Origin: Candidatus Krumholzibacteriota bacterium
GTDB taxonomy: Bacteria > Krumholzibacteriota > Krumholzibacteriia > JAJRXK01
Assembly (NCBI GenBank): GCA_963764625.1
Contig: CAVXTH010000006.1
Coordinates: 192,001 to 256,000, forward strand
DNA length: 64,000 nt
Reading direction: 5' to 3'
In this document: positions 1-64,000 of the stretch, in pieces
Layout of the letters: each line of letters starts with the position of its first letter
Position numbering within the stretch: position 1 is the first letter of the stretch
The notes under the pieces: model-generated
Seen by the model: the letters and a program-made list of their open reading frames with translations, nothing else
Database searches by the model: none
Told to the model about the DNA's origin: nothing
Position numbers and translations under genes: made by a program

Positions 1-376
1 CCGGCGCGCCGCTCTTGAGCGCTTCATCCATGATGCGGCAGATCTTCTCCGCGTTGGCCATGCTCATGCTTCCGCCGAACACGGTGAAGTCTTGCGCAAA
101 GAGGTAGACCAGGCGGCCGTCCACCTTGCCGGCCCCGGTGATGATGCCGTCGCCCAAAGGGCGCGTTTTTTCCATTCCCAAGTCGTGGCAACGGTGGGTG
201 ACGAAGACTCCCGTTTCCTGAAAGGTGCCTTCGTCGAGAAGGAGGTGGATGCGCTCGCGGGCCGTGAGCCGACCGGAGGCGTGGATCTTGTCGATCCGGG
301 CCTGTCCTCCTCCCAGGAGGGCTTCCTGGTGCTTGGCGGCCAGCTCTTGGATCTTCTTTTGAGTGTTCTCGCCCAT
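1..376 (-). CDS. pccB: acyl-CoA carboxylase carboxyltransferase beta subunit (PccB-like), runs off the window edge
   Basis: Manual translation [10 protein letters not shown]...[32 protein letters not shown]...[31 protein letters not shown] is the typical carboxyltransferase N-terminus. Not in the ORF track because it is open at the edge. Confidence 0.85.
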
Positions 377-496
377 GGTTCCAAAGGGGTATTGGTGCGG
401 CGCGCCTGGCTACGCCTGCGACCGTGGATTCGTTCCGAGGGTCCAAGAGAAAATAGACTAACAGAGGAGGGAATTCAGTGCTTCAAAGAAAACGCC

Positions 497-3230
497 CTAG
501 CGGACGATGAGAACCGAGTTGAGCGCGCCGAAGCCGTCGGAAACTCGGCTCGGATTGGCCGGATCGGCGATCCAGCGGGTTCCATCGACGACGAGCTTGT
601 ACTCAAAGCTGCCGGGACGAAGGCGGATCTCGGTGCGCCAGACCCCATCGTTGCCGCGACTCAAGACGTTGGCCCGGGGGCTCCATCCGTTGAAGCTACC
701 GACCACAGAGACGCTCGAAGCGCCTCGATTGCGGTAGGTGATCGGAATCAAGCGCATCTCCACGCGGGTCTTTCCTTCGGGAGTGGCTTGATTCGGGGCG
801 GGTGCCGAGCCCAGATACGCGTAGCCCTCGACGAGCCTCTCCAGGCGATAGTCCGCGGCAAAGAGAGGGTCGCCGGTGACGTCCTTCAAGTCCAAACGGA
901 TCCGCGCGATTCCGTTGTCGTCCGCTTGCACTTTCACCAAAAGGTAATTCGAGCCCGGGGTGAGTCGGATCGCGCTCTGGATCGACCTCCGTAGGGTGTA
1001 GGTGCGCCCGATTTCGTATCCGTTCACTCTCAAGAGTGCATCGGTCGGTGATTCCAACTTCACTTGCGCATCGTGGGTCGAAGTGGACACCGCGCTCAGG
1101 CCGTACCAGATGGCCCCCGGCGGTCCGTGACCCAATTCGACCCACCCGTCGGTGGAGAGCGCGCTCGGGTCGATTTGCTGCCAACGCACGCGTCCTTCTT
1201 GCCCGCGGTAGCTTTGCCCGAGTGCCACCTGAGTGTCCGGCCCCGAGTGCCCCGCCAAGGGGGAGCTGACTCCGGGAGAGAAGGGACCGATGGTGAGCCA
1301 CCGGAAATGGACGGCGAACTGTTCGTCGAGTCTAGAACTAAGACCACGGTTGTCGTAGAAACGCCATTCCACCGGGTAGTTGCCGGGGGCAGAGTTGTCC
1401 GGCGCCGTGATGCGGACATCCCAGGACTGGGAGGACCTGGCGGAAAGCGTGAACGGCGTCGTGGTTTCCGGTTCCACTTTGAAATCAGACGGAACGACGA
1501 TCTCGTAGTGACCCTCGAGATCACTCATAAGGGAATTCTCGATGGAGATCTCGAAGTTGCGCGCGTGGCTGTTGCCCTGCGGAAGGGCGAGGACGGTGGC
1601 GCGCATGGGATCGACCAGCGAGCAGGCCGGGGCATGCTTCGGTGCGCCCCCGGGTCCTCTGAGGACGATCCACCAGAGCCCGGGATTCTCGGGAAGAGAG
1701 GGGAGACTTGCGTTCGCGCCCAGCCTTCCCTGAGCCTGCATCGTCACCGGCACGAAGGGACGGGTGTCTTGCCCGTCGGTCCAGGCGGCGCTCCACTGAC
1801 CGGGGATCTGGCGCTCCGCATCCGACTCCCGATCGAAGTGAAGATGGGCCGTGGGCGTGTGATCGCGGGTGACGACTCCCGGCTCGAGGCTCGCCGTGTA
1901 GTCCGCGTCCAGCTGACTGCGACACAAGAGCGTGGCGGCGTCTCGACGCAACAACTCCACGGCGGTCGGCAGCCATTTCTCGACGTCCCGATCGCGCAGG
2001 CTGAAGGCGGCCGTGGCGTTGGCACCATTCAAGCCCTGCTGGTCGGGCTCGCGGGCCTGCATGGACTGGCGTTCTCTGACGTCGAGCAGTTCCCATTGGT
2101 CGGCCCAACCCTGGAGCAGAGATCGCCACCGAATCCGCGGCGGCCGGGAGACGCGCGATGGCATCTTTCAGCGCGAGACGGGTGGCCAAGCTTTCCTCCG
2201 CCGTCAAGATGTGCCCACGGATGAGGAACTCGATGGCGACGCGGCTACGCTGCAGCTCCTTCGGGCTGGGAAGTGCGGTCGGAATGGAGAGGGAACCGTC
2301 TCCGAGATCGATGTTCATGGGTCCGCGACTGGGCAGATCCAGCTCGGTGAGGGTCAACCCGAGCATGTTGCTCAGTTCCGCATCGCCTAGCAGCGCCACG
2401 GCCCGGCTGAGGAGGATGGCATTCTGGTCGGGCCGCAGAAGGTCGAGCCCCGGCTGCAACGGCCAGCCGGAGGCGGGGTCCAGCCTTTGGGATAGGAAGG
2501 CGCGGGCCCTGGGGTCGTCGCGATCCTCGAGGGTTCCCCCCGCCAGAAGCTCGTAGGCAAGTCGGAGGGCGGCGCCGCGATCCGAGGGTGCGTTGAGAGC
2601 GATGGGCAAAAGATCGGCGAGATCCGGAGGATGTTGTTTCCGATGCCCCAGGGAGTCGTAGCGCGCATAGCCGCCGGTCGAGGGATCGTAGATGTTCCGC
2701 GCGATCCGGCGCTCGATCAGATCATGGTCCCTCCACCAGATCATCGCGTCGAAGACGTGACCCGCCCGGAGGGCCAGGCCAGCCAGAGCTTCGAGCTGGG
2801 TCATCTCCAGAGCCGGCAGGATGGCGGTCGTGCCGCGCGTGATGTGCATCGACGCGGGCAAGGCCTCGGGAAGGGCCTCCCACGCGCCGTGATTTTCGGC
2901 GTCGAGGTGATTGGAGAGCCAGAATTGCCAGCGGACCAGGGCCTTGTAATCGATAGAGTCGGGCTGGCCCACCTCGCGTTCTGCCTCGTCGACGACCCTC
3001 GCCATCAGCGGGATCTGCAAGGGATTGAAGGTCTTGGCCCGTTCATCCAGCTCTTCCGGTCGGGCCTGAGCCGTCCAATTCAGGAAGTTTCCCAGAGCTA
3101 CGTATGATTCCGCCACCTTCCCCGTGCTTACGACAGAAGGAGCCGGCGCAGCGGGGCGAAGGCCCGCGCAGAGCAGAGGGACGAGGAGGAGTGTGGCAGC
3201 CGCCCGGAGGCGGCGGCGTTGTGTGGTCAT
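497..3230 (-). CDS. large exported protein with Ig-like (NEW3-like) region and C-terminal CBM48/AMPK-type glycogen-binding domain; frameshift near 2120
   Basis: The signal peptide is in ORF 1521..3230. The C-terminal part is in ORF 497..2164, ending VSVVGSFNGW...WRTEIRLRPGSFEYKLVVDGTRWIADPANP...DGFGALNS (CBM48). The frames join at about 2120. Confidence 0.65.
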
Positions 3231-3358
3231 GACGGAAGCTCTGAGGCTGCAAGAGGCAGGCCAAGGAGTCCCTTGTCGTCACGGCGCTTCGGTGCTTTCC
3301 TGGAGCTTCCGATTCCCGCGGCCTCCCCGGCCGCTCAGACGCGAAGAGAGGTCGCTTC

Positions 3359-4531
3359 ATGCTCGAACCCCAAGCCGGCGTGGCTTCCGCCGTCCGCACC
3401 CCGATCGGGAAGTTTCTCGGCTCTCTCTCGGGCCGCAGCGCGATCGAGCTGGGGGTCTTCGCCGCCGGCCAGGCTCTCGAGCGGGCCGGACTCAAGGCAA
3501 GTGACATCGATCTGACCATCGTGGGCAACGCCCGTCCGGCAGGGCTGGGGCCGAATCCGGCCCGGCAGATCGCGATCGGAGCCGGGGTGCCCCAGGACAA
3601 GGTCGCCTACACCCTGAACATGGCCTGCGGCAGCAGCAGCACCGCCATCATCCTGGGGATCCAGGCCCTCACCCTGGGGAAGGCCAAACGGGTTCTGGTG
3701 GGGGGAAGCGAGAGCATGTCTCGCGTCCCCTACCTGTTGACTGAGGCGCGCATGGGCTACCGCATGGGCCACGCGCCAGTGGTGGACGGAATGTACCGCG
3801 ACGGATTCGACTGCCCGATCGCGCAGCAGGTCATGGGCCTCACGGCCGAGACTCTGGCGCGCGAGTACGAAATCTCACGTGAGGAGCAGGACCGTTATGC
3901 TCTCATGTCGCAGTCGCGCGCCGCGAAGGCCTGGGAGGAACGAGCCTTCGACGCGGAAATCGCGACAATTCCTGCCGCGGGGAAATTGCCCGCACTCGAT
4001 CACGACGAGCATTTGCGTCCCAACACCAGCCTGGAGAAGCTCGCGAAGCTCCCCACCGTGTTCGACGAAAACGGCACCGTGACCGCGGGATCGAGTAGCG
4101 GACTCACTGATGCGGCGTGCATGCTCGTGCTCGAGAAGCCGGGGCTGCGCGAGAGGCCCTTGGCGACCATCCTGGAGAGTGAAAGCGCCGGAGTGGATCC
4201 CGCGCGAATGGGGCTGGGACCGGTTCCCGCGACACGAACCCTCATGGAGCGCTGCGGCCTGAGCATCGGCGACTTCGATCTCATTGAACTGAACGAAGCG
4301 TTCGCGGCACAGGTGTTGGCGTGCCAGCGCGAGCTCGAGTTCGACATGGAACGGACCAACGTCCACGGAGGCGCGATCGCGCTGGGCCATCCCATCGGAG
4401 CCACCGGGGCGAGGATCACCACCACGCTCATCCACGCACTGCGCCGCCACGGAAAGTCCCTGGGTTTGTCGACTCTGTGCGTGAGTGGAGGGCTGGGCGT
4501 CTCGCTTGTGGTTCGGAACGAGGAAGCCTGA
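3359..4531 (+). CDS. acetyl-CoA C-acyltransferase (thiolase)
   Basis: RTPIGKF, NMACGSS, NEAFAAQ, GAIALGHPIGATG and LCVSGGLG motifs. Confidence 0.95.
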   Translation: MLEPQAGVASAVRTPIGKFLGSLSGRSAIELGVFAAGQALERAGLKASDIDLTIVGNARPAGLGPNPARQIAIGAGVPQDKVAYTLNMACGSSSTAIILGIQALTLGKAKRVLVGGSESMSRVPYLLTEARMGYRMGHAPVVDGMYRDGFDCPIAQQVMGLTAETLAREYEISREEQDRYALMSQSRAAKAWEERAFDAEIATIPAAGKLPALDHDEHLRPNTSLEKLAKLPTVFDENGTVTAGSSSGLTDAACMLVLEKPGLRERPLATILESESAGVDPARMGLGPVPATRTLMERCGLSIGDFDLIELNEAFAAQVLACQRELEFDMERTNVHGGAIALGHPIGATGARITTTLIHALRRHGKSLGLSTLCVSGGLGVSLVVRNEEA

Positions 4532-4556
4532 GAGCGGGTCCGTCTCGGCCAAGTCC

Positions 4557-5978
4557 TCAGCGGTAGGTACGGAACCTCAGGATGGTCGATTCCCCGGGAT
4601 CAACCCGCACCGTTTCGAAGGTCGCGGTGCGACCCACTCTTCCCGAATTATCGAGACATTCGACCACGACCCGATGCTCTCCGGCCGGGACCCGCAACTG
4701 CGCGATGTGAATGCGATCGGGAAGCATGCTCCAGGAGCGAGTGTCGGCTCGTTCGGTGGCCACTGAAGTGAGGTTGGCCAAGAACCCGGCAACCTGGCCC
4801 TTGTCCTTGGCTGCCTTGGTCATTCTCCACTTGGCGAGAGCGCGGAGCATGGTCTTCAGGAGGCGCTTGCCGGCTCCTTCCTCGAAGGTGAGCTGGGCGA
4901 TGGCGGAGACGTCTTCGGCCAGCTCCGTCTTCTGGCTGCGTCCGTCCGCCATCAAACGCGCGTGAGTGAGCTGTGGGGGAGTGGCGACCATGATCGGCAT
5001 TGCGACCCGCAGCCAATACGCCACCTTCACCTGCCTCTCCTTCTTGACCCAAACCTCGCGCCTGCCGCGCCGCGTGAGAACCGTCACCATCTCTCCATCG
5101 TCTCGGTCCTTGTCCGATTCGAGGATGGGGAAGAACACGGCATTCTCCTCGAGGTGATCCACGAACCCGCTTTCGTAGATCAAGATGATGCGCCCTTCGT
5201 TGCGAGCCAGCGGCTCGAGCTCGTCCGCGAGCTCGGGGCGGGCCTGCAGCATTGTGTTGGCCTCTTCGTTGAATCCGAATCGACGCGCCCAGCGGGTGTA
5301 GTCCAGAAGGAACTCTTGGGGCATCGGAGTGGAGAAGGTCCTCTCGTAGTTTTCGTAGGCCGCCATTCCGCGACGGGCTGCGACCATGGCCGAGTTCGCG
5401 TCCCGATCCTCTGCGAAGATCATCCCCGACAGCCACTCCGCGAAAGCGTCATCGGTGTAGGCCTCCTTGTCGTCCCGAATCAGGGCGAGTTGGTCGAGGC
5501 GCAGGCCAGCTCGGCGGCATTCCACCAGAGCGTCCTGATGATTTCCTTCGAACAGGTAGTTCAGGGCTCCGTAGATGTGGAGCAGCACCTGCTCGTGGGG
5601 ATAGCCGCTGTAAGGCAGGGTTCCGTCGTTGGTCAGAAACGCGAGGGCTTCGCCGCTGATGCTCTTGGTGAATTGATCTTCGATCTTGGAATCAGCGAGC
5701 TGGAAGGCCTGGTTGCTCTCGTCGTAGCGTTCCGCGTAGTGGTAGAGCAATCCGCGTTGCAAGAGGTTCAGAACGTCGGGGTCCTTTCCCCCCTTCTTCT
5801 CGGTGGCTTGCACCGCCTTGGGTAGATCCTCCTCCAATAGGTCGGAGCGTAGCTGATTGCTGAAACTGCTGTAGGTGGAACATGCGCCCAGACCCCAGAC
5901 GGCGCCCAGAAGGAGGACGGTCCAGAGAAGCACGCGCCGCGAGCGGCGCGTGCCATGTTGCCACGACGGAAGAATCAT
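4557..5978 (-). CDS. COG3014-like TPR lipoprotein
   Basis: Lipobox LGAC, TPR-like helices, ERADTRSWSMLP motif; directly downstream of lpoB. Confidence 0.75.
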   Translation of the reverse strand: MILPSWQHGTRRSRRVLLWTVLLLGAVWGLGACSTYSSFSNQLRSDLLEEDLPKAVQATEKKGGKDPDVLNLLQRGLLYHYAERYDESNQAFQLADSKIEDQFTKSISGEALAFLTNDGTLPYSGYPHEQVLLHIYGALNYLFEGNHQDALVECRRAGLRLDQLALIRDDKEAYTDDAFAEWLSGMIFAEDRDANSAMVAARRGMAAYENYERTFSTPMPQEFLLDYTRWARRFGFNEEANTMLQARPELADELEPLARNEGRIILIYESGFVDHLEENAVFFPILESDKDRDDGEMVTVLTRRGRREVWVKKERQVKVAYWLRVAMPIMVATPPQLTHARLMADGRSQKTELAEDVSAIAQLTFEEGAGKRLLKTMLRALAKWRMTKAAKDKGQVAGFLANLTSVATERADTRSWSMLPDRIHIAQLRVPAGEHRVVVECLDNSGRVGRTATFETVRVDPGESTILRFRTYR

Positions 5979-5988
5979 GCCGAATCGC

Positions 5989-6609
5989 TCAAGCCTTGTA
6001 GTTGCCCTTACCGATGTACTTCTTGATTTGCTTCTGACCGATCCAGACCTTCTCGTTGGTCTGGATGTCGATGAGCTCGAGATTGGTCTGATAGAAGATG
6101 ACCTTGTCCTTGCCCTCTTCGTCGACGATCGAACCCACCGAACCGATGAGCATGTAGTCGGCGCCGAGTTCTTTTCCCATCTGTTTCACGGTCGCGGGAT
6201 CGGACCAGTCCTGCTGCGAATCGCGTTCCTCGCGGACCTCGCCCCGCTCGTCACGGGATGCGACCACGCGCACTCGTCCGCTATTGATAAACGCGACTTC
6301 GAGATTCTTGGTGAAGATGTTGGTGTCGATGTGTTCGCTGCTGTTGTTGCGAACGGTTCCCACGATGACCGTCGGACGGTCGGTATGCGTGGCCTCGAAG
6401 CGCGCCAACCAGGGGTTGGCCAGGACCTGGGCGATCATTTCCTCCGAGACCAGACGGGAATCGGTATCGTTCCAATTTCCACTGATGTCCACCGTCGTGT
6501 CCGTGCCGATGCGCTGCACGGTCTTGCCCCCGCAGGCAGTCAAGGAAGCCAGGGCGGCGGCGAGGAACATCGAAAGGACGATTCCACGGGAAAGCGTCAC
6601 TCGTGTCAT
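5989..6609 (-). CDS. lpoB: penicillin-binding protein activator LpoB family lipoprotein
   Basis: Lipobox LTAC; DISGNWNDTDSRLV, NNSSEHIDT, GKELGADYML, WIGQKQIKK. Confidence 0.85.
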   Translation of the reverse strand: MTRVTLSRGIVLSMFLAAALASLTACGGKTVQRIGTDTTVDISGNWNDTDSRLVSEEMIAQVLANPWLARFEATHTDRPTVIVGTVRNNSSEHIDTNIFTKNLEVAFINSGRVRVVASRDERGEVREERDSQQDWSDPATVKQMGKELGADYMLIGSVGSIVDEEGKDKVIFYQTNLELIDIQTNEKVWIGQKQIKKYIGKGNYKA

Positions 6610-6910
6610 GAGATAGACCTCCATCGGGGCATGCAAACTCTACGATCCAGCTCTTGACGCGTCTGCAAAAGCCGCGCCAGCATTTCCAGGAGGCTAGCCC
6701 ACGCCCGCGAAGAGCACAAGACAAGACGCGACGCGCAAGCAGGTGGTGAAAGCGAGGCGCCAGCGTTGTCCAAACACGGCGTCTGTGGTACAAAGAGGGC
6801 CAGTTTGAGCTTACGAGCCGACTTTCCCGAGCGGACCCCAATCCCTGCGGACTTCAGGCGACGCGTGCCCGTCGGCTGAGAGTCTCGCGATCTCGATCAG
6901 GAAGGCAGTC

Positions 6911-7693
6911 ATGGAGTTCCAAAACCTCTTGTACTCGGTGGAAGAGGGCATCGCCCTCGTCACCATCAATCGTCCCAAGGCTCTCAACGCGCTCAACCGC
7001 GAAACCATCGCCGAATTGGCCGCGCTCATGGATGAACTGAGCAGCGACGAGGACGTGCACGCCATCATCCTGACCGGCGCGGGGGATAAGGCTTTCGTGG
7101 CCGGCGCCGACATCAAGGAACTGGCTGCGAACAGCGCGCTGGAGAGTAACGACCACTCGAAATTCGGTCAGAGCCTCATGGATCTCATCGAAGATCTCGG
7201 AGTTCCCACCATCGCCGCGATCAACGGCTTCGCGCTGGGGGGAGGGCTGGAACTGGCGATGGCCTGCACCTTCCGTCTCGCCAGCTCGCAAGCAAGATTG
7301 GGCCAACCGGAAGTGAACCTGGGCATCATCCCGGGCTTCGGCGGGACCCAGCGTCTTCCACGCCTGGTGGGGCAGGGCCGCGCGCTTCACATGGTCCTTA
7401 CCGGTGACCCCATCGACGCCCAGACCGCTCTGAACTACGGGCTGGTCACGGAGGTCCACCCGCCGGACGCCCTCCTGGACGCGGCCAGGAAGCTGGCCAA
7501 GAAGCTGGTCGCCAAGAGCTCATTCACGCTCCGGGTGGCCGAAGAGACGGTGCGCCACGGCATGCAGATGGCCTTGGCGGAGTCTCTGGCCTACGAGGCG
7601 AGTCAGTTCGGGCTGGCGGCGGCCGCGCAGGACTACCAGGAAGGCATGACGGCCTTTCTCGAGAAGCGGAAAGCGGAGTTTCACGGTCGCTGA
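6911..7693 (+). CDS. enoyl-CoA hydratase (crotonase family)
   Basis: [54 protein letters not shown]. Confidence 0.95.
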
Positions 7694-7832
7694 GCCGCCC
7701 GAAAAAGCAGACGGATGATCGTTCGTCGTTCGCGTGTGTTTCGGCTATATTATGGGCCGAAATTCAGGCCGCGTACTGGCGATTTTCCCGTCGCGCCGCC
7801 ATCCAAAACACAACTCGAAATGGAAGTGGGAC

Positions 7833-9059
7833 ATGTCAGTGGAGACCGCCTTCATCGTTGCCGGAGCGCGTACGCCCATGGCGGAGTGGGCAGGGGGCAA
7901 GACCGGCGAGGGCAAGCCGGGTGGGGCCTTCGCCCGGATCAGCGCCATCGACCTCGGGGTACACGCTTCACGCGCCGCTCTGCAGAAGAGCGGCATCACG
8001 GCGGACATGGTCGACGAAGTCGTGTTCGGCAATGCCCTGCAGACCTCTTCAGACGCGATCTACGGGGCGCGTCACGTGGGCCTGAAGGCCGGCGTGCCCA
8101 AAGAGCGCCCCGCTCTCACCGTGAACCGTCTCTGCGGATCGGGCATCGAGGCCGTGGTGCAAGCGGAGGCTCGTATTCAACTCGGACACAGCAAGATCGT
8201 CTTGGCCGGAGGCATGGAGAACCTCTCGCAGGCGCCCTTCGTCGTGCGCGGCGCGAGGCAGGGCATCAAGCTGGGTCAGGGCAAGCTGGAAGACTATCTG
8301 ATGGCCTCGCTCATGGACTCGCACGCCAAGTGTTACATGGCCATCACGGCGGAAAATCTGGCACGAGACTTCTCCATTTCGCGCGAAGAACAGGACGTCT
8401 TCGCGCTTCGTTCGTTCAACGCGGCGGAGCGCGCCATCGAGACCGGGATCTTCGACGAGGAAGTGGCGCCGTTGGAGATTCCCATGGGCCGCTCCAAGAG
8501 CATGAACTTCAAACACGATGACCACTTCTTCCCCAACTGCACGATCGAGGGGCTGAGTAAGTTGCGCCCCGCCTTCGCGGAAGACGGATTCGTCACCCCT
8601 GGCAACGCGAGCGGACTGGTGGACGGCGCCGCCGCGGTGCTCGTCACCGGCGAGAGCACCGTGAACGAGAAAGGCTTGAATCCTCTGGCGAGAATCGTCA
8701 CCCACGCGGTGGTCGGAGTCGAACCCACGCGCATGGGAATCGGACCGGTGCCCGCCATCTTGGCCGTTTTGAAGAAGGCCGGCATTGCCCTCGATCAGGT
8801 GGACCGCTTCGAAATCAACGAGGCGTTCGCGGCCCAGTATCTCGCGGTGGAAAAGGAACTCGGACTCGACCGGGAGAAAGTGAACGTGAACGGCGGAGCC
8901 ATCGCGATCGGGCATCCTCTGGCCGCCACCGGAACCCGCCTGCTTCTGACCCTCGGCCTGGAACTGAGGCGCCAGAAACTGCGTTACGGAATCGCCAGCG
9001 CCTGCATCGGTGGTGGGCAGGGCATCGCGATGCTCATCGAGAATCCGCAAGTCGTGTGA
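7833..9059 (+). CDS. acetyl-CoA C-acyltransferase (thiolase), second copy
   Basis: [30 protein letters not shown]; start taken at ATG 7833. Confidence 0.95.
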
Positions 9060-9117
9060 GGCGAAGCGCGTTGGGTATTGCGGACATGTCATTCCTGGGC
9101 GAAAGAGAGCTTCGATC

Positions 9118-11124
9118 ATGAGCACGGCTTTGAGTCAGCGCGAGGTGAAAGAAACGCGAGCGGAAGTGAGAATCGAGGGACGCATTCTCTATCTCACCGA
9201 AGATCCGGAGTTGATCCGCCAGCAGCTCGCGGGCGAGGACCTCGACTGGACCGAGGCGATGAAGCTGCGCGACAACATCTCGACCGACGAGATCACCCCC
9301 GCGTACATCTGCTACTACCACGACCAGACTCTGGGCGACTTCCCTTACCTGGGACTCATGGCGGGCGGCGAATTTCCGGTAAGCGAGAAAAGCGTGCGGA
9401 AGGGTGGATTCGCGGTCTCGGTGAGCGGGAAGCGCCGGGGCAAGGGAAGCAGCCGCGAGCAATCTCCCTACGCTGAGATGATGGCCGGGATCAAGCTCGT
9501 GGTCGCCGAGAACATCGAACGCATCTATCACCAGAACTGTCTCAACCTGGGAATGCTGGCTACCACCGACTTCTCCGTGCTCGAGCGGGTCAAGGCCGGC
9601 GAGACGATTCCCCTGAGCGTGTTCACCGAGGGAAAGGACGAGGTCACCCGACAGATCATCGAATACGGGGGGCTCTTCAATTTCAATCTGGCGCGACTGC
9701 AGGGTAAGGTAGTCATACCCGCCGTCGAGACAGCGCCCCGTCCCATGACGGTCGCCGACAAGATCTTCGCCCGTCACATGGTCACCGATCTCGCTGCAGA
9801 CGAGGTGGGAGTGAAGGCGGTCGCGCCCGGCGACAGTGGTTTCGTGCGCTGCGACCTTCGCTTCTCGCACGAGTACGTGACCCCAATGGCGGCGATCTTC
9901 TACGAGAATCTGGTGGGGAAGGACGTGCCTCTGCGCGACAAGCAAAGTGTGGTGTTCTTTCGCGATCACCTCACCTTCCTCGAGATGGCCATGACCCAGG
10001 AGCGAATCGACGCGGGCCTGTTGAAGGTAGCCCAGAGTCTGGCCACCAAACAGGCGCAGTTCGCAAACGACCAGGGGATCACCCTGCATGGCGAAACGCC
10101 CTCGGGCGGAAGCGAAGCGATTTGTCACTCCAAGGTGACGCAGAGCTATGCACTGCCCGGCCAACTCATCATCGGCACCGATAGCCACACCCCGCACAGC
10201 GGCGCCCTGGGTTGCGTTGCGTTCGGAGTGGGAACCACCGCGATCTTCAATTCCTGGATCACCCAGGACACCATGGCGCGCGTGCCAGAGAGCGTGAAGA
10301 TCGAGATCTCGGGTAAGCGCCGGCCGGGGGTGACGGCCAAGGACTTCATGCTGGAGATCCTCCGTCATCCCTACGTGCGCGATGGGCAGGCGATCGGCAA
10401 GATCGTGGAGTACTGCGGCAAAGCGGTGGAGGAATTGGGAGTCGACGAGCGGGCGACGATGACCAACATGGCGGCCGAGGTGGGGGCTCTCACCGGCATC
10501 GTCGCGCCCGACCAAAAGACGGTCGACTTTCTCATGGAGTGGCGGGGCATGAAGCGAGAAGAGGTCGAGGCGCTAATCAAGGGGCTCTTCAGCGACGCGG
10601 GCGCACGCTACGCCAAGACGATCAGTCTTGACGCCGCTAGCATCGAGCCGCTGGTCGCGCTCCCGGGCGATCCGGGCAACGGGGTCGCCATCTCTCAGCT
10701 CGAATCTCCGGTGACCATCGACATCGCCTACGCCGGATCATGCACCGCCGGCAAGAAGGAAGACATGGACATGTACGCGGAGGTTCTCAAGAACGCCGTC
10801 ACGAACGGGCGCCGCGTGCATCCTCACGTCACCTTCTGGATTCAATTTGGCAGCCAGGAGGTCAAGGAGTACTGCCGGGAGCGTGGCTATCTCGAACTCT
10901 TCGAGCAGGTGGGGGCCAAGGTGATCGAGCCTTCGTGCGGCGCCTGTATCAACGCCGGTCCCGGGGTGAGTGACAATCGGTCACAGGTGACCGTGTCGGC
11001 GATCAACCGGAACTTCCCCGGCCGGAGTGGTCCGGGGCAGATGTATCTGGCCAGCCCGTACACCGTGGCCGCCAGCGCTCTGGCCGGCCGGATCGAGGCC
11101 TATCAGCCCGCCGGCGCGGCCTAG
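9118..11124 (+). CDS. aconitase-family hydratase with LeuD-like swivel domain fused N-terminally to a LeuC-like [4Fe-4S] domain
   Basis: DNISTDEITP and GKGSSREQ (small subunit), then DSHT, GSCT, CGAC, NRNFPGRSG (large subunit). Confidence 0.9.
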   Translation: MSTALSQREVKETRAEVRIEGRILYLTEDPELIRQQLAGEDLDWTEAMKLRDNISTDEITPAYICYYHDQTLGDFPYLGLMAGGEFPVSEKSVRKGGFAVSVSGKRRGKGSSREQSPYAEMMAGIKLVVAENIERIYHQNCLNLGMLATTDFSVLERVKAGETIPLSVFTEGKDEVTRQIIEYGGLFNFNLARLQGKVVIPAVETAPRPMTVADKIFARHMVTDLAADEVGVKAVAPGDSGFVRCDLRFSHEYVTPMAAIFYENLVGKDVPLRDKQSVVFFRDHLTFLEMAMTQERIDAGLLKVAQSLATKQAQFANDQGITLHGETPSGGSEAICHSKVTQSYALPGQLIIGTDSHTPHSGALGCVAFGVGTTAIFNSWITQDTMARVPESVKIEISGKRRPGVTAKDFMLEILRHPYVRDGQAIGKIVEYCGKAVEELGVDERATMTNMAAEVGALTGIVAPDQKTVDFLMEWRGMKREEVEALIKGLFSDAGARYAKTISLDAASIEPLVALPGDPGNGVAISQLESPVTIDIAYAGSCTAGKKEDMDMYAEVLKNAVTNGRRVHPHVTFWIQFGSQEVKEYCRERGYLELFEQVGAKVIEPSCGACINAGPGVSDNRSQVTVSAINRNFPGRSGPGQMYLASPYTVAASALAGRIEAYQPAGAA

Positions 11125-11585
11125 CCCGCTTCTTCCTGCTCGTCGAGGTCCGCGCGCACGGTCAGAACCGGGCACGCAGCCTTGCGAACCACTCGCTCGG
11201 TGACACTGCCGAGCAGGAAGTGACTCAAGCCGGAGTGCCCATGGGTGGACATGATGATCATGTCGATCTCGTGAGCCTTGGCGTATCTGGTGATCTCGAG
11301 GGATGGGTGGCCCTCGGCGACCGCGAGAGTGATTCTCTCGTCGGGCATACCGAGTTCGGCCGCCAGCCGTCCGAGCCGTTCTTTGGCCGCCTCTCGGATT
11401 CGGTCGTCCATCTCAGGCGGTGCGACCGACCAGCTCATGTCGGCAACTTGAAGGCTGGTCTCGACAACGTGGAGGAGATGGACCCGGGCCGAAAAGCACT
11501 TCACCACCTCACGGAGGTGGGGAATCGCGTGACGCGCGTTCTCGGAGAAATCAGTTGGATAGAGTATGGTCTTCACGGGCAACAT
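11121..11585 (-). CDS. universal stress protein (UspA family)
   Basis: ILYPTDFSE...DMIIMSTHGHSG...LLGSVTERVVRKAACPVLTV. Confidence 0.95.
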   Translation of the reverse strand: MLPVKTILYPTDFSENARHAIPHLREVVKCFSARVHLLHVVETSLQVADMSWSVAPPEMDDRIREAAKERLGRLAAELGMPDERITLAVAEGHPSLEITRYAKAHEIDMIIMSTHGHSGLSHFLLGSVTERVVRKAACPVLTVRADLDEQEEAG

Positions 11586-11721
11586 GCTCCCACCTCCTCA
11601 ACGAGGCGAATCGGAGGATGCCCTCAAGGGCTGGAGAACGGGCACCTCTACGCTCCAAAGGTAGGATGCGGCCGGGCGGCGTCAAAATCAGGATTGTAGA
11701 AGTAGATTTCGGGAGGAAATC

Positions 11722-12774
11722 ATGAAGCGGATCGGAATCGTGGCCGGTGACGGAATCGGCCCGGAAGTGGTGAAAGAGGGTCTCCGCGTGCTGCGAGAAG
11801 TTGGGCCCCGGGTGGGACTCGAGTACGAGACGGTCGAGTACCCCTTTAGCGCGGACCACTACCTGGAGACCGGGGAGACGATGCCCGATTCGGTCCTCAG
11901 CGAGTACCGCGAGCTGGACGCCATCCTGCTGGGCGCCATCGGCGATCCGAGGGTGGAAGTAGGCCTTCTGGAGCGGGCGATCATCGGAGGGATCCGCTGG
12001 AAGCTCGACATGTATCTGAATCTGAGGCCGGTGAAGCTATACCACGAGGACCTGTGCCCGCTCAAAGGCAAGACCACGAAAGACATCGACATGATCTTCG
12101 TGCGCGAGAATACGGAGAGCCTCTACTGCCAGATCTACGGCGTGTTCAAGAAGGGCACTCCCGATGAGATCACCACGCAGGAGATGGTGAACACCCGCAA
12201 GGGCATCGAGCGGGCCGTACGCTATGCCTACGAAGTGGCGGCCAAGCGGCCGCGGAAGAAACTGACCCTCATCGACAAGGCGAATGCGCTGAGAAGCCAG
12301 GAACTGTGGACCCGAACCTTCGCCGAGGTGGGAGAGGAGTTTCCGCAGGTCGAGCAGGACCACGCCTATATCGACGCCGCCTGCATGTGGATGGTCAAGA
12401 ATCCAGAGTGGTTCGACGTGGCGGTGGTGGACAACATGTTCGGGGACATCGTGACCGACATCGGCGCCATGATTCAGGGCGGCCTCGGCGTGGCGGCGAG
12501 TGGAAACATTCACCCCGGCCAGGTGAGCATGTTCGAACCCATCCACGGATCGGCTCCCAAGTATCGGGGCCAGCAGAAGGCCTGCCCGGTGGCCACCATC
12601 TCCGCGGTGGGCATGATGGTGGACTTCCTGGGCTTTCCCGAGGGGGGCGCGAGGATCGAGGGGGCCATCCAGAGCGCGATCGCCAGCCGCAAGATTCCCT
12701 CGCTGAGTACCTCCAGTGGGCTCAAGACCTCCGAATATACGGACCTCATACTCGCGGAATTGGCGTCGGACTGA
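11722..12774 (+). CDS. leuB: 3-isopropylmalate dehydrogenase / beta-decarboxylating dehydrogenase
   Basis: GDGIGPEV, NLRP, VRENTE, DKAN, NMFGDI, FEPIHGSAP. Confidence 0.85.
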   Translation: MKRIGIVAGDGIGPEVVKEGLRVLREVGPRVGLEYETVEYPFSADHYLETGETMPDSVLSEYRELDAILLGAIGDPRVEVGLLERAIIGGIRWKLDMYLNLRPVKLYHEDLCPLKGKTTKDIDMIFVRENTESLYCQIYGVFKKGTPDEITTQEMVNTRKGIERAVRYAYEVAAKRPRKKLTLIDKANALRSQELWTRTFAEVGEEFPQVEQDHAYIDAACMWMVKNPEWFDVAVVDNMFGDIVTDIGAMIQGGLGVAASGNIHPGQVSMFEPIHGSAPKYRGQQKACPVATISAVGMMVDFLGFPEGGARIEGAIQSAIASRKIPSLSTSSGLKTSEYTDLILAELASD

Positions 12775-12837
12775 GAGATTTCTGCTTTGATATTCATCGA
12801 AATGTCTAATACATAGGCCTCCAAGGGGGAGCTCGGC

Positions 12838-12866
12838 TTGACCGGGCCCCCCTACGCACCTATAGT
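12838..12866 (+). promoter_or_regulatory. sigma70-type promoter for tRNA-Leu/tig operon
   Basis: TTGACC-17 bp-TATAGT. Confidence 0.6.
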
Positions 12867-12968
12867 GTATCCTTCCACGCAGCGGACGTCTTCTCGGCTA
12901 AGTGACCAAATTTCAGGCGTCTACGCCGTAAGATGGTCGAACGGCGTGGGGCGAACCAGAGCGATGGA

Positions 12969-13053
12969 GCGCGAGTGGCGGAACTGGCAGACGCGCAGGG
13001 TTTAGGTCCCTGTGAGGTAACTCGTGGGGGTTCGAGTCCCCCCTCGCGCACCA
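12969..13053 (+). tRNA. tRNA-Leu (anticodon TAG)
   Basis: Acceptor stem GCGCGAG/CTCGCGC, anticodon arm CAGGG-TTTAGGT-CCCTG, long variable arm, GTTCGAGTC, encoded CCA. Confidence 0.95.
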
Positions 13054-13099
13054 GGACCTCCCAGGAAAGAACCGCCCCGAGGGAAGTGGGGATCAGGCG

Positions 13100-14471
13100 A
13101 TGAGCGAAAAAGCAATCGAGTTCGAGCTGGAGGCCGCCGAGGAGGCGTGGAAGCGCATCGCGCACGTCACCATCAGCTCCGCTCACATGGACGTCATTCG
13201 GGAGAAAGTCGTCGGAGACCTACGCAAGCAGGTGAAGCGGCCGGGCTTCCGCAAGGGCAAGGTGCCGCCCAAGATCATCCGCAGCGAGTACGCAGCCGAG
13301 GTCGAGCGGGAGTCGCTCGAGCGGGTGGTGCCGGAGGCCTACCGCGAGATCCTCAAGGCTCACGAAGAACTCGAGCCGCTGGGCGAACCGCGGGTCGACA
13401 AACTCAGCCTCGAAGAGGGGCAACCGGTGGGCTTCGATCTGCAGATCGAAGTGCGTCCGGAGATCGAGATTCAGGGTCTTCAGTCCTGCGAGGTCCAGCG
13501 GGTCGAGATCGAGATCAGCGAGAAGCGCGTGGACGCGGCCATGCAGGAACTTAGCCGGGCGCAGTGCGACCTGGTCCCCGGTCCAGCGGGAAGCACGGGC
13601 CGGGGACGCCCTGATGATCGACTACGCTCCCCTGGGTGAAGATGGAACGCCCAACGAGTCGGAGCGTACCAAGGACTACGCGATGGAGCTGGGTGGCACG
13701 AGCGTACTGCCCGAATTCAACGCGGCGCTGACCGGCTTGCAGATTGGCGAAGATACCCAAGTCGAGGTGAGCTACCCCGCGGACTATCCACGCGAGGATC
13801 TCGCGGGTAAGACCATGAGCTTCGAAGTGCGCGTCAACGAGATCAAGGAAAAGCAGGTTCCGCAGCTCAACGACGATTTCGCGCAGAGCGTCAGTGCGTT
13901 CCAGACGCTCGAGGAACTACGCGACGCGGTGCGGGATGATCTGGTGAAGACGGCAAAGCGCGAGAGCAAGCGCCATTTCCGCGAGAGCCTGGTCGATGAG
14001 GTCCTCAAGTTGAACGCCGTGGCCGTGCCCCCCAGCCTCGAGGCACGTTACGTGCAAGCGATGATCGAGGATCTCAAGGACAGTTCCGGGCGGGATTTCG
14101 ACAGCGAGACTCGCAAGAAACTGGCCGAGAGTTATGCGCCCTCGGCGCGCCGCGCGACGCAGCGGTGGCTGCTCATCGACCACATCAAGAAAACCCAGGG
14201 GATCGACGTCGGGGACGAGGAACTCCAGGTAAAGATCGAGGAGCTCGCGGCCGAACGAGATGCCACCCCGGAACAGGTGCGACAGGCGCTGCAGACCCGA
14301 AACGGGCTGGCTCACTTGCGCCTGGAGCTCGAAGAAGACCGTGTTTTCGACTGGCTCTCCGAGCAGGTTCAGGTGAAGGTGGTTCAAAAGAGCGCCGACG
14401 AGCTCGACGAGGGCGATTTGGCAGAGGAAGCGGCCCAGGAGGCCAAAGCCGGGGACGAGAGCGCGCAGTAG
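13100..14471 (+). CDS. tig: trigger factor; frameshift near 13565-13580
   Basis: PGFRKGKVP signature in ORF 13100..13639; FKBP and C-terminal domains in ORF 13614..14471; canonical tig-clpP-clpX context. Confidence 0.9.
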
Positions 14472-14507
14472 AGCGGCCCTCAGCCCCTTTCGTCAAGGAG
14501 ATCACAG

Positions 14508-15116
14508 ATGCTGGTTCCCATGGTGGTGGAACAAACGGGTCGAGGCGAACGGGCGTACGACATTTACAGCCGTTTGCTCAAGGATCGGATCGTCTTCATC
14601 GGGTCCCAGATCGATGATAGCGTGGCGAATCTGGTCATCGCGCAGATGCTCTTTCTGCAGGCCGAAGATTCCGATCGCGACATCTATCTGTACATCAATT
14701 CGCCCGGTGGGGTGATTTCGTCTGGTTTGGCTATCTACGACACCATGCAGTACATTTCTAATGACGTCGCCACGATTTGCATGGGCCAGGCGGCCTCCAT
14801 GGCCGCGGTGCTCATGGCGGCGGGAGCGGTTGGCAAGCGCTCGGCGCTGCCCCACTCGCGCATCATGATCCATCAGCCCATGGGGGGTTCCCAGGGTCAG
14901 GCGGCCATGATCGAGATCTACGCCAGGGAAATCCTGTACATGCGGGATCGCTTGAACGAGATTCTTTCCGGTCACACCAAGCAGTCTCTCAAGAAGATCG
15001 CCAAGGACACTGACCGTGATTTCTTCATGTCGGCGGAAGAGGCCAAGGAATACGGCATCGTCGACAAGGTCATCGAGAAGCGAGATGAGCTAGGCCCGGA
15101 TAGCAAAAACGGCTAG
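14508..15116 (+). CDS. clpP: ATP-dependent Clp protease proteolytic subunit
   Basis: [31 protein letters not shown]. Confidence 0.98.
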
Positions 15117-15150
15117 GTAAGCGGACGGCCGTACCCATGCCATCCCTCGG

Positions 15151-16422
<1,272 letters not shown>

Positions 16423-16506
16423 GTGGCGCATGCGGGGTCGTCCTCGCGTTCGAAGAACAAACCAAGGCCCGCCTCGTGCGGGCCTTGACTGTGTAGGAGA
16501 AAGACG

Positions 16507-18924
16507 ATGAGTAAGAGCGCCAAGGACAAGGCCAACGAAGATCTGGGACTGGTGCCCACCCGCTTGCCGCTCTTGCCGCTGCGCGATGTGGTGATCTTCC
16601 CGGGCGCGATCGTGCCGCTTTTGGTGGGACGCGAACGCAGCATTCAGGCTCTGAATGCCGCGGCCGACGCGGAGAAACTCCTCGTGGTCTCGGCGCAGCG
16701 CGAGCCCGAGGTTGCCGATCCCGGGACCGACGACATCTACGCCATTGGCACTTTGGTGCGGATTCATCAGGTGCTGCGCTTGCCCGACGGCACCACCAAG
16801 ATCCTCATCGAAGGTCTGTCCCGCGCCGAGATCACCGCGCACTACCAGGACGAGGGTTATCTCTCGGTCGACTTCGCGCTGTGCGAAGTGGTGTCGGAAC
16901 CCCAGAGCACCGAACTGGAAGCGCAGTGCCGGCAGGTGGCGGAGCTATTCGAAGACTATGTGCACCTGCACAAGCGCATTCCCGACGAGACCATTGTCGC
17001 CGTTCAGCGTATCGAAGATGCCGACTACCTCGCCGATACCGTGGCCTCGCAGTTAGTGGTGGGGGTGGCCCTTCGGCAAGAGCTTCTGGCCAACCTTGAG
17101 ATCACTCCGAGACTCCGCCACCTGGCGAAGATCCTGCGGCGCGAGATCGAAATCCTCGGGGTCGAGAGGCGGATCGAAGGCGAAGTCAAACAGCAGGTGG
17201 AGAAGGGCCAGAAGGAGTTCTACCTCAACGAGCAATTGCGGGCGATTCGCAAGGAACTCGGCTATGGACCCGAGGAAGACGACGAGATCGAAGAGCTCAT
17301 CAAGCGGATCGAACGCGCCGAGATGAGCGACGAGGCGCACGAGATCGCTCTCAAGGAAGTGGGGCGACTGGCCAAGATGGCGCCCATGTCTCCCGAGAGC
17401 ACCGTGGTGCGCACCTATCTCGACACGCTCTTGGGTTTGCCCTGGGCAAGCCGCAGTCAGGATCGCCTCGATACCCACCGCGCGCGGCGCCGGCTCGACG
17501 CCGATCACTACGGGCTGGAGAAGGTCAAAGAGCGCATCCTGGAGTTCCTCAGCGTGGTCAAGCTGACCGGCCGGCTCCAGGGCTCCATCCTCTGCTTGGT
17601 GGGCCCTCCCGGAGTAGGGAAGACCAGTCTGGGCCGCAGCATCGCCGACAGCATGGGCCGCAACTTCGTGCGGGTGAGTCTGGGCGGCGTGCGCGACGAA
17701 GCCGAGATTCGGGGCCACCGGCGCACCTACATCGGCAGCCGTCCGGGCCGGATCATCGAGGGCCTGAAACGCGCGGGCACTCGCAACCCCGTCTTTCTGT
17801 TGGATGAAATCGACAAGCTGGGAAGCGACTTCCGCGGCGATCCCGCCTCGGCGTTGCTCGAGGTGCTCGACCCTGAGCAAAACAAGAACTACAGCGACCA
17901 CTTCCTGGAGGTTTCGTTCGACCTCAGCGAGGTCTTCTTCATCACCACCGCGAACGTGCTGCACCAGATTCCTCCCGCGCTCGGCGATCGGATGGAGATC
18001 ATTCGCATCCCCGGCTATCTCGAACACGAGAAGGTGCTCATCGCGAAGAACTTCCTGCTGCCCAAAGTTCGCAAAAGCCACGGTCTGGAGCGCACCCGGT
18101 TCTCGGTGAGTGAGTCCGCCTTGAAGGACGCGGTGAATCTGTACACGCGGGAAGCCGGGGTGCGTAATCTCGAACGCGAGTTGGCCACCCTGTGCCGCCG
18201 GGTCGCGCGCCGCAAGGCGGAACGGCGGCCGATGCCGCGGATCATCCAGCGCAGCAATCTGCACCGTTTCCTCGGGGCTCCGAAGTACCTGCACCGCATG
18301 GTGGAGGATGAGCCCGAGGTCGGAGTCGTCAACGGTCTGGCCTGGACCCCGGTTGGCGGTGAAATTCTCGAGATCGAGGTTGCGGCTTTGCCCGGAAAGG
18401 GCCGTCTGACCCTCACCGGCAACCTGAAGGAAGTCATGCGGGAGAGTGCGCGAACTGCGCTCAGCTACGCCAGGTCGTTCGTACCCGAGAGCAAGACCTT
18501 CCTTGACCAGCACGACATCCACATTCACGTTCCCGAAGGTGCCGTACCCAAAGACGGTCCCAGCGCGGGAACCGCCATGGCCACCGCGCTGGTGTCGATG
18601 ATGACCAATCGCAAGGTCCGACGCGAAATGGCGATGACCGGCGAGGTGACGCTGCGCGGAAAAGTGCTGCCCATCGGAGGCCTACCGGAGAAGGCTGTGG
18701 CGGCGCAGAGATTCGGGTGCAAGCACATCATCATTCCTGCCGACAACGAGAAGGACTATCTCGAGCTTCCCCGCGACGTGCGCAAGGGTCTGCAGTGGCA
18801 CCTGGTCTCGCGCGTGGAGGAAGTGATCGATCTGGTACTGTTGCCAGCCAAGAAGCCCGAGCCAAAGGAAGATGCGCTGCTCAACGTCAGCCGGAGTCGT
18901 TCGACGGAGAGCCGGGCGCACTGA
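16507..18924 (+). CDS. lon: Lon protease
   Basis: LPLRD, GPPGVGKTS, RGHRRTYIG, PKDGPSAG. Confidence 0.98.
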   Translation: MSKSAKDKANEDLGLVPTRLPLLPLRDVVIFPGAIVPLLVGRERSIQALNAAADAEKLLVVSAQREPEVADPGTDDIYAIGTLVRIHQVLRLPDGTTKILIEGLSRAEITAHYQDEGYLSVDFALCEVVSEPQSTELEAQCRQVAELFEDYVHLHKRIPDETIVAVQRIEDADYLADTVASQLVVGVALRQELLANLEITPRLRHLAKILRREIEILGVERRIEGEVKQQVEKGQKEFYLNEQLRAIRKELGYGPEEDDEIEELIKRIERAEMSDEAHEIALKEVGRLAKMAPMSPESTVVRTYLDTLLGLPWASRSQDRLDTHRARRRLDADHYGLEKVKERILEFLSVVKLTGRLQGSILCLVGPPGVGKTSLGRSIADSMGRNFVRVSLGGVRDEAEIRGHRRTYIGSRPGRIIEGLKRAGTRNPVFLLDEIDKLGSDFRGDPASALLEVLDPEQNKNYSDHFLEVSFDLSEVFFITTANVLHQIPPALGDRMEIIRIPGYLEHEKVLIAKNFLLPKVRKSHGLERTRFSVSESALKDAVNLYTREAGVRNLERELATLCRRVARRKAERRPMPRIIQRSNLHRFLGAPKYLHRMVEDEPEVGVVNGLAWTPVGGEILEIEVAALPGKGRLTLTGNLKEVMRESARTALSYARSFVPESKTFLDQHDIHIHVPEGAVPKDGPSAGTAMATALVSMMTNRKVRREMAMTGEVTLRGKVLPIGGLPEKAVAAQRFGCKHIIIPADNEKDYLELPRDVRKGLQWHLVSRVEEVIDLVLLPAKKPEPKEDALLNVSRSRSTESRAH

Positions 18925-18929
18925 ATCTG

Positions 18930-19547
18930 ATGCAGCATGAAGTCGAATTGGTCACGCTCGCGCCCGACCTCGCCCGCTGTCCCGACTCAGCTCTGCCGGA
19001 GCTGGCGTTCAGTGGCCGCTCGAACGTGGGAAAGTCGTCGTTGCTCAATCTTCTGGTGGGCCGCCGACGCATGGCGTACACCAGCGGGCAGCCCGGCAAA
19101 ACGCGCACCCTCGGCTACTATCTCGTCGACCACGGGTGGCATCTGGTGGACATGCCGGGCTACGGATTTGCGCGCACTTCGCAGGCGGAACGCCGCACCT
19201 GGGTCGCGGCCAGCCGGGTCTACCTCTCGCAACGCCGGCAGCTGCGGGGCGTGCTCCAGCTGGTCGATCTGAAGGTCGGCGTGACTCCTGATGACCGGGC
19301 GCGGCTTCGTGATCTGCTCGCCTTCGGCCGCGACTTTTGTATTATTTTCACCAAAGCCGACAAGATTCCAGCCAGCAAGCACGAGAGCCTGGTGGTGGAA
19401 CATCTTTCAGGACTTGGACTTCCCGCGACGACCGGGGTCATCGTGAGCTCCGTGAAGGCTCGGCTGGGTCAGGAGGAGATCTGGGCCTGGGTGGAAGAGC
19501 GACTCGAGACCGAATCGGCGCAGGATCGTCCATATCCGGGCGATTGA
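18930..19547 (+). CDS. engB: ribosome biogenesis GTPase YihA/YsxC
   Basis: GRSNVGKSS, PGKT, DMPGYG, TKADK; follows lon. Confidence 0.92.
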   Translation: MQHEVELVTLAPDLARCPDSALPELAFSGRSNVGKSSLLNLLVGRRRMAYTSGQPGKTRTLGYYLVDHGWHLVDMPGYGFARTSQAERRTWVAASRVYLSQRRQLRGVLQLVDLKVGVTPDDRARLRDLLAFGRDFCIIFTKADKIPASKHESLVVEHLSGLGLPATTGVIVSSVKARLGQEEIWAWVEERLETESAQDRPYPGD

Positions 19548-19573
19548 CCGGGCGCGCCGAGCGGACCTATACT
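19544..19573 (+). promoter_or_regulatory. putative sigma70 promoter
   Basis: TTGACC-18 bp-TATACT, similar to the tRNA-Leu promoter. Confidence 0.5.
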
Positions 19574-19704
19574 GGACCTACGTCCGCGGACTCCTTGGCA
19601 TGCTTCTGGTAAGCGGCAGTGTAGAGTTGGGGCGCGCCGCGGCGCGCAGGACCAAGGCCGCCTCCAAGGAGTAGGGGGATACGAAACTGGCTACCGTACG
19701 ATTC

Positions 19705-20160
19705 ATGCGTCGAAGCCTCTTTCTGTTGTCGTGCCTGTTCGTGCTGGGCATGCTCGGACCCGGGTCTGCCTGGGCCACGCTCTCGGAGATGTGGAGTCTT
19801 CCCACCTATGAGCCCGCTCGCTGTCTGACTTGTCACACCTCCTCCCAGACCGCGCTCGACAACGATCCCTCTTTGGCAACGCAGTTGAACCCCTTTGGAG
19901 TCGACTGGAATTCGCTGGGTCGCGTTTGGAACGAGAACATCGCCAAGCGGGACAGCGACGGTGACCAGTGCATCAACGGCGCAGAGCTAGGGGATTACAC
20001 GGGGACACAGTGGACGGGACCTTATGTGGAGGATCCCACCCGCAACCAACAGAACAGCAATCCCGGTGTCGTCGACTGCACCCGGGCTTCGATCGACGAT
20101 CGAAGCTGGGGTATTCTCAAGGCCGTGTTCGGAGAATCGAACAAGTTCAAATACAAATAA
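19705..20160 (+). CDS. exported small protein with CxxCH, temptin-like DSDGD motif and SWGxLK tail
   Basis: Signal peptide; CLTCH; LNPFGVDW...DSDGDQCINGAELGD; SWGILKAVF. Confidence 0.75.
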   Translation: MRRSLFLLSCLFVLGMLGPGSAWATLSEMWSLPTYEPARCLTCHTSSQTALDNDPSLATQLNPFGVDWNSLGRVWNENIAKRDSDGDQCINGAELGDYTGTQWTGPYVEDPTRNQQNSNPGVVDCTRASIDDRSWGILKAVFGESNKFKYK

Positions 20161-20241
20161 TTCATCCGGGCGAAGGCCCCTGTTGTCTCTGCCGACCAGC
20201 CCTGCGCTGGAGGCGTGTTTTTTTGCGAGGTGAAGCAGGCG

Positions 20242-21531
20242 ATGCAGATGGTACGCGTTGTTCTGGGAGGTCAGTGGGGTGACGAAGGCAAGGGGAAGGT
20301 CGTGGACTGCCTCACCGCCGGCGTCGATCTTGTGGCGCGCTTTCAGGGAGGGGCCAACGCCGGTCACACCGTGAAGGTGGGCGACCAGGCGTTCGTCCTG
20401 CACTTGCTTCCCACGGGAATCCTCCACGAAAGGGTGCGCTGCTTTCTCGGAGCCGCGATGGTGGTGGATACCTGGGCCCTGTTGGGAGAACTGGACGAGC
20501 TAAAAACCGCTGGTATCGATGTCGAGGGTCGGGTTCACATCGCCACCTCCGCGCACCTGGTGCTGCCCTTTCATCGACGCGTCGACGAGCTGCGCGAGAA
20601 GAGTTTGCAGCGCAAGAGCATCGGCACCACGGGCTGCGGCATCGGTCCCACCTACGAAGACAAGATGGCGCGCATGGGAATGCGAGCGGCCGATCTGCTG
20701 CGCTCGGACGAGAGTCTGAAGCGCCTGGTGATCGAGAAAGTGCTGCGCGCGAATCAGTACATCGCGGCCCGCTTCGAGGCGCCCGCTTTGGCCGCGGAGG
20801 CTCTGGCGGCCGAGATCGTGGAGCAGGCCCAGCGGCTTCGGCCGATGATCATGAGTCCCTACGAGTACATGGCTCCGGTGCGCAACGGCGCCTGGAGCGC
20901 TCTTCTCGAGGGGGCTCAGGGCACTCTCCTGGACATCGATCACGGAAGTTATCCCTTCGTGACTTCGAGCAGCTGCACGGTGGGAGGGGCCTTGATCGGC
21001 ACCGGACTCTCACCTTGGCGCATCGGCGCGGTGACGCTGGTGATGAAGGCCTATTGCACACGCGTGGGGAATGGTCCTTTCCCGACCGAACTGCATGGCG
21101 ACGAGGCGGAGGAATTGCGCCGGCTCGGTCACGAGTTCGGGGCGACGACCGGTCGTCCGCGTCGTCCGGGATGGTTCGATGCGGTGGCGGCCAAGTACGC
21201 GGTCGACATCAATGGCGCGACCGAACTGGCGCTGACGAAGCTCGACGTCCTGAGCGGGATGGACAAGATCAAGGTGTGCACGGGATATACGATCGATGAG
21301 GAAGTGGTCGACTTCTTTCCCGACGACGCGCTCAGGCTCGAGCGTTGCAAGCCCGTCTTCACGGAGTTCCCTGGTTGGGAGGGGGACCTGAGCCAGGCGA
21401 AGACCTTCGAGGAGCTGCCCGAGGCCACGCGCGGCTACATCGGCGAGCTCGAAAAGCTGACCGGCTGCCGGGTTCGCTACGTTTCCACCGGGCCTCAGCG
21501 CGTCCATTTCATCGACCGCGGCGACGCCTAA
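20242..21531 (+). CDS. purA: adenylosuccinate synthetase
   Basis: QWGDEGKGK, GGANAGHT, EGAQG, GATTGRPRR. Confidence 0.98.
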   Translation: MQMVRVVLGGQWGDEGKGKVVDCLTAGVDLVARFQGGANAGHTVKVGDQAFVLHLLPTGILHERVRCFLGAAMVVDTWALLGELDELKTAGIDVEGRVHIATSAHLVLPFHRRVDELREKSLQRKSIGTTGCGIGPTYEDKMARMGMRAADLLRSDESLKRLVIEKVLRANQYIAARFEAPALAAEALAAEIVEQAQRLRPMIMSPYEYMAPVRNGAWSALLEGAQGTLLDIDHGSYPFVTSSSCTVGGALIGTGLSPWRIGAVTLVMKAYCTRVGNGPFPTELHGDEAEELRRLGHEFGATTGRPRRPGWFDAVAAKYAVDINGATELALTKLDVLSGMDKIKVCTGYTIDEEVVDFFPDDALRLERCKPVFTEFPGWEGDLSQAKTFEELPEATRGYIGELEKLTGCRVRYVSTGPQRVHFIDRGDA

Positions 21532-21685
21532 GGGTTTGCAGAATCGCAGCAGCGAGTCCTCAAAGAACGGGACTTTCCACCCCCTGGACCTGATTCGCGA
21601 AACGACGGGAAGCGATCCTACTCCACCGGACCGTGGGCGGGATTGGCATGTATTCTGTTCTGTTAGCGCCTGAGGTCTGAAATCG

Positions 21686-22594
21686 ATGCTGTGGCTCTTC
21701 CTGATCATCCTTTTCATCGCCGTGTCGGCGCTCGGAGCCTATGCCTTTCAGGTCTGGCGTCGGCACCGGAGGCTCGATGCCCTCGGGCGGCGTCACCACA
21801 TGCACCGCCCCAAGGGAAGCGAGTTCGAAACGGTGTTGCGAACCCTCCCCGAACACTGGGCGGGCGTGGGTCTACGAGACATCCTGGTGGGCACCGATAG
21901 CAGCGGCCGCTTCTTTTGCGCTCGCAAGGGGTGGGGCCGGGACATGCGCGAAGTGTTCGTGGTGGAGCTGAGTCAGCATACTCCCGCCCGTGGTCTTCAG
22001 CTCGAAAGCCGACTCGGCGTCAAGGCTGGAACTCTACACCTAGGCTGGGACATGACTCCCGAGCAAGCCTTGGATGCGACGGCCCGTGAGGTCGTGCAAC
22101 GCGTGCTGCGCGAGTTCGCCGCCTTCAAGCTGCACCATCCTCAGCCGGCCATCTCGTTGGAAGTGGGGGAGAAGAGCGCGGTGCTCTACGCTTCCGCCGC
22201 CGGAGAGGATCAGAAAACCACATTCATCGCTGCCGCGCGCGTGCTGCGCGGTGACTTGCTGCACTGTCTCTTCCGCCGGGCCACGAACACGCTGAATGCC
22301 CCCTCGCCCTCGAAAGCCCACGAGCCGGTCGCACCGGTCGACGCTGGGCATGCCGACATCGACCGCGCGCTGGAGAATCTCGAGGCCGAGCCCATCGTGA
22401 GCGCGCAGGAGCTTCTCAAGGATAAGCCGCCCCCGCCGAAGAAGGGCTGGTTCCGGGTGAAGGGGAAGGAAATCTTCGAGATTCCCGAGCCCGAGGAACA
22501 GGTCGTGGTGCTTTCGGCCGGCGCCGCCCATACCAAGGCGGTCAAGCCCATCAAGGAAGCGGACGAGGACAAGTCCAAGTTCTCCTGGTTCTAG
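21686..22594 (+). CDS. hypothetical membrane-anchored protein
   Basis: N-terminal hydrophobic helix; fills the purA-tRNA gap. Confidence 0.6.
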   Translation: MLWLFLIILFIAVSALGAYAFQVWRRHRRLDALGRRHHMHRPKGSEFETVLRTLPEHWAGVGLRDILVGTDSSGRFFCARKGWGRDMREVFVVELSQHTPARGLQLESRLGVKAGTLHLGWDMTPEQALDATAREVVQRVLREFAAFKLHHPQPAISLEVGEKSAVLYASAAGEDQKTTFIAAARVLRGDLLHCLFRRATNTLNAPSPSKAHEPVAPVDAGHADIDRALENLEAEPIVSAQELLKDKPPPPKKGWFRVKGKEIFEIPEPEEQVVVLSAGAAHTKAVKPIKEADEDKSKFSWF

Positions 22595-22738
22595 AGCGCA
22601 TCGAGTGCTCCTCTCGCGCCCCGCGGGACTTCCCGTTGTTGCCTGCCCGGGTCATTCTGGCTACACTTCCGGTCCGCTGGCGCCCTCGAGGCACCGGCAT
22701 CCCTCCCGATTCTTCGCTGAGGCGAAGATGTCTTGGGT

Positions 22739-22814
22739 GGGCCTCTAGCTCATCAGGTAGAGCAACGGACTTTTAATCCGTAGGTGCTGGGTTCGAGTCC
22801 CAGGGGGCCCACCA
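22739..22814 (+). tRNA. tRNA-Lys (anticodon TTT)
   Basis: Acceptor GGGCCTC/GGGGCCC, anticodon arm ACGGA-CTTTTAA-TCCGT, GTTCGAGTC, CCA. Confidence 0.95.
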
Positions 22815-23182
22815 GGTAACTCTAGCGAGTTACCCAGCTTACAGAGCCGCTAAGAAAGAACCAGCAAGGGCAGCAAACTCTTAGGTTACTCCTCGATCTC
22901 CAGACCTTCAAGTTTCGATCCACCTCTACCTATCTTCAGGCACTTCAATGATGTGGCCCCACACTCGTTCCGGGCCGAGACTGAGTCGTTTGGTTGTCCC
23001 GGGTTCAGGACACTTGGGGTTGGCAGGACAGATTGGCAGGGGTTTGAAGACCTCGGGATAGGCCCTCGGGGTTTCCCCCCAGGGGGTTGCCGCGAGGTTG
23101 GAATGGGCCCTCGCAGATTACACACACGATTTTCGGGTTTGGGCTGATTTGGTCTCTGCTAGATGACTCCATATCACGCGTT

Positions 23183-23282
23183 GGGGAACTGGGGAATCAA
23201 AGGGAATCGCTTTCGGAAAATCCCTATAGTAGTAATCGTGGGAGAGTTCCTGAGAATGGTCCCCTAGGACTCCCTAATCCCC
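23183..23282. repeat. ~100-bp GGGA/TCCC-iterated element, copy 1
   Basis: Aligns ungapped to the reverse complement of 24163-24263 (about 62/100 by hand count). Confidence 0.7.
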
Positions 23283-23437
23283 TAGCCCTGATGCTGTAAC
23301 GATTCCTAGGGCAGCAGCCCCCAGAGGAACTCTCCAGGCCCGAATCCCTCCCCGCATTGAAAACCGAGATCGGGTAGTCCTATAATGGCTCTGGCTCCCT
23401 ACAGATGCGTAAGCCGTCACGAGCAGGAAATCGCCTC

Positions 23438-24127
23438 ATGAGCAAACTCGCCATGTTCGCTACGTTCTTAGCAATCCTCGCCGTGGCATCCGAGGCGACC
23501 GCGCAAAGGATCGGCTTGAGTTTCGATGAGGCCAATACTAAGGTCGCCATCGACGGGCGCTCGGATCTCATTCTCGACCCTTACAATTACTACTTCCCCA
23601 CGGCAGTCGTTTATGTCATCGCGTATGACATTCCGGAGGTATTTGGATACGAGTACAATGTCACCTCGACGGATGCGACCGGGCTCTGGGGTAGGCCGGT
23701 GATCTGGCCTTCGGTCGGCGCGAACTTCGCCACCATCCAGGGTGACGTTCGTGTGGGCACAGGGATATGCTTTCAGGCTGGTAGCAGCGAGGCTGGACCG
23801 GATCCCACCCAGATTCGTCTGGCGAGGCATACGTTCGCGTGGGCGACTCTGCCCTGGTACGACGTGGTGTGCTGCATTCATCCTTCGCAGGCTTCGGTAA
23901 ACGACAGCGGTGCCACGGCTCCCCAGTACACCGAGTGCGTCGCGAACCCGGTTGCTCTGCCCTTCGGTGTTGCTCCAGAGTATGCGAATGCGTGCATTTC
24001 CGACGGGTGCATTCTCGTCGTCTTCGAGTGGGAAGCGGATGGCGTGACTCCCGTCAATTGCGTTCCGGAACCAATCGGCACCCCAGCGCCATCCACGAGT
24101 TGGGGCGCGCTCAAGGCAGCGTACTAG
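23438..24127 (+). CDS. exported Cys-rich hypothetical protein with SWGxLK tail
   Basis: Signal peptide MSKLAMF...ATA; ends PSTSWGALKAAY. Confidence 0.8.
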   Translation: MSKLAMFATFLAILAVASEATAQRIGLSFDEANTKVAIDGRSDLILDPYNYYFPTAVVYVIAYDIPEVFGYEYNVTSTDATGLWGRPVIWPSVGANFATIQGDVRVGTGICFQAGSSEAGPDPTQIRLARHTFAWATLPWYDVVCCIHPSQASVNDSGATAPQYTECVANPVALPFGVAPEYANACISDGCILVVFEWEADGVTPVNCVPEPIGTPAPSTSWGALKAAY

Positions 24128-24162
24128 CGTGACCTGGCAATTGGGTTGTTGAAGTCCGCAAT

Positions 24163-24263
24163 GGGGAGTCAGGGAGTGGGAGGGAGTCCTTTTCAGAAAT
24201 TCTCCCATATGGCTCATTATAGGGGGTTTTCAAATACCGCTCCCCAAGACTCCCTGATTCCCC
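24163..24263. repeat. ~100-bp GGGA/TCCC-iterated element, copy 2 (inverted relative to copy 1)
   Basis: Own ends GGGGAGTCAGGGAGT / ACTCCCTGATTCCCC form a 15-bp inverted repeat with 1 mismatch. Confidence 0.7.
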
Positions 24264-24324
24264 AGATCAACGCTGTGTCCTCTTGGACTTTAGCAACTAC
24301 ATGAAGACCCTAGCGTCCCGTCCC

Positions 24325-25245
24325 CTAAAACATTGCCTTCAAGTGTCCCCATGTCGTCGATTCCGAGGAAACCTTCAAGTTGATCCCTTTCAGAAAATAC
24401 CCCCGATCCTCCCAGACTTTGATCTTGTAGATGTCCGGTCCGTCCGGCTGCGAGACTTTGATCACGTAGAAGTCGTTGTCTCCGGTGACGAGGGTGTACT
24501 GCTCAACCCCTTGGAATCGCACGACCATTCCCACTTTGAAGCGCGCCAGGAGGGTGCCCGCGTAGAGTGGATCCGTCCCGGGATCACTCCACTCAGTGAT
24601 CTTGGCAAAAGTAGTGAACTGGATGCTCTGAACGGGAGGGATCGCAACCTGGTTGACCAGATCAAATCCGGCATCCCCACGGAACATCGCGCCGACGGAA
24701 TCCAGCTCATCCTGGCGCCCCCAACTGGGACCCACGAACTGTTCAAGCCCATCGTTGGGATCGAAGAAGAACAGAAATTGATCGTCCAGGAGTAGCTCGT
24801 AATCCGAAATCCACATTTTCTCCCAGGTGTTCTTGAAGTTACTCATAAGAGCGTCGGGAGATGTACTGGTCTCGGAAATGTTCTTTGTTGTGACAGCCAC
24901 CGAATTTCCTGTACCCACTGCATTGGCAGTCGTCATAACATCGATTCGAAAGTTATAAGTAGTCCCGGGCTGCAAATGTTGAACTAGGTACTCCGAAGTA
25001 TTCCTGTCAGTAATCGTAACGAGCACCGAGTCATTCGCCGACTCCATTACAACAGTGTAGAAAGAAAAGTCACCCAAAGTAGAGATCGTCCACGAGAGCA
25101 ACACGCTGCCCGATGAGATGTCAGACTCAGTCGGAGTAGAGAGGACTACAGGCGCTGGTCCAACCGGCGGTTCGGTCGTGTCGTTGCTGCTGGAGCAAGC
25201 GGTGAGAGATAGAGTGATCAAGATTAGAGCGTAGAGTTGCTTCAA
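24325..25245 (-). CDS. lipoprotein with fibronectin type III domain and TWGxLK tail
   Basis: Lipobox LTAC, LSWT...LQPGTTYNFRI (FN3), ends TTWGHLKAMF; TTG start overlaps upstream TGA. Confidence 0.8.
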   Translation of the reverse strand: MKQLYALILITLSLTACSSSNDTTEPPVGPAPVVLSTPTESDISSGSVLLSWTISTLGDFSFYTVVMESANDSVLVTITDRNTSEYLVQHLQPGTTYNFRIDVMTTANAVGTGNSVAVTTKNISETSTSPDALMSNFKNTWEKMWISDYELLLDDQFLFFFDPNDGLEQFVGPSWGRQDELDSVGAMFRGDAGFDLVNQVAIPPVQSIQFTTFAKITEWSDPGTDPLYAGTLLARFKVGMVVRFQGVEQYTLVTGDNDFYVIKVSQPDGPDIYKIKVWEDRGYFLKGINLKVSSESTTWGHLKAMF

Positions 25246-26084
25246 TTGTCTCCCCCCAATTCAGCTCTCAGCTCCCCAAAAGGAAGCCCCGAACTGCCAT
25301 TGTCTTTCCAGAGAATCATAGTAACCAGGCTTCCTAGACGGAATTTATAGTCAGCGATGCCCTTCCAACTTCGCCCAGTGGGAGTTCCTGCTGCATCCAC
25401 TTCGTTGATGATGTAGCGCACGGTAAGGTCAATCTGATCTCCGCTTAGAGTCGGCCCAGAGAGAATGCTGTCGGCCAGTGAGGCCTGGAAAAGGGAGCCC
25501 GTGAACGCGTTTTGAATGAAGTTGCTTTCCCTATCCTTCGTCCACACTGTGTCGAACACTGTCGGATATTGGGCCATCAAGCTCGCCGTGGGCCCGTACA
25601 CGAAATCGGTGCCGATGACTCTAAGGTATTCGTTCGCGTCTCCACAATGCAACGCCCCCTCCAGATTGTATATCACGTTCTGCCAGCTGTCGTTGAACCG
25701 GAAGTCGACATCACAGGCGGAATTCGTCGTAACCGTGATGGTGCTGCCCTTACCCGTCTGGTTGGCAGTCGACTTTACATCCACCCGGAATTGGTACTCG
25801 GTATCCGGTTGCAGATCCTGAACCTCATACTGCGTTGTATTTCTGTCGCTGATGGCAGCAAGAACTGAATCACTCGCCGACTCCATCACGACAGCATAGC
25901 GTGAAAAGTCTCCGGCTGTAGATACTGTCCAGGTGAGCACCACACTGTTGGCAGTTATGTCGGTATCAGTAGGGATTGAAAGAGCTACCGGCTCTGGACC
26001 CGTTGGTGGTGCAGTTGTGTCGCTGCTACTGCCACACGATGATAGCAGCAGAAGCAGGGCCATTAAAGGAAACGCATTTTGCAT
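25242..26084 (-). CDS. lipoprotein with FN3 domain, paralog of the neighbouring gene
   Basis: Lipobox LSSC; DTT.PP.GP.PV.LS.PT..DI and LQP.T.Y.FR.DV shared with 24325..25245; ends PFGELRAELGGDN. Confidence 0.8.
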   Translation of the reverse strand: MQNAFPLMALLLLLSSCGSSSDTTAPPTGPEPVALSIPTDTDITANSVVLTWTVSTAGDFSRYAVVMESASDSVLAAISDRNTTQYEVQDLQPDTEYQFRVDVKSTANQTGKGSTITVTTNSACDVDFRFNDSWQNVIYNLEGALHCGDANEYLRVIGTDFVYGPTASLMAQYPTVFDTVWTKDRESNFIQNAFTGSLFQASLADSILSGPTLSGDQIDLTVRYIINEVDAAGTPTGRSWKGIADYKFRLGSLVTMILWKDNGSSGLPFGELRAELGGDN

Positions 26085-26108
26085 GGAATAACTCCTCAGT
26101 ATAAGACA

Positions 26109-26372
26109 CTACTTGCTGAAGCTACCCTTCAAGAGCCCAGGCGACATAGCAGCATTAGGAATGACAGTGTTGGGAGGGAGGATCTGAGTGTGCCGAAGCC
26201 ACTGACCTGCCCCACTGTCCGAGAAAGTCCAGTAGTAACCTTCTATGTCGACTATTTCCCAAGTATCGGCTTGGAGCGCAGTGAAACAGATGATCTGAGG
26301 GCCGTGATACATCGGGTCAAAGAACTGTGCCTTTGGACTTCCCCCGGTATCGTAGACACCTACTGTGCCTGG
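26109..26372 (-). pseudogene. 5'-truncated gene remnant ending in a degenerate tail
   Basis: Open frame ending VIPNAAMSPGLLKGSFSK; no signal peptide; upstream TAA. Confidence 0.3.
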
Positions 26373-26507
26373 TTAGAGGCTTCATAGTCCTCGGGACTGA
26401 CATCGCCGACGCAGCCCGGCCGCCCATTGGCGACCGGGCTCGTTTCCAAGTGGGCTTTCGCTCTCCTGTGATCCAGTCTCAACCGGCGGACGGACCCACG
26501 GTCAACA

Positions 26508-27203
26508 CTAGAAGCGCGACTTGAGGGCACCCCAAGTGCTTTCCTGCGATCCAACCTCACAGCTGGGATAGATCACGACTGTAGCCTGAACGACGTCACC
26601 CCAAGCACCGGCTTGCGGACCCGCCGCACAGGTGTCATCGATGAAAGCCGGGTAAGCGGCCGGGATGGGGAAGAGCTGGGTGTTTCCAGTGATCGCCGCG
26701 TTGCTGATCGTGTAGGTCATGCAGTTGATATAGCCGTCGAAGGATCCGAAGACATCGATGTCACTGACCACCGATTGCAACACTCCGCCCACGTAGAGAT
26801 GGCTGGAGGTCACCGTCATCTGATCCACCTGGACGGTATAGTCCTCATCTCCCCAGGGACCGGCGGCTCCGAACCAAAACGCGCCGTTTTGATAGTGCGT
26901 TTCATATTTGACCGTACCGGTTCCGGCGACGCGGGTGTCTGAGGTCATCGTCGGCGCAGCCATGATCGAGGGGCAGATGAGAGTCCATTGCGTGCCCAGG
27001 CTGCCTCCGTCCCAGGACTGTGCGTTGATGGTGTTGCCCAGATTCCCTTCATAGAAGGTGGGCGCGAGCCAGGATTCGCTGAAATGACCCGGGAGGACTT
27101 GGCCTCCCAGATCAGTGGTCTGATAGGTGCCGACCACCGGCGGTCCGGCCAGGGCAAGCACAGGGATCAACAGAATGAAGACGGTCGGGATCAAACGTCT
27201 CAT
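26508..27203 (-). CDS. exported hypothetical protein with TWGxLK tail
   Basis: Signal peptide MRRLIPTVFILLIPVLALA; ends CEVGSQESTWGALKSRF. Confidence 0.85.
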   Translation of the reverse strand: MRRLIPTVFILLIPVLALAGPPVVGTYQTTDLGGQVLPGHFSESWLAPTFYEGNLGNTINAQSWDGGSLGTQWTLICPSIMAAPTMTSDTRVAGTGTVKYETHYQNGAFWFGAAGPWGDEDYTVQVDQMTVTSSHLYVGGVLQSVVSDIDVFGSFDGYINCMTYTISNAAITGNTQLFPIPAAYPAFIDDTCAAGPQAGAWGDVVQATVVIYPSCEVGSQESTWGALKSRF

Positions 27204-27460
27204 GGGATCTTTCCTTTCGCGAAGAACGATCGTGCTTCTCAAGTGGTCCAGATCTGAACCATCAGGTGGGAGCCGGGCTTTGCCCAGCAAGAACTCTGCG
27301 GGGCTGCGCACAAGGGCGCACTGGGCCGAGCAGAGTATAGAAGAAACTAGATCTTATTATCTAGTATAAAGATCGAGAGAGCGGTGCCTGAACTTGTCAT
27401 CTTACGAATCAAGTTTAGCAGCGGAGGTGCTTGGTGGAATTCCTGGGGGGCTCAGCAAGA

Positions 27461-27487
27461 AGCCCCCGCCGCGATGCGACGGGGGCT
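27461..27487 (-). terminator. intrinsic terminator
   Basis: AGCCCCCG...CGGGGGCT hairpin followed by a short T-rich run on the minus strand. Confidence 0.55.
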
Positions 27488-27533
27488 CACTCATGAAGAG
27501 ACTAGGAATTCTCGATCGTCGATCCTGCGATGA

Positions 27534-28141
27534 CTACCACGAAGCCTTGACGCTACCCCAGGTACGAGGGGCGGCGTCCACCGGTCCCGTGCACGAATGC
27601 CCTTGCCCCTGCGTGATTTCCGAAGAGCGCAAAATCGGAAAAGTTTTGTGTGTGGTCGCAGTTGTAGTCGCACAGTGGATTCGAGTAACTGAAGTCACTT
27701 GCGTCCAGGGCGAAGTCGCCATTGGTATCCAAGGCATGGATTTTGCGCTGGGCGAGCAGGACTCCGTCGGCGCGGATGTCCACGAGGCCTCCGCCGCAGT
27801 CACCACCCTCTGCCAGATGAAACAGGGCCTCTCCGGCGGAATTGGTGGCCAGGATCGCCCGATCGTCGGTGCCATCCGGGCAGCTCCCGGAGCCACCGGG
27901 CGAACAAAGCTGTGGGCCCGCAACAATTACAGAAATCAACCTCGACGACCGAATCCACGCACGCCGCACCCGCGGCATCCCGGACCACGACCAAGAAATC
28001 GGTGTCTCCGGCCGGACAGGTGACGAGACAGGCATCTACCGTCGATTGAGCTGGGTCTGGTGTCCCCGCCAGCGCAAGACAGGGCAGAAAAACCACGGCG
28101 AAAAGGGCAAGAGCGAACGTCGCTAGCTTATTGAGTTTCAT
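27534..28141 (-). CDS. exported Cys-rich protein with EF-hand/dockerin-like loops and TWGxVK tail; two frameshifts (~27915, ~27600)
   Basis: Signal peptide MKLNKLATFALALF (ORF 27800..28171); middle DTNGD...DYNCD (ORF 27553..28035); end CTGPVDAAPRTWGSVKASW (ORF 27534..27926). Confidence 0.7.
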
Positions 28142-28351
28142 TGTGACTCCTTTTGGAAGGCGAAGACCCATCGAGACAGCAAACCTCGATAAGCCAGCAT
28201 GAGGCGGGAGCCAGACCTCAGGCTACTTTGCGGCAGAGAGCCAATTTGTGTGAGGAAGCCAAAATTTATGCGTGGGGCAGTCTGCGGATGGGGGGACTAC
28301 CGCAGTAGACGAATTTAGCATACGGAAGGGCAGAGGTCAACGCAAGGGGGC

Positions 28352-28552
28352 TCAGCCCTCTCGCCGCAACTCGAAAAGTCCGGTGAGAGCCAATCCGGTC
28401 CCCACTCCCGCGAAGAGGCCCACGACGAAGCCTACGACGAAACTCCAGGGACTTCCCAAGCTCGCGAAACCGAGCAGGTTTCCGAAGATGATCCCGAGCC
28501 CACCGAGCGTGGCCAGGACGGATCCCAGCGTGAGTTTGACTCTCGTGTCCAT
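28352..28552 (-). CDS. small two-helix membrane protein
   Basis: MDTRVKLTLGSVLATLGGLGIIFG...; two hydrophobic stretches; purine-rich RBS. Confidence 0.6.
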   Translation of the reverse strand: MDTRVKLTLGSVLATLGGLGIIFGNLLGFASLGSPWSFVVGFVVGLFAGVGTGLALTGLFELRREG

Positions 28553-28800
28553 GAGGCGCCTGCCTTCCTCTTCTTGCAACTCGCTCGCGGGAGCCCATGG
28601 AGACTTCCAACGTCCCCAAGTCCGGCCCCAGCTGCCCACATGCGTCTTCGAAGTTACCCTGGATGCCACCAAGACTACGACATCCAGGCCTCTAGGTTCA
28701 GTCCCACTTCGCGACAACTTTCTGGCCCCGCTCCTCGTAGGAAAGAATCGTCGGGAACGACCCTCAGCATGGCCCTCGTAAAGGATTGAGAAGGAAGAAG

Positions 28801-30069
28801 ATGAACCTAGGACGAATCCTGAAGAAGAAAATCGTGCTGATCGGCCTCGCGGTAGTGGTTTTGGGCTCTCTGGCCGGTTTCATGGCCATTCGCAAGGGCG
28901 AAGCGCCGCCTCAGACGGTCAAGACCGCCAAGGCCTCGCGCCAGAAAATCGTCCAAAAAGTGAGCGCCAACGGGAAAATCCGCGCGCGGACCGAGGTCAA
29001 CATCAGCGCCGATGTCAGCGCCAAGATCACCAAGATCCACGTCAAGGAAGGCCAGGCGGTCAAGAAGGGGATGCTCCTGGTGGAGCTCGACCGCCAGCGC
29101 TATCTGGCCGCGGTGGAGAACGCGGAAGCCACGGTGCGCTCCGCGCAGGCGGACGCAAATCTGGTCAATGAAAACGTCCTGAAGACCAAGCGGGAGCTCG
29201 AGCGTTCTCAGGGCCTGATGGAACGCCATCTCCAATCGGAATCCGAGCATGAGGATGCCAAGTCCGCGTATCAGGTCGAGCTCGCGCGTTACGCTTCCGC
29301 CCGCGACCGGGTGGAACAAGCCAAAGCCACCCTCAAGCAAGTGAAAGACGATCTGTCCAAGACGACGATCTATTCGCCCATGGACGGGACCGTCAGTGAC
29401 CTCCGCAAGGAAGAGGGCGAGATCGCCATCGGCTCGCAATTCCAGGGCGACGTCATTCTCATCGTCTCCGATCTCACCGAGATGGAAGCACGGGTCAACG
29501 TGGACGAGAACGACATCGTCTCGGTCAAAGTAGGGCAGGAGGCGGAGATCGAGGTCGATGCTCTGCTCGGGCAGAAGCTGAAGGGGATCGTCTATGAGAT
29601 CGCCAGCAGCGCCAACGCCACTGGCGCAGGTACTACCGAGCAGAAGACCGAATTCGAGGTGAAGATCAACATCATCGATCCCGATATGGCTCTGCGCCCG
29701 GGAATGACGGCCACCGCCGATATCCTCACCAAGACCAATCCCAACGCGCTCAGTGTGCCCATCCAGAGTGTCGCGGTGCGTACGGTCGACCAGTTGCGCG
29801 CACCGGGCGAGGACCGAGCCGAGATCGAGAAGAAGTACAAGGCCGATAAGGACGGCTTCGTCGAAATCGTCTTTTGCATCGAAGACGGCAAGGCGTTGGC
29901 GAAGCAGGTCAAGACCGGAATCCAGAGCGATGAGTTCATCGAGATTCTGGACGGGCTCAACGAAGGGGATGAAGTGGTGACCGGCAGTTACCGTGCCATT
30001 TCCAAGGACCTGACCAACGGCGACTTGGTTCGAATCGACAACGAATCCAAGACGAGCGACGGGGCTTAG
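28801..30069 (+). CDS. efflux membrane-fusion (MacA-like) periplasmic adaptor
   Basis: N-terminal TM helix, lipoyl-like [10 protein letters not shown], coiled coil, IYSPMDG, LRPGMTA. Confidence 0.9.
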
Positions 30070-30071
30070 AA

Positions 30072-30813
30072 ATGAGCGTGATGACAAGAGAATCCAATGG
30101 AGTCGCTCTCGCACTGAACGAGGTCGAGAAGACCTACATCATGGGGGCCGAGAAAGTCCACGCCCTGCGCGGCGTTTCGCTTCAGGTGCGCAAGAACGAG
30201 TACGTGGCCGTCATGGGTCCCTCCGGCTCGGGCAAATCGACATCTGATGAACGTGATCGGCTGCCTCGACGTGCCCACCAAGGGCACCTACACGCTGGAG
30301 GGGCAGACGGTCGCGGACATGACCCAGTCCGAATTGGCGGAGATTCGCAATCTGCGCATCGGCTTCGTGTTTCAGACCTTCAATCTGATTCCGCGGGCCG
30401 ACGTGTTTCACAACGTCGAGTTGCCTCTGATCTACGGAGGGGTGCGAAGCCGGGAACGCCGCGAGAGGGCTGAGCAGGCTATCGCGAGGGTGGGCCTGAG
30501 CGACCGTATGAAGCACAAGCCGAACGAGCTCTCCGGAGGGCAGCGCCAACGCGTCGCGATCGCACGCGCCATCGTCCTGAATCCGTCCATCATTCTCGCG
30601 GACGAACCCACAGGAAATCTCGACAGCAAGACCGGTGACGAGATTATGGCGATCTTCGACGAGCTGCACGGCGCTGGACACACCATCATCGTGGTGACCC
30701 ACGAAGATTACATCGCCGAGTACGCCTCGCGGTCGATTCGGCTGAGGGACGGTCTCGTCGAGAGCGACGAAGCCATAGGACGCAAGGCAATGGCCGGAGG
30801 AGCCATGTCGTGA
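30072..30813 (+). CDS. ABC transporter ATP-binding protein (MacB/LolD type); frameshift at ~30243
   Basis: GPSGSGKST then LMNVIGCLD in another frame; [19 protein letters not shown]. Confidence 0.9.
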
Positions 30814-32057
30814 GAGGACTTCGCCTTCTGCTTGACCTCCAGGAGTCGGTCCGTATCGCCTTCGGCGCGCTACGTGCCAACAAGGCTCGCGGAGCGCTGA
30901 CCACCCTGGGGATCATCATCGGTATCGTGGCCGTCATCACCACGATGACCGCGGCGAATGGGCTGCGAAACACCTTCCGCGAGAGCTTCTCCTCGGTGGG
31001 GGCGGACGTACTCTACGTCTCGCGTATGCCGTGGGTCATCCAAGACGACTTCTTTCTGTACCGGAACCGGCCACCGATCGACTTCAAGGAAGCACGGGAC
31101 CTGGAGAAGAGACTGCGTGGCTCGGGGATCGTGAATCCGACCATGAACGGCCGACAGGATACGAAATACCGCTCGGAGAGAATGGATGGGGTCACCATCA
31201 TCGGGACCACCGAAAAGCAGCTGATGGTGTCGAACGCGCAGCCGGAACTCGGCCGCTTCATGTTGCCCTTCGAGGTGACCTACAAACGCAACGTCTGCGT
31301 CATCGGCAGCGACGTACGCAAAGGTTTGTTCGGTTCCATCGATCCGCTCAATAAGGAGATGAAGATCGGCCGTACCACATTCCGCGTCATCGGCGTGATG
31401 GAAGAGCAAGGGGGAAGCTTCCTCGGGGGCCCCAACTTCGACCGGCAGATTTTCATTCCGATCACTTCGTTCGTGGGCGCCTTTGGTGGCCTTCACGGAC
31501 GACAGGACGTCAACATCGCGATCAAAGCGCCCAGCGAGGCGGCAATGAGCGACCTCGAGTACAAGATCATCGGAGAGATGCGCAAGCTCCGCGGACTGCG
31601 TCCGACGGAAAAGGACAATTTCTCCATCAACCGACTCGATACTCTGGTGGGCGCCTTCAACAACGTAATGGGAGTGGTGCTTTTGGTGGGGCTCTTGATC
31701 ACGAGCATTTCGCTTTTCGTGGGTGGGGTGGGGGTGATGAACATCATGTTCGTGTCCATTACCGAGCGCACGCGCGAGATCGGCATTCGCAAGGCCATCG
31801 GAGCCAAGCCGCTCAGCATCATGTTCCAATTTCTCTTCGAGGCAGCCGTGATCTGTCTCTTGGGTGGTGTGATCGGAATCGTCCTGTCGGCCGGAGTGAC
31901 CGCGGCCATCAACGCCTCGCTCATGCCGGCGAACCTGTCCGTGCCCATCCTTTTCATCGCCCTGGTGGTGGCGGTGAGCGTCGGATTGCTCGCGGGACTG
32001 GTTCCGGCCTGGCGCGGCGCCCGGCTCAACCCCATCGAAGCGCTGCGCTACGAGTAG
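30810..32057 (+). CDS. ABC transporter permease (MacB/FtsX family)
   Basis: [44 protein letters not shown]. Confidence 0.92.
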
Positions 32058-32065
32058 GTGAATAG

Positions 32066-33316
32066 ATGAGTGGTTTCGATTCTCTTTCCATGTCCGTGGG
32101 CGCCATCTTCAGCAACAAGCTGCGCTCCATCCTCACTCTGGTGGGCATCGTGGCTGGAGTGGCCTCGATCATCGCGGTGATGACCGCTATCTCGGTAGTG
32201 CAGTCCACCATGGAGCAGGAGATGAGTGTCTTGGGCTCGCAGGTTTTTCAGGTGCAGAAGTGGCCGGCTGGTGGATTCCACAGCGCCGAGGAACGGCGCA
32301 AGGCAATGCGTCGTCCTCCCCTGACGATCGAAGACGCGCAGTTGATAAGGGACAGAGTTCCCACTGCCGATATCGTCGGAGCCGAGCTGTGGTCCTTCGG
32401 CTATACCGTGGAGTACAAGGGCGAGTCGACGAACCCGAACATCACTATCTGCGGCGGGACTCCCGAGTATTCGGCCAACAACACCCACTACGTGGGCTTG
32501 GGACGAAACATCTCCCAGATGGACGTACGAAGCGCGCGACATGTGGCCGTGATCGGGAAGGCCATCGCCGGCAAGCTCTTTCCCTTCACCGACCCCCTTG
32601 ACAAGATCATCCGGCTCGACGGTCGCAAGTACCAAGTGATCGGGGTATTTGACGTGAAGAAGTCCGCGTTCCGGGGCGGGAGTTTCGAGAACTACGTCCT
32701 CATTCCCATCACGTGCTTTCTCAAAACCTACGGCATGGTCGATCCGAACGGCTTCGACCGCTCAGTGAACATCACCATCCGCGCCAAGACGCCCGAAGTC
32801 GTCGATGACACCATCGAGCAAACACGTCAGGTGCTGCGGCATGCGCGTGGGGTCAAGCCGAACGAAGAGGACAACTTCGATTTCTTCAACAGCAAGAGCC
32901 TGATCACCCAATTCAACAACATGACCAAAGGGATCAAGCTAGCCGCGTTCGTGGTGGGGATCATCGCCCTGGTGGTGGCGGGCATCGGGATCATGAACAT
33001 CATGCTCGTCTCGGTGACCGAACGCACCAAGGAGATCGGAATCCGCAAATCGATCGGCGCCAAGCCCTCGAACATCCTGGTACAGTTCCTCCTGGAGGCG
33101 GTGATCCTGTGCAACCTCGGGGGGCTGGTGGGAGTCGCGATCGGATTCGGGCTGGGGAACGTGTTCACCCTGTTCACCGCCTTCGAGGTCAACGTCCCTC
33201 TGCAGTGGACTTTCATCGGGCTTGGATTTTGTTCGGCGGTGGGGATCGGCTTCGGCCTTCTGCCTGCGATCAAGGCGTCTCGTCTGAACCCCATCGACGC
33301 GCTGCGTTACGAGTAG
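32066..33316 (+). CDS. ABC transporter permease (MacB/FtsX family)
   Basis: GIMNIMLVSVTERTKEIGIRK, LNPIDALRYE. Confidence 0.92.
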   Translation: MSGFDSLSMSVGAIFSNKLRSILTLVGIVAGVASIIAVMTAISVVQSTMEQEMSVLGSQVFQVQKWPAGGFHSAEERRKAMRRPPLTIEDAQLIRDRVPTADIVGAELWSFGYTVEYKGESTNPNITICGGTPEYSANNTHYVGLGRNISQMDVRSARHVAVIGKAIAGKLFPFTDPLDKIIRLDGRKYQVIGVFDVKKSAFRGGSFENYVLIPITCFLKTYGMVDPNGFDRSVNITIRAKTPEVVDDTIEQTRQVLRHARGVKPNEEDNFDFFNSKSLITQFNNMTKGIKLAAFVVGIIALVVAGIGIMNIMLVSVTERTKEIGIRKSIGAKPSNILVQFLLEAVILCNLGGLVGVAIGFGLGNVFTLFTAFEVNVPLQWTFIGLGFCSAVGIGFGLLPAIKASRLNPIDALRYE

Positions 33317-33393
33317 TCGCCGCCCGGAACCGCGAACGGCATGCGCCCAAGAAGGTTTTGATTCCGCCCCCCACCTTGGGCTAGAGTACGCTC

Positions 33394-35208
33394 ATGAGAT
33401 CCATCCTGCCTTCCTTTCTGCTGGTGCTTCTGATCGGGTCGCTGCTGGTGCAACCGGATGTGGCCCGAGCGGAGAAGTCCTACCGCGTCGACAGCCTGGT
33501 GATCGAGGCAAGCGCTCAAGCCGACGGGTCCCTGAAGGTGGTCGAAGAGCGCGCGTTTCGTTTTCGCGGCCGGTACAAGTACGCCTACCGCACCTTCTCT
33601 CGATCGGACGGCGTCGACTATTCAGGGTTCGTCGTCAGTGAAAACGGCAGACCCTACGCTCGGAACGACTCGCAGGCGCCCGGCACTTACAGGATCAGCG
33701 AGAACGGTGGCGTGATCGAGGTGCGCTGGTTCTTCAAGGCGAGCAATGAGACGCGCACCTTCACCATTTCCTACCAGGTGGAGAATCTCATCCGCCGTCA
33801 CCCCGACGCCGCAGTGCTGCACTACCAGTTTGTGGGTTCGGGGTTCGCAGTGGCGAGCTCGAACGTGAGCTTGAGCGTGCATCCGCCTCAAGAGCTCGCT
33901 TCCGCGCAGGTCCATCAGTGGTTGCACGGTCCCCTGTGGGCCGAGTCGGTGACCAACTCCGGTGGTGTGATCAAGGCCTGGTGTGACCGCCTCCCGGCCC
34001 ATCAATTCCTCGAACTGCGCGTCCTCTATCCACCGGACGCATTTCCGGACGCGCCGGCGGCGTCAGAACCGATCGTCGAGCGGGTCATGGAGGAAGAGGC
34101 AGTTCTGGCGAAAGCAGCCAACCAGCGGAGAATCGAGGCCCGGGCAAGAGCGGAGCGGCGCGCTGAGAGAATGAAGTTGGGTCGTGCCGTGACGCCGGTC
34201 TTGGGTCTTCTGGGAGTGTTTGCCTGGGTGCTCGTCTTCCTGCGCTACGGACGCAGAGCGGAAACTCCGACCAGGTCCAATCGTTCGGGAGAGATCCCGT
34301 CGGATCTGCCGCCGGCCCTGACCCAGTATCTGGTCGCGAACCGGATGGTCAATGCCAACGGCCTGGTGGCCACCTTTTTGGATCTGGCCAGCCGTGGATT
34401 TGTGGAGTTTCACGAAGATTCCGAGCTTCGAACCTACATCTTGGGCATCTCGAGGACGGTGAACAAGCACTACTGGGTTCTGCTGAGAAAGCACTATGAG
34501 AGCCATCGTTCCGATCTTCTTCCCTTCGAAACCATGCTGATCAGCTTCGTATTCGATGACCTCGCCAGCGGAGACCGCGCCCCAATGGACCTCTTCCGGA
34601 AGAACCGAACCAAGTGCCGCCGGTTTTTCGGCAAATGGAAGAAGGCGGTGGAGGAGGAAGGCCAGCGGCGCGGCTTCTATGCTGCCGAGAGTTACACGGG
34701 TCGTAACATCGGCATGATGGTTGGAGGACTTCTGATTGCCGTGGCGATTCCCCTGGGCTTCGTCTTTTTCGAGTGGGCCCTCGTGCCGGGCATTCTGGGC
34801 TTGGTGCTCTTTGTTTTGTCGCTTGCCATCGTGCATCATACGCGCCAGGGAGCCATCGAGGCCGCGCGTTGGAAGAGCCTGAAGAATTACCTGAAAGACC
34901 TTGGGTCGAAGCATGCGAGCTACCTCGACAGCGTCGAGCGGTATCTCGTCTACGGCGTGGCTTTGGGAGTGGGCAAGAAGGCCTTGACTGATCTGGGTGA
35001 CGCGATCCCTGTCGGTCAGCACCAGGGTTATGTTCCTTGGTACTATGTCCAAGGGGGGCACGGTGGAACCTTCGGCGCGTCCTTCGGCGCAGCCTTCAGC
35101 GCATCAGTGGCGACCGTGAGCTCCAGCATGTCGAGCGCGACCGGAGCGGGGGGAGGCGCGTCCGGCGGTGGTGGTGGCGCGGGTGGCGGCGGTGGCGGCG
35201 CCGGTTGA
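33394..35208 (+). CDS. DUF2207-family membrane protein
   Basis: Signal peptide, DGSLKVVE, TFLDLASRG, YLVYGVALGV, Gly-rich C-terminus. Confidence 0.85.
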   Translation: MRSILPSFLLVLLIGSLLVQPDVARAEKSYRVDSLVIEASAQADGSLKVVEERAFRFRGRYKYAYRTFSRSDGVDYSGFVVSENGRPYARNDSQAPGTYRISENGGVIEVRWFFKASNETRTFTISYQVENLIRRHPDAAVLHYQFVGSGFAVASSNVSLSVHPPQELASAQVHQWLHGPLWAESVTNSGGVIKAWCDRLPAHQFLELRVLYPPDAFPDAPAASEPIVERVMEEEAVLAKAANQRRIEARARAERRAERMKLGRAVTPVLGLLGVFAWVLVFLRYGRRAETPTRSNRSGEIPSDLPPALTQYLVANRMVNANGLVATFLDLASRGFVEFHEDSELRTYILGISRTVNKHYWVLLRKHYESHRSDLLPFETMLISFVFDDLASGDRAPMDLFRKNRTKCRRFFGKWKKAVEEEGQRRGFYAAESYTGRNIGMMVGGLLIAVAIPLGFVFFEWALVPGILGLVLFVLSLAIVHHTRQGAIEAARWKSLKNYLKDLGSKHASYLDSVERYLVYGVALGVGKKALTDLGDAIPVGQHQGYVPWYYVQGGHGGTFGASFGAAFSASVATVSSSMSSATGAGGGASGGGGGAGGGGGGAG

Positions 35209-35493
35209 CAACCTGGTCCCCCATCCTCTAGCATCCTCAGTTACGACCCACGACCAGCGGTTTGGGCTCCCGCAAATCGGCTTGTGCATCCAATGGTTCG
35301 CATCATCTCGGAGGAGTCAGCCAGTGTTGCGCCGACGTGGTTTCCCCCTACGCGATCTTGTCGCTGAGATTCCTGATGCTCGCCTGAACCTGCCCTCCTC
35401 CCGTAGCTCAATCGATCACGCCATTCAACCCGCGAGACTTCGCGTCCTCTCGGAGCGCCTACGGCGCACCGAGGCGCCTCGCCAAGGAGCGTT

Positions 35494-36051
35494 TTGCCCA
35501 TGGTTCGTCCACTTCATTCGTTGAGATCGTTCGCTCTTGTCCCTTTGCTCCTTTCCTTTGTGATCGTCGGCCAGGCGCGTGCGCAGGAACTGAGCTTCGT
35601 GCCCACTCCGGTGGGAGGAGTATTCGTCTGTCCCAACCCGATCGTCGTCGATCTCACCATTGACCCCGCGGTCGCCGATCTCCGCGGGTTCTCGATCACC
35701 CTGAGCTACGATCCGGCCGTACTCAACCCTCTCTCCGTGACGGCCGGACCGCTGGTGGCCTCGGCGTCGTGTGGCAATACCGTGTACTGGATCGATCCCG
35801 CCACCAACGACGGGAGTCTGGAAGTCGATCTGGCTCTGCTCGGGTGTTCTGTCGACGGACCGGGGTCGGTTCTGACCATCCAATTCGAGGGCGTCGGGGA
35901 CGGGACGACCACCCTCCAGTGTTCTAACAGCATCTTTCGGGACAGCGTCAACGCAGAGATTCCCGTGAGTTGTGTGCCCGTCGACATCAGCTACAGCTGT
36001 CCAGTGCCCACCGCTCTGCGTTCTTGGGGCACCCTCAAGGCCACCTACTGA
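35494..36051 (+). CDS. exported cohesin-like protein with SWGxLK tail
   Basis: Signal peptide; DLRGFSITLSYDPAVL..LSVTAGPL...GSVLTIQF (cohesin-like); ends CPVPTALRSWGTLKATY. Confidence 0.8.
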   Translation: MPMVRPLHSLRSFALVPLLLSFVIVGQARAQELSFVPTPVGGVFVCPNPIVVDLTIDPAVADLRGFSITLSYDPAVLNPLSVTAGPLVASASCGNTVYWIDPATNDGSLEVDLALLGCSVDGPGSVLTIQFEGVGDGTTTLQCSNSIFRDSVNAEIPVSCVPVDISYSCPVPTALRSWGTLKATY

Positions 36052-36091
36052 GTTCTTTGCACGCGGATCGACGATTCAAAAGAGGTAAATC

Positions 36092-39000
36092 ATGTCTCGC
36101 GCCCGATACTGTCAAACCATCCTTTCTCTTCTCGTTCTGGTTTTTTTCTCTGCCGGATCGGCTAGGGCCCAGAACGCGATCGTCACCGAGAACGCCCTGC
36201 CGGGCAATCCCCCCAGCGAGTGGGACGTGAGCGGCGCCGGGGACCAGAGTATTCAGGGCTTCGCCACCGACATCAGTGTCGACCAGGGCGGGACCATCGA
36301 GTTCAAGATCAGAACCGATGCCACGAGCTATCGCATCGACATCTACCGGCTCGGGTACTACGGAGGCGACGGGGCGCGCAAGGTCGCGACGGTGTTTCCT
36401 TCGGCCACTTTGCCTCAGAGCCAGCCCGCCTGTGTCTCCGATGCCGCCACTGGCTGTCTCGACTGCGGAAACTGGGATACCTCGGCGTCGTGGGCCGTTC
36501 CCACCGATGCGACCTCGGGGATTTACCTGGCAAAACTGGTGCGCTACCGATCCCGAGGATGGGCGAGCCAGCCACATCGTCTTCATCGTGCGCGACGACG
36601 ACGGCGGCAGCGATCTTCTCTTCCAGACCTCCGACACCACATGGCAGGCCTACAACCGTTAGGGGCGAGAGCGTACGACCGGAGGCTACAGCATCTACGA
36701 GGGTCCCACCGGCAAGGCCGACAAGATCAGCTACAACCGGCCCTTCGGCACCCGCGCCTATCCCACCGAAGACTGGCTCTTCAACGCCGAGTACCCGATG
36801 GTGCGCTGGCTCGAGCGCAACGGCTTCGACGTGAGCTACTCCACCGACGTGGACACTGATCGCCGTGGAGCCGAAATCCTGGAACACCAGGTATTCATGT
36901 CGGTTGGCCACGACGAATACTGGTCGCGCGCTGCGCGGGAAAACGTCACGGCCGCGCGGGATGCCGGAGTCAACCTGGCTTTCTTCAGCGGGAACGAGAT
37001 CTACTGGAAGATTCGCTGGGAAGACAGCATCGACGGCAACGGTACGCCGATGCGAACCCTGGTGTGCTACAAGGAAGGCGACCTCGGCGAGAACCAGTGC
37101 TTCGCCAAGTGCGATCCGGTGGCTGACGTGTGGACGGGATTGTGGCGCTCCGGTTGCGCCTACACGCCGCCGGCCGACGGCTGCGAGCCGGAGAACGCCC
37201 TCTCGGGACAGATCAGCTGGCTGGGCACCACGGGCTCCATCACTGTACCCAGCACCTACAGGGATCTACCCCTGTGGCGCAACACCTCCATCGCCACCCT
37301 GGGGCCCGAGGAGACCGCTACGCTTCCCAGTGGGACCCTGGGCTACGAGTGGGACTTCGAGCAGTACGAGGACTCCTATCCAGCGGGCCGGATTCGTATG
37401 TCCGAGACCCACCAGGATGGTGAGACCCATCACCTTTCCGTGTACCGTCACAGCAGCGGCGCTCTGGTCTTCGGGGCCGGCACCGTGCAGTGGTCATGGG
37501 GTCTCGACGCGAATCACGATCGTTCGGGGGGCGCAGAGGATGCGCGGATGCAGCAGGCCACGGTCAATGTGCTGGCCGACATGGGTGTGCAGCCGGCGAC
37601 CCTGCAGACGGGTTTGGTGGCGGCAACTCCTCTTTCGGATTCCACCGCGCCGCTCTCGGTGATCGCATTTCCCGCCGACGGCTCGTCGGTGGAAATCGGT
37701 ACCCCGGCTACCATCGCGGGAAGCGCTTCGGATACCGGAGGAGGAGCGGTCGCGCTGGTCGAGCTCTCCTTCGACGGGGGAGCGACCTGGCAGACGGCCC
37801 AGGGGCTTGCGAACTGGAGCTATCAGTGGACTCCCACCAGTTACCGGGCCGGTCGCCATCATGAGCCGGGCGATGGATGGAGCCTTCAACACCGAAACTC
37901 CCGGAGCGGGAATCAGCCTTACGGTCGATCCGCACGTCTGCCCCTGCACCCTCTGGAGTGACGCCGTCATTCCGGGAACCATCGATAGCGGCGATGCCGC
38001 AGCCGTCGAACTGGGGATGAAATTCCAGACCGAGGAGAATGGCTACATCACCGCCATTCGCTTCTACAAGGCCGCGACGAACACTGGCGTTCACGTGGGA
38101 AATCTGTGGGCCAGCGATGGCACCTTGCTGGGTAGCGCGACCTTCTCGGCCGAGTCCGCCTCCGGCTGGCAGGAGGAGCCCCTCAATCCGCCGGTGGCCG
38201 TCACCGCCAACTCCACCTACGTCGTCTCGTACCACACGAATACGGGTTACTACTCGGTCGATACCGAATACTTCGCCAGCACCGGTCTGAGCAATCCTCC
38301 TCTACGGGCCCTGGCCGAGGGAGAGGACGGGAGCAACGGAGTCTACAAGTACGGTGCCACCAGTGCCTTCCCGACCGACACCTTCAACTCGTCCAACTAC
38401 TGGGTGGACGTGCGCTTCAACACCAGCGCGGTCGACGATCAAGCGCCCTACGTGACGATTCACAGCCCCGCCACCGGCGCCTTGGGAGTTGCGGTGGAAA
38501 GCAACGTCACCGCGACCTTCAACGAATCGGTCGATCCGTTGAGCGTGGTTTTCGAGTTGCGCGACGCGGGCAACAGCCTGGTCGCTACGAACTTCAGCTA
38601 CGACGGTCCGTCCCGGACCGCGATCCTCGACCCCGTGGTCGACCTGGATCATTCCGCCCAGTACACCGCCACTCTGAGCGACGCGACCGACCTGGCCGCC
38701 AACTCGCTGACCGCACTGGTGAGCTGGTCGTTCACCACCGAGGACGTGCCGCCACCGCCTCCTGACGAGGGTCCGGGCGGGCCGATCCTGGTCATCGGCG
38801 AGGCCGGTAGTCCCTTCACGCGCTACCCGGCGGAGATTCTCCGCACGGAGGGCTTCAACGCCTTCACGGTGACCGACATCAGCCTGGTCGACGCGAGCGT
38901 CTTGACCAACTACGACGTGGTGATCCTGGGCGAGATGGCGCTTTCCGCTGGTCAGGTCACCATGTTCAGTGACTGGGTGACCGCGGGCGGCAATCTGATC

Positions 39001-42000
39001 GCACTGCGGCCGGACAAGCAACTGGCTTCACTGCTGGGATTGAGCGATGCGGCCAGCACTTTGGCCGAAGGCTATCTGTTGGTGGACACCGCCTCGAGTC
39101 CGGGTGCGGGCATCGTCGGCGAGACCATCCAGTACCACAGCAGCGCCGATCTCTATGATCTCGCGGGGGCCACCGCCGTCGCCACCCTGTATTCCGACGC
39201 GACGACGGTCACGACCCATCCGGCCGTCACCCTGGTCAGCGTGGGGAGTAATGGGGGACAGGCGGCCGCCTTCACCTACGACCTGGCGCGCTCGGTGGTC
39301 TACACTCGGCAGGGTAATCCCGCCTGGGCCGGACAGGAACGCGACGGCACAACGCCCATCCGTTCGGACGATCTCTTCTTCGGAGATGCCGCCGGCGATC
39401 CGCAGCCGGATTGGATCGACCTGAACAAGGTAGCCATTCCGCAGGCCGACGAGCAGCAGCGCTTGCTCGCCAATCTCATTCTCAGCATGAATTCCGATCG
39501 TGAGCCTCTGCCTCGTTTCTGGTACTTCCCCCGGGGCTTGCGCGCGGTGGTGGTGATGACGGGTGACGACCACGGCCCGGGCAGCAACTCGGTGGGCCGC
39601 TTCGACATCTACAAATCGAGTGATCCGGTGGGTTGTTCGGTGGCCGATTGGGAATGCGTGCGCGCGAGTACCTATCTCTATCCCGGGACGGGAGGAATGA
39701 CCGACGCGCAAGCGGTCTACTACCAATCTCTGGGATTTGAGATCGGGGTGCATGTCACGACGTCCTGTGGGGACTGGACCGAATCCTCGCTGGCTTCGGA
39801 TTACACCACGCAGCTCGGCGACTTCTACACTCTGTTCCCCAGCATGCCCACGCCTGATTCGGAGCGGACGCACTGCATCGCCTGGAGCGAGTGGGCCACC
39901 CAACCCAAGATCGAACTTGCGAACGGAATTCGATTGGACACCAACTACTACTACTGGCCCGGGAGCTGGCTGCAGGATCGGCCCGGCATGTTCACCGGTT
40001 CGGGGATGCCCATGCGCTTCGCCGATCTTGACGGTACGATGATCGACGTCTACCAAGCGGTGACGCAGATGACGGACGAGTCGGATCAGAGCTTCCCCTA
40101 CACCATCGACACGCTCCTTGATCACGCCCAGGGCCCCGAGGGGTATTTCGGGGCTTTCACCGCCAACATGCACAACGACAGCGTTACCCACGCCTCCGCG
40201 TCGGCCATCGTCGCGTCCGCCCAGGCGCGCGGCGTGCCGGTGATCTCCGGACGTCAGATGCTCACCTGGCTCGACGCGCGCAACGGCTCGTCGTTCTCCA
40301 ACCTGGTGTGGTCCTCGAACACCCTGAGCTTCGATGTCGCGCGCTCGGCCTCGGCCCTGAATCTGGAAGGCATGCTTCCTGTCCAGGTGGGAGCCGCGAC
40401 CCTGCAGAGCCTCACTGGGGGTCTCGGCTCGGTCTGGGATCGCACCGAGACGATCAAGGGTGTCCAGTACGCGATCTTTCCCGCCGAGAGCGGCAGTTAC
40501 GTGGCGACCTACGAGGTGGACACGACGCCGCCGGTGATCAGCAATGTGAACGCAGCTCCCGCCATCGACGGCACCGCGGTGATCAGCTGGGATACCGACG
40601 AGGCGGCCACCTCCGTGGTAAATTACGGCACCGATGCGGGAAATCTGAATCTGAGCGTGTCCGACCCCGCGCTCGTGAGCAGCCACGGTCTTACTCTGAC
40701 CAGTCTGGCATCCGCCACGACCTACTACTACCGGGTGAGTTCCGCCGATGCGGGAGCGCTCGTCAGCACCGAGCCCCCCACAGGCAATTCTCCCCTGAGT
40801 TTCCTCACTCCGGTGGGCCCGTGCCTGAGCGACGCCACGGTGGCCGACTTCGCGGCCGGGACGCCCGATGCGGCGATCCACATTTCGCAGGTGAGCGACG
40901 GTGAACTCACCCTCGCACCGACCGAGGTAGCGGAGTTCGACGGAAGCAGCGTGCCGACCGGCTGGAACAGCGGGCTGTGGGATCCCTCCGGCGGCGCGAC
41001 GGTGGCCGGTGGACTGCTTTCGCTCGACGCGGCCTATGCCGGGACCGATGCGGTCTACGGTCCAGATCGTGCGGTGGAGTTCGTCGGAACCTTCCAGAAC
41101 GTCGGGGGTCAGCATTGCGGTTTCGGGATCACTCTCAACGAAACCAACTGGGCCATCTTCAGCACGGGCCTAAACGGGGGAACCCTCCTTGCGCGCGTGG
41201 CAGACGGCGGCACCCTCATCGATTTCGACCTGGGTTCCTCCACTCTGGGGAGCGCCCATCTCTATCGCATCGAATGGGCGGCCTCGGAAGTGCGGTTCTT
41301 CATCGACGGCGCTCTGGTCCACACCGAGTTCATCGCGCTCAGCACTTCCATGCGTCCTCTGGCCAGCGACCTCAATCTGGGGGGACCGGATCTTGTGATC
41401 GACTGGATGCGCATGACACCGTACGTCTCTGCTGGAAGCTTCACCTCGCGGGTCTACGACGCGGGGACGGCGGCCAACTGGGGCGTGATCAACTGGAACT
41501 CCGACTCTCCACCCAACACCAGCGTTGCCATGGCGGTGCGCATCGGCAACACCGCGACTCCGGATGGCACTTGGTCGCCCTTCGGTGTCATCGCCAATCC
41601 GGGTGATCTGGTGGGGGGCAACAGCCGCTACCTCCAGTACCGCATCGATTTGGCTACCGGTGATCCTCTGGTCACCCCCGCGGTGGAAGACGTGGCGGTC
41701 GACTGCGCGCCGGGACCGGATGTCGATCCCCCGGTGATCCTCAACGTGGTGGCCACGCCATCGGTCGATGGGACCGCCGCCACCGTGACCTGGACGACCC
41801 TCGAGGCGGCGGATTCACGGGTGGACTTCGACACCGCTTCGTCTCCCTTGACCCAGCAGCAGAGCGATGCAGCGCTGGTGTTCAACCACTCCATCGATCT
41901 TTTGGGCCTGACTCCCGGGCAGACCTATTACTTCCGGGTGAGCTCGGCCGACGCCGCGAGCAACAGCGCCACCGAACCGATTCTCGCGAACCCTCCGCTG

Positions 42001-44268
42001 AGCTTCACCACTCCGGCGCCCTCGTGCGCGATGGTGAGTACGAGCAGCGAGTTCGGGGCGGGAACTGCGGACGCGGGGGTGACGGTGGCCGAGATCGGTG
42101 ACGGGGCCCTGATTCTGACTCCGGCCGAGGGCTCGGACTTTTCCGGTACGGCTCTGCCTTCGGGATGGCAGAGCACGCCTTGGGTCGCCGGCGGCGGAGG
42201 GGTGGTGAGCGGAGGCGCTCTCTTGGTGGACGGATCTCTGGTGGGGACCGACGCGGTCTACTCCGCGGGGCGGGTCCTGGAGTTCAGGGCCACCTTCGGC
42301 CCCGAGGCCTTCCAGCACGTGGGCTTTGCGGTCGACTTTGATACCGTGAACAGCTGGGCCATGTTCTCGACTTCGAACCAGACCACCGATCTCTACGCGC
42401 GCACGTCCCCCGGTGGAGCGGACATCAATCTGGGGAGCGGGTTCGTGGGCAGTTCGCATCTCTATCGCATCGAATGGAACGCTAGCAGCGTCCTCTTTTC
42501 CATCGATGGAGCGCTGGTCAACACCCAGAACGTGAGTATCGCCACCGACATGCGACCGGTTGCTAGCGACGTGCACTACAACGACGGCAACCTGATCACG
42601 ATCGATTGGCTGCGCATGACTCCCTACGCCTCCTCAGGCACCTGGGAATCGGAGATTCACGATACCGGCCAGTTGAACTCCACCTGGCATACTCTGAGTT
42701 GGACACAGGACGTGCCGGCCGGATCCTCGCTCGTGGTGAGCGCCCGGGGTGGCGATACGCCCACTCCCGACGGGAGCTGGACCAGCTACACGCCGGTGGC
42801 ATCCTCGGGAACCGACCTCGCACTGAATGCGCAGTACCTGCAGCTACGGGTCCAACTCTTTAGCCTCGACGGTACGGTTACGCCGGTCTTCGAGGACTAC
42901 TCGGTCACCTGCACCGGATGTCTGGACAACACACCGCCCGATGCCCTGACCGACTTGGCGGCCTCGCAGGTGAAGACGGGCAATCCGGCGGGTCAGCTCA
43001 CCCAGATCACCGCGAGTTGGAGCGGAAGCGAACCCGGTTCGACGGTGGAGGTGTTCCGCAAGAGCTTCGGCGACTATCCCGACTACGACGACGGACCCAC
43101 GCCGGGCGTCGCGCCCACGCCACCGGCTGATCCGGCCGCGGCGGTCAGCGAGGGCTGGAGTTCGGTCTACCAAGGCTCCGACCTCGAGTTCACCGAGCTG
43201 CCTCCGGCGCGCGATTTCTGGTACTACGTCGCCTTCGTCACCGACGCCTGCGACAATGTCTCGGCCGTTTCGAACATGACGGCCGGAACCCTGAGTTACT
43301 TCCTGGGCGACGTTTCGGACGGAGTGACCACGGGGACCGGAAACAACGACGTGGCCCTGGAGGACATCTCGTATCTGGGGGCGCACTACGGTGCGAACCG
43401 CGGCGAGGCTCTCTACGAATCGGACCTCGACGTGGGACCGACGAACACGAGTACGATCGATGGCCGGCCGCTCACCGATGGCCATCTGGGCTTCGAGGAT
43501 CTCATCCTGTTCGCGATCAACTTCGGGGTGGTCTCCAAGCAGGACATTACTTGGACTCCACCCACGACGGCCGGTGGCAACACTCTGGTGTGGCAGGCGC
43601 CGACCACTCTGCCCGGGGTGGGGGAGACCGTCGATCTTCCTCTGGTCATGGACGGCAACGGTACGGTGCTGGGTCTCAGTGCACAGCTGCAATGGGATCA
43701 GTCGGTGCTGGCCTTCCAGGGGTTCTACGCCGGTGATCTACTCTCCAAGCAGGAAGGTCCGAACATCCTCTTGCAGCCCGAGGAGGGCAGACTGGATCTG
43801 TCGCTCCTGGGGGTACGGGAACGGGGAATCAGCGGCCAGGGGACACTGGCTCACGCGAGCTTCAAGGTGCTCAAACCGGCCGAGCCAGGGTTTGCGACCG
43901 GCGAGGTCATGGCACGCGATCTGAACAACGCGAAAGTGGACGTGACGGTGGAACTGTCTCACGAGCAAACACCCCAGATCAGCAAGCCACTCGTGACGGC
44001 TCTGCACCCGAACTATCCCAACCCCTTCAATCCGAGCACCTCGATCGCATTCGATCTGGCCAGGACCGGACCGGTCTCGCTGAAGATCTACAGCGTGAGC
44101 GGCCGCCTGGTGAGAACCTTGGTCAACGAAGTTCGTACAGCAGGGAGTTTCGTCGAGGTGTGGAACGGCACCGATGCCTCAGGGCGTGGAGTCGCCTCGG
44201 GGAGTTACCTGGTGCGGCTTCAGACCCAGGAGGGTTCACAGATCCAGCGGATGATCTTGAGTAAGTAA
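36092..44268 (+). CDS. giant (~2700 aa) secreted protein: N,N-dimethylformamidase-beta-like domain, Ig, DUF4082, Big_5, deacetylase-like region, duplicated FN3+lectin-like units, dockerin-like, cohesin-like, FlgD/T9SS-like CTD; frameshifts ~36545 and ~37843, in-frame TAG at 36660
   Basis: ENALPG, IYRLGYYGGDGAR, TWQAYN, EYPMVRWLERNG, GHDEYWS; VELGMKF...NYWVDV (DUF4082); NYPNPFNPSTSIAFDL...GRLVRTLV...WNGTD..G..VASGSYLVRL. Confidence 0.8.
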
Positions 44269-44276
44269 GTCACCCC

Positions 44277-45530
44277 TTGTCTGACCCCTCGAATCGAGCT
44301 CTAAGAGAGCTTCGTATCGGTGAGTTTGTCGCCTTGATGGCGCTGATGACCTCGCTGGTGGCGCTCTCCATCGACGGCATGTTGCCCGCGCTGGCCGCGA
44401 TCGGGGCCAACTTGGGTGCGGTTTCCGCCAACCAGACCCAGTGGGTGGTCACCGCGCTTCTGATCGGCCTGGCGGCGGGACAACTGGTCTACGGTCCTTT
44501 GAGCGATAGTGTGGGGCGCAAGGGACCGGTCCAGGTGGGTCTCGTCATTTTTGGCGTCGGCTGCCTGCTCTGCATCGTGGCCTCGGACTTTCGTACCATG
44601 CTGGCGGGCCGCTTGCTGCAGGGTCTGGGAGTGGCTGGTCCACGCAGCGTCTCCATCGCCCTGATCCGTGATCTTCACTCCGGGCGCGAGATGGCGAAGA
44701 TCATGTCCCTCATCATGTCGGTGTTCATTCTGGTGCCCATCATGGCGCCGGCCGTGGGTCAGGGAATCCTGTTGGTGTTGAATTGGCGTGGGATCTTCGG
44801 GTTCTTCCTCCTCCTCTCGCTCGTGGTGTCGGCGTGGTTCGCGCTGCGGCAGCCCGAGACCCTGCCGCGTGAACGTCGCAAGCGCTTTGCCCTGGAAGAA
44901 GCTCGGTTCGACCGCGAGTGGCGTGGTGCGCAATCAGGCCGCAATCGGCTTCACTCTGACTTCGGGGATTTCGTCCGGCGCCTTCATCGGCTATCTCAGT
45001 TCGGCCCAGCAAATCTTCCAGGACGTTTTACCATGTTGGTTCGCGCTTCGCCTTGTACTTCGGAATTTTGGCGGCCTCGATCGGCCTGGCGGCGCTGCTC
45101 AACGGACGCCTGGTCATGCGTCTGGGAATGATCCGGCTTTCCACCTGGGCTCTCCGCGCGATCTCGGCCCTTTCAGTCATCTATCTCGACGCTCTGCTAC
45201 TTCTTCCCGAACCAGGCAGGTCTGGTCTGGTTCATGGTCTACATGATCTTGACCTTCTTCTGCGTGGGAGTGCTCTTTGGAAACATGAACGCTCTGGCGA
45301 TGGAGACTCTGGGCGAGGTGGCCGGGGTGGGAGCTGCCGTCGTGGCTTCGGTGTCGCTCACCGTCTCCATCGTGTTGGGGGCAGTGATCGGTCAGAGCTT
45401 CGATGGCACCGTGGTTCCCTTGGTGGGTGGATTCGCGTTGCTCAGTCTGTGTAGCCTACCCCTCATCGCCTGGGCGGAGCGCGGTCGCGAGGCGGGAGCT
45501 GAAGTCGAGTTACGGACGCCGGTAAGCTAG
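44277..45530 (+). CDS. Bcr/CflA-family MFS drug efflux transporter, several frameshifts 44900-45240
   Basis: ALSIDGMLPAL, GPLSDSVGRK, GRLLQG, LRQPETLP; C-terminal helices in ORFs 45053.. and 45234.. Confidence 0.85.
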
Positions 45531-45579
45531 CAGGGAAGTGTGTAGCGGAATGGAATGCAGTGTGAAGATCGCCTCGAGA

Positions 45580-46686
45580 TCAGCGAGTGCCGAAACGCGC
45601 CTTCAATTGACCGATTGATGTGGGTTCTACGGCGACCTGATTCTGCAGGATCACTCGCGCCCCATCGTAGAGAACCACGATGAGGTCGATCGGAGTTCCG
45701 TCACTGAGGGTTCCGGTGAGCTGGTTTTCGACTCCGCGCTCCTGGCTTCCCTGCAGCGTAAGCTGATGGCCGATCACCGTCAGTTGGGAGCTTCCCTGAA
45801 GTACGATCTGACCCATGTAATCGCCGCCGGAAAGAGAGATCTGGGAGAGCTTGAAGGCTGCGATGCACACGAGGGGAGAGGAGGACGACGAGCCCGCGAC
45901 GAAGTGGCCTCCCTCGATGAAGACCTGCGCTTGCTCGTCGATGCACAGCGCGCGACCGCCCGCCGCGGAGCCGGTGGAGGCTCCACCCTCGAAGCCGCCG
46001 TCGGAAATGGTGAGGGAGCCCCCGCTGAGATGAAGCGCGTCTCCACCGGTGGTCTGTCCCCTGCCACCCTGGAAGCTGCCCCCCGAGATGGTCCCGACGC
46101 CTTCGGCGTACTCCAGGGCGATGCCCCCGCTTCCGTCGAGCGCGTCGCCTCCCTGGATGGTGCCCCCGCTCAACTCCAGGGTCCCCCGCACGAACACTCC
46201 GAAGCAGCCGTGATCGGCCGTGCCGCCTCCCGCGATGAGACCGCCCGAGATGCGGCAGGAGTAGGCCGGGTCGCCGCCGATGAAATAGAGAGCGCTGGAG
46301 GTGTAGGTGCTGGTGGAATAGGCGGCGCGGATCTCCGCTCCCGGTTGCACCTCGACCTGGCAGAATGAGCTGGACAGGCCGCCGGCTCCCACGCTCCCGC
46401 CGGTTCCCTGGAGCAAACCGCCGCTGACGAGGATGGTCGATCCGCTGGCCCCGAGCACGGCCGTACCGTTGAGCAGCGGTTGCACCGAGGCGCCGGCTCC
46501 GATTTCGAGCGTGGTTCCGCTCTGTACGAATACCTGCTCCTGTTCGCTGCCCGAGAGTAGATGCGAGCCACCGTCGGCGTAGATCACGGCTCCTGCGTCC
46601 GGGCCGCCGAGAGCTTCGAGGAGCACAAAAAGAACGGTCGCAACCAGCAGCGGGAGGGAATCCGCCGCGCGCCTTCTGGGGAACAT
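45580..46686 (-). CDS. exported Gly-rich beta-helix-like protein with SIGxLK tail
   Basis: Repeated (I/L)SGGxxxGG units; LTGTLSDGTPID; ends VAVEPTSIGQLKARFGTR. Confidence 0.75.
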   Translation of the reverse strand: MFPRRRAADSLPLLVATVLFVLLEALGGPDAGAVIYADGGSHLLSGSEQEQVFVQSGTTLEIGAGASVQPLLNGTAVLGASGSTILVSGGLLQGTGGSVGAGGLSSSFCQVEVQPGAEIRAAYSTSTYTSSALYFIGGDPAYSCRISGGLIAGGGTADHGCFGVFVRGTLELSGGTIQGGDALDGSGGIALEYAEGVGTISGGSFQGGRGQTTGGDALHLSGGSLTISDGGFEGGASTGSAAGGRALCIDEQAQVFIEGGHFVAGSSSSSPLVCIAAFKLSQISLSGGDYMGQIVLQGSSQLTVIGHQLTLQGSQERGVENQLTGTLSDGTPIDLIVVLYDGARVILQNQVAVEPTSIGQLKARFGTR

Positions 46687-46917
46687 CGGGTGCCTCCCAG
46701 TCGAGGATAGCCAGCGCCACGGAGGGCAGTGTATACCCGGCCAAGAGGTAGGGGAAGTACCAAGCGCGGCACAATCCCCTGGAAATCGAACGACCGGGCG
46801 GGCTACACTGAGAGAGTAGGAGACGCCCCGGTTCTGGTTCCGGTCGGCTCCGGCGAATCGGCAGAGTTCTCCTGCCGGAGCCCACAACTCATCCTCCTGT
46901 CCGTACGAGGTGCGCCC

Positions 46918-47424
46918 ATGAGAGCCTTGCGATTTGTATCCCCGCTAGTTGTTCTGATCGCGCTTTGGAGTATGTCCGCGTCGGCGCAGGTCGTCGAATT
47001 CCCGCCGAGTTGGCAGGGAATATGGAATGAGAACGTGGTGATGAAAGACTGCGAAACGGGCACGGTGCTAGGGAGCTATGCACAACTCGATACGATTTGC
47101 CCCGGGAACAGCATCGGAGATACCGGCGACGTCTGTACGGGTACGATCACCGACACCGCCATCGATGTGACCTGCTCATGGTCGGAGGAGGTTTTTCCCG
47201 GTTGCACGGTCAGCTTCCAGTCCGTGACGACTGGTACCAAGAGTGGTAACTCGATTTCGGGGAGCACCGAGACCAGTACGAGTTATACGGCCGGATGTGG
47301 GTTGCCCGACACCTGTATTCGCGAGGAGATCACGGGCACCTTCGTCAGTGTCGCGGATGAAGCGGCATGCCCGAGTGTCGCGACCCCACCTGCCAGCTGG
47401 GGCGTGCTGAAATCGAGGTATTGA
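46918..47424 (+). CDS. exported Cys/Thr-rich protein with SWGxLK tail
   Basis: Signal peptide MRALRF...ASA; ends CPSVATPPASWGVLKSRY. Confidence 0.8.
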   Translation: MRALRFVSPLVVLIALWSMSASAQVVEFPPSWQGIWNENVVMKDCETGTVLGSYAQLDTICPGNSIGDTGDVCTGTITDTAIDVTCSWSEEVFPGCTVSFQSVTTGTKSGNSISGSTETSTSYTAGCGLPDTCIREEITGTFVSVADEAACPSVATPPASWGVLKSRY

Positions 47425-47604
47425 GGGGCCAAGAATCACACAGATTCGGGTCTTCACGCCCTCTTCACTTGAAATTCGCGGCCAGAGGGTGTGTAATGAG
47501 CAGAGAACAGGCTCATCGAGCGAAGTCGGGAATGCTCTCTCGACTGATGCTCCAGCCTGCAAACCCCTCGTTTTTCTCGAAGAGACAACATGGGAGCTGA
47601 CACA

Positions 47605-48318
47605 ATGAAGCGTATGCTATCGATTTCTCTTTTCACCGCCGTGGCTCTTCTGGCCGTGGCGAGCCTGGCCTTTGGCCAGTCCTACCAGGATATCCATGGC
47701 GTAGGCACTGACGGATGCGCGCCCTCACCCCTGGATGGCACATCCGTCTCCGTCACGGGAATCGTGTACGTGGTGCCCGGAGTCTACAACGCAGGATCAG
47801 TCTATTGGCAGGCGGCTGGCGGCGGAGCTGGCGGGTGCACTCTGTTCGATTCGAGCCTGGCTGGTGTCGTCAGCGAAGGCGATGAGATCAACGTCACTGG
47901 AGATGTCTCGTTCTTTGGTGCCGAAATCGAGCTCATCAATACGGTGGTGACCGTAGTGACCAACGGCAATGCAATCGTCTCGACTCCAATCGCAACCGGC
48001 GATTTGGCCGCCGGCACGGACCTGTTGGGTGATTTCCTGCAGGTCACTGGCACCTTGGCGCTGGTGAGCACGGGCTTTAATAGCACCTACACCGTCGATG
48101 ACGGAAGCGGTCCCGTGACCGTCTTCATCGATGGCACGACGCTGATCGACACCGCGACCACCTTGGATCCCTACTTGGGAGACATCGTCACGGTGAAGGG
48201 CTCGACCAAGTGCTTCAACGGTGAAGGTGAGCTTCTGCCTCGCCGCGACGCGGATATCACTCTGACCGCGGTTCCCGCTCCGACGAGCACCTGGGGTTCG
48301 CTGAAGGCGCAGTTCTAG
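47605..48318 (+). CDS. exported tandem OB-fold-like protein with TWGxLK tail
   Basis: SPLDGTSVSVTGIV, GDEINVTG, VDDGSG...GDIVTVKG...LLPRRDADI; ends PTSTWGSLKAQF. Confidence 0.8.
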   Translation: MKRMLSISLFTAVALLAVASLAFGQSYQDIHGVGTDGCAPSPLDGTSVSVTGIVYVVPGVYNAGSVYWQAAGGGAGGCTLFDSSLAGVVSEGDEINVTGDVSFFGAEIELINTVVTVVTNGNAIVSTPIATGDLAAGTDLLGDFLQVTGTLALVSTGFNSTYTVDDGSGPVTVFIDGTTLIDTATTLDPYLGDIVTVKGSTKCFNGEGELLPRRDADITLTAVPAPTSTWGSLKAQF

Positions 48319-48346
48319 AGTCTATTGCGCAATCGGATGGAACAAG

Positions 48347-48378
48347 ATCGGGGGCGCTTCGCGCGTCCCCGATTTTTC
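48347..48378 (+). terminator. intrinsic terminator
   Basis: ATCGGGG...CCCCGAT hairpin followed by TTTT. Confidence 0.65.
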
Positions 48379-48412
48379 GTTTCTGCTGCGGTGGGGTTCG
48401 GCTGTCCCAGAT

Positions 48413-48853
48413 TCAGTGCTTCTCGGGCGTGGCCAGACTATCGGCTTGTGCCGCTTCGGACAGCTTTTCTTCGATCATTTCCCTGAGTTGCGCCCGCGAG
48501 GCCTCTTGCTCGTCGACCGTTCCTTCGATCACGATCGCAAACCCGATCGAGCCCAAGAGAACCGACCCAAGGGTGGGGAAATTCTCATCGCGCACTTCGG
48601 CGATGAGCGGGGTGAGCATACTTGTGATGAGCAGGATTGCCCCGGTCAACAGTTGGGAGTCTGCCGCGTGGCGCGCTTCGGCGAAGCTCAACTGATGGGC
48701 TGCCGCGACCTTCTGGAGACGTTTCACGCGCGCTTCAGGGGTGTTGGGTAGAGGCTCGTCCGTGCGCGCGAGGGCCGGCATGGGCAGACACTGCCACAGG
48801 AAAAGAGCCAAGAGGGAGCACGCCCCAAGTCTTCTCATTCGCGTCATCTTCAC
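48413..48853 (-). CDS. hypothetical membrane protein
   Basis: Signal-like N-terminus plus two hydrophobic helices. Confidence 0.55.
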   Translation of the reverse strand: MKMTRMRRLGACSLLALFLWQCLPMPALARTDEPLPNTPEARVKRLQKVAAAHQLSFAEARHAADSQLLTGAILLITSMLTPLIAEVRDENFPTLGSVLLGSIGFAIVIEGTVDEQEASRAQLREMIEEKLSEAAQADSLATPEKH

Positions 48854-48998
48854 AACCTCGATCGGATTCCCGGCACATTGCTAGGGATCACTTGACAGTA
48901 GGCGATCGCGAAGCCTTAATAAAGCGCGAATCAAGCGTTGATTTTGCCCCGAGAATTCGGGATTTCCCCACTCTACCCCTTCCCACAGGAGGCCAGGA

Positions 48999-50776
48999 AT
49001 GTCCCGCGTGGATCCACATTCATACACTGACATCGACCAGGGCCGCGTTCACTCGATCGCGATCGACTGGATGGTCGATTTTGCCACGCGGCGTCTGCGC
49101 GGAGAGGTCACGCTTAAACTGGAAGGGGCCAAGGGCGGAATCCTGGATCTGGACACGCGCGAACTCGAGATCGAGAGCGTGAAGGGGCCCAAGGGCGAGG
49201 CTCTCGGCTGGGAGCTGGGCGAGCGGGAATCCTTCATGGGTCAACGGCTCCGCATCGAGCTGCCCAAAGGCAGTGAATCGGTCACCATCACCTACCAGAC
49301 CTCCCAAGAGGCCAGCGCCCTGCAGTGGCTCGAGCCAGCCAACACGGCCGGAAAAGTGCATCCCTATCTCTTCAGCCAGTGCCAGCCCCACCACGCGCGC
49401 AGCATGCTGCCCCTGCAGGACAGCGCCAGCGTGCGCTTCAGCTATCAGGCGAAAGTCGAGGTGCCGGAGGCGCTGGTGGCGGTCATGTCGGCCGCACCGG
49501 GAGAGAGCGCAAAGGGGGACAAGGGCCGCAAGGTCTATCACTTCGAGATGCCGCAGCCGATTCCCGGTTATCTTTTGGCGCTCGCTGTGGGAAACATCGC
49601 CAATCGCGACCTGGGTCCCCGCTCGCGCGTCTACACCGAACCGGAGATGCTCGACGCCGCGGCCTGGGAGTTTGAGAGTGTCGACTCCATGCTGCAGAAG
49701 GCGGAGGCGCTGTTCGGGCCCTATCGCTGGGAGCGCTACGACTTCTTGGTGATGCCGCCGGCCTTTCCCTACGGGGGCATGGAGAATCCGCGTCTGACCT
49801 TCTTGACCCCCTCGCTTCTGGCGGGCGACCGGAGTCTGGTGAACGTGCTGGCGCACGAACTGGCGCACTCCTGGACCGGCAATCTCATCACTAACGCCAC
49901 AATGAACGACTTCTGGCTCAACGAGGGTTTCACGGTGTGGGCCGAGCGGCGCATCCTGGAAGCGCTCGAAGGGGAGGAGGCGGTTTCGCTCTCGGCCGCG
50001 ATCGGCCGGGCCGATCTGGAAGAGGCCATCGAGGACTTCGGCAAGGGCTCGCCGCTCACGCGTCTCAAGAACGATCTCTCCGGTGTCGATCCCGACGAGA
50101 TCTACAGCGTGGTGCCTTACGAGAAGGGCTGCCTCTTCGTGCAGTTGCTCGAGCGTACGGTGGGAAGGGAGAAGTTGGATTCCTTCATGCGCAAGTACAT
50201 GGACCGCTTCGAATTCACCAGCATCACCACCGAGGATTTCCTGGCGTTCTTAGACGAGCAACTTCCCGGAACGGCGGAAAAGGTGGAGGCGAAGAAGTGG
50301 ATCTACGAAGCCAAACGTTCCCGCCAACGAGCCGCCGTTTTCTTCCCCGCGGCGCGAGGAATTGCAGCGCTTGGGCAAAGCTTCACCAAGGGCGAGCGGC
50401 CCGATCCCGCGAAGGCCAAGAAATGGCGCATCGACGAGTGGCTGGTGTGGTTCGCGGCGCTGCCCGACCAAGCTCTCCACAGGAAGACTGCGACTGGCTG
50501 GAAAGCACCTTCTCCTTCAACGAGAGCGGCAACGCCGAGATCCTGAACAAGTGGCTCGCGATCGCCGCCAGCTCGTCCTACGAGCCCAGCTACGAGAAAT
50601 TGCGCGACTTCTTGGGGACCTTCGGGCGCATGAAGTACCTCAAGCCGCTCTACAAGGCCATGTACGAGAACCCGGACACCAAGGATCTCGCGCTGTCGAT
50701 TTTCGATGAGCACAAGGATCTCTATCATCCCATCGCGCGCGCCGGCCTGGAGAGCATCCTGAAGCTGAGCAAGTAA
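48999..50776 (+). CDS. M1-family aminopeptidase (leukotriene A4 hydrolase-like); frameshifts ~50310-50480
   Basis: FSQCQ, GGMENP, HELAHSW...WLNEG, VPYEKG; C-terminal GRMKYLKPLY in ORF ending 50776. Confidence 0.92.
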
Positions 50777-50824
50777 TTAGCCGCATTGCCTGAATGAGAC
50801 CGCGAAGCGGGCCGGAGGAATCGA

Positions 50825-52200
50825 GTGAAGACCATCATCGAGCCGTTCAAGATCAAGTCGGTCGAACCCATCCGGATGACCACGAAGGAGGAAAGGGAGA
50901 AGATCTTGGCCGAGGCCGGCTGGAATCCCTTTCTGGTGCACGCCGACGACGTCTTGATCGATCTCTTGACCGACAGCGGGACCTCCGCGATGAGTGCGAA
51001 GCAGTGGGCGGCGATCATGCAGGGTGATGAAGCCTACGCGTGCAGTCGTTCCTTCTACCGTTTCGAAGTGGCGGTCAAGGACATCATGGGCTTCAAGTAC
51101 GTCATTCCCACCCACCAGGGCCGTGCGGCCGAGCGCATTCTCTTCAGCATTTTGTGCGACGAGAACTCGGTGGTGCCCAACAACACGCACTTCGACACCA
51201 CGCGGGCCAACATCGAGTTTCGCGGGGCCAAGGCGGTCGACGTCGTCATCGATGTGGCGAACGTACCCAGCGAGGTTCATCCCTTCAAAGGGAACGTCGA
51301 TCTCGAGAAACTGCGCGGGGTCATCGAAAAGTACGGCAAGGATCGCATTCCGGCCGTGATGATCACGGTGACGAACAACTCGGGCGGCGGCCAGCCGGTG
51401 AGCATGGCCAACATCAAGGCGGTGCGCGCAGTCTGCGACGAGTTCGGACTGCCTCTGTACTTCGACGCCTGCCGCTTCGCCGAGAACGCCTACTTCATCA
51501 AGCTGCGTGAAGAGGGCTATGCCGACAAGACGGTGAAGGCGATCGCCCAGGAGATGTTCTCCTACGCCGACGGCTGCACCATGAGCGCGAAAAAGGACGC
51601 GCTGGTGAACATCGGCGGTTTTTTGTGTACGAACGACGACCTTCTGGCGCGCCAGGAGCGGGATCTATTGATCCTCACCGAGGGCTTTCCCACCTACGGC
51701 GGATTGGCGGGGCGCGATCTGGAGGCGATGGCGCAGGGACTGCAAGAGGTGCTCGAAGAGGACTACTTGCAGTACCGCATCGCGAGCACGCGCTATCTGG
51801 GCGACCGTATTTCGGCCGCCGGGCGTGCCCATCATGCAGCCGCCGGGCGGGCACGCGATTTACATCGACGCCAAGGGAATGCTCCCGCATCTGGAGCCCC
51901 TGCAATACCCCGGTCAGGCCCTGACCTGCGAGCTGTATCTGGAAGGCGGCATCCGCGCGGTGGAAATCGGCTCGGTGATGTTCGCGTCGAAGGACGAGAA
52001 GACCGGCGCGGAGCTACCCGCCCCGATGGAACTGGTACGCCTGGCGATTCCGCGGCGGGTGTACACCCAGAGCCACATCGACTACGTCATCGAGGTCATT
52101 CTCGCGCTCTAACGAGCGGCGCGATTCCATTCGCGGCATGCGCATCGTGGAGCAGGCGCCGTTCTTGCGCCACTTCAGCGCCAAGTTCGAGTGGCTGTAG
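50825..52200 (+). CDS. tnaA: tryptophanase (beta-eliminating lyase); frameshifts ~51825 and ~52110
   Basis: [28 protein letters not shown] (PLP Lys), [14 protein letters not shown] (His favours TnaA over tyrosine phenol-lyase). Confidence 0.85.
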
Positions 52201-52221
52201 GGGCGTTCAACCCGGGTAGAA

Positions 52222-52245
52222 GTATACCCGGGTAGACAATTCTGC
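52222..52245. repeat. 24-bp direct repeat copy 1 (palindromic core TACCCGGGTA)
   Basis: GTATACCCGGGTAGACAATTCTGC. Confidence 0.85.
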
Positions 52246-52298
52246 GGTCGACAATTGTGCTCTCCTCGCGATCGACAGGCGCGGGAATCGTATCGTAA

Positions 52299-52961
52299 TC
52301 AGTACCAGGACTTCAGCGTGCCCATGGTGCAGGTGGGGGCGGGATCGGGGTAGATGATCCCCGCCTCATCATCACCACCCGCGATCATCTACTGGTGGAA
52401 GCCCGAATTATGTACGGAACATGCAGTGTAGCCAAGAGCTCCGGATATGGGGTCAGTAGCCGTGAGCCGGACGAGAAAAAAGAAACTTAATGCAACTTCC
52501 TCGACCACATCGAAGCTGCCGAGTACGATCAAACCATCAGAGGATATGCAGTCCGGCGGTGTCACGTCGAAGGTGATTTGCTCAGCTTCGAAGGGATCAT
52601 CCCGGTTCAGAGTAAACGCGTAGTTCGTTCCCTCGGGAAAGTGCGGAGTGATGAGACTATGGTCTGGAATACGCAAGCCCAAGGAGTAGTCAGCCACATC
52701 TCCGGGGAGATTGTTGGCCACAACGTAGGCCGTGAAGCCATCGCGGCCGTACTCATCCCTCCAATAGTATTCCTGACCACATTCCTCACCGGGATTGCAG
52801 AACGTTATGTAGCGCGCCGTACCCTCGGGATTCAGGTAAATCCCGATCTCACCCGAGGCGGGCTGTGCTAGGGCGGAGACCCCAGTCGCAAGTGAGAGGA
52901 CGAGGACGATGGGGAGGATAAGAACGAAGTCGAGGCGCACTCGCGTGGAGGGAATGACCAT
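52299..52961 (-). CDS. exported hypothetical protein, paralog-like to 23438..24127; in-frame TAG at 52389-52391 before the tail TMGTLKSWY
   Basis: Signal peptide; GEIGIYLNPEG...AYVVANNLPGDVADY; frame continues past TAG as MIAGGDDEAGIIYPDPAPTCTMGTLKSWY*. Confidence 0.65.
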
Positions 52962-53061
52962 GGTACGAACTCCAGCGCTGGATTCTCGATGGGAGCCAGC
53001 TCGTTTCGAGTGTACCACTCCCTGCACACGCGACGGCAGGTGAAAGGACCGAGGTTGACCT

Positions 53062-53085
53062 GTATACCCGGGTAGACGATTCTGC
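53062..53085. repeat. 24-bp direct repeat copy 2
   Basis: GTATACCCGGGTAGACGATTCTGC (1 mismatch to copy 1). Confidence 0.85.
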
Positions 53086-53345
53086 TGGTCACGCGATCCC
53101 GGGTACAATTTATAGCCGGCTATAAAAATGGATGCGCCCATCGATCGAGTTTGGCTGTGACATTCACGGATTGCCTCCGAACGCCCCTCGGTGCTCCGGA
53201 CTGTCCCGGATTCGGGACAGCGGACAGCGACTGTCAACCGCTGGGGATATCTCAGGACGGACGATCGGATCCATCGATCACCTTGAGCTAGGGTTTCGAC
53301 ACGCTCTGAAAGCTGGAGCACGTACCCTGCTCTACGGCATCCCCC

Positions 53346-53978
53346 ATGCATCTTCAGGACGGATCGCCTCCCTGGGAGAGGCTGCAGGTGGCTCGTGCCG
53401 TCGCCCTTGCCTTCATTCTCTATCTCGGATGTCTTGCCGCCTGCAGTGGAGCGCCCACCCACGAGCTTCCCGCGGCTCCCTCTCGAAGTGAGCGGGATGG
53501 GGCGGACTCTCTCACGGGAGTGGATCCTCAAGAGCCGCTCCCCGCCGATCCTCAGCTGGAGGAGTTTTTCTGGCGCGCGCAATTTCTGCTGCGGCGCCTC
53601 TCCGCGCATGCGTCCACTCGCGAAGAGATGCAGCGAGCGTTGCGAGCGGGTCCGGCGGGATTTGCGCATCTGGTGCGAATGTCGCCCGCTGAGCTCAGCG
53701 GGCGGATGGACACCCTGCGCTGGCAGGGCGCCGTTCTCTTGCGGCGCTACCCTGAGCTATCCGCCTGTCTCTTGGAGATCGAGCGGGAGGAGGGGCCACC
53801 CTGTGATCCCAGCGACGCGGTCGAGCTGGTGCAGGATATGGCCCCGCACGCACGCGTGAGACTACGACGGGACGATCTGCCCTACGTGGCTTCCCTCATC
53901 CTGAGTGCGGCGACCGGGAATCCTATTCTCTACTTTGTGGGTTCAGCGTTGGCGACACGCAGGTGGGGAGGGGGCTGA
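53346..53978 (+). CDS. hypothetical lipoprotein
   Basis: Hydrophobic leader ending LAAC; C-terminal hydrophobic segment. Confidence 0.5.
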   Translation: MHLQDGSPPWERLQVARAVALAFILYLGCLAACSGAPTHELPAAPSRSERDGADSLTGVDPQEPLPADPQLEEFFWRAQFLLRRLSAHASTREEMQRALRAGPAGFAHLVRMSPAELSGRMDTLRWQGAVLLRRYPELSACLLEIEREEGPPCDPSDAVELVQDMAPHARVRLRRDDLPYVASLILSAATGNPILYFVGSALATRRWGGG

Positions 53979-54001
53979 AGACTTCGCGCGGTCGAAGAAC
54001 T

Positions 54002-55392
54002 CTACTTCCACACCCTCCCCAAGAAGCTCTGGATCTCGGGCACCCCGCCCTGAAACACGAGGTAGCCGTCGTGCGGCTCGCGTTCGGTCATCTCGCCGGC
54101 GATCGTGGTCTTCATGAGCTCCTTGACTTTCTCCGGCTCGCCCGGGTGCATGCCCAAGGCCCAGCCAAGCTTGATGTAGGCCACTTCGGGCAACATGTTC
54201 GCCAGGGGCACCACACCCAGTTCCAGGATCTCGCGGCCGGTTTCGTACACGTGCATCTGCACGAAGCCCCACAGAGTCTGCAGGGTCATGAACACGCAGA
54301 CGCCTGCCTCGCGCGCCTTGCGCAAGCGCGGGATAGACGCTGCGATTGACATGCCCCAGGCCGGTTCCCGCGATCACGATTCCCTTGTAGCCGCAATCGA
54401 TGAGCGATTCGATGATGTCGGGCTGCATGTTGGGGTAGTAATAGACCAGACTCACCTTCTCATGGAAGGTGGCGTACACCTGGACTTCGTTGTCGTCACG
54501 CCGCCGCTGGTAATCGTCCTTGAGCGCGGTGATGCGTCCGTCTTCCACCATGGCCAGAGGAATGTCGCCGATGGTGCGAAAGGTGCTGCGATAGCTGCTG
54601 TGCATCTTGCGCACCCGCGTGCCGCGGTGCAGCAGGTTGTAGCGATCGCTGGTGGGCCCGAACATGCATACCATGACTTCGGCGATGTCACCCTCGGCCG
54701 CGGCCCAGGTGGCGTTGATGAGGTTTTGCGCCGCATCCGAGGAGGGCCGGTCGCTCGAGCGCTGCGATCCCACCATCACGATGGGCACCGGCGGCGACTG
54801 CACCATGAAGGAGAGCGCCGCCGCGGTATGGTGCATGGTATCGGTACCGTGGCCGATCACCACCCCCGCATAGCCATCACGGATTGCCTCCCCGGTACGC
54901 TCCGCCAACACCAGATACTGCTCGGGTCCCATGTTCTCGCTGAACACGCCGAAGAGCTTCTCGGTTTCCAAATTGCAGATGTCCGCCAACTCGGGGACCG
55001 ATCCGTAGAGTTCACCGGGCGAGAATGCCGGGATGACCGCTCCGGTGCGATAATCCAGGCGCGAGGCGATCGTGCCTCCGGTGCCGAAGAGCTTCACTCT
55101 TGGCTTGTTCGCGCTCACCGGGAATTCCTTCTCGGGAATCTGGTAGTGCGCCTCGCGGTAGCCGATCTGCTCGAGCTTCTCGATCGTGTCGTGCCGCAGT
55201 CCGATGTTGTAGCCAGTGTTGAGCTTCAAGCACGATGTGCTGCGCGTCGGCCGTCTCGCTGCGGGGGAGAAGCAGTCCCTCGAAGCTACCGGTCTTCGTG
55301 GTGGCGCGCACCTCACACCACACGCCCACCTTGAATTTTTCCATGAGCGCCCTGCAGGGGTCGCGGTAGCCCTTGAATCGATCGTCGGTCAT
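54002..55392 (-). CDS. gatD: Glu-tRNA(Gln) amidotransferase subunit D (archaeal type); frameshifts ~55228 and ~54325
   Basis: N-terminal EGLLLPR...KLNTGYNIG domain; GTGGTIASRLDYRTGAV, HGTDT, GSQRSSDRPSSD, RKMHSSYRSTF, MLPEVAYIKLGWALG. Confidence 0.9.

Positions 55393-64000: not shown

Follow-up and report, generated by a model that had tools for sequence, protein, structure and literature searches.

A short, strictly C-terminal tail on exported, mostly unrelated proteins of a Krumholzibacteriota bacterium: a candidate cell-envelope tag

Introduction

C-terminal sorting tags decide which proteins reach the bacterial surface, and each sorting tag recognised so far has led to new envelope machinery. 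In the PEP-CTERM/exosortase, LPXTG/sortase and GlyGly-CTERM/rhombosortase systems, a transmembrane helix and then a basic cluster come after a signature motif. In secretin S-domain/pilotin pairs (PulD-PulS, MxiD-MxiM), a C-terminal peptide that is short and disordered probably becomes folded upon its partner, the pilotin, which then brings the secretin to the outer membrane. The type A C-terminal domain (CTD) of type IX secretion systems (T9SS; PF18962/TIGR04183, here the FlgD_ig-like PF13860) lies at the extreme C-terminus of unrelated, Sec-exported proteins. Proteins with this domain need SprA/Sov and PorV for their secretion, and PorU cleaves them.

Here we describe a tail of about 17 residues that occupies the same position and escapes every annotation pipeline. 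It recurs across three or more uncultured phyla, among them Poribacteria, which are sponge symbionts.

Tail carriers in the window

The window is the whole stretch of DNA that was analysed, 64,000 nucleotides from a Candidatus Krumholzibacteriota bacterium. A first-pass annotation had listed 12 C-terminal tails in it, ten of which were present where it had placed them. The remaining two, PFGELRAEL (25242, minus strand) and SPGLLKGSF (26109, minus strand), had been called degenerate and are not supported, as they score below 8 bits on the tail HMM described below. The carriers and one CTD protein are as follows, with window coordinates for proteins and 9-mers and with tail HMM scores in bits.

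19705..20160, plus strand: small dihaem/Temptin_C protein with a signal peptide; SWGILKAVF at 20104-20130, atypical
23405..24127, plus strand: cohesin-like beta-sandwich carrier, one of eight paralogues; SWGALKAAY at 24098-24124 (25.3 bits)
24325..25245, minus strand: fn3 lipoprotein carrier (fn3 E 5.6e-10) with a lipobox; TWGHLKAMF at 24328-24354 (21.3 bits)
25242..26084, minus strand: fn3 lipoprotein (fn3 E 8e-12) with the sub-threshold end PFGELRAELGGDN (below 8 bits)
26508..27311, minus strand: carrier with no Pfam family; TWGALKSRF at 26511-26537 (24.4 bits)
27534..28171, minus strand: frameshifted carrier; TWGSVKASW at 27537-27563 (20.1 bits)
35494..36051, plus strand: cohesin-domain carrier (Cohesin E 7e-5, just under the cut-off); SWGTLKATY at 36022-36048 (24.6 bits)
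37807..44268, plus strand: 2153-aa DUF4082/Big_5 surface protein, not a carrier and given for context; T9SS FlgD_ig-type C-terminal domain at 44014-44256
45580..46887, minus strand: 435-aa carrier with no Pfam family; SIGQLKARF at 45592-45618, then GTR (19.0 bits)
46729..47424, plus strand: carrier; SWGVLKSRY at 47395-47421 (23.6 bits)
47590..48318, plus strand: OB-fold carrier (tRNA_anti-codon E 5.7e-7); TWGSLKAQF at 48289-48315 (26.2 bits)
52299..53669, minus strand: 426-aa ORF (52389-53669) and a detached tail piece; TMGTLKSWY at 52302-52328

TWGSVKASW is on a 130-aa ORF that has no signal peptide. The C-terminal piece of this gene, with the tail, spans 27534-27926 (minus strand), and because a separate N-terminal ORF at 27800-28171 (minus strand) bears a signal peptide, the frameshift assumed in the first-pass annotation is plausible. 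The TAG that it had reported ahead of TMGTLKSWY was found in frame at 52389-52391 (minus strand), where it cuts the tail from the 426-aa ORF. In 46729..47424 the signal peptide opens at ORF residue 68, so the true start is probably near 46918, in line with the gene start given earlier, and 45580..46887 has a signal-peptide-like stretch at ORF residue 77. SWGILKAVF is atypical, with nine further residues after it and a score of just 6.3 bits. The end of 25242..26084 is either a decayed tail or no tail at all. This protein is apparently a paralogue of its neighbour 24325..25245, as their N-termini look alike by eye, without an alignment score; BLAST clustering did not group their bodies. The FlgD_ig-type domain of 37807..44268 corresponds to C6:236014-236256 and scores 29.6 bits.

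Frequency and position in the genome

The consensus of the tail is hVPAxxx[ST][WF]Gx[LVIM]K[AS]x[YFW], after which 0-5 residues remain, and 51 ORFs in the 3.57-Mb genome, approximately 2% of its genes, end with it. The strict pattern [ST]WG.[LVIM]K[AGST].[YFW] was matched 33 times in the six-frame translation, against 0.025 matches expected from the composition of the crude proteome (2754 genes). Of these 33, 21 lie directly at the stop, 11 are 1-3 residues from it and one is nine residues from it. When all 23 391 ORFs no shorter than 50 aa were searched with a 19-column HMM of the tail at a cut-off of 10 bits, 53 matches were returned, and 51 of them are within five residues of the C-terminus. 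An equal frequency at internal positions had been named in advance as an observation that would count against a tag, and the crude gene set contains no internal match of 10 bits or more.

Conservation is strongest at the internal G and K of the tail and weaker at its last residues. The aromatic is the last residue in 20/51 tails, and 1-5 extra, variable residues follow it in the other 31. These details bear on the suggestion that the tail is a degron or processing signal for a periplasmic protease of the Prc/CtpA or DegP/Q/S type, controlling turnover or maturation. PDZ domains and Prc read C-terminal peptides, and the strictly C-terminal position and aromatic end of the tail would suit such a role. 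However, the aromatic carboxylate is not free in those 31 tails, the best conserved residues are internal ones, and a single degron on fifty unrelated proteins over three phyla would be unusual. We consider this role quite improbable.

Proteins that carry the tail

BLAST sorts the 51 carriers into 40 clusters (with 8, 3, 2 and 2 members, and 36 singletons), and they match at least ten Pfam families, among them Temptin_C, fn3, Cohesin, OB-fold, LTD, Beta_helix/NosD, Phosphoesterase, Peptidase_C25, GDSL lipase and DUF4114. The carriers are thus not all homologous, and the earlier description of their bodies as mostly unrelated holds across the genome. The largest cluster consists of eight paralogues, several of them in tandem on contig C2, and the assembly contains many frameshifts, both of which could speak for a tail inherited with one family or fold, or for a product of chance or assembly. 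With 40 clusters, at least ten Pfam families and 33 strict matches where 0.025 were expected, that reading is refuted, and the same tail is present in 21/21 relatives and in other phyla; we leave it almost no probability.

A hydrophobic N-terminus was found in 34/45 carriers of at least 150 aa versus 651/2354 other genes; a genome-wide HMM count paired with export signals had been proposed as a check in the first-pass annotation. After inspection, signal peptides were assigned to approximately 40 of the 45. The earlier statement that all full-length carriers have a signal or lipoprotein peptide is therefore correct for most of them, and the other five have no recognisable one. A lipobox is present in only 2/51 carriers. 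Unrelated proteins with signal peptides bear the core [ST][WF]Gx[LIVM]K no more than five residues from their C-terminus.

Independence of the tail from the body

Comparison of the 23405 protein with 24 homologues revealed that their bodies are 41-67% identical and that the linker differs in both length and sequence, while the tail keeps its W, G, L and K without exception. For the OB-fold carrier (47590..48318), the tail is kept in 38/41 homologues. A Cys occurs among the 16 residues that precede the 9-mer in 25/51 tails, as the remark that the tail often follows a Cys had implied. In an AlphaFold2 model of the 23405 carrier, the body (pLDDT ~90) is matched by Foldseek to cohesins (E 2e-5), the linker has a pLDDT of 59, and the tail is unpacked. 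In this one modelled carrier the tail is a loose seven-residue helix (pLDDT 53) after a disordered linker, and across the genome the hydrophobic moment is larger at beta-strand periodicity than at helix periodicity in 41/48 tails. The amphipathic helix proposed in the first-pass annotation is thus not established. Other parts of its reading are supported: the tail is a strictly C-terminal module, independent of fold, on exported, mostly unrelated proteins.

If the carriers were outer-membrane proteins with a last strand read by BamA/BamD, a BAM-type beta-signal would account for an aromatic at or near the C-terminus with alternating L, A and aromatic residues ahead of it. However, the sole modelled carrier is a soluble cohesin-like sandwich and not a barrel, and enzyme or binding families are found elsewhere, with a C25 peptidase, a GDSL lipase, a phosphoesterase and a c-type cytochrome-like protein among the carriers. 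The Gly of the tail is six residues ahead of the aromatic, whereas the beta-signal consensus has Gly five residues ahead, and residues extend beyond the aromatic in 31/51 tails. This explanation is disfavoured, and we regard it as very improbable indeed.

The strand periodicity is what beta-augmentation predicts, and the conserved S1, G3, L5, A7 and Y9 alternate with the variable positions 4 and 8. The tail could then be a docking peptide, not a transport signal, that is mini-dockerin-like or strand-donating and gives numerous small binding modules and enzymes a non-covalent hold on a common scaffold, either a PorV/PorQ-paralogue barrel or a surface or periplasmic protein, with transport by another route. 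Several carriers are themselves cohesin-like binding modules, and the genome encodes 11 PorV/PorQ-family barrels, with two operons that pair such a barrel with a tail protein. Against this, W2 and K6 are conserved too, which would put constraints on both faces of a strand. Docking of this kind overlaps the anchoring half of the explanation that we prefer (see below), sequence alone separates neither from the other, and we rate it as rather unlikely.

Distribution and association with type IX secretion

The tail was found in 21/21 relatives at E<=0.01, with 7-70 copies in each, and in 95/121 sampled genomes of the phylum at E<=1e-5. Long ORFs in Poribacteria, Eisenbacteria and Krumholzibacteriota records bear its core. 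The first-pass annotation had mentioned similar tails in uncultured members of the FCB lineage, which fits Krumholzibacteriota and Eisenbacteria; Poribacteria are rich in the tail as well.

The genome includes T9SS parts, namely SprA, a PorU-like sortase adjoining PorV, and 40 Por_Secre_tail matches. SprA_N was detected at E<=1e-3 in 16/16 genomes with a verified tail locus (the window's own, four Poribacteria, two Eisenbacteria, four labelled Krumholzibacteriota or Fibrobacter sp. and five further), although in two of the four Poribacteria it is below the Pfam cut-off, at 19-20 bits. In eight genomes of the phylum that the Pfam SprA model missed, SprA was found with the SprA protein of the window's genome as query (E 1e-133 or better). 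Among the genomes tested, the tail was found only in those with T9SS parts, and none offers a natural test by having the tail without T9SS, or the reverse inside a tail-bearing phylum. As only about three named phyla are involved, this association could come from shared ancestry. In Bacteroidota the tail was found in 0/5 genomes at E<=0.01 and pattern counts were at control level. These Bacteroidota possess a T9SS but lack the tail, so the T9SS by itself cannot account for the tail.

Tail and T9SS CTD are alternatives that never share one protein in this genome (0/51 carriers). The carriers are the smaller proteins, with a median size of 243 aa versus 660 aa for CTD proteins (Mann-Whitney P=1e-10). 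The carrier at C7:170409-171143 shares 61% identity, over 222 aa, with residues 224-440 of a CTD protein of 548 aa. A CTD gene adjoins 6/51 carriers (permutation mean 1.27, P ~0.001), a modest adjacency that may come from mere clustering of secretome genes. In one operon (C9:83001-91000) the order is PorV-like, glucoamylase with a CTD, tail protein, and in another (C9:303001-312000) it is tail protein, CTD protein, PorV-like. Tail-bearing genomes have 8-12 PorV-family paralogues versus 0-4 in Bacteroidota. This expansion can be explained by private pairs of CTD cargo and PorV-like protein, which are seen in this genome, and the PorV tree contains no orthogroup specific to tail-bearing lineages.

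Discussion

On balance, we think it somewhat probable that each tail is a copy of one short linear motif, which serves as an address or anchor tag for the cell envelope. Sorting or anchoring by the tail is our inference. Carriers would be exported via Sec, nearly all with signal peptides of the signal peptidase I type, and their domains would fold in the periplasm. This would leave the C-terminal peptide on a variable, flexible linker of ~10 residues beyond the final domain, in many cases right behind a disulphide Cys, where a conserved envelope component may bind it and deliver the protein to the outer membrane or cell surface, or hold it there. Such a reader would most likely belong to, or cooperate with, the T9SS, and the tail might then be a light alternative to the ~80-residue CTD, with small proteins bearing the tail and large ones the CTD. 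Within our overall estimate, involvement of the T9SS is the tentative part, and we hold it to be less than likely.

A bolder form of this idea, which we consider doubtful, is that the tail is a minimal T9SS secretion or attachment signal of ~17 residues outside Bacteroidota, in Krumholzibacteriota, Eisenbacteria and Poribacteria, with a dedicated carrier that reads it, for example one of the 8-12 PorV/PorQ-family barrels. A very short T9SS signal has a precedent, as the last 22 residues of HBP35 are enough for secretion of GFP in work cited in PMC11969387. If the tail is such a minimal signal, ~2% of the proteome reaches the surface without a canonical 80-residue domain, a third and far smaller signal class exists, and current predictions of cargo from the CTD overlook over half of these phyla's secretome. 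More generally, if the T9SS reads the tail, T9SS cargo outside Bacteroidota is badly underestimated and the minimum signal size is several-fold smaller; if something other than the T9SS reads it, a new sorting or anchoring machine awaits discovery. In either case, tail proteins in metagenomes are flagged as envelope or surface proteins by a simple HMM.

Comparison with known C-terminal signals

No Pfam or NCBIfam model covers the tail in ten window carriers and 38 others, and we found no paper that describes it. As it matches no catalogued sorting signal and was found only in T9SS-carrying bacteria, the tail is probably an undescribed address or anchor tag of the cell envelope. New here are the mutual exclusion and size contrast with the CTD, the co-occurrence with T9SS, the operons and the negative result in Bacteroidota.

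The tail resembles the T9SS CTD in its position, in the unstructured linker that joins it to the body and in its tens of copies per genome. The two share genomes, and in one paralogue pair they occupy the same place. However, the CTD is 43-100 residues long, a folded beta-sandwich of typically ~70-100 aa with a minimum of 43 aa and three strands, and the tail has neither the Ig-like sandwich nor the B, D and E motifs. It is also unlike the local CTDs, which are of the FlgD_ig type, end in ...rk.vL.K and are found on large proteins, and none of the 51 carriers is among the 40 PF18962 matches of the genome. The tail is, as noted from the outset, far shorter than a CTD, even set against the shortest natural ones given in PMC11969387 (43-55 aa, Prevotella intermedia).

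With the PEP-CTERM, LPXTG and GlyGly-CTERM signals, the tail shares a short C-terminal signature, many unrelated exported carriers and restriction to certain lineages. Unlike them, it has no hydrophobic helix or basic cluster after the motif, as the first-pass annotation had recognised, the proteins ending 0-5 residues later, and no NCBIfam sorting-domain model matches it. The S-domain/pilotin pairs involve one cargo family and one pilotin, whereas the tail is on ~50 unrelated cargos and has no sequence likeness to the S-domain; they are nevertheless a precedent, in mechanism, for a tag that lacks a membrane anchor.

A shared C-terminal tail

The tail is a C-terminal peptide of the form hVPAxxx[ST][WF]Gx[LVIM]K[AS]x[YFW], followed by 0–5 residues, and the nine residues that start at [ST] are its core. 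When the strict expression [ST]WG.[LVIM]K[AGST].[YFW] was run on a six-frame translation of the genome, 33 matches were returned, of which 21 abut a stop codon, 11 lie 1–3 residues from one and 1 lies 9 residues away. The amino-acid composition of the whole crude proteome predicts 0.025 matches by chance. A tail HMM (19 columns, 37 seeds) was then used to search all 23,391 ORFs of ≥50 aa. The terminal position claimed for the tail in the window holds genome-wide, as 51 of the 53 matches at ≥10 bits are within 5 residues of the C-terminus, and no internal match at this threshold was found among the 2754 crude genes. Both non-terminal matches fall on ORFs that the crude gene set does not include. 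One (17.2 bits) is located 40 residues before the end of an ORF beside a frameshifted carrier, and the other (10.0 bits) is on a 55-aa ORF. The 51 ORFs that end in the tail, here called carriers, correspond to approximately 1.9% of the crude genes.

The first-pass annotation had listed twelve tails in the window, and ten were found where it placed them, along with the TAG that precedes TMGTLKSWY (52299–53669) and the frameshift within the gene at 27534–28171. One of the ten, at 19705 (+), is atypical: 9 residues trail the core, and the HMM score is 6.3 bits. The two forms described as degenerate, at 25242 (−) and 26109 (−), score <8 bits and are unsupported. Two neighbouring fn3 lipoproteins at 24325–26084 have similar N-termini and look like paralogues, and their bodies were not clustered by BLAST. 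One ends in the canonical TWGHLKAMF and the other in PFGELRAELGGDN, an ending that is also found on a second copy in contig 5 (C5:267114–267713) and may be a variant tail that has decayed or diverged.

Column statistics were taken from an alignment (A1) of 48 tails. Upstream of the core, V or I (42/48) is followed by P (26/48), A or T (38/48) and three variable residues. Within the core, S/T (43), W/F (42), G (47), a variable residue, L/V/M/I (46), K (48), A/S (45), a second variable residue and F/Y/W (48) follow in order. The core is extended by 0, 1, 2, 3, 4 or 5 residues in 20, 9, 8, 10, 2 and 2 of the 51 carriers, respectively, and this variability after the aromatic weakens a reading of the tail as a degron. 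A Cys is present in the 16 residues preceding the core in 25/51 carriers, so the tail usually begins right after the last disulphide-closed domain.

Proteins that carry the tail

With the tail removed, the carriers fall into 40 BLAST clusters (sizes 8, 3, 2 and 2, and 36 singletons), in agreement with the earlier view that their bodies are mostly unrelated. Carriers have a median length of 243 aa, and 39/51 are 150–320 aa. Pfam families found on carriers in the window are Temptin_C, fn3, Cohesin and an OB-fold. Among the 38 other carriers of ≥120 aa, 29 have no Pfam family and 9 match LTD, Beta_helix/NosD (three carriers), Phosphoesterase, Peptidase_C25, GDSL lipase, Cohesin or, weakly, DUF4114. 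As the carriers are soluble domains, a reading of the tail as a BAM beta-signal fails.

An N-terminal hydrophobic stretch was found in 34/45 carriers of ≥150 aa, compared with 651/2354 other genes. Of the 11 carriers below the threshold, 3 have a signal peptide further in, their ORF start having been called too early, and 3 have clear signal peptides that score just short of it. Export signals are present in 34 carriers by threshold and in 6 more on inspection; the remaining 5 have no assigned signal peptide, and at least one of these is a frameshift fragment. A lipobox was found in only 2/51 carriers.

The window is ordinary chromosome of a 3.57 Mb genome (9 contigs, 62% G+C). Homologues of this genome's PorV at approximately 50% identity are labelled Krumholzibacteria, and the organism probably belongs to that uncultured phylum. 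It includes genes for thiolases, aconitase, isocitrate dehydrogenase, trigger factor, ClpP, ClpX, Lon and PurA, and for a MacB-type ABC exporter, an M1 peptidase, GatB, DinB and LexA. Scattered between the housekeeping genes are those for exported proteins without an assigned function. The tail is on no housekeeping protein of the window, consistent with the earlier observation that cytoplasmic proteins lack it.

Many window genes run across two overlapping frames or are interrupted by a stop codon (13100–14468, 30072–30810, 36092–37958, 44277–45128, 27534–28171 and 52299–53669). They include those for trigger factor, an ABC ATPase, a DMFA2_C-like protein, an MFS transporter and two tail carriers. 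Given the 9-contig assembly, long-read indel errors look likelier than pseudogenes.

The gene at 19705–20160 encodes a small signal-peptide protein with CxxCH that matches Temptin_C (E 2e-11) and, in part, the NCBIfam GEGP dihaem model (33.9 bits, far under that model's 300-bit cut-off). For a surface tag, this would be an unusual kind of cargo. A 443-aa carrier at C7:35883–37214 is a Peptidase_C25 protein with a gingipain or PorU-type catalytic domain (E 8.6e-45) and ends in a variant tail, SLGGLKARF followed by RRR. Its two large paralogues (1587 and 1679 aa) are at C6:852420–862305. Matches to the C-terminal region of the T9SS_sortase model were found near the end of the 1679-aa paralogue and approximately two-thirds along the 1587-aa one, and neither is among the genome's PF18962 (Por_Secre_tail) matches.

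Independence of the tail from the body fold

Comparison of the cohesin-like carrier that starts at 23405 and ends in SWGALKAAY with 24 homologues revealed body identities of 41–67% and a region separating the last Cys from the tail that varies in length and sequence, while the tail's W, G, L and K do not vary. Conservation of the tail where linker and body diverge is the pattern shown by a functional short linear motif. AlphaFold2, supplied with the homologue alignment, returned a beta-sandwich of high confidence (mean pLDDT 85.5; approximately 90 for the body) that is similar to cohesin modules (Foldseek E 2e-5, TM 0.41–0.64 by target length). The linker (pLDDT 59) and tail (pLDDT 53) were of low confidence, and the tail was unpacked against the body. 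The OB-fold carrier (47590–48318, +), which ends in TWGSLKAQF, has 41 homologues, all of 217–265 aa. G-x-x-K-x-x-[YF] is retained near the end of 38/41, and the W/F, the L/V/I/M and the trailing residues vary freely. None of the 41 has an annotated type IX secretion system (T9SS) C-terminal domain (CTD). We conclude that the tail does not belong to a fold.

The tail had been proposed to form an amphipathic helix. The AlphaFold2 model of the cohesin-like carrier does contain a helix at residues 222–228, at pLDDT 53, and the hydrophobic moment favours strand over helix periodicity in 41/48 tails. The variable positions, 4 and 8 of the core, fit either conformation. The helix is thus not established.

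Distribution among genomes

The tail HMM matched 21/21 relatives at E≤0.01, with 7–70 copies in each, and at a strict threshold (E≤1e-5) matched 95/121 sampled genomes of the phylum, including just 10/25 in one family. When the DNA pattern W-G-x-L-K-A-x-Y-stop was used to query one genome per prokaryote species, at least 125 stretches were returned, from taxa that are a sample rather than a census. Among the matches listed, 104 end in a true stop, with 67 on open frames of ≥100 aa and 37 on shorter frames; the latter are spread over unrelated taxa, as chance predicts. Of the 44 titled long-frame loci among the matches listed, 31 are from Candidatus Poribacteria, 4 from Krumholzibacteriota, 2 from Eisenbacteria, 1 from a metagenome-assembled genome (MAG) labelled Fibrobacter sp., 5 from other bacteria and 1 from a streptomycete. 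The last is probably a chance match in a high-G+C genome. The MAG does not represent an independent lineage, as its SprA coordinates are identical to those of a member of our sample of the window's phylum.

The tail HMM (A1) matched 0/4 Poribacteria genomes at E≤1e-4, because their form, AV[EQ]PxxKLPT[IV]WGxLKAxY, is too distant from the model, and the pattern count was used instead. This count was 20 for the window's genome, 9–16 for Poribacteria and 4 for the Fibrobacter-labelled MAG. Five Bacteroidota genomes, reached via chance pattern matches, had 0 tail-HMM matches at E≤0.01 and pattern counts of 1–3, compared with 0–1 for reversed-pattern controls. The tail is a genuine and strongly non-random C-terminal tag of exported proteins across the phylum, and the observation made in the first-pass annotation is confirmed.

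Association with type IX secretion

The window's genome encodes SprA, a split PorU-like C25 sortase that lies immediately upstream of the canonical PorV, and 11 PorV/PorQ-family genes (E≤1e-14). At E≤1e-3, Por_Secre_tail has 40 matches, and 19 of these exceed the curated cut-off. One of the matches is on a 2153-aa secreted protein (37807–44268) with DUF4082, Big_5, a GH16-like stretch, PhoD_N or purple-acid-phosphatase-N-like Ig domains and an FlgD_ig-type CTD. This protein is the only CTD cargo of the window and is situated between tail carriers.

None of the 51 carriers has both a CTD and the tail, and CTD proteins are larger than tail proteins (median 660 aa, n=35, versus 243 aa; Mann–Whitney P=1e-10). 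The two sets of genes are neighbours more often than permutation predicts: 6/51 carriers directly adjoin a CTD gene (permutation mean 1.27, P approximately 0.001) and 10/51 are within three genes of one (permutation mean 3.5, P approximately 0.003). The carrier at C7:170409–171143 shares 61% identity over 222 residues with the central part of a CTD protein of 548 aa, and its tail is located where this paralogue runs on into the CTD. Two tight operons in contig 9 unite a PorV-like barrel, CTD cargo and a tail protein:

C9:83001–91000, PorV-like barrel, glucoamylase with CTD and tail protein, separated by gaps of 2 and 15 nt
C9:303001–312000, tail protein, Big_1 protein with CTD and PorV-like barrel

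A 418-aa protein encoded at C9:309693–310946 matches PorV/PorQ over its first approximately 300 residues and has an FlgD_ig (CTD-like) domain at residues 326–388. It is apparently an outer-membrane barrel with a fused domain that resembles a T9SS tag.

SprA_N was matched at E≤1e-3 in 16/16 genomes with a verified tail locus (the window's, 4 Poribacteria, the MAG labelled Fibrobacter sp., 2 Eisenbacteria, 3 Krumholzibacteriota and 5 others), the matches in two of the four Poribacteria being under the Pfam cut-off, and in none of 14 control genomes. One further genome (L058) with an SprA_N match was kept out of the 16, its pattern match ending in TGG rather than a stop. The four Poribacteria genomes have 5–16 CTD matches, SprA-like giants and CTD cargo. 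Within the window's phylum, Pfam SprA_N misses 23/121 genomes. When the SprA of the window's genome was used as the query, an orthologue (approximately 2100 aa, E≤1e-133) was found in 8/8 of the missed genomes that were retested, and in 3/3 positive controls. With 8 of the 23 retested, no T9SS-free relative was found within the phylum, and Pfam-based surveys would under-call T9SS there. The link between the tail and T9SS is a correlation across about three named phyla.

PorV-family genes number 10–12 in the four Poribacteria and 8 in the same-phylum MAG labelled Fibrobacter sp., compared with 0–4 in the five Bacteroidota. This expansion was set aside as evidence for a protein that reads the tail. 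It is confounded, as CTD genes adjoin private PorV-like barrels in the window's genome, and it may serve private pairs of CTD cargo and barrel. A PorV/PorQ tree of 39 sequences (10 from the window's genome, 12 from Poribacteria, 8 from the MAG and 9 from Bacteroidota) has many long branches and is well supported in just 6/36 inner branches. No orthogroup in it is common to every tail-bearing lineage and missing from Bacteroidota, and thus no candidate reader emerged. Prediction of a complex between residues 25–330 of the canonical PorV and the last 33 residues of the cohesin-like carrier gave 0.00 in two runs without controls; this covered 1/11 PorV paralogues and says nothing for or against binding.

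Comparison with known sorting signals

No match to a Pfam or NCBIfam model extends over the tail, and no published description was found in the literature on C-terminal sorting or T9SS in Eisenbacteria, or under spellings of the motif. Titles and abstract openings of publications retrieved for Poribacteria and type IX secretion held nothing relevant. That the tail is an undescribed envelope sorting or anchoring signal is the best explanation, and we consider it somewhat better than an even bet. The sorting proposal of the first-pass annotation has gained circumstantial support, without its amphipathic helix. T9SS involvement is the leading mechanism, unproven and advanced here only tentatively.

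As noted previously, the tail is without the helix and basic cluster that characterize the PEP-CTERM and LPXTG class. It also has no sequence likeness to the local FlgD_ig-type CTDs and, at about 17 residues, is far shorter than any T9SS CTD. The shortest natural signals published for T9SS are three-strand CTDs of 43–55 aa from Prevotella intermedia (PMC11969387), and work cited in the same article shows that GFP can be secreted with no more than the last 22 residues of HBP35. A natural T9SS signal of 17 residues would be new.
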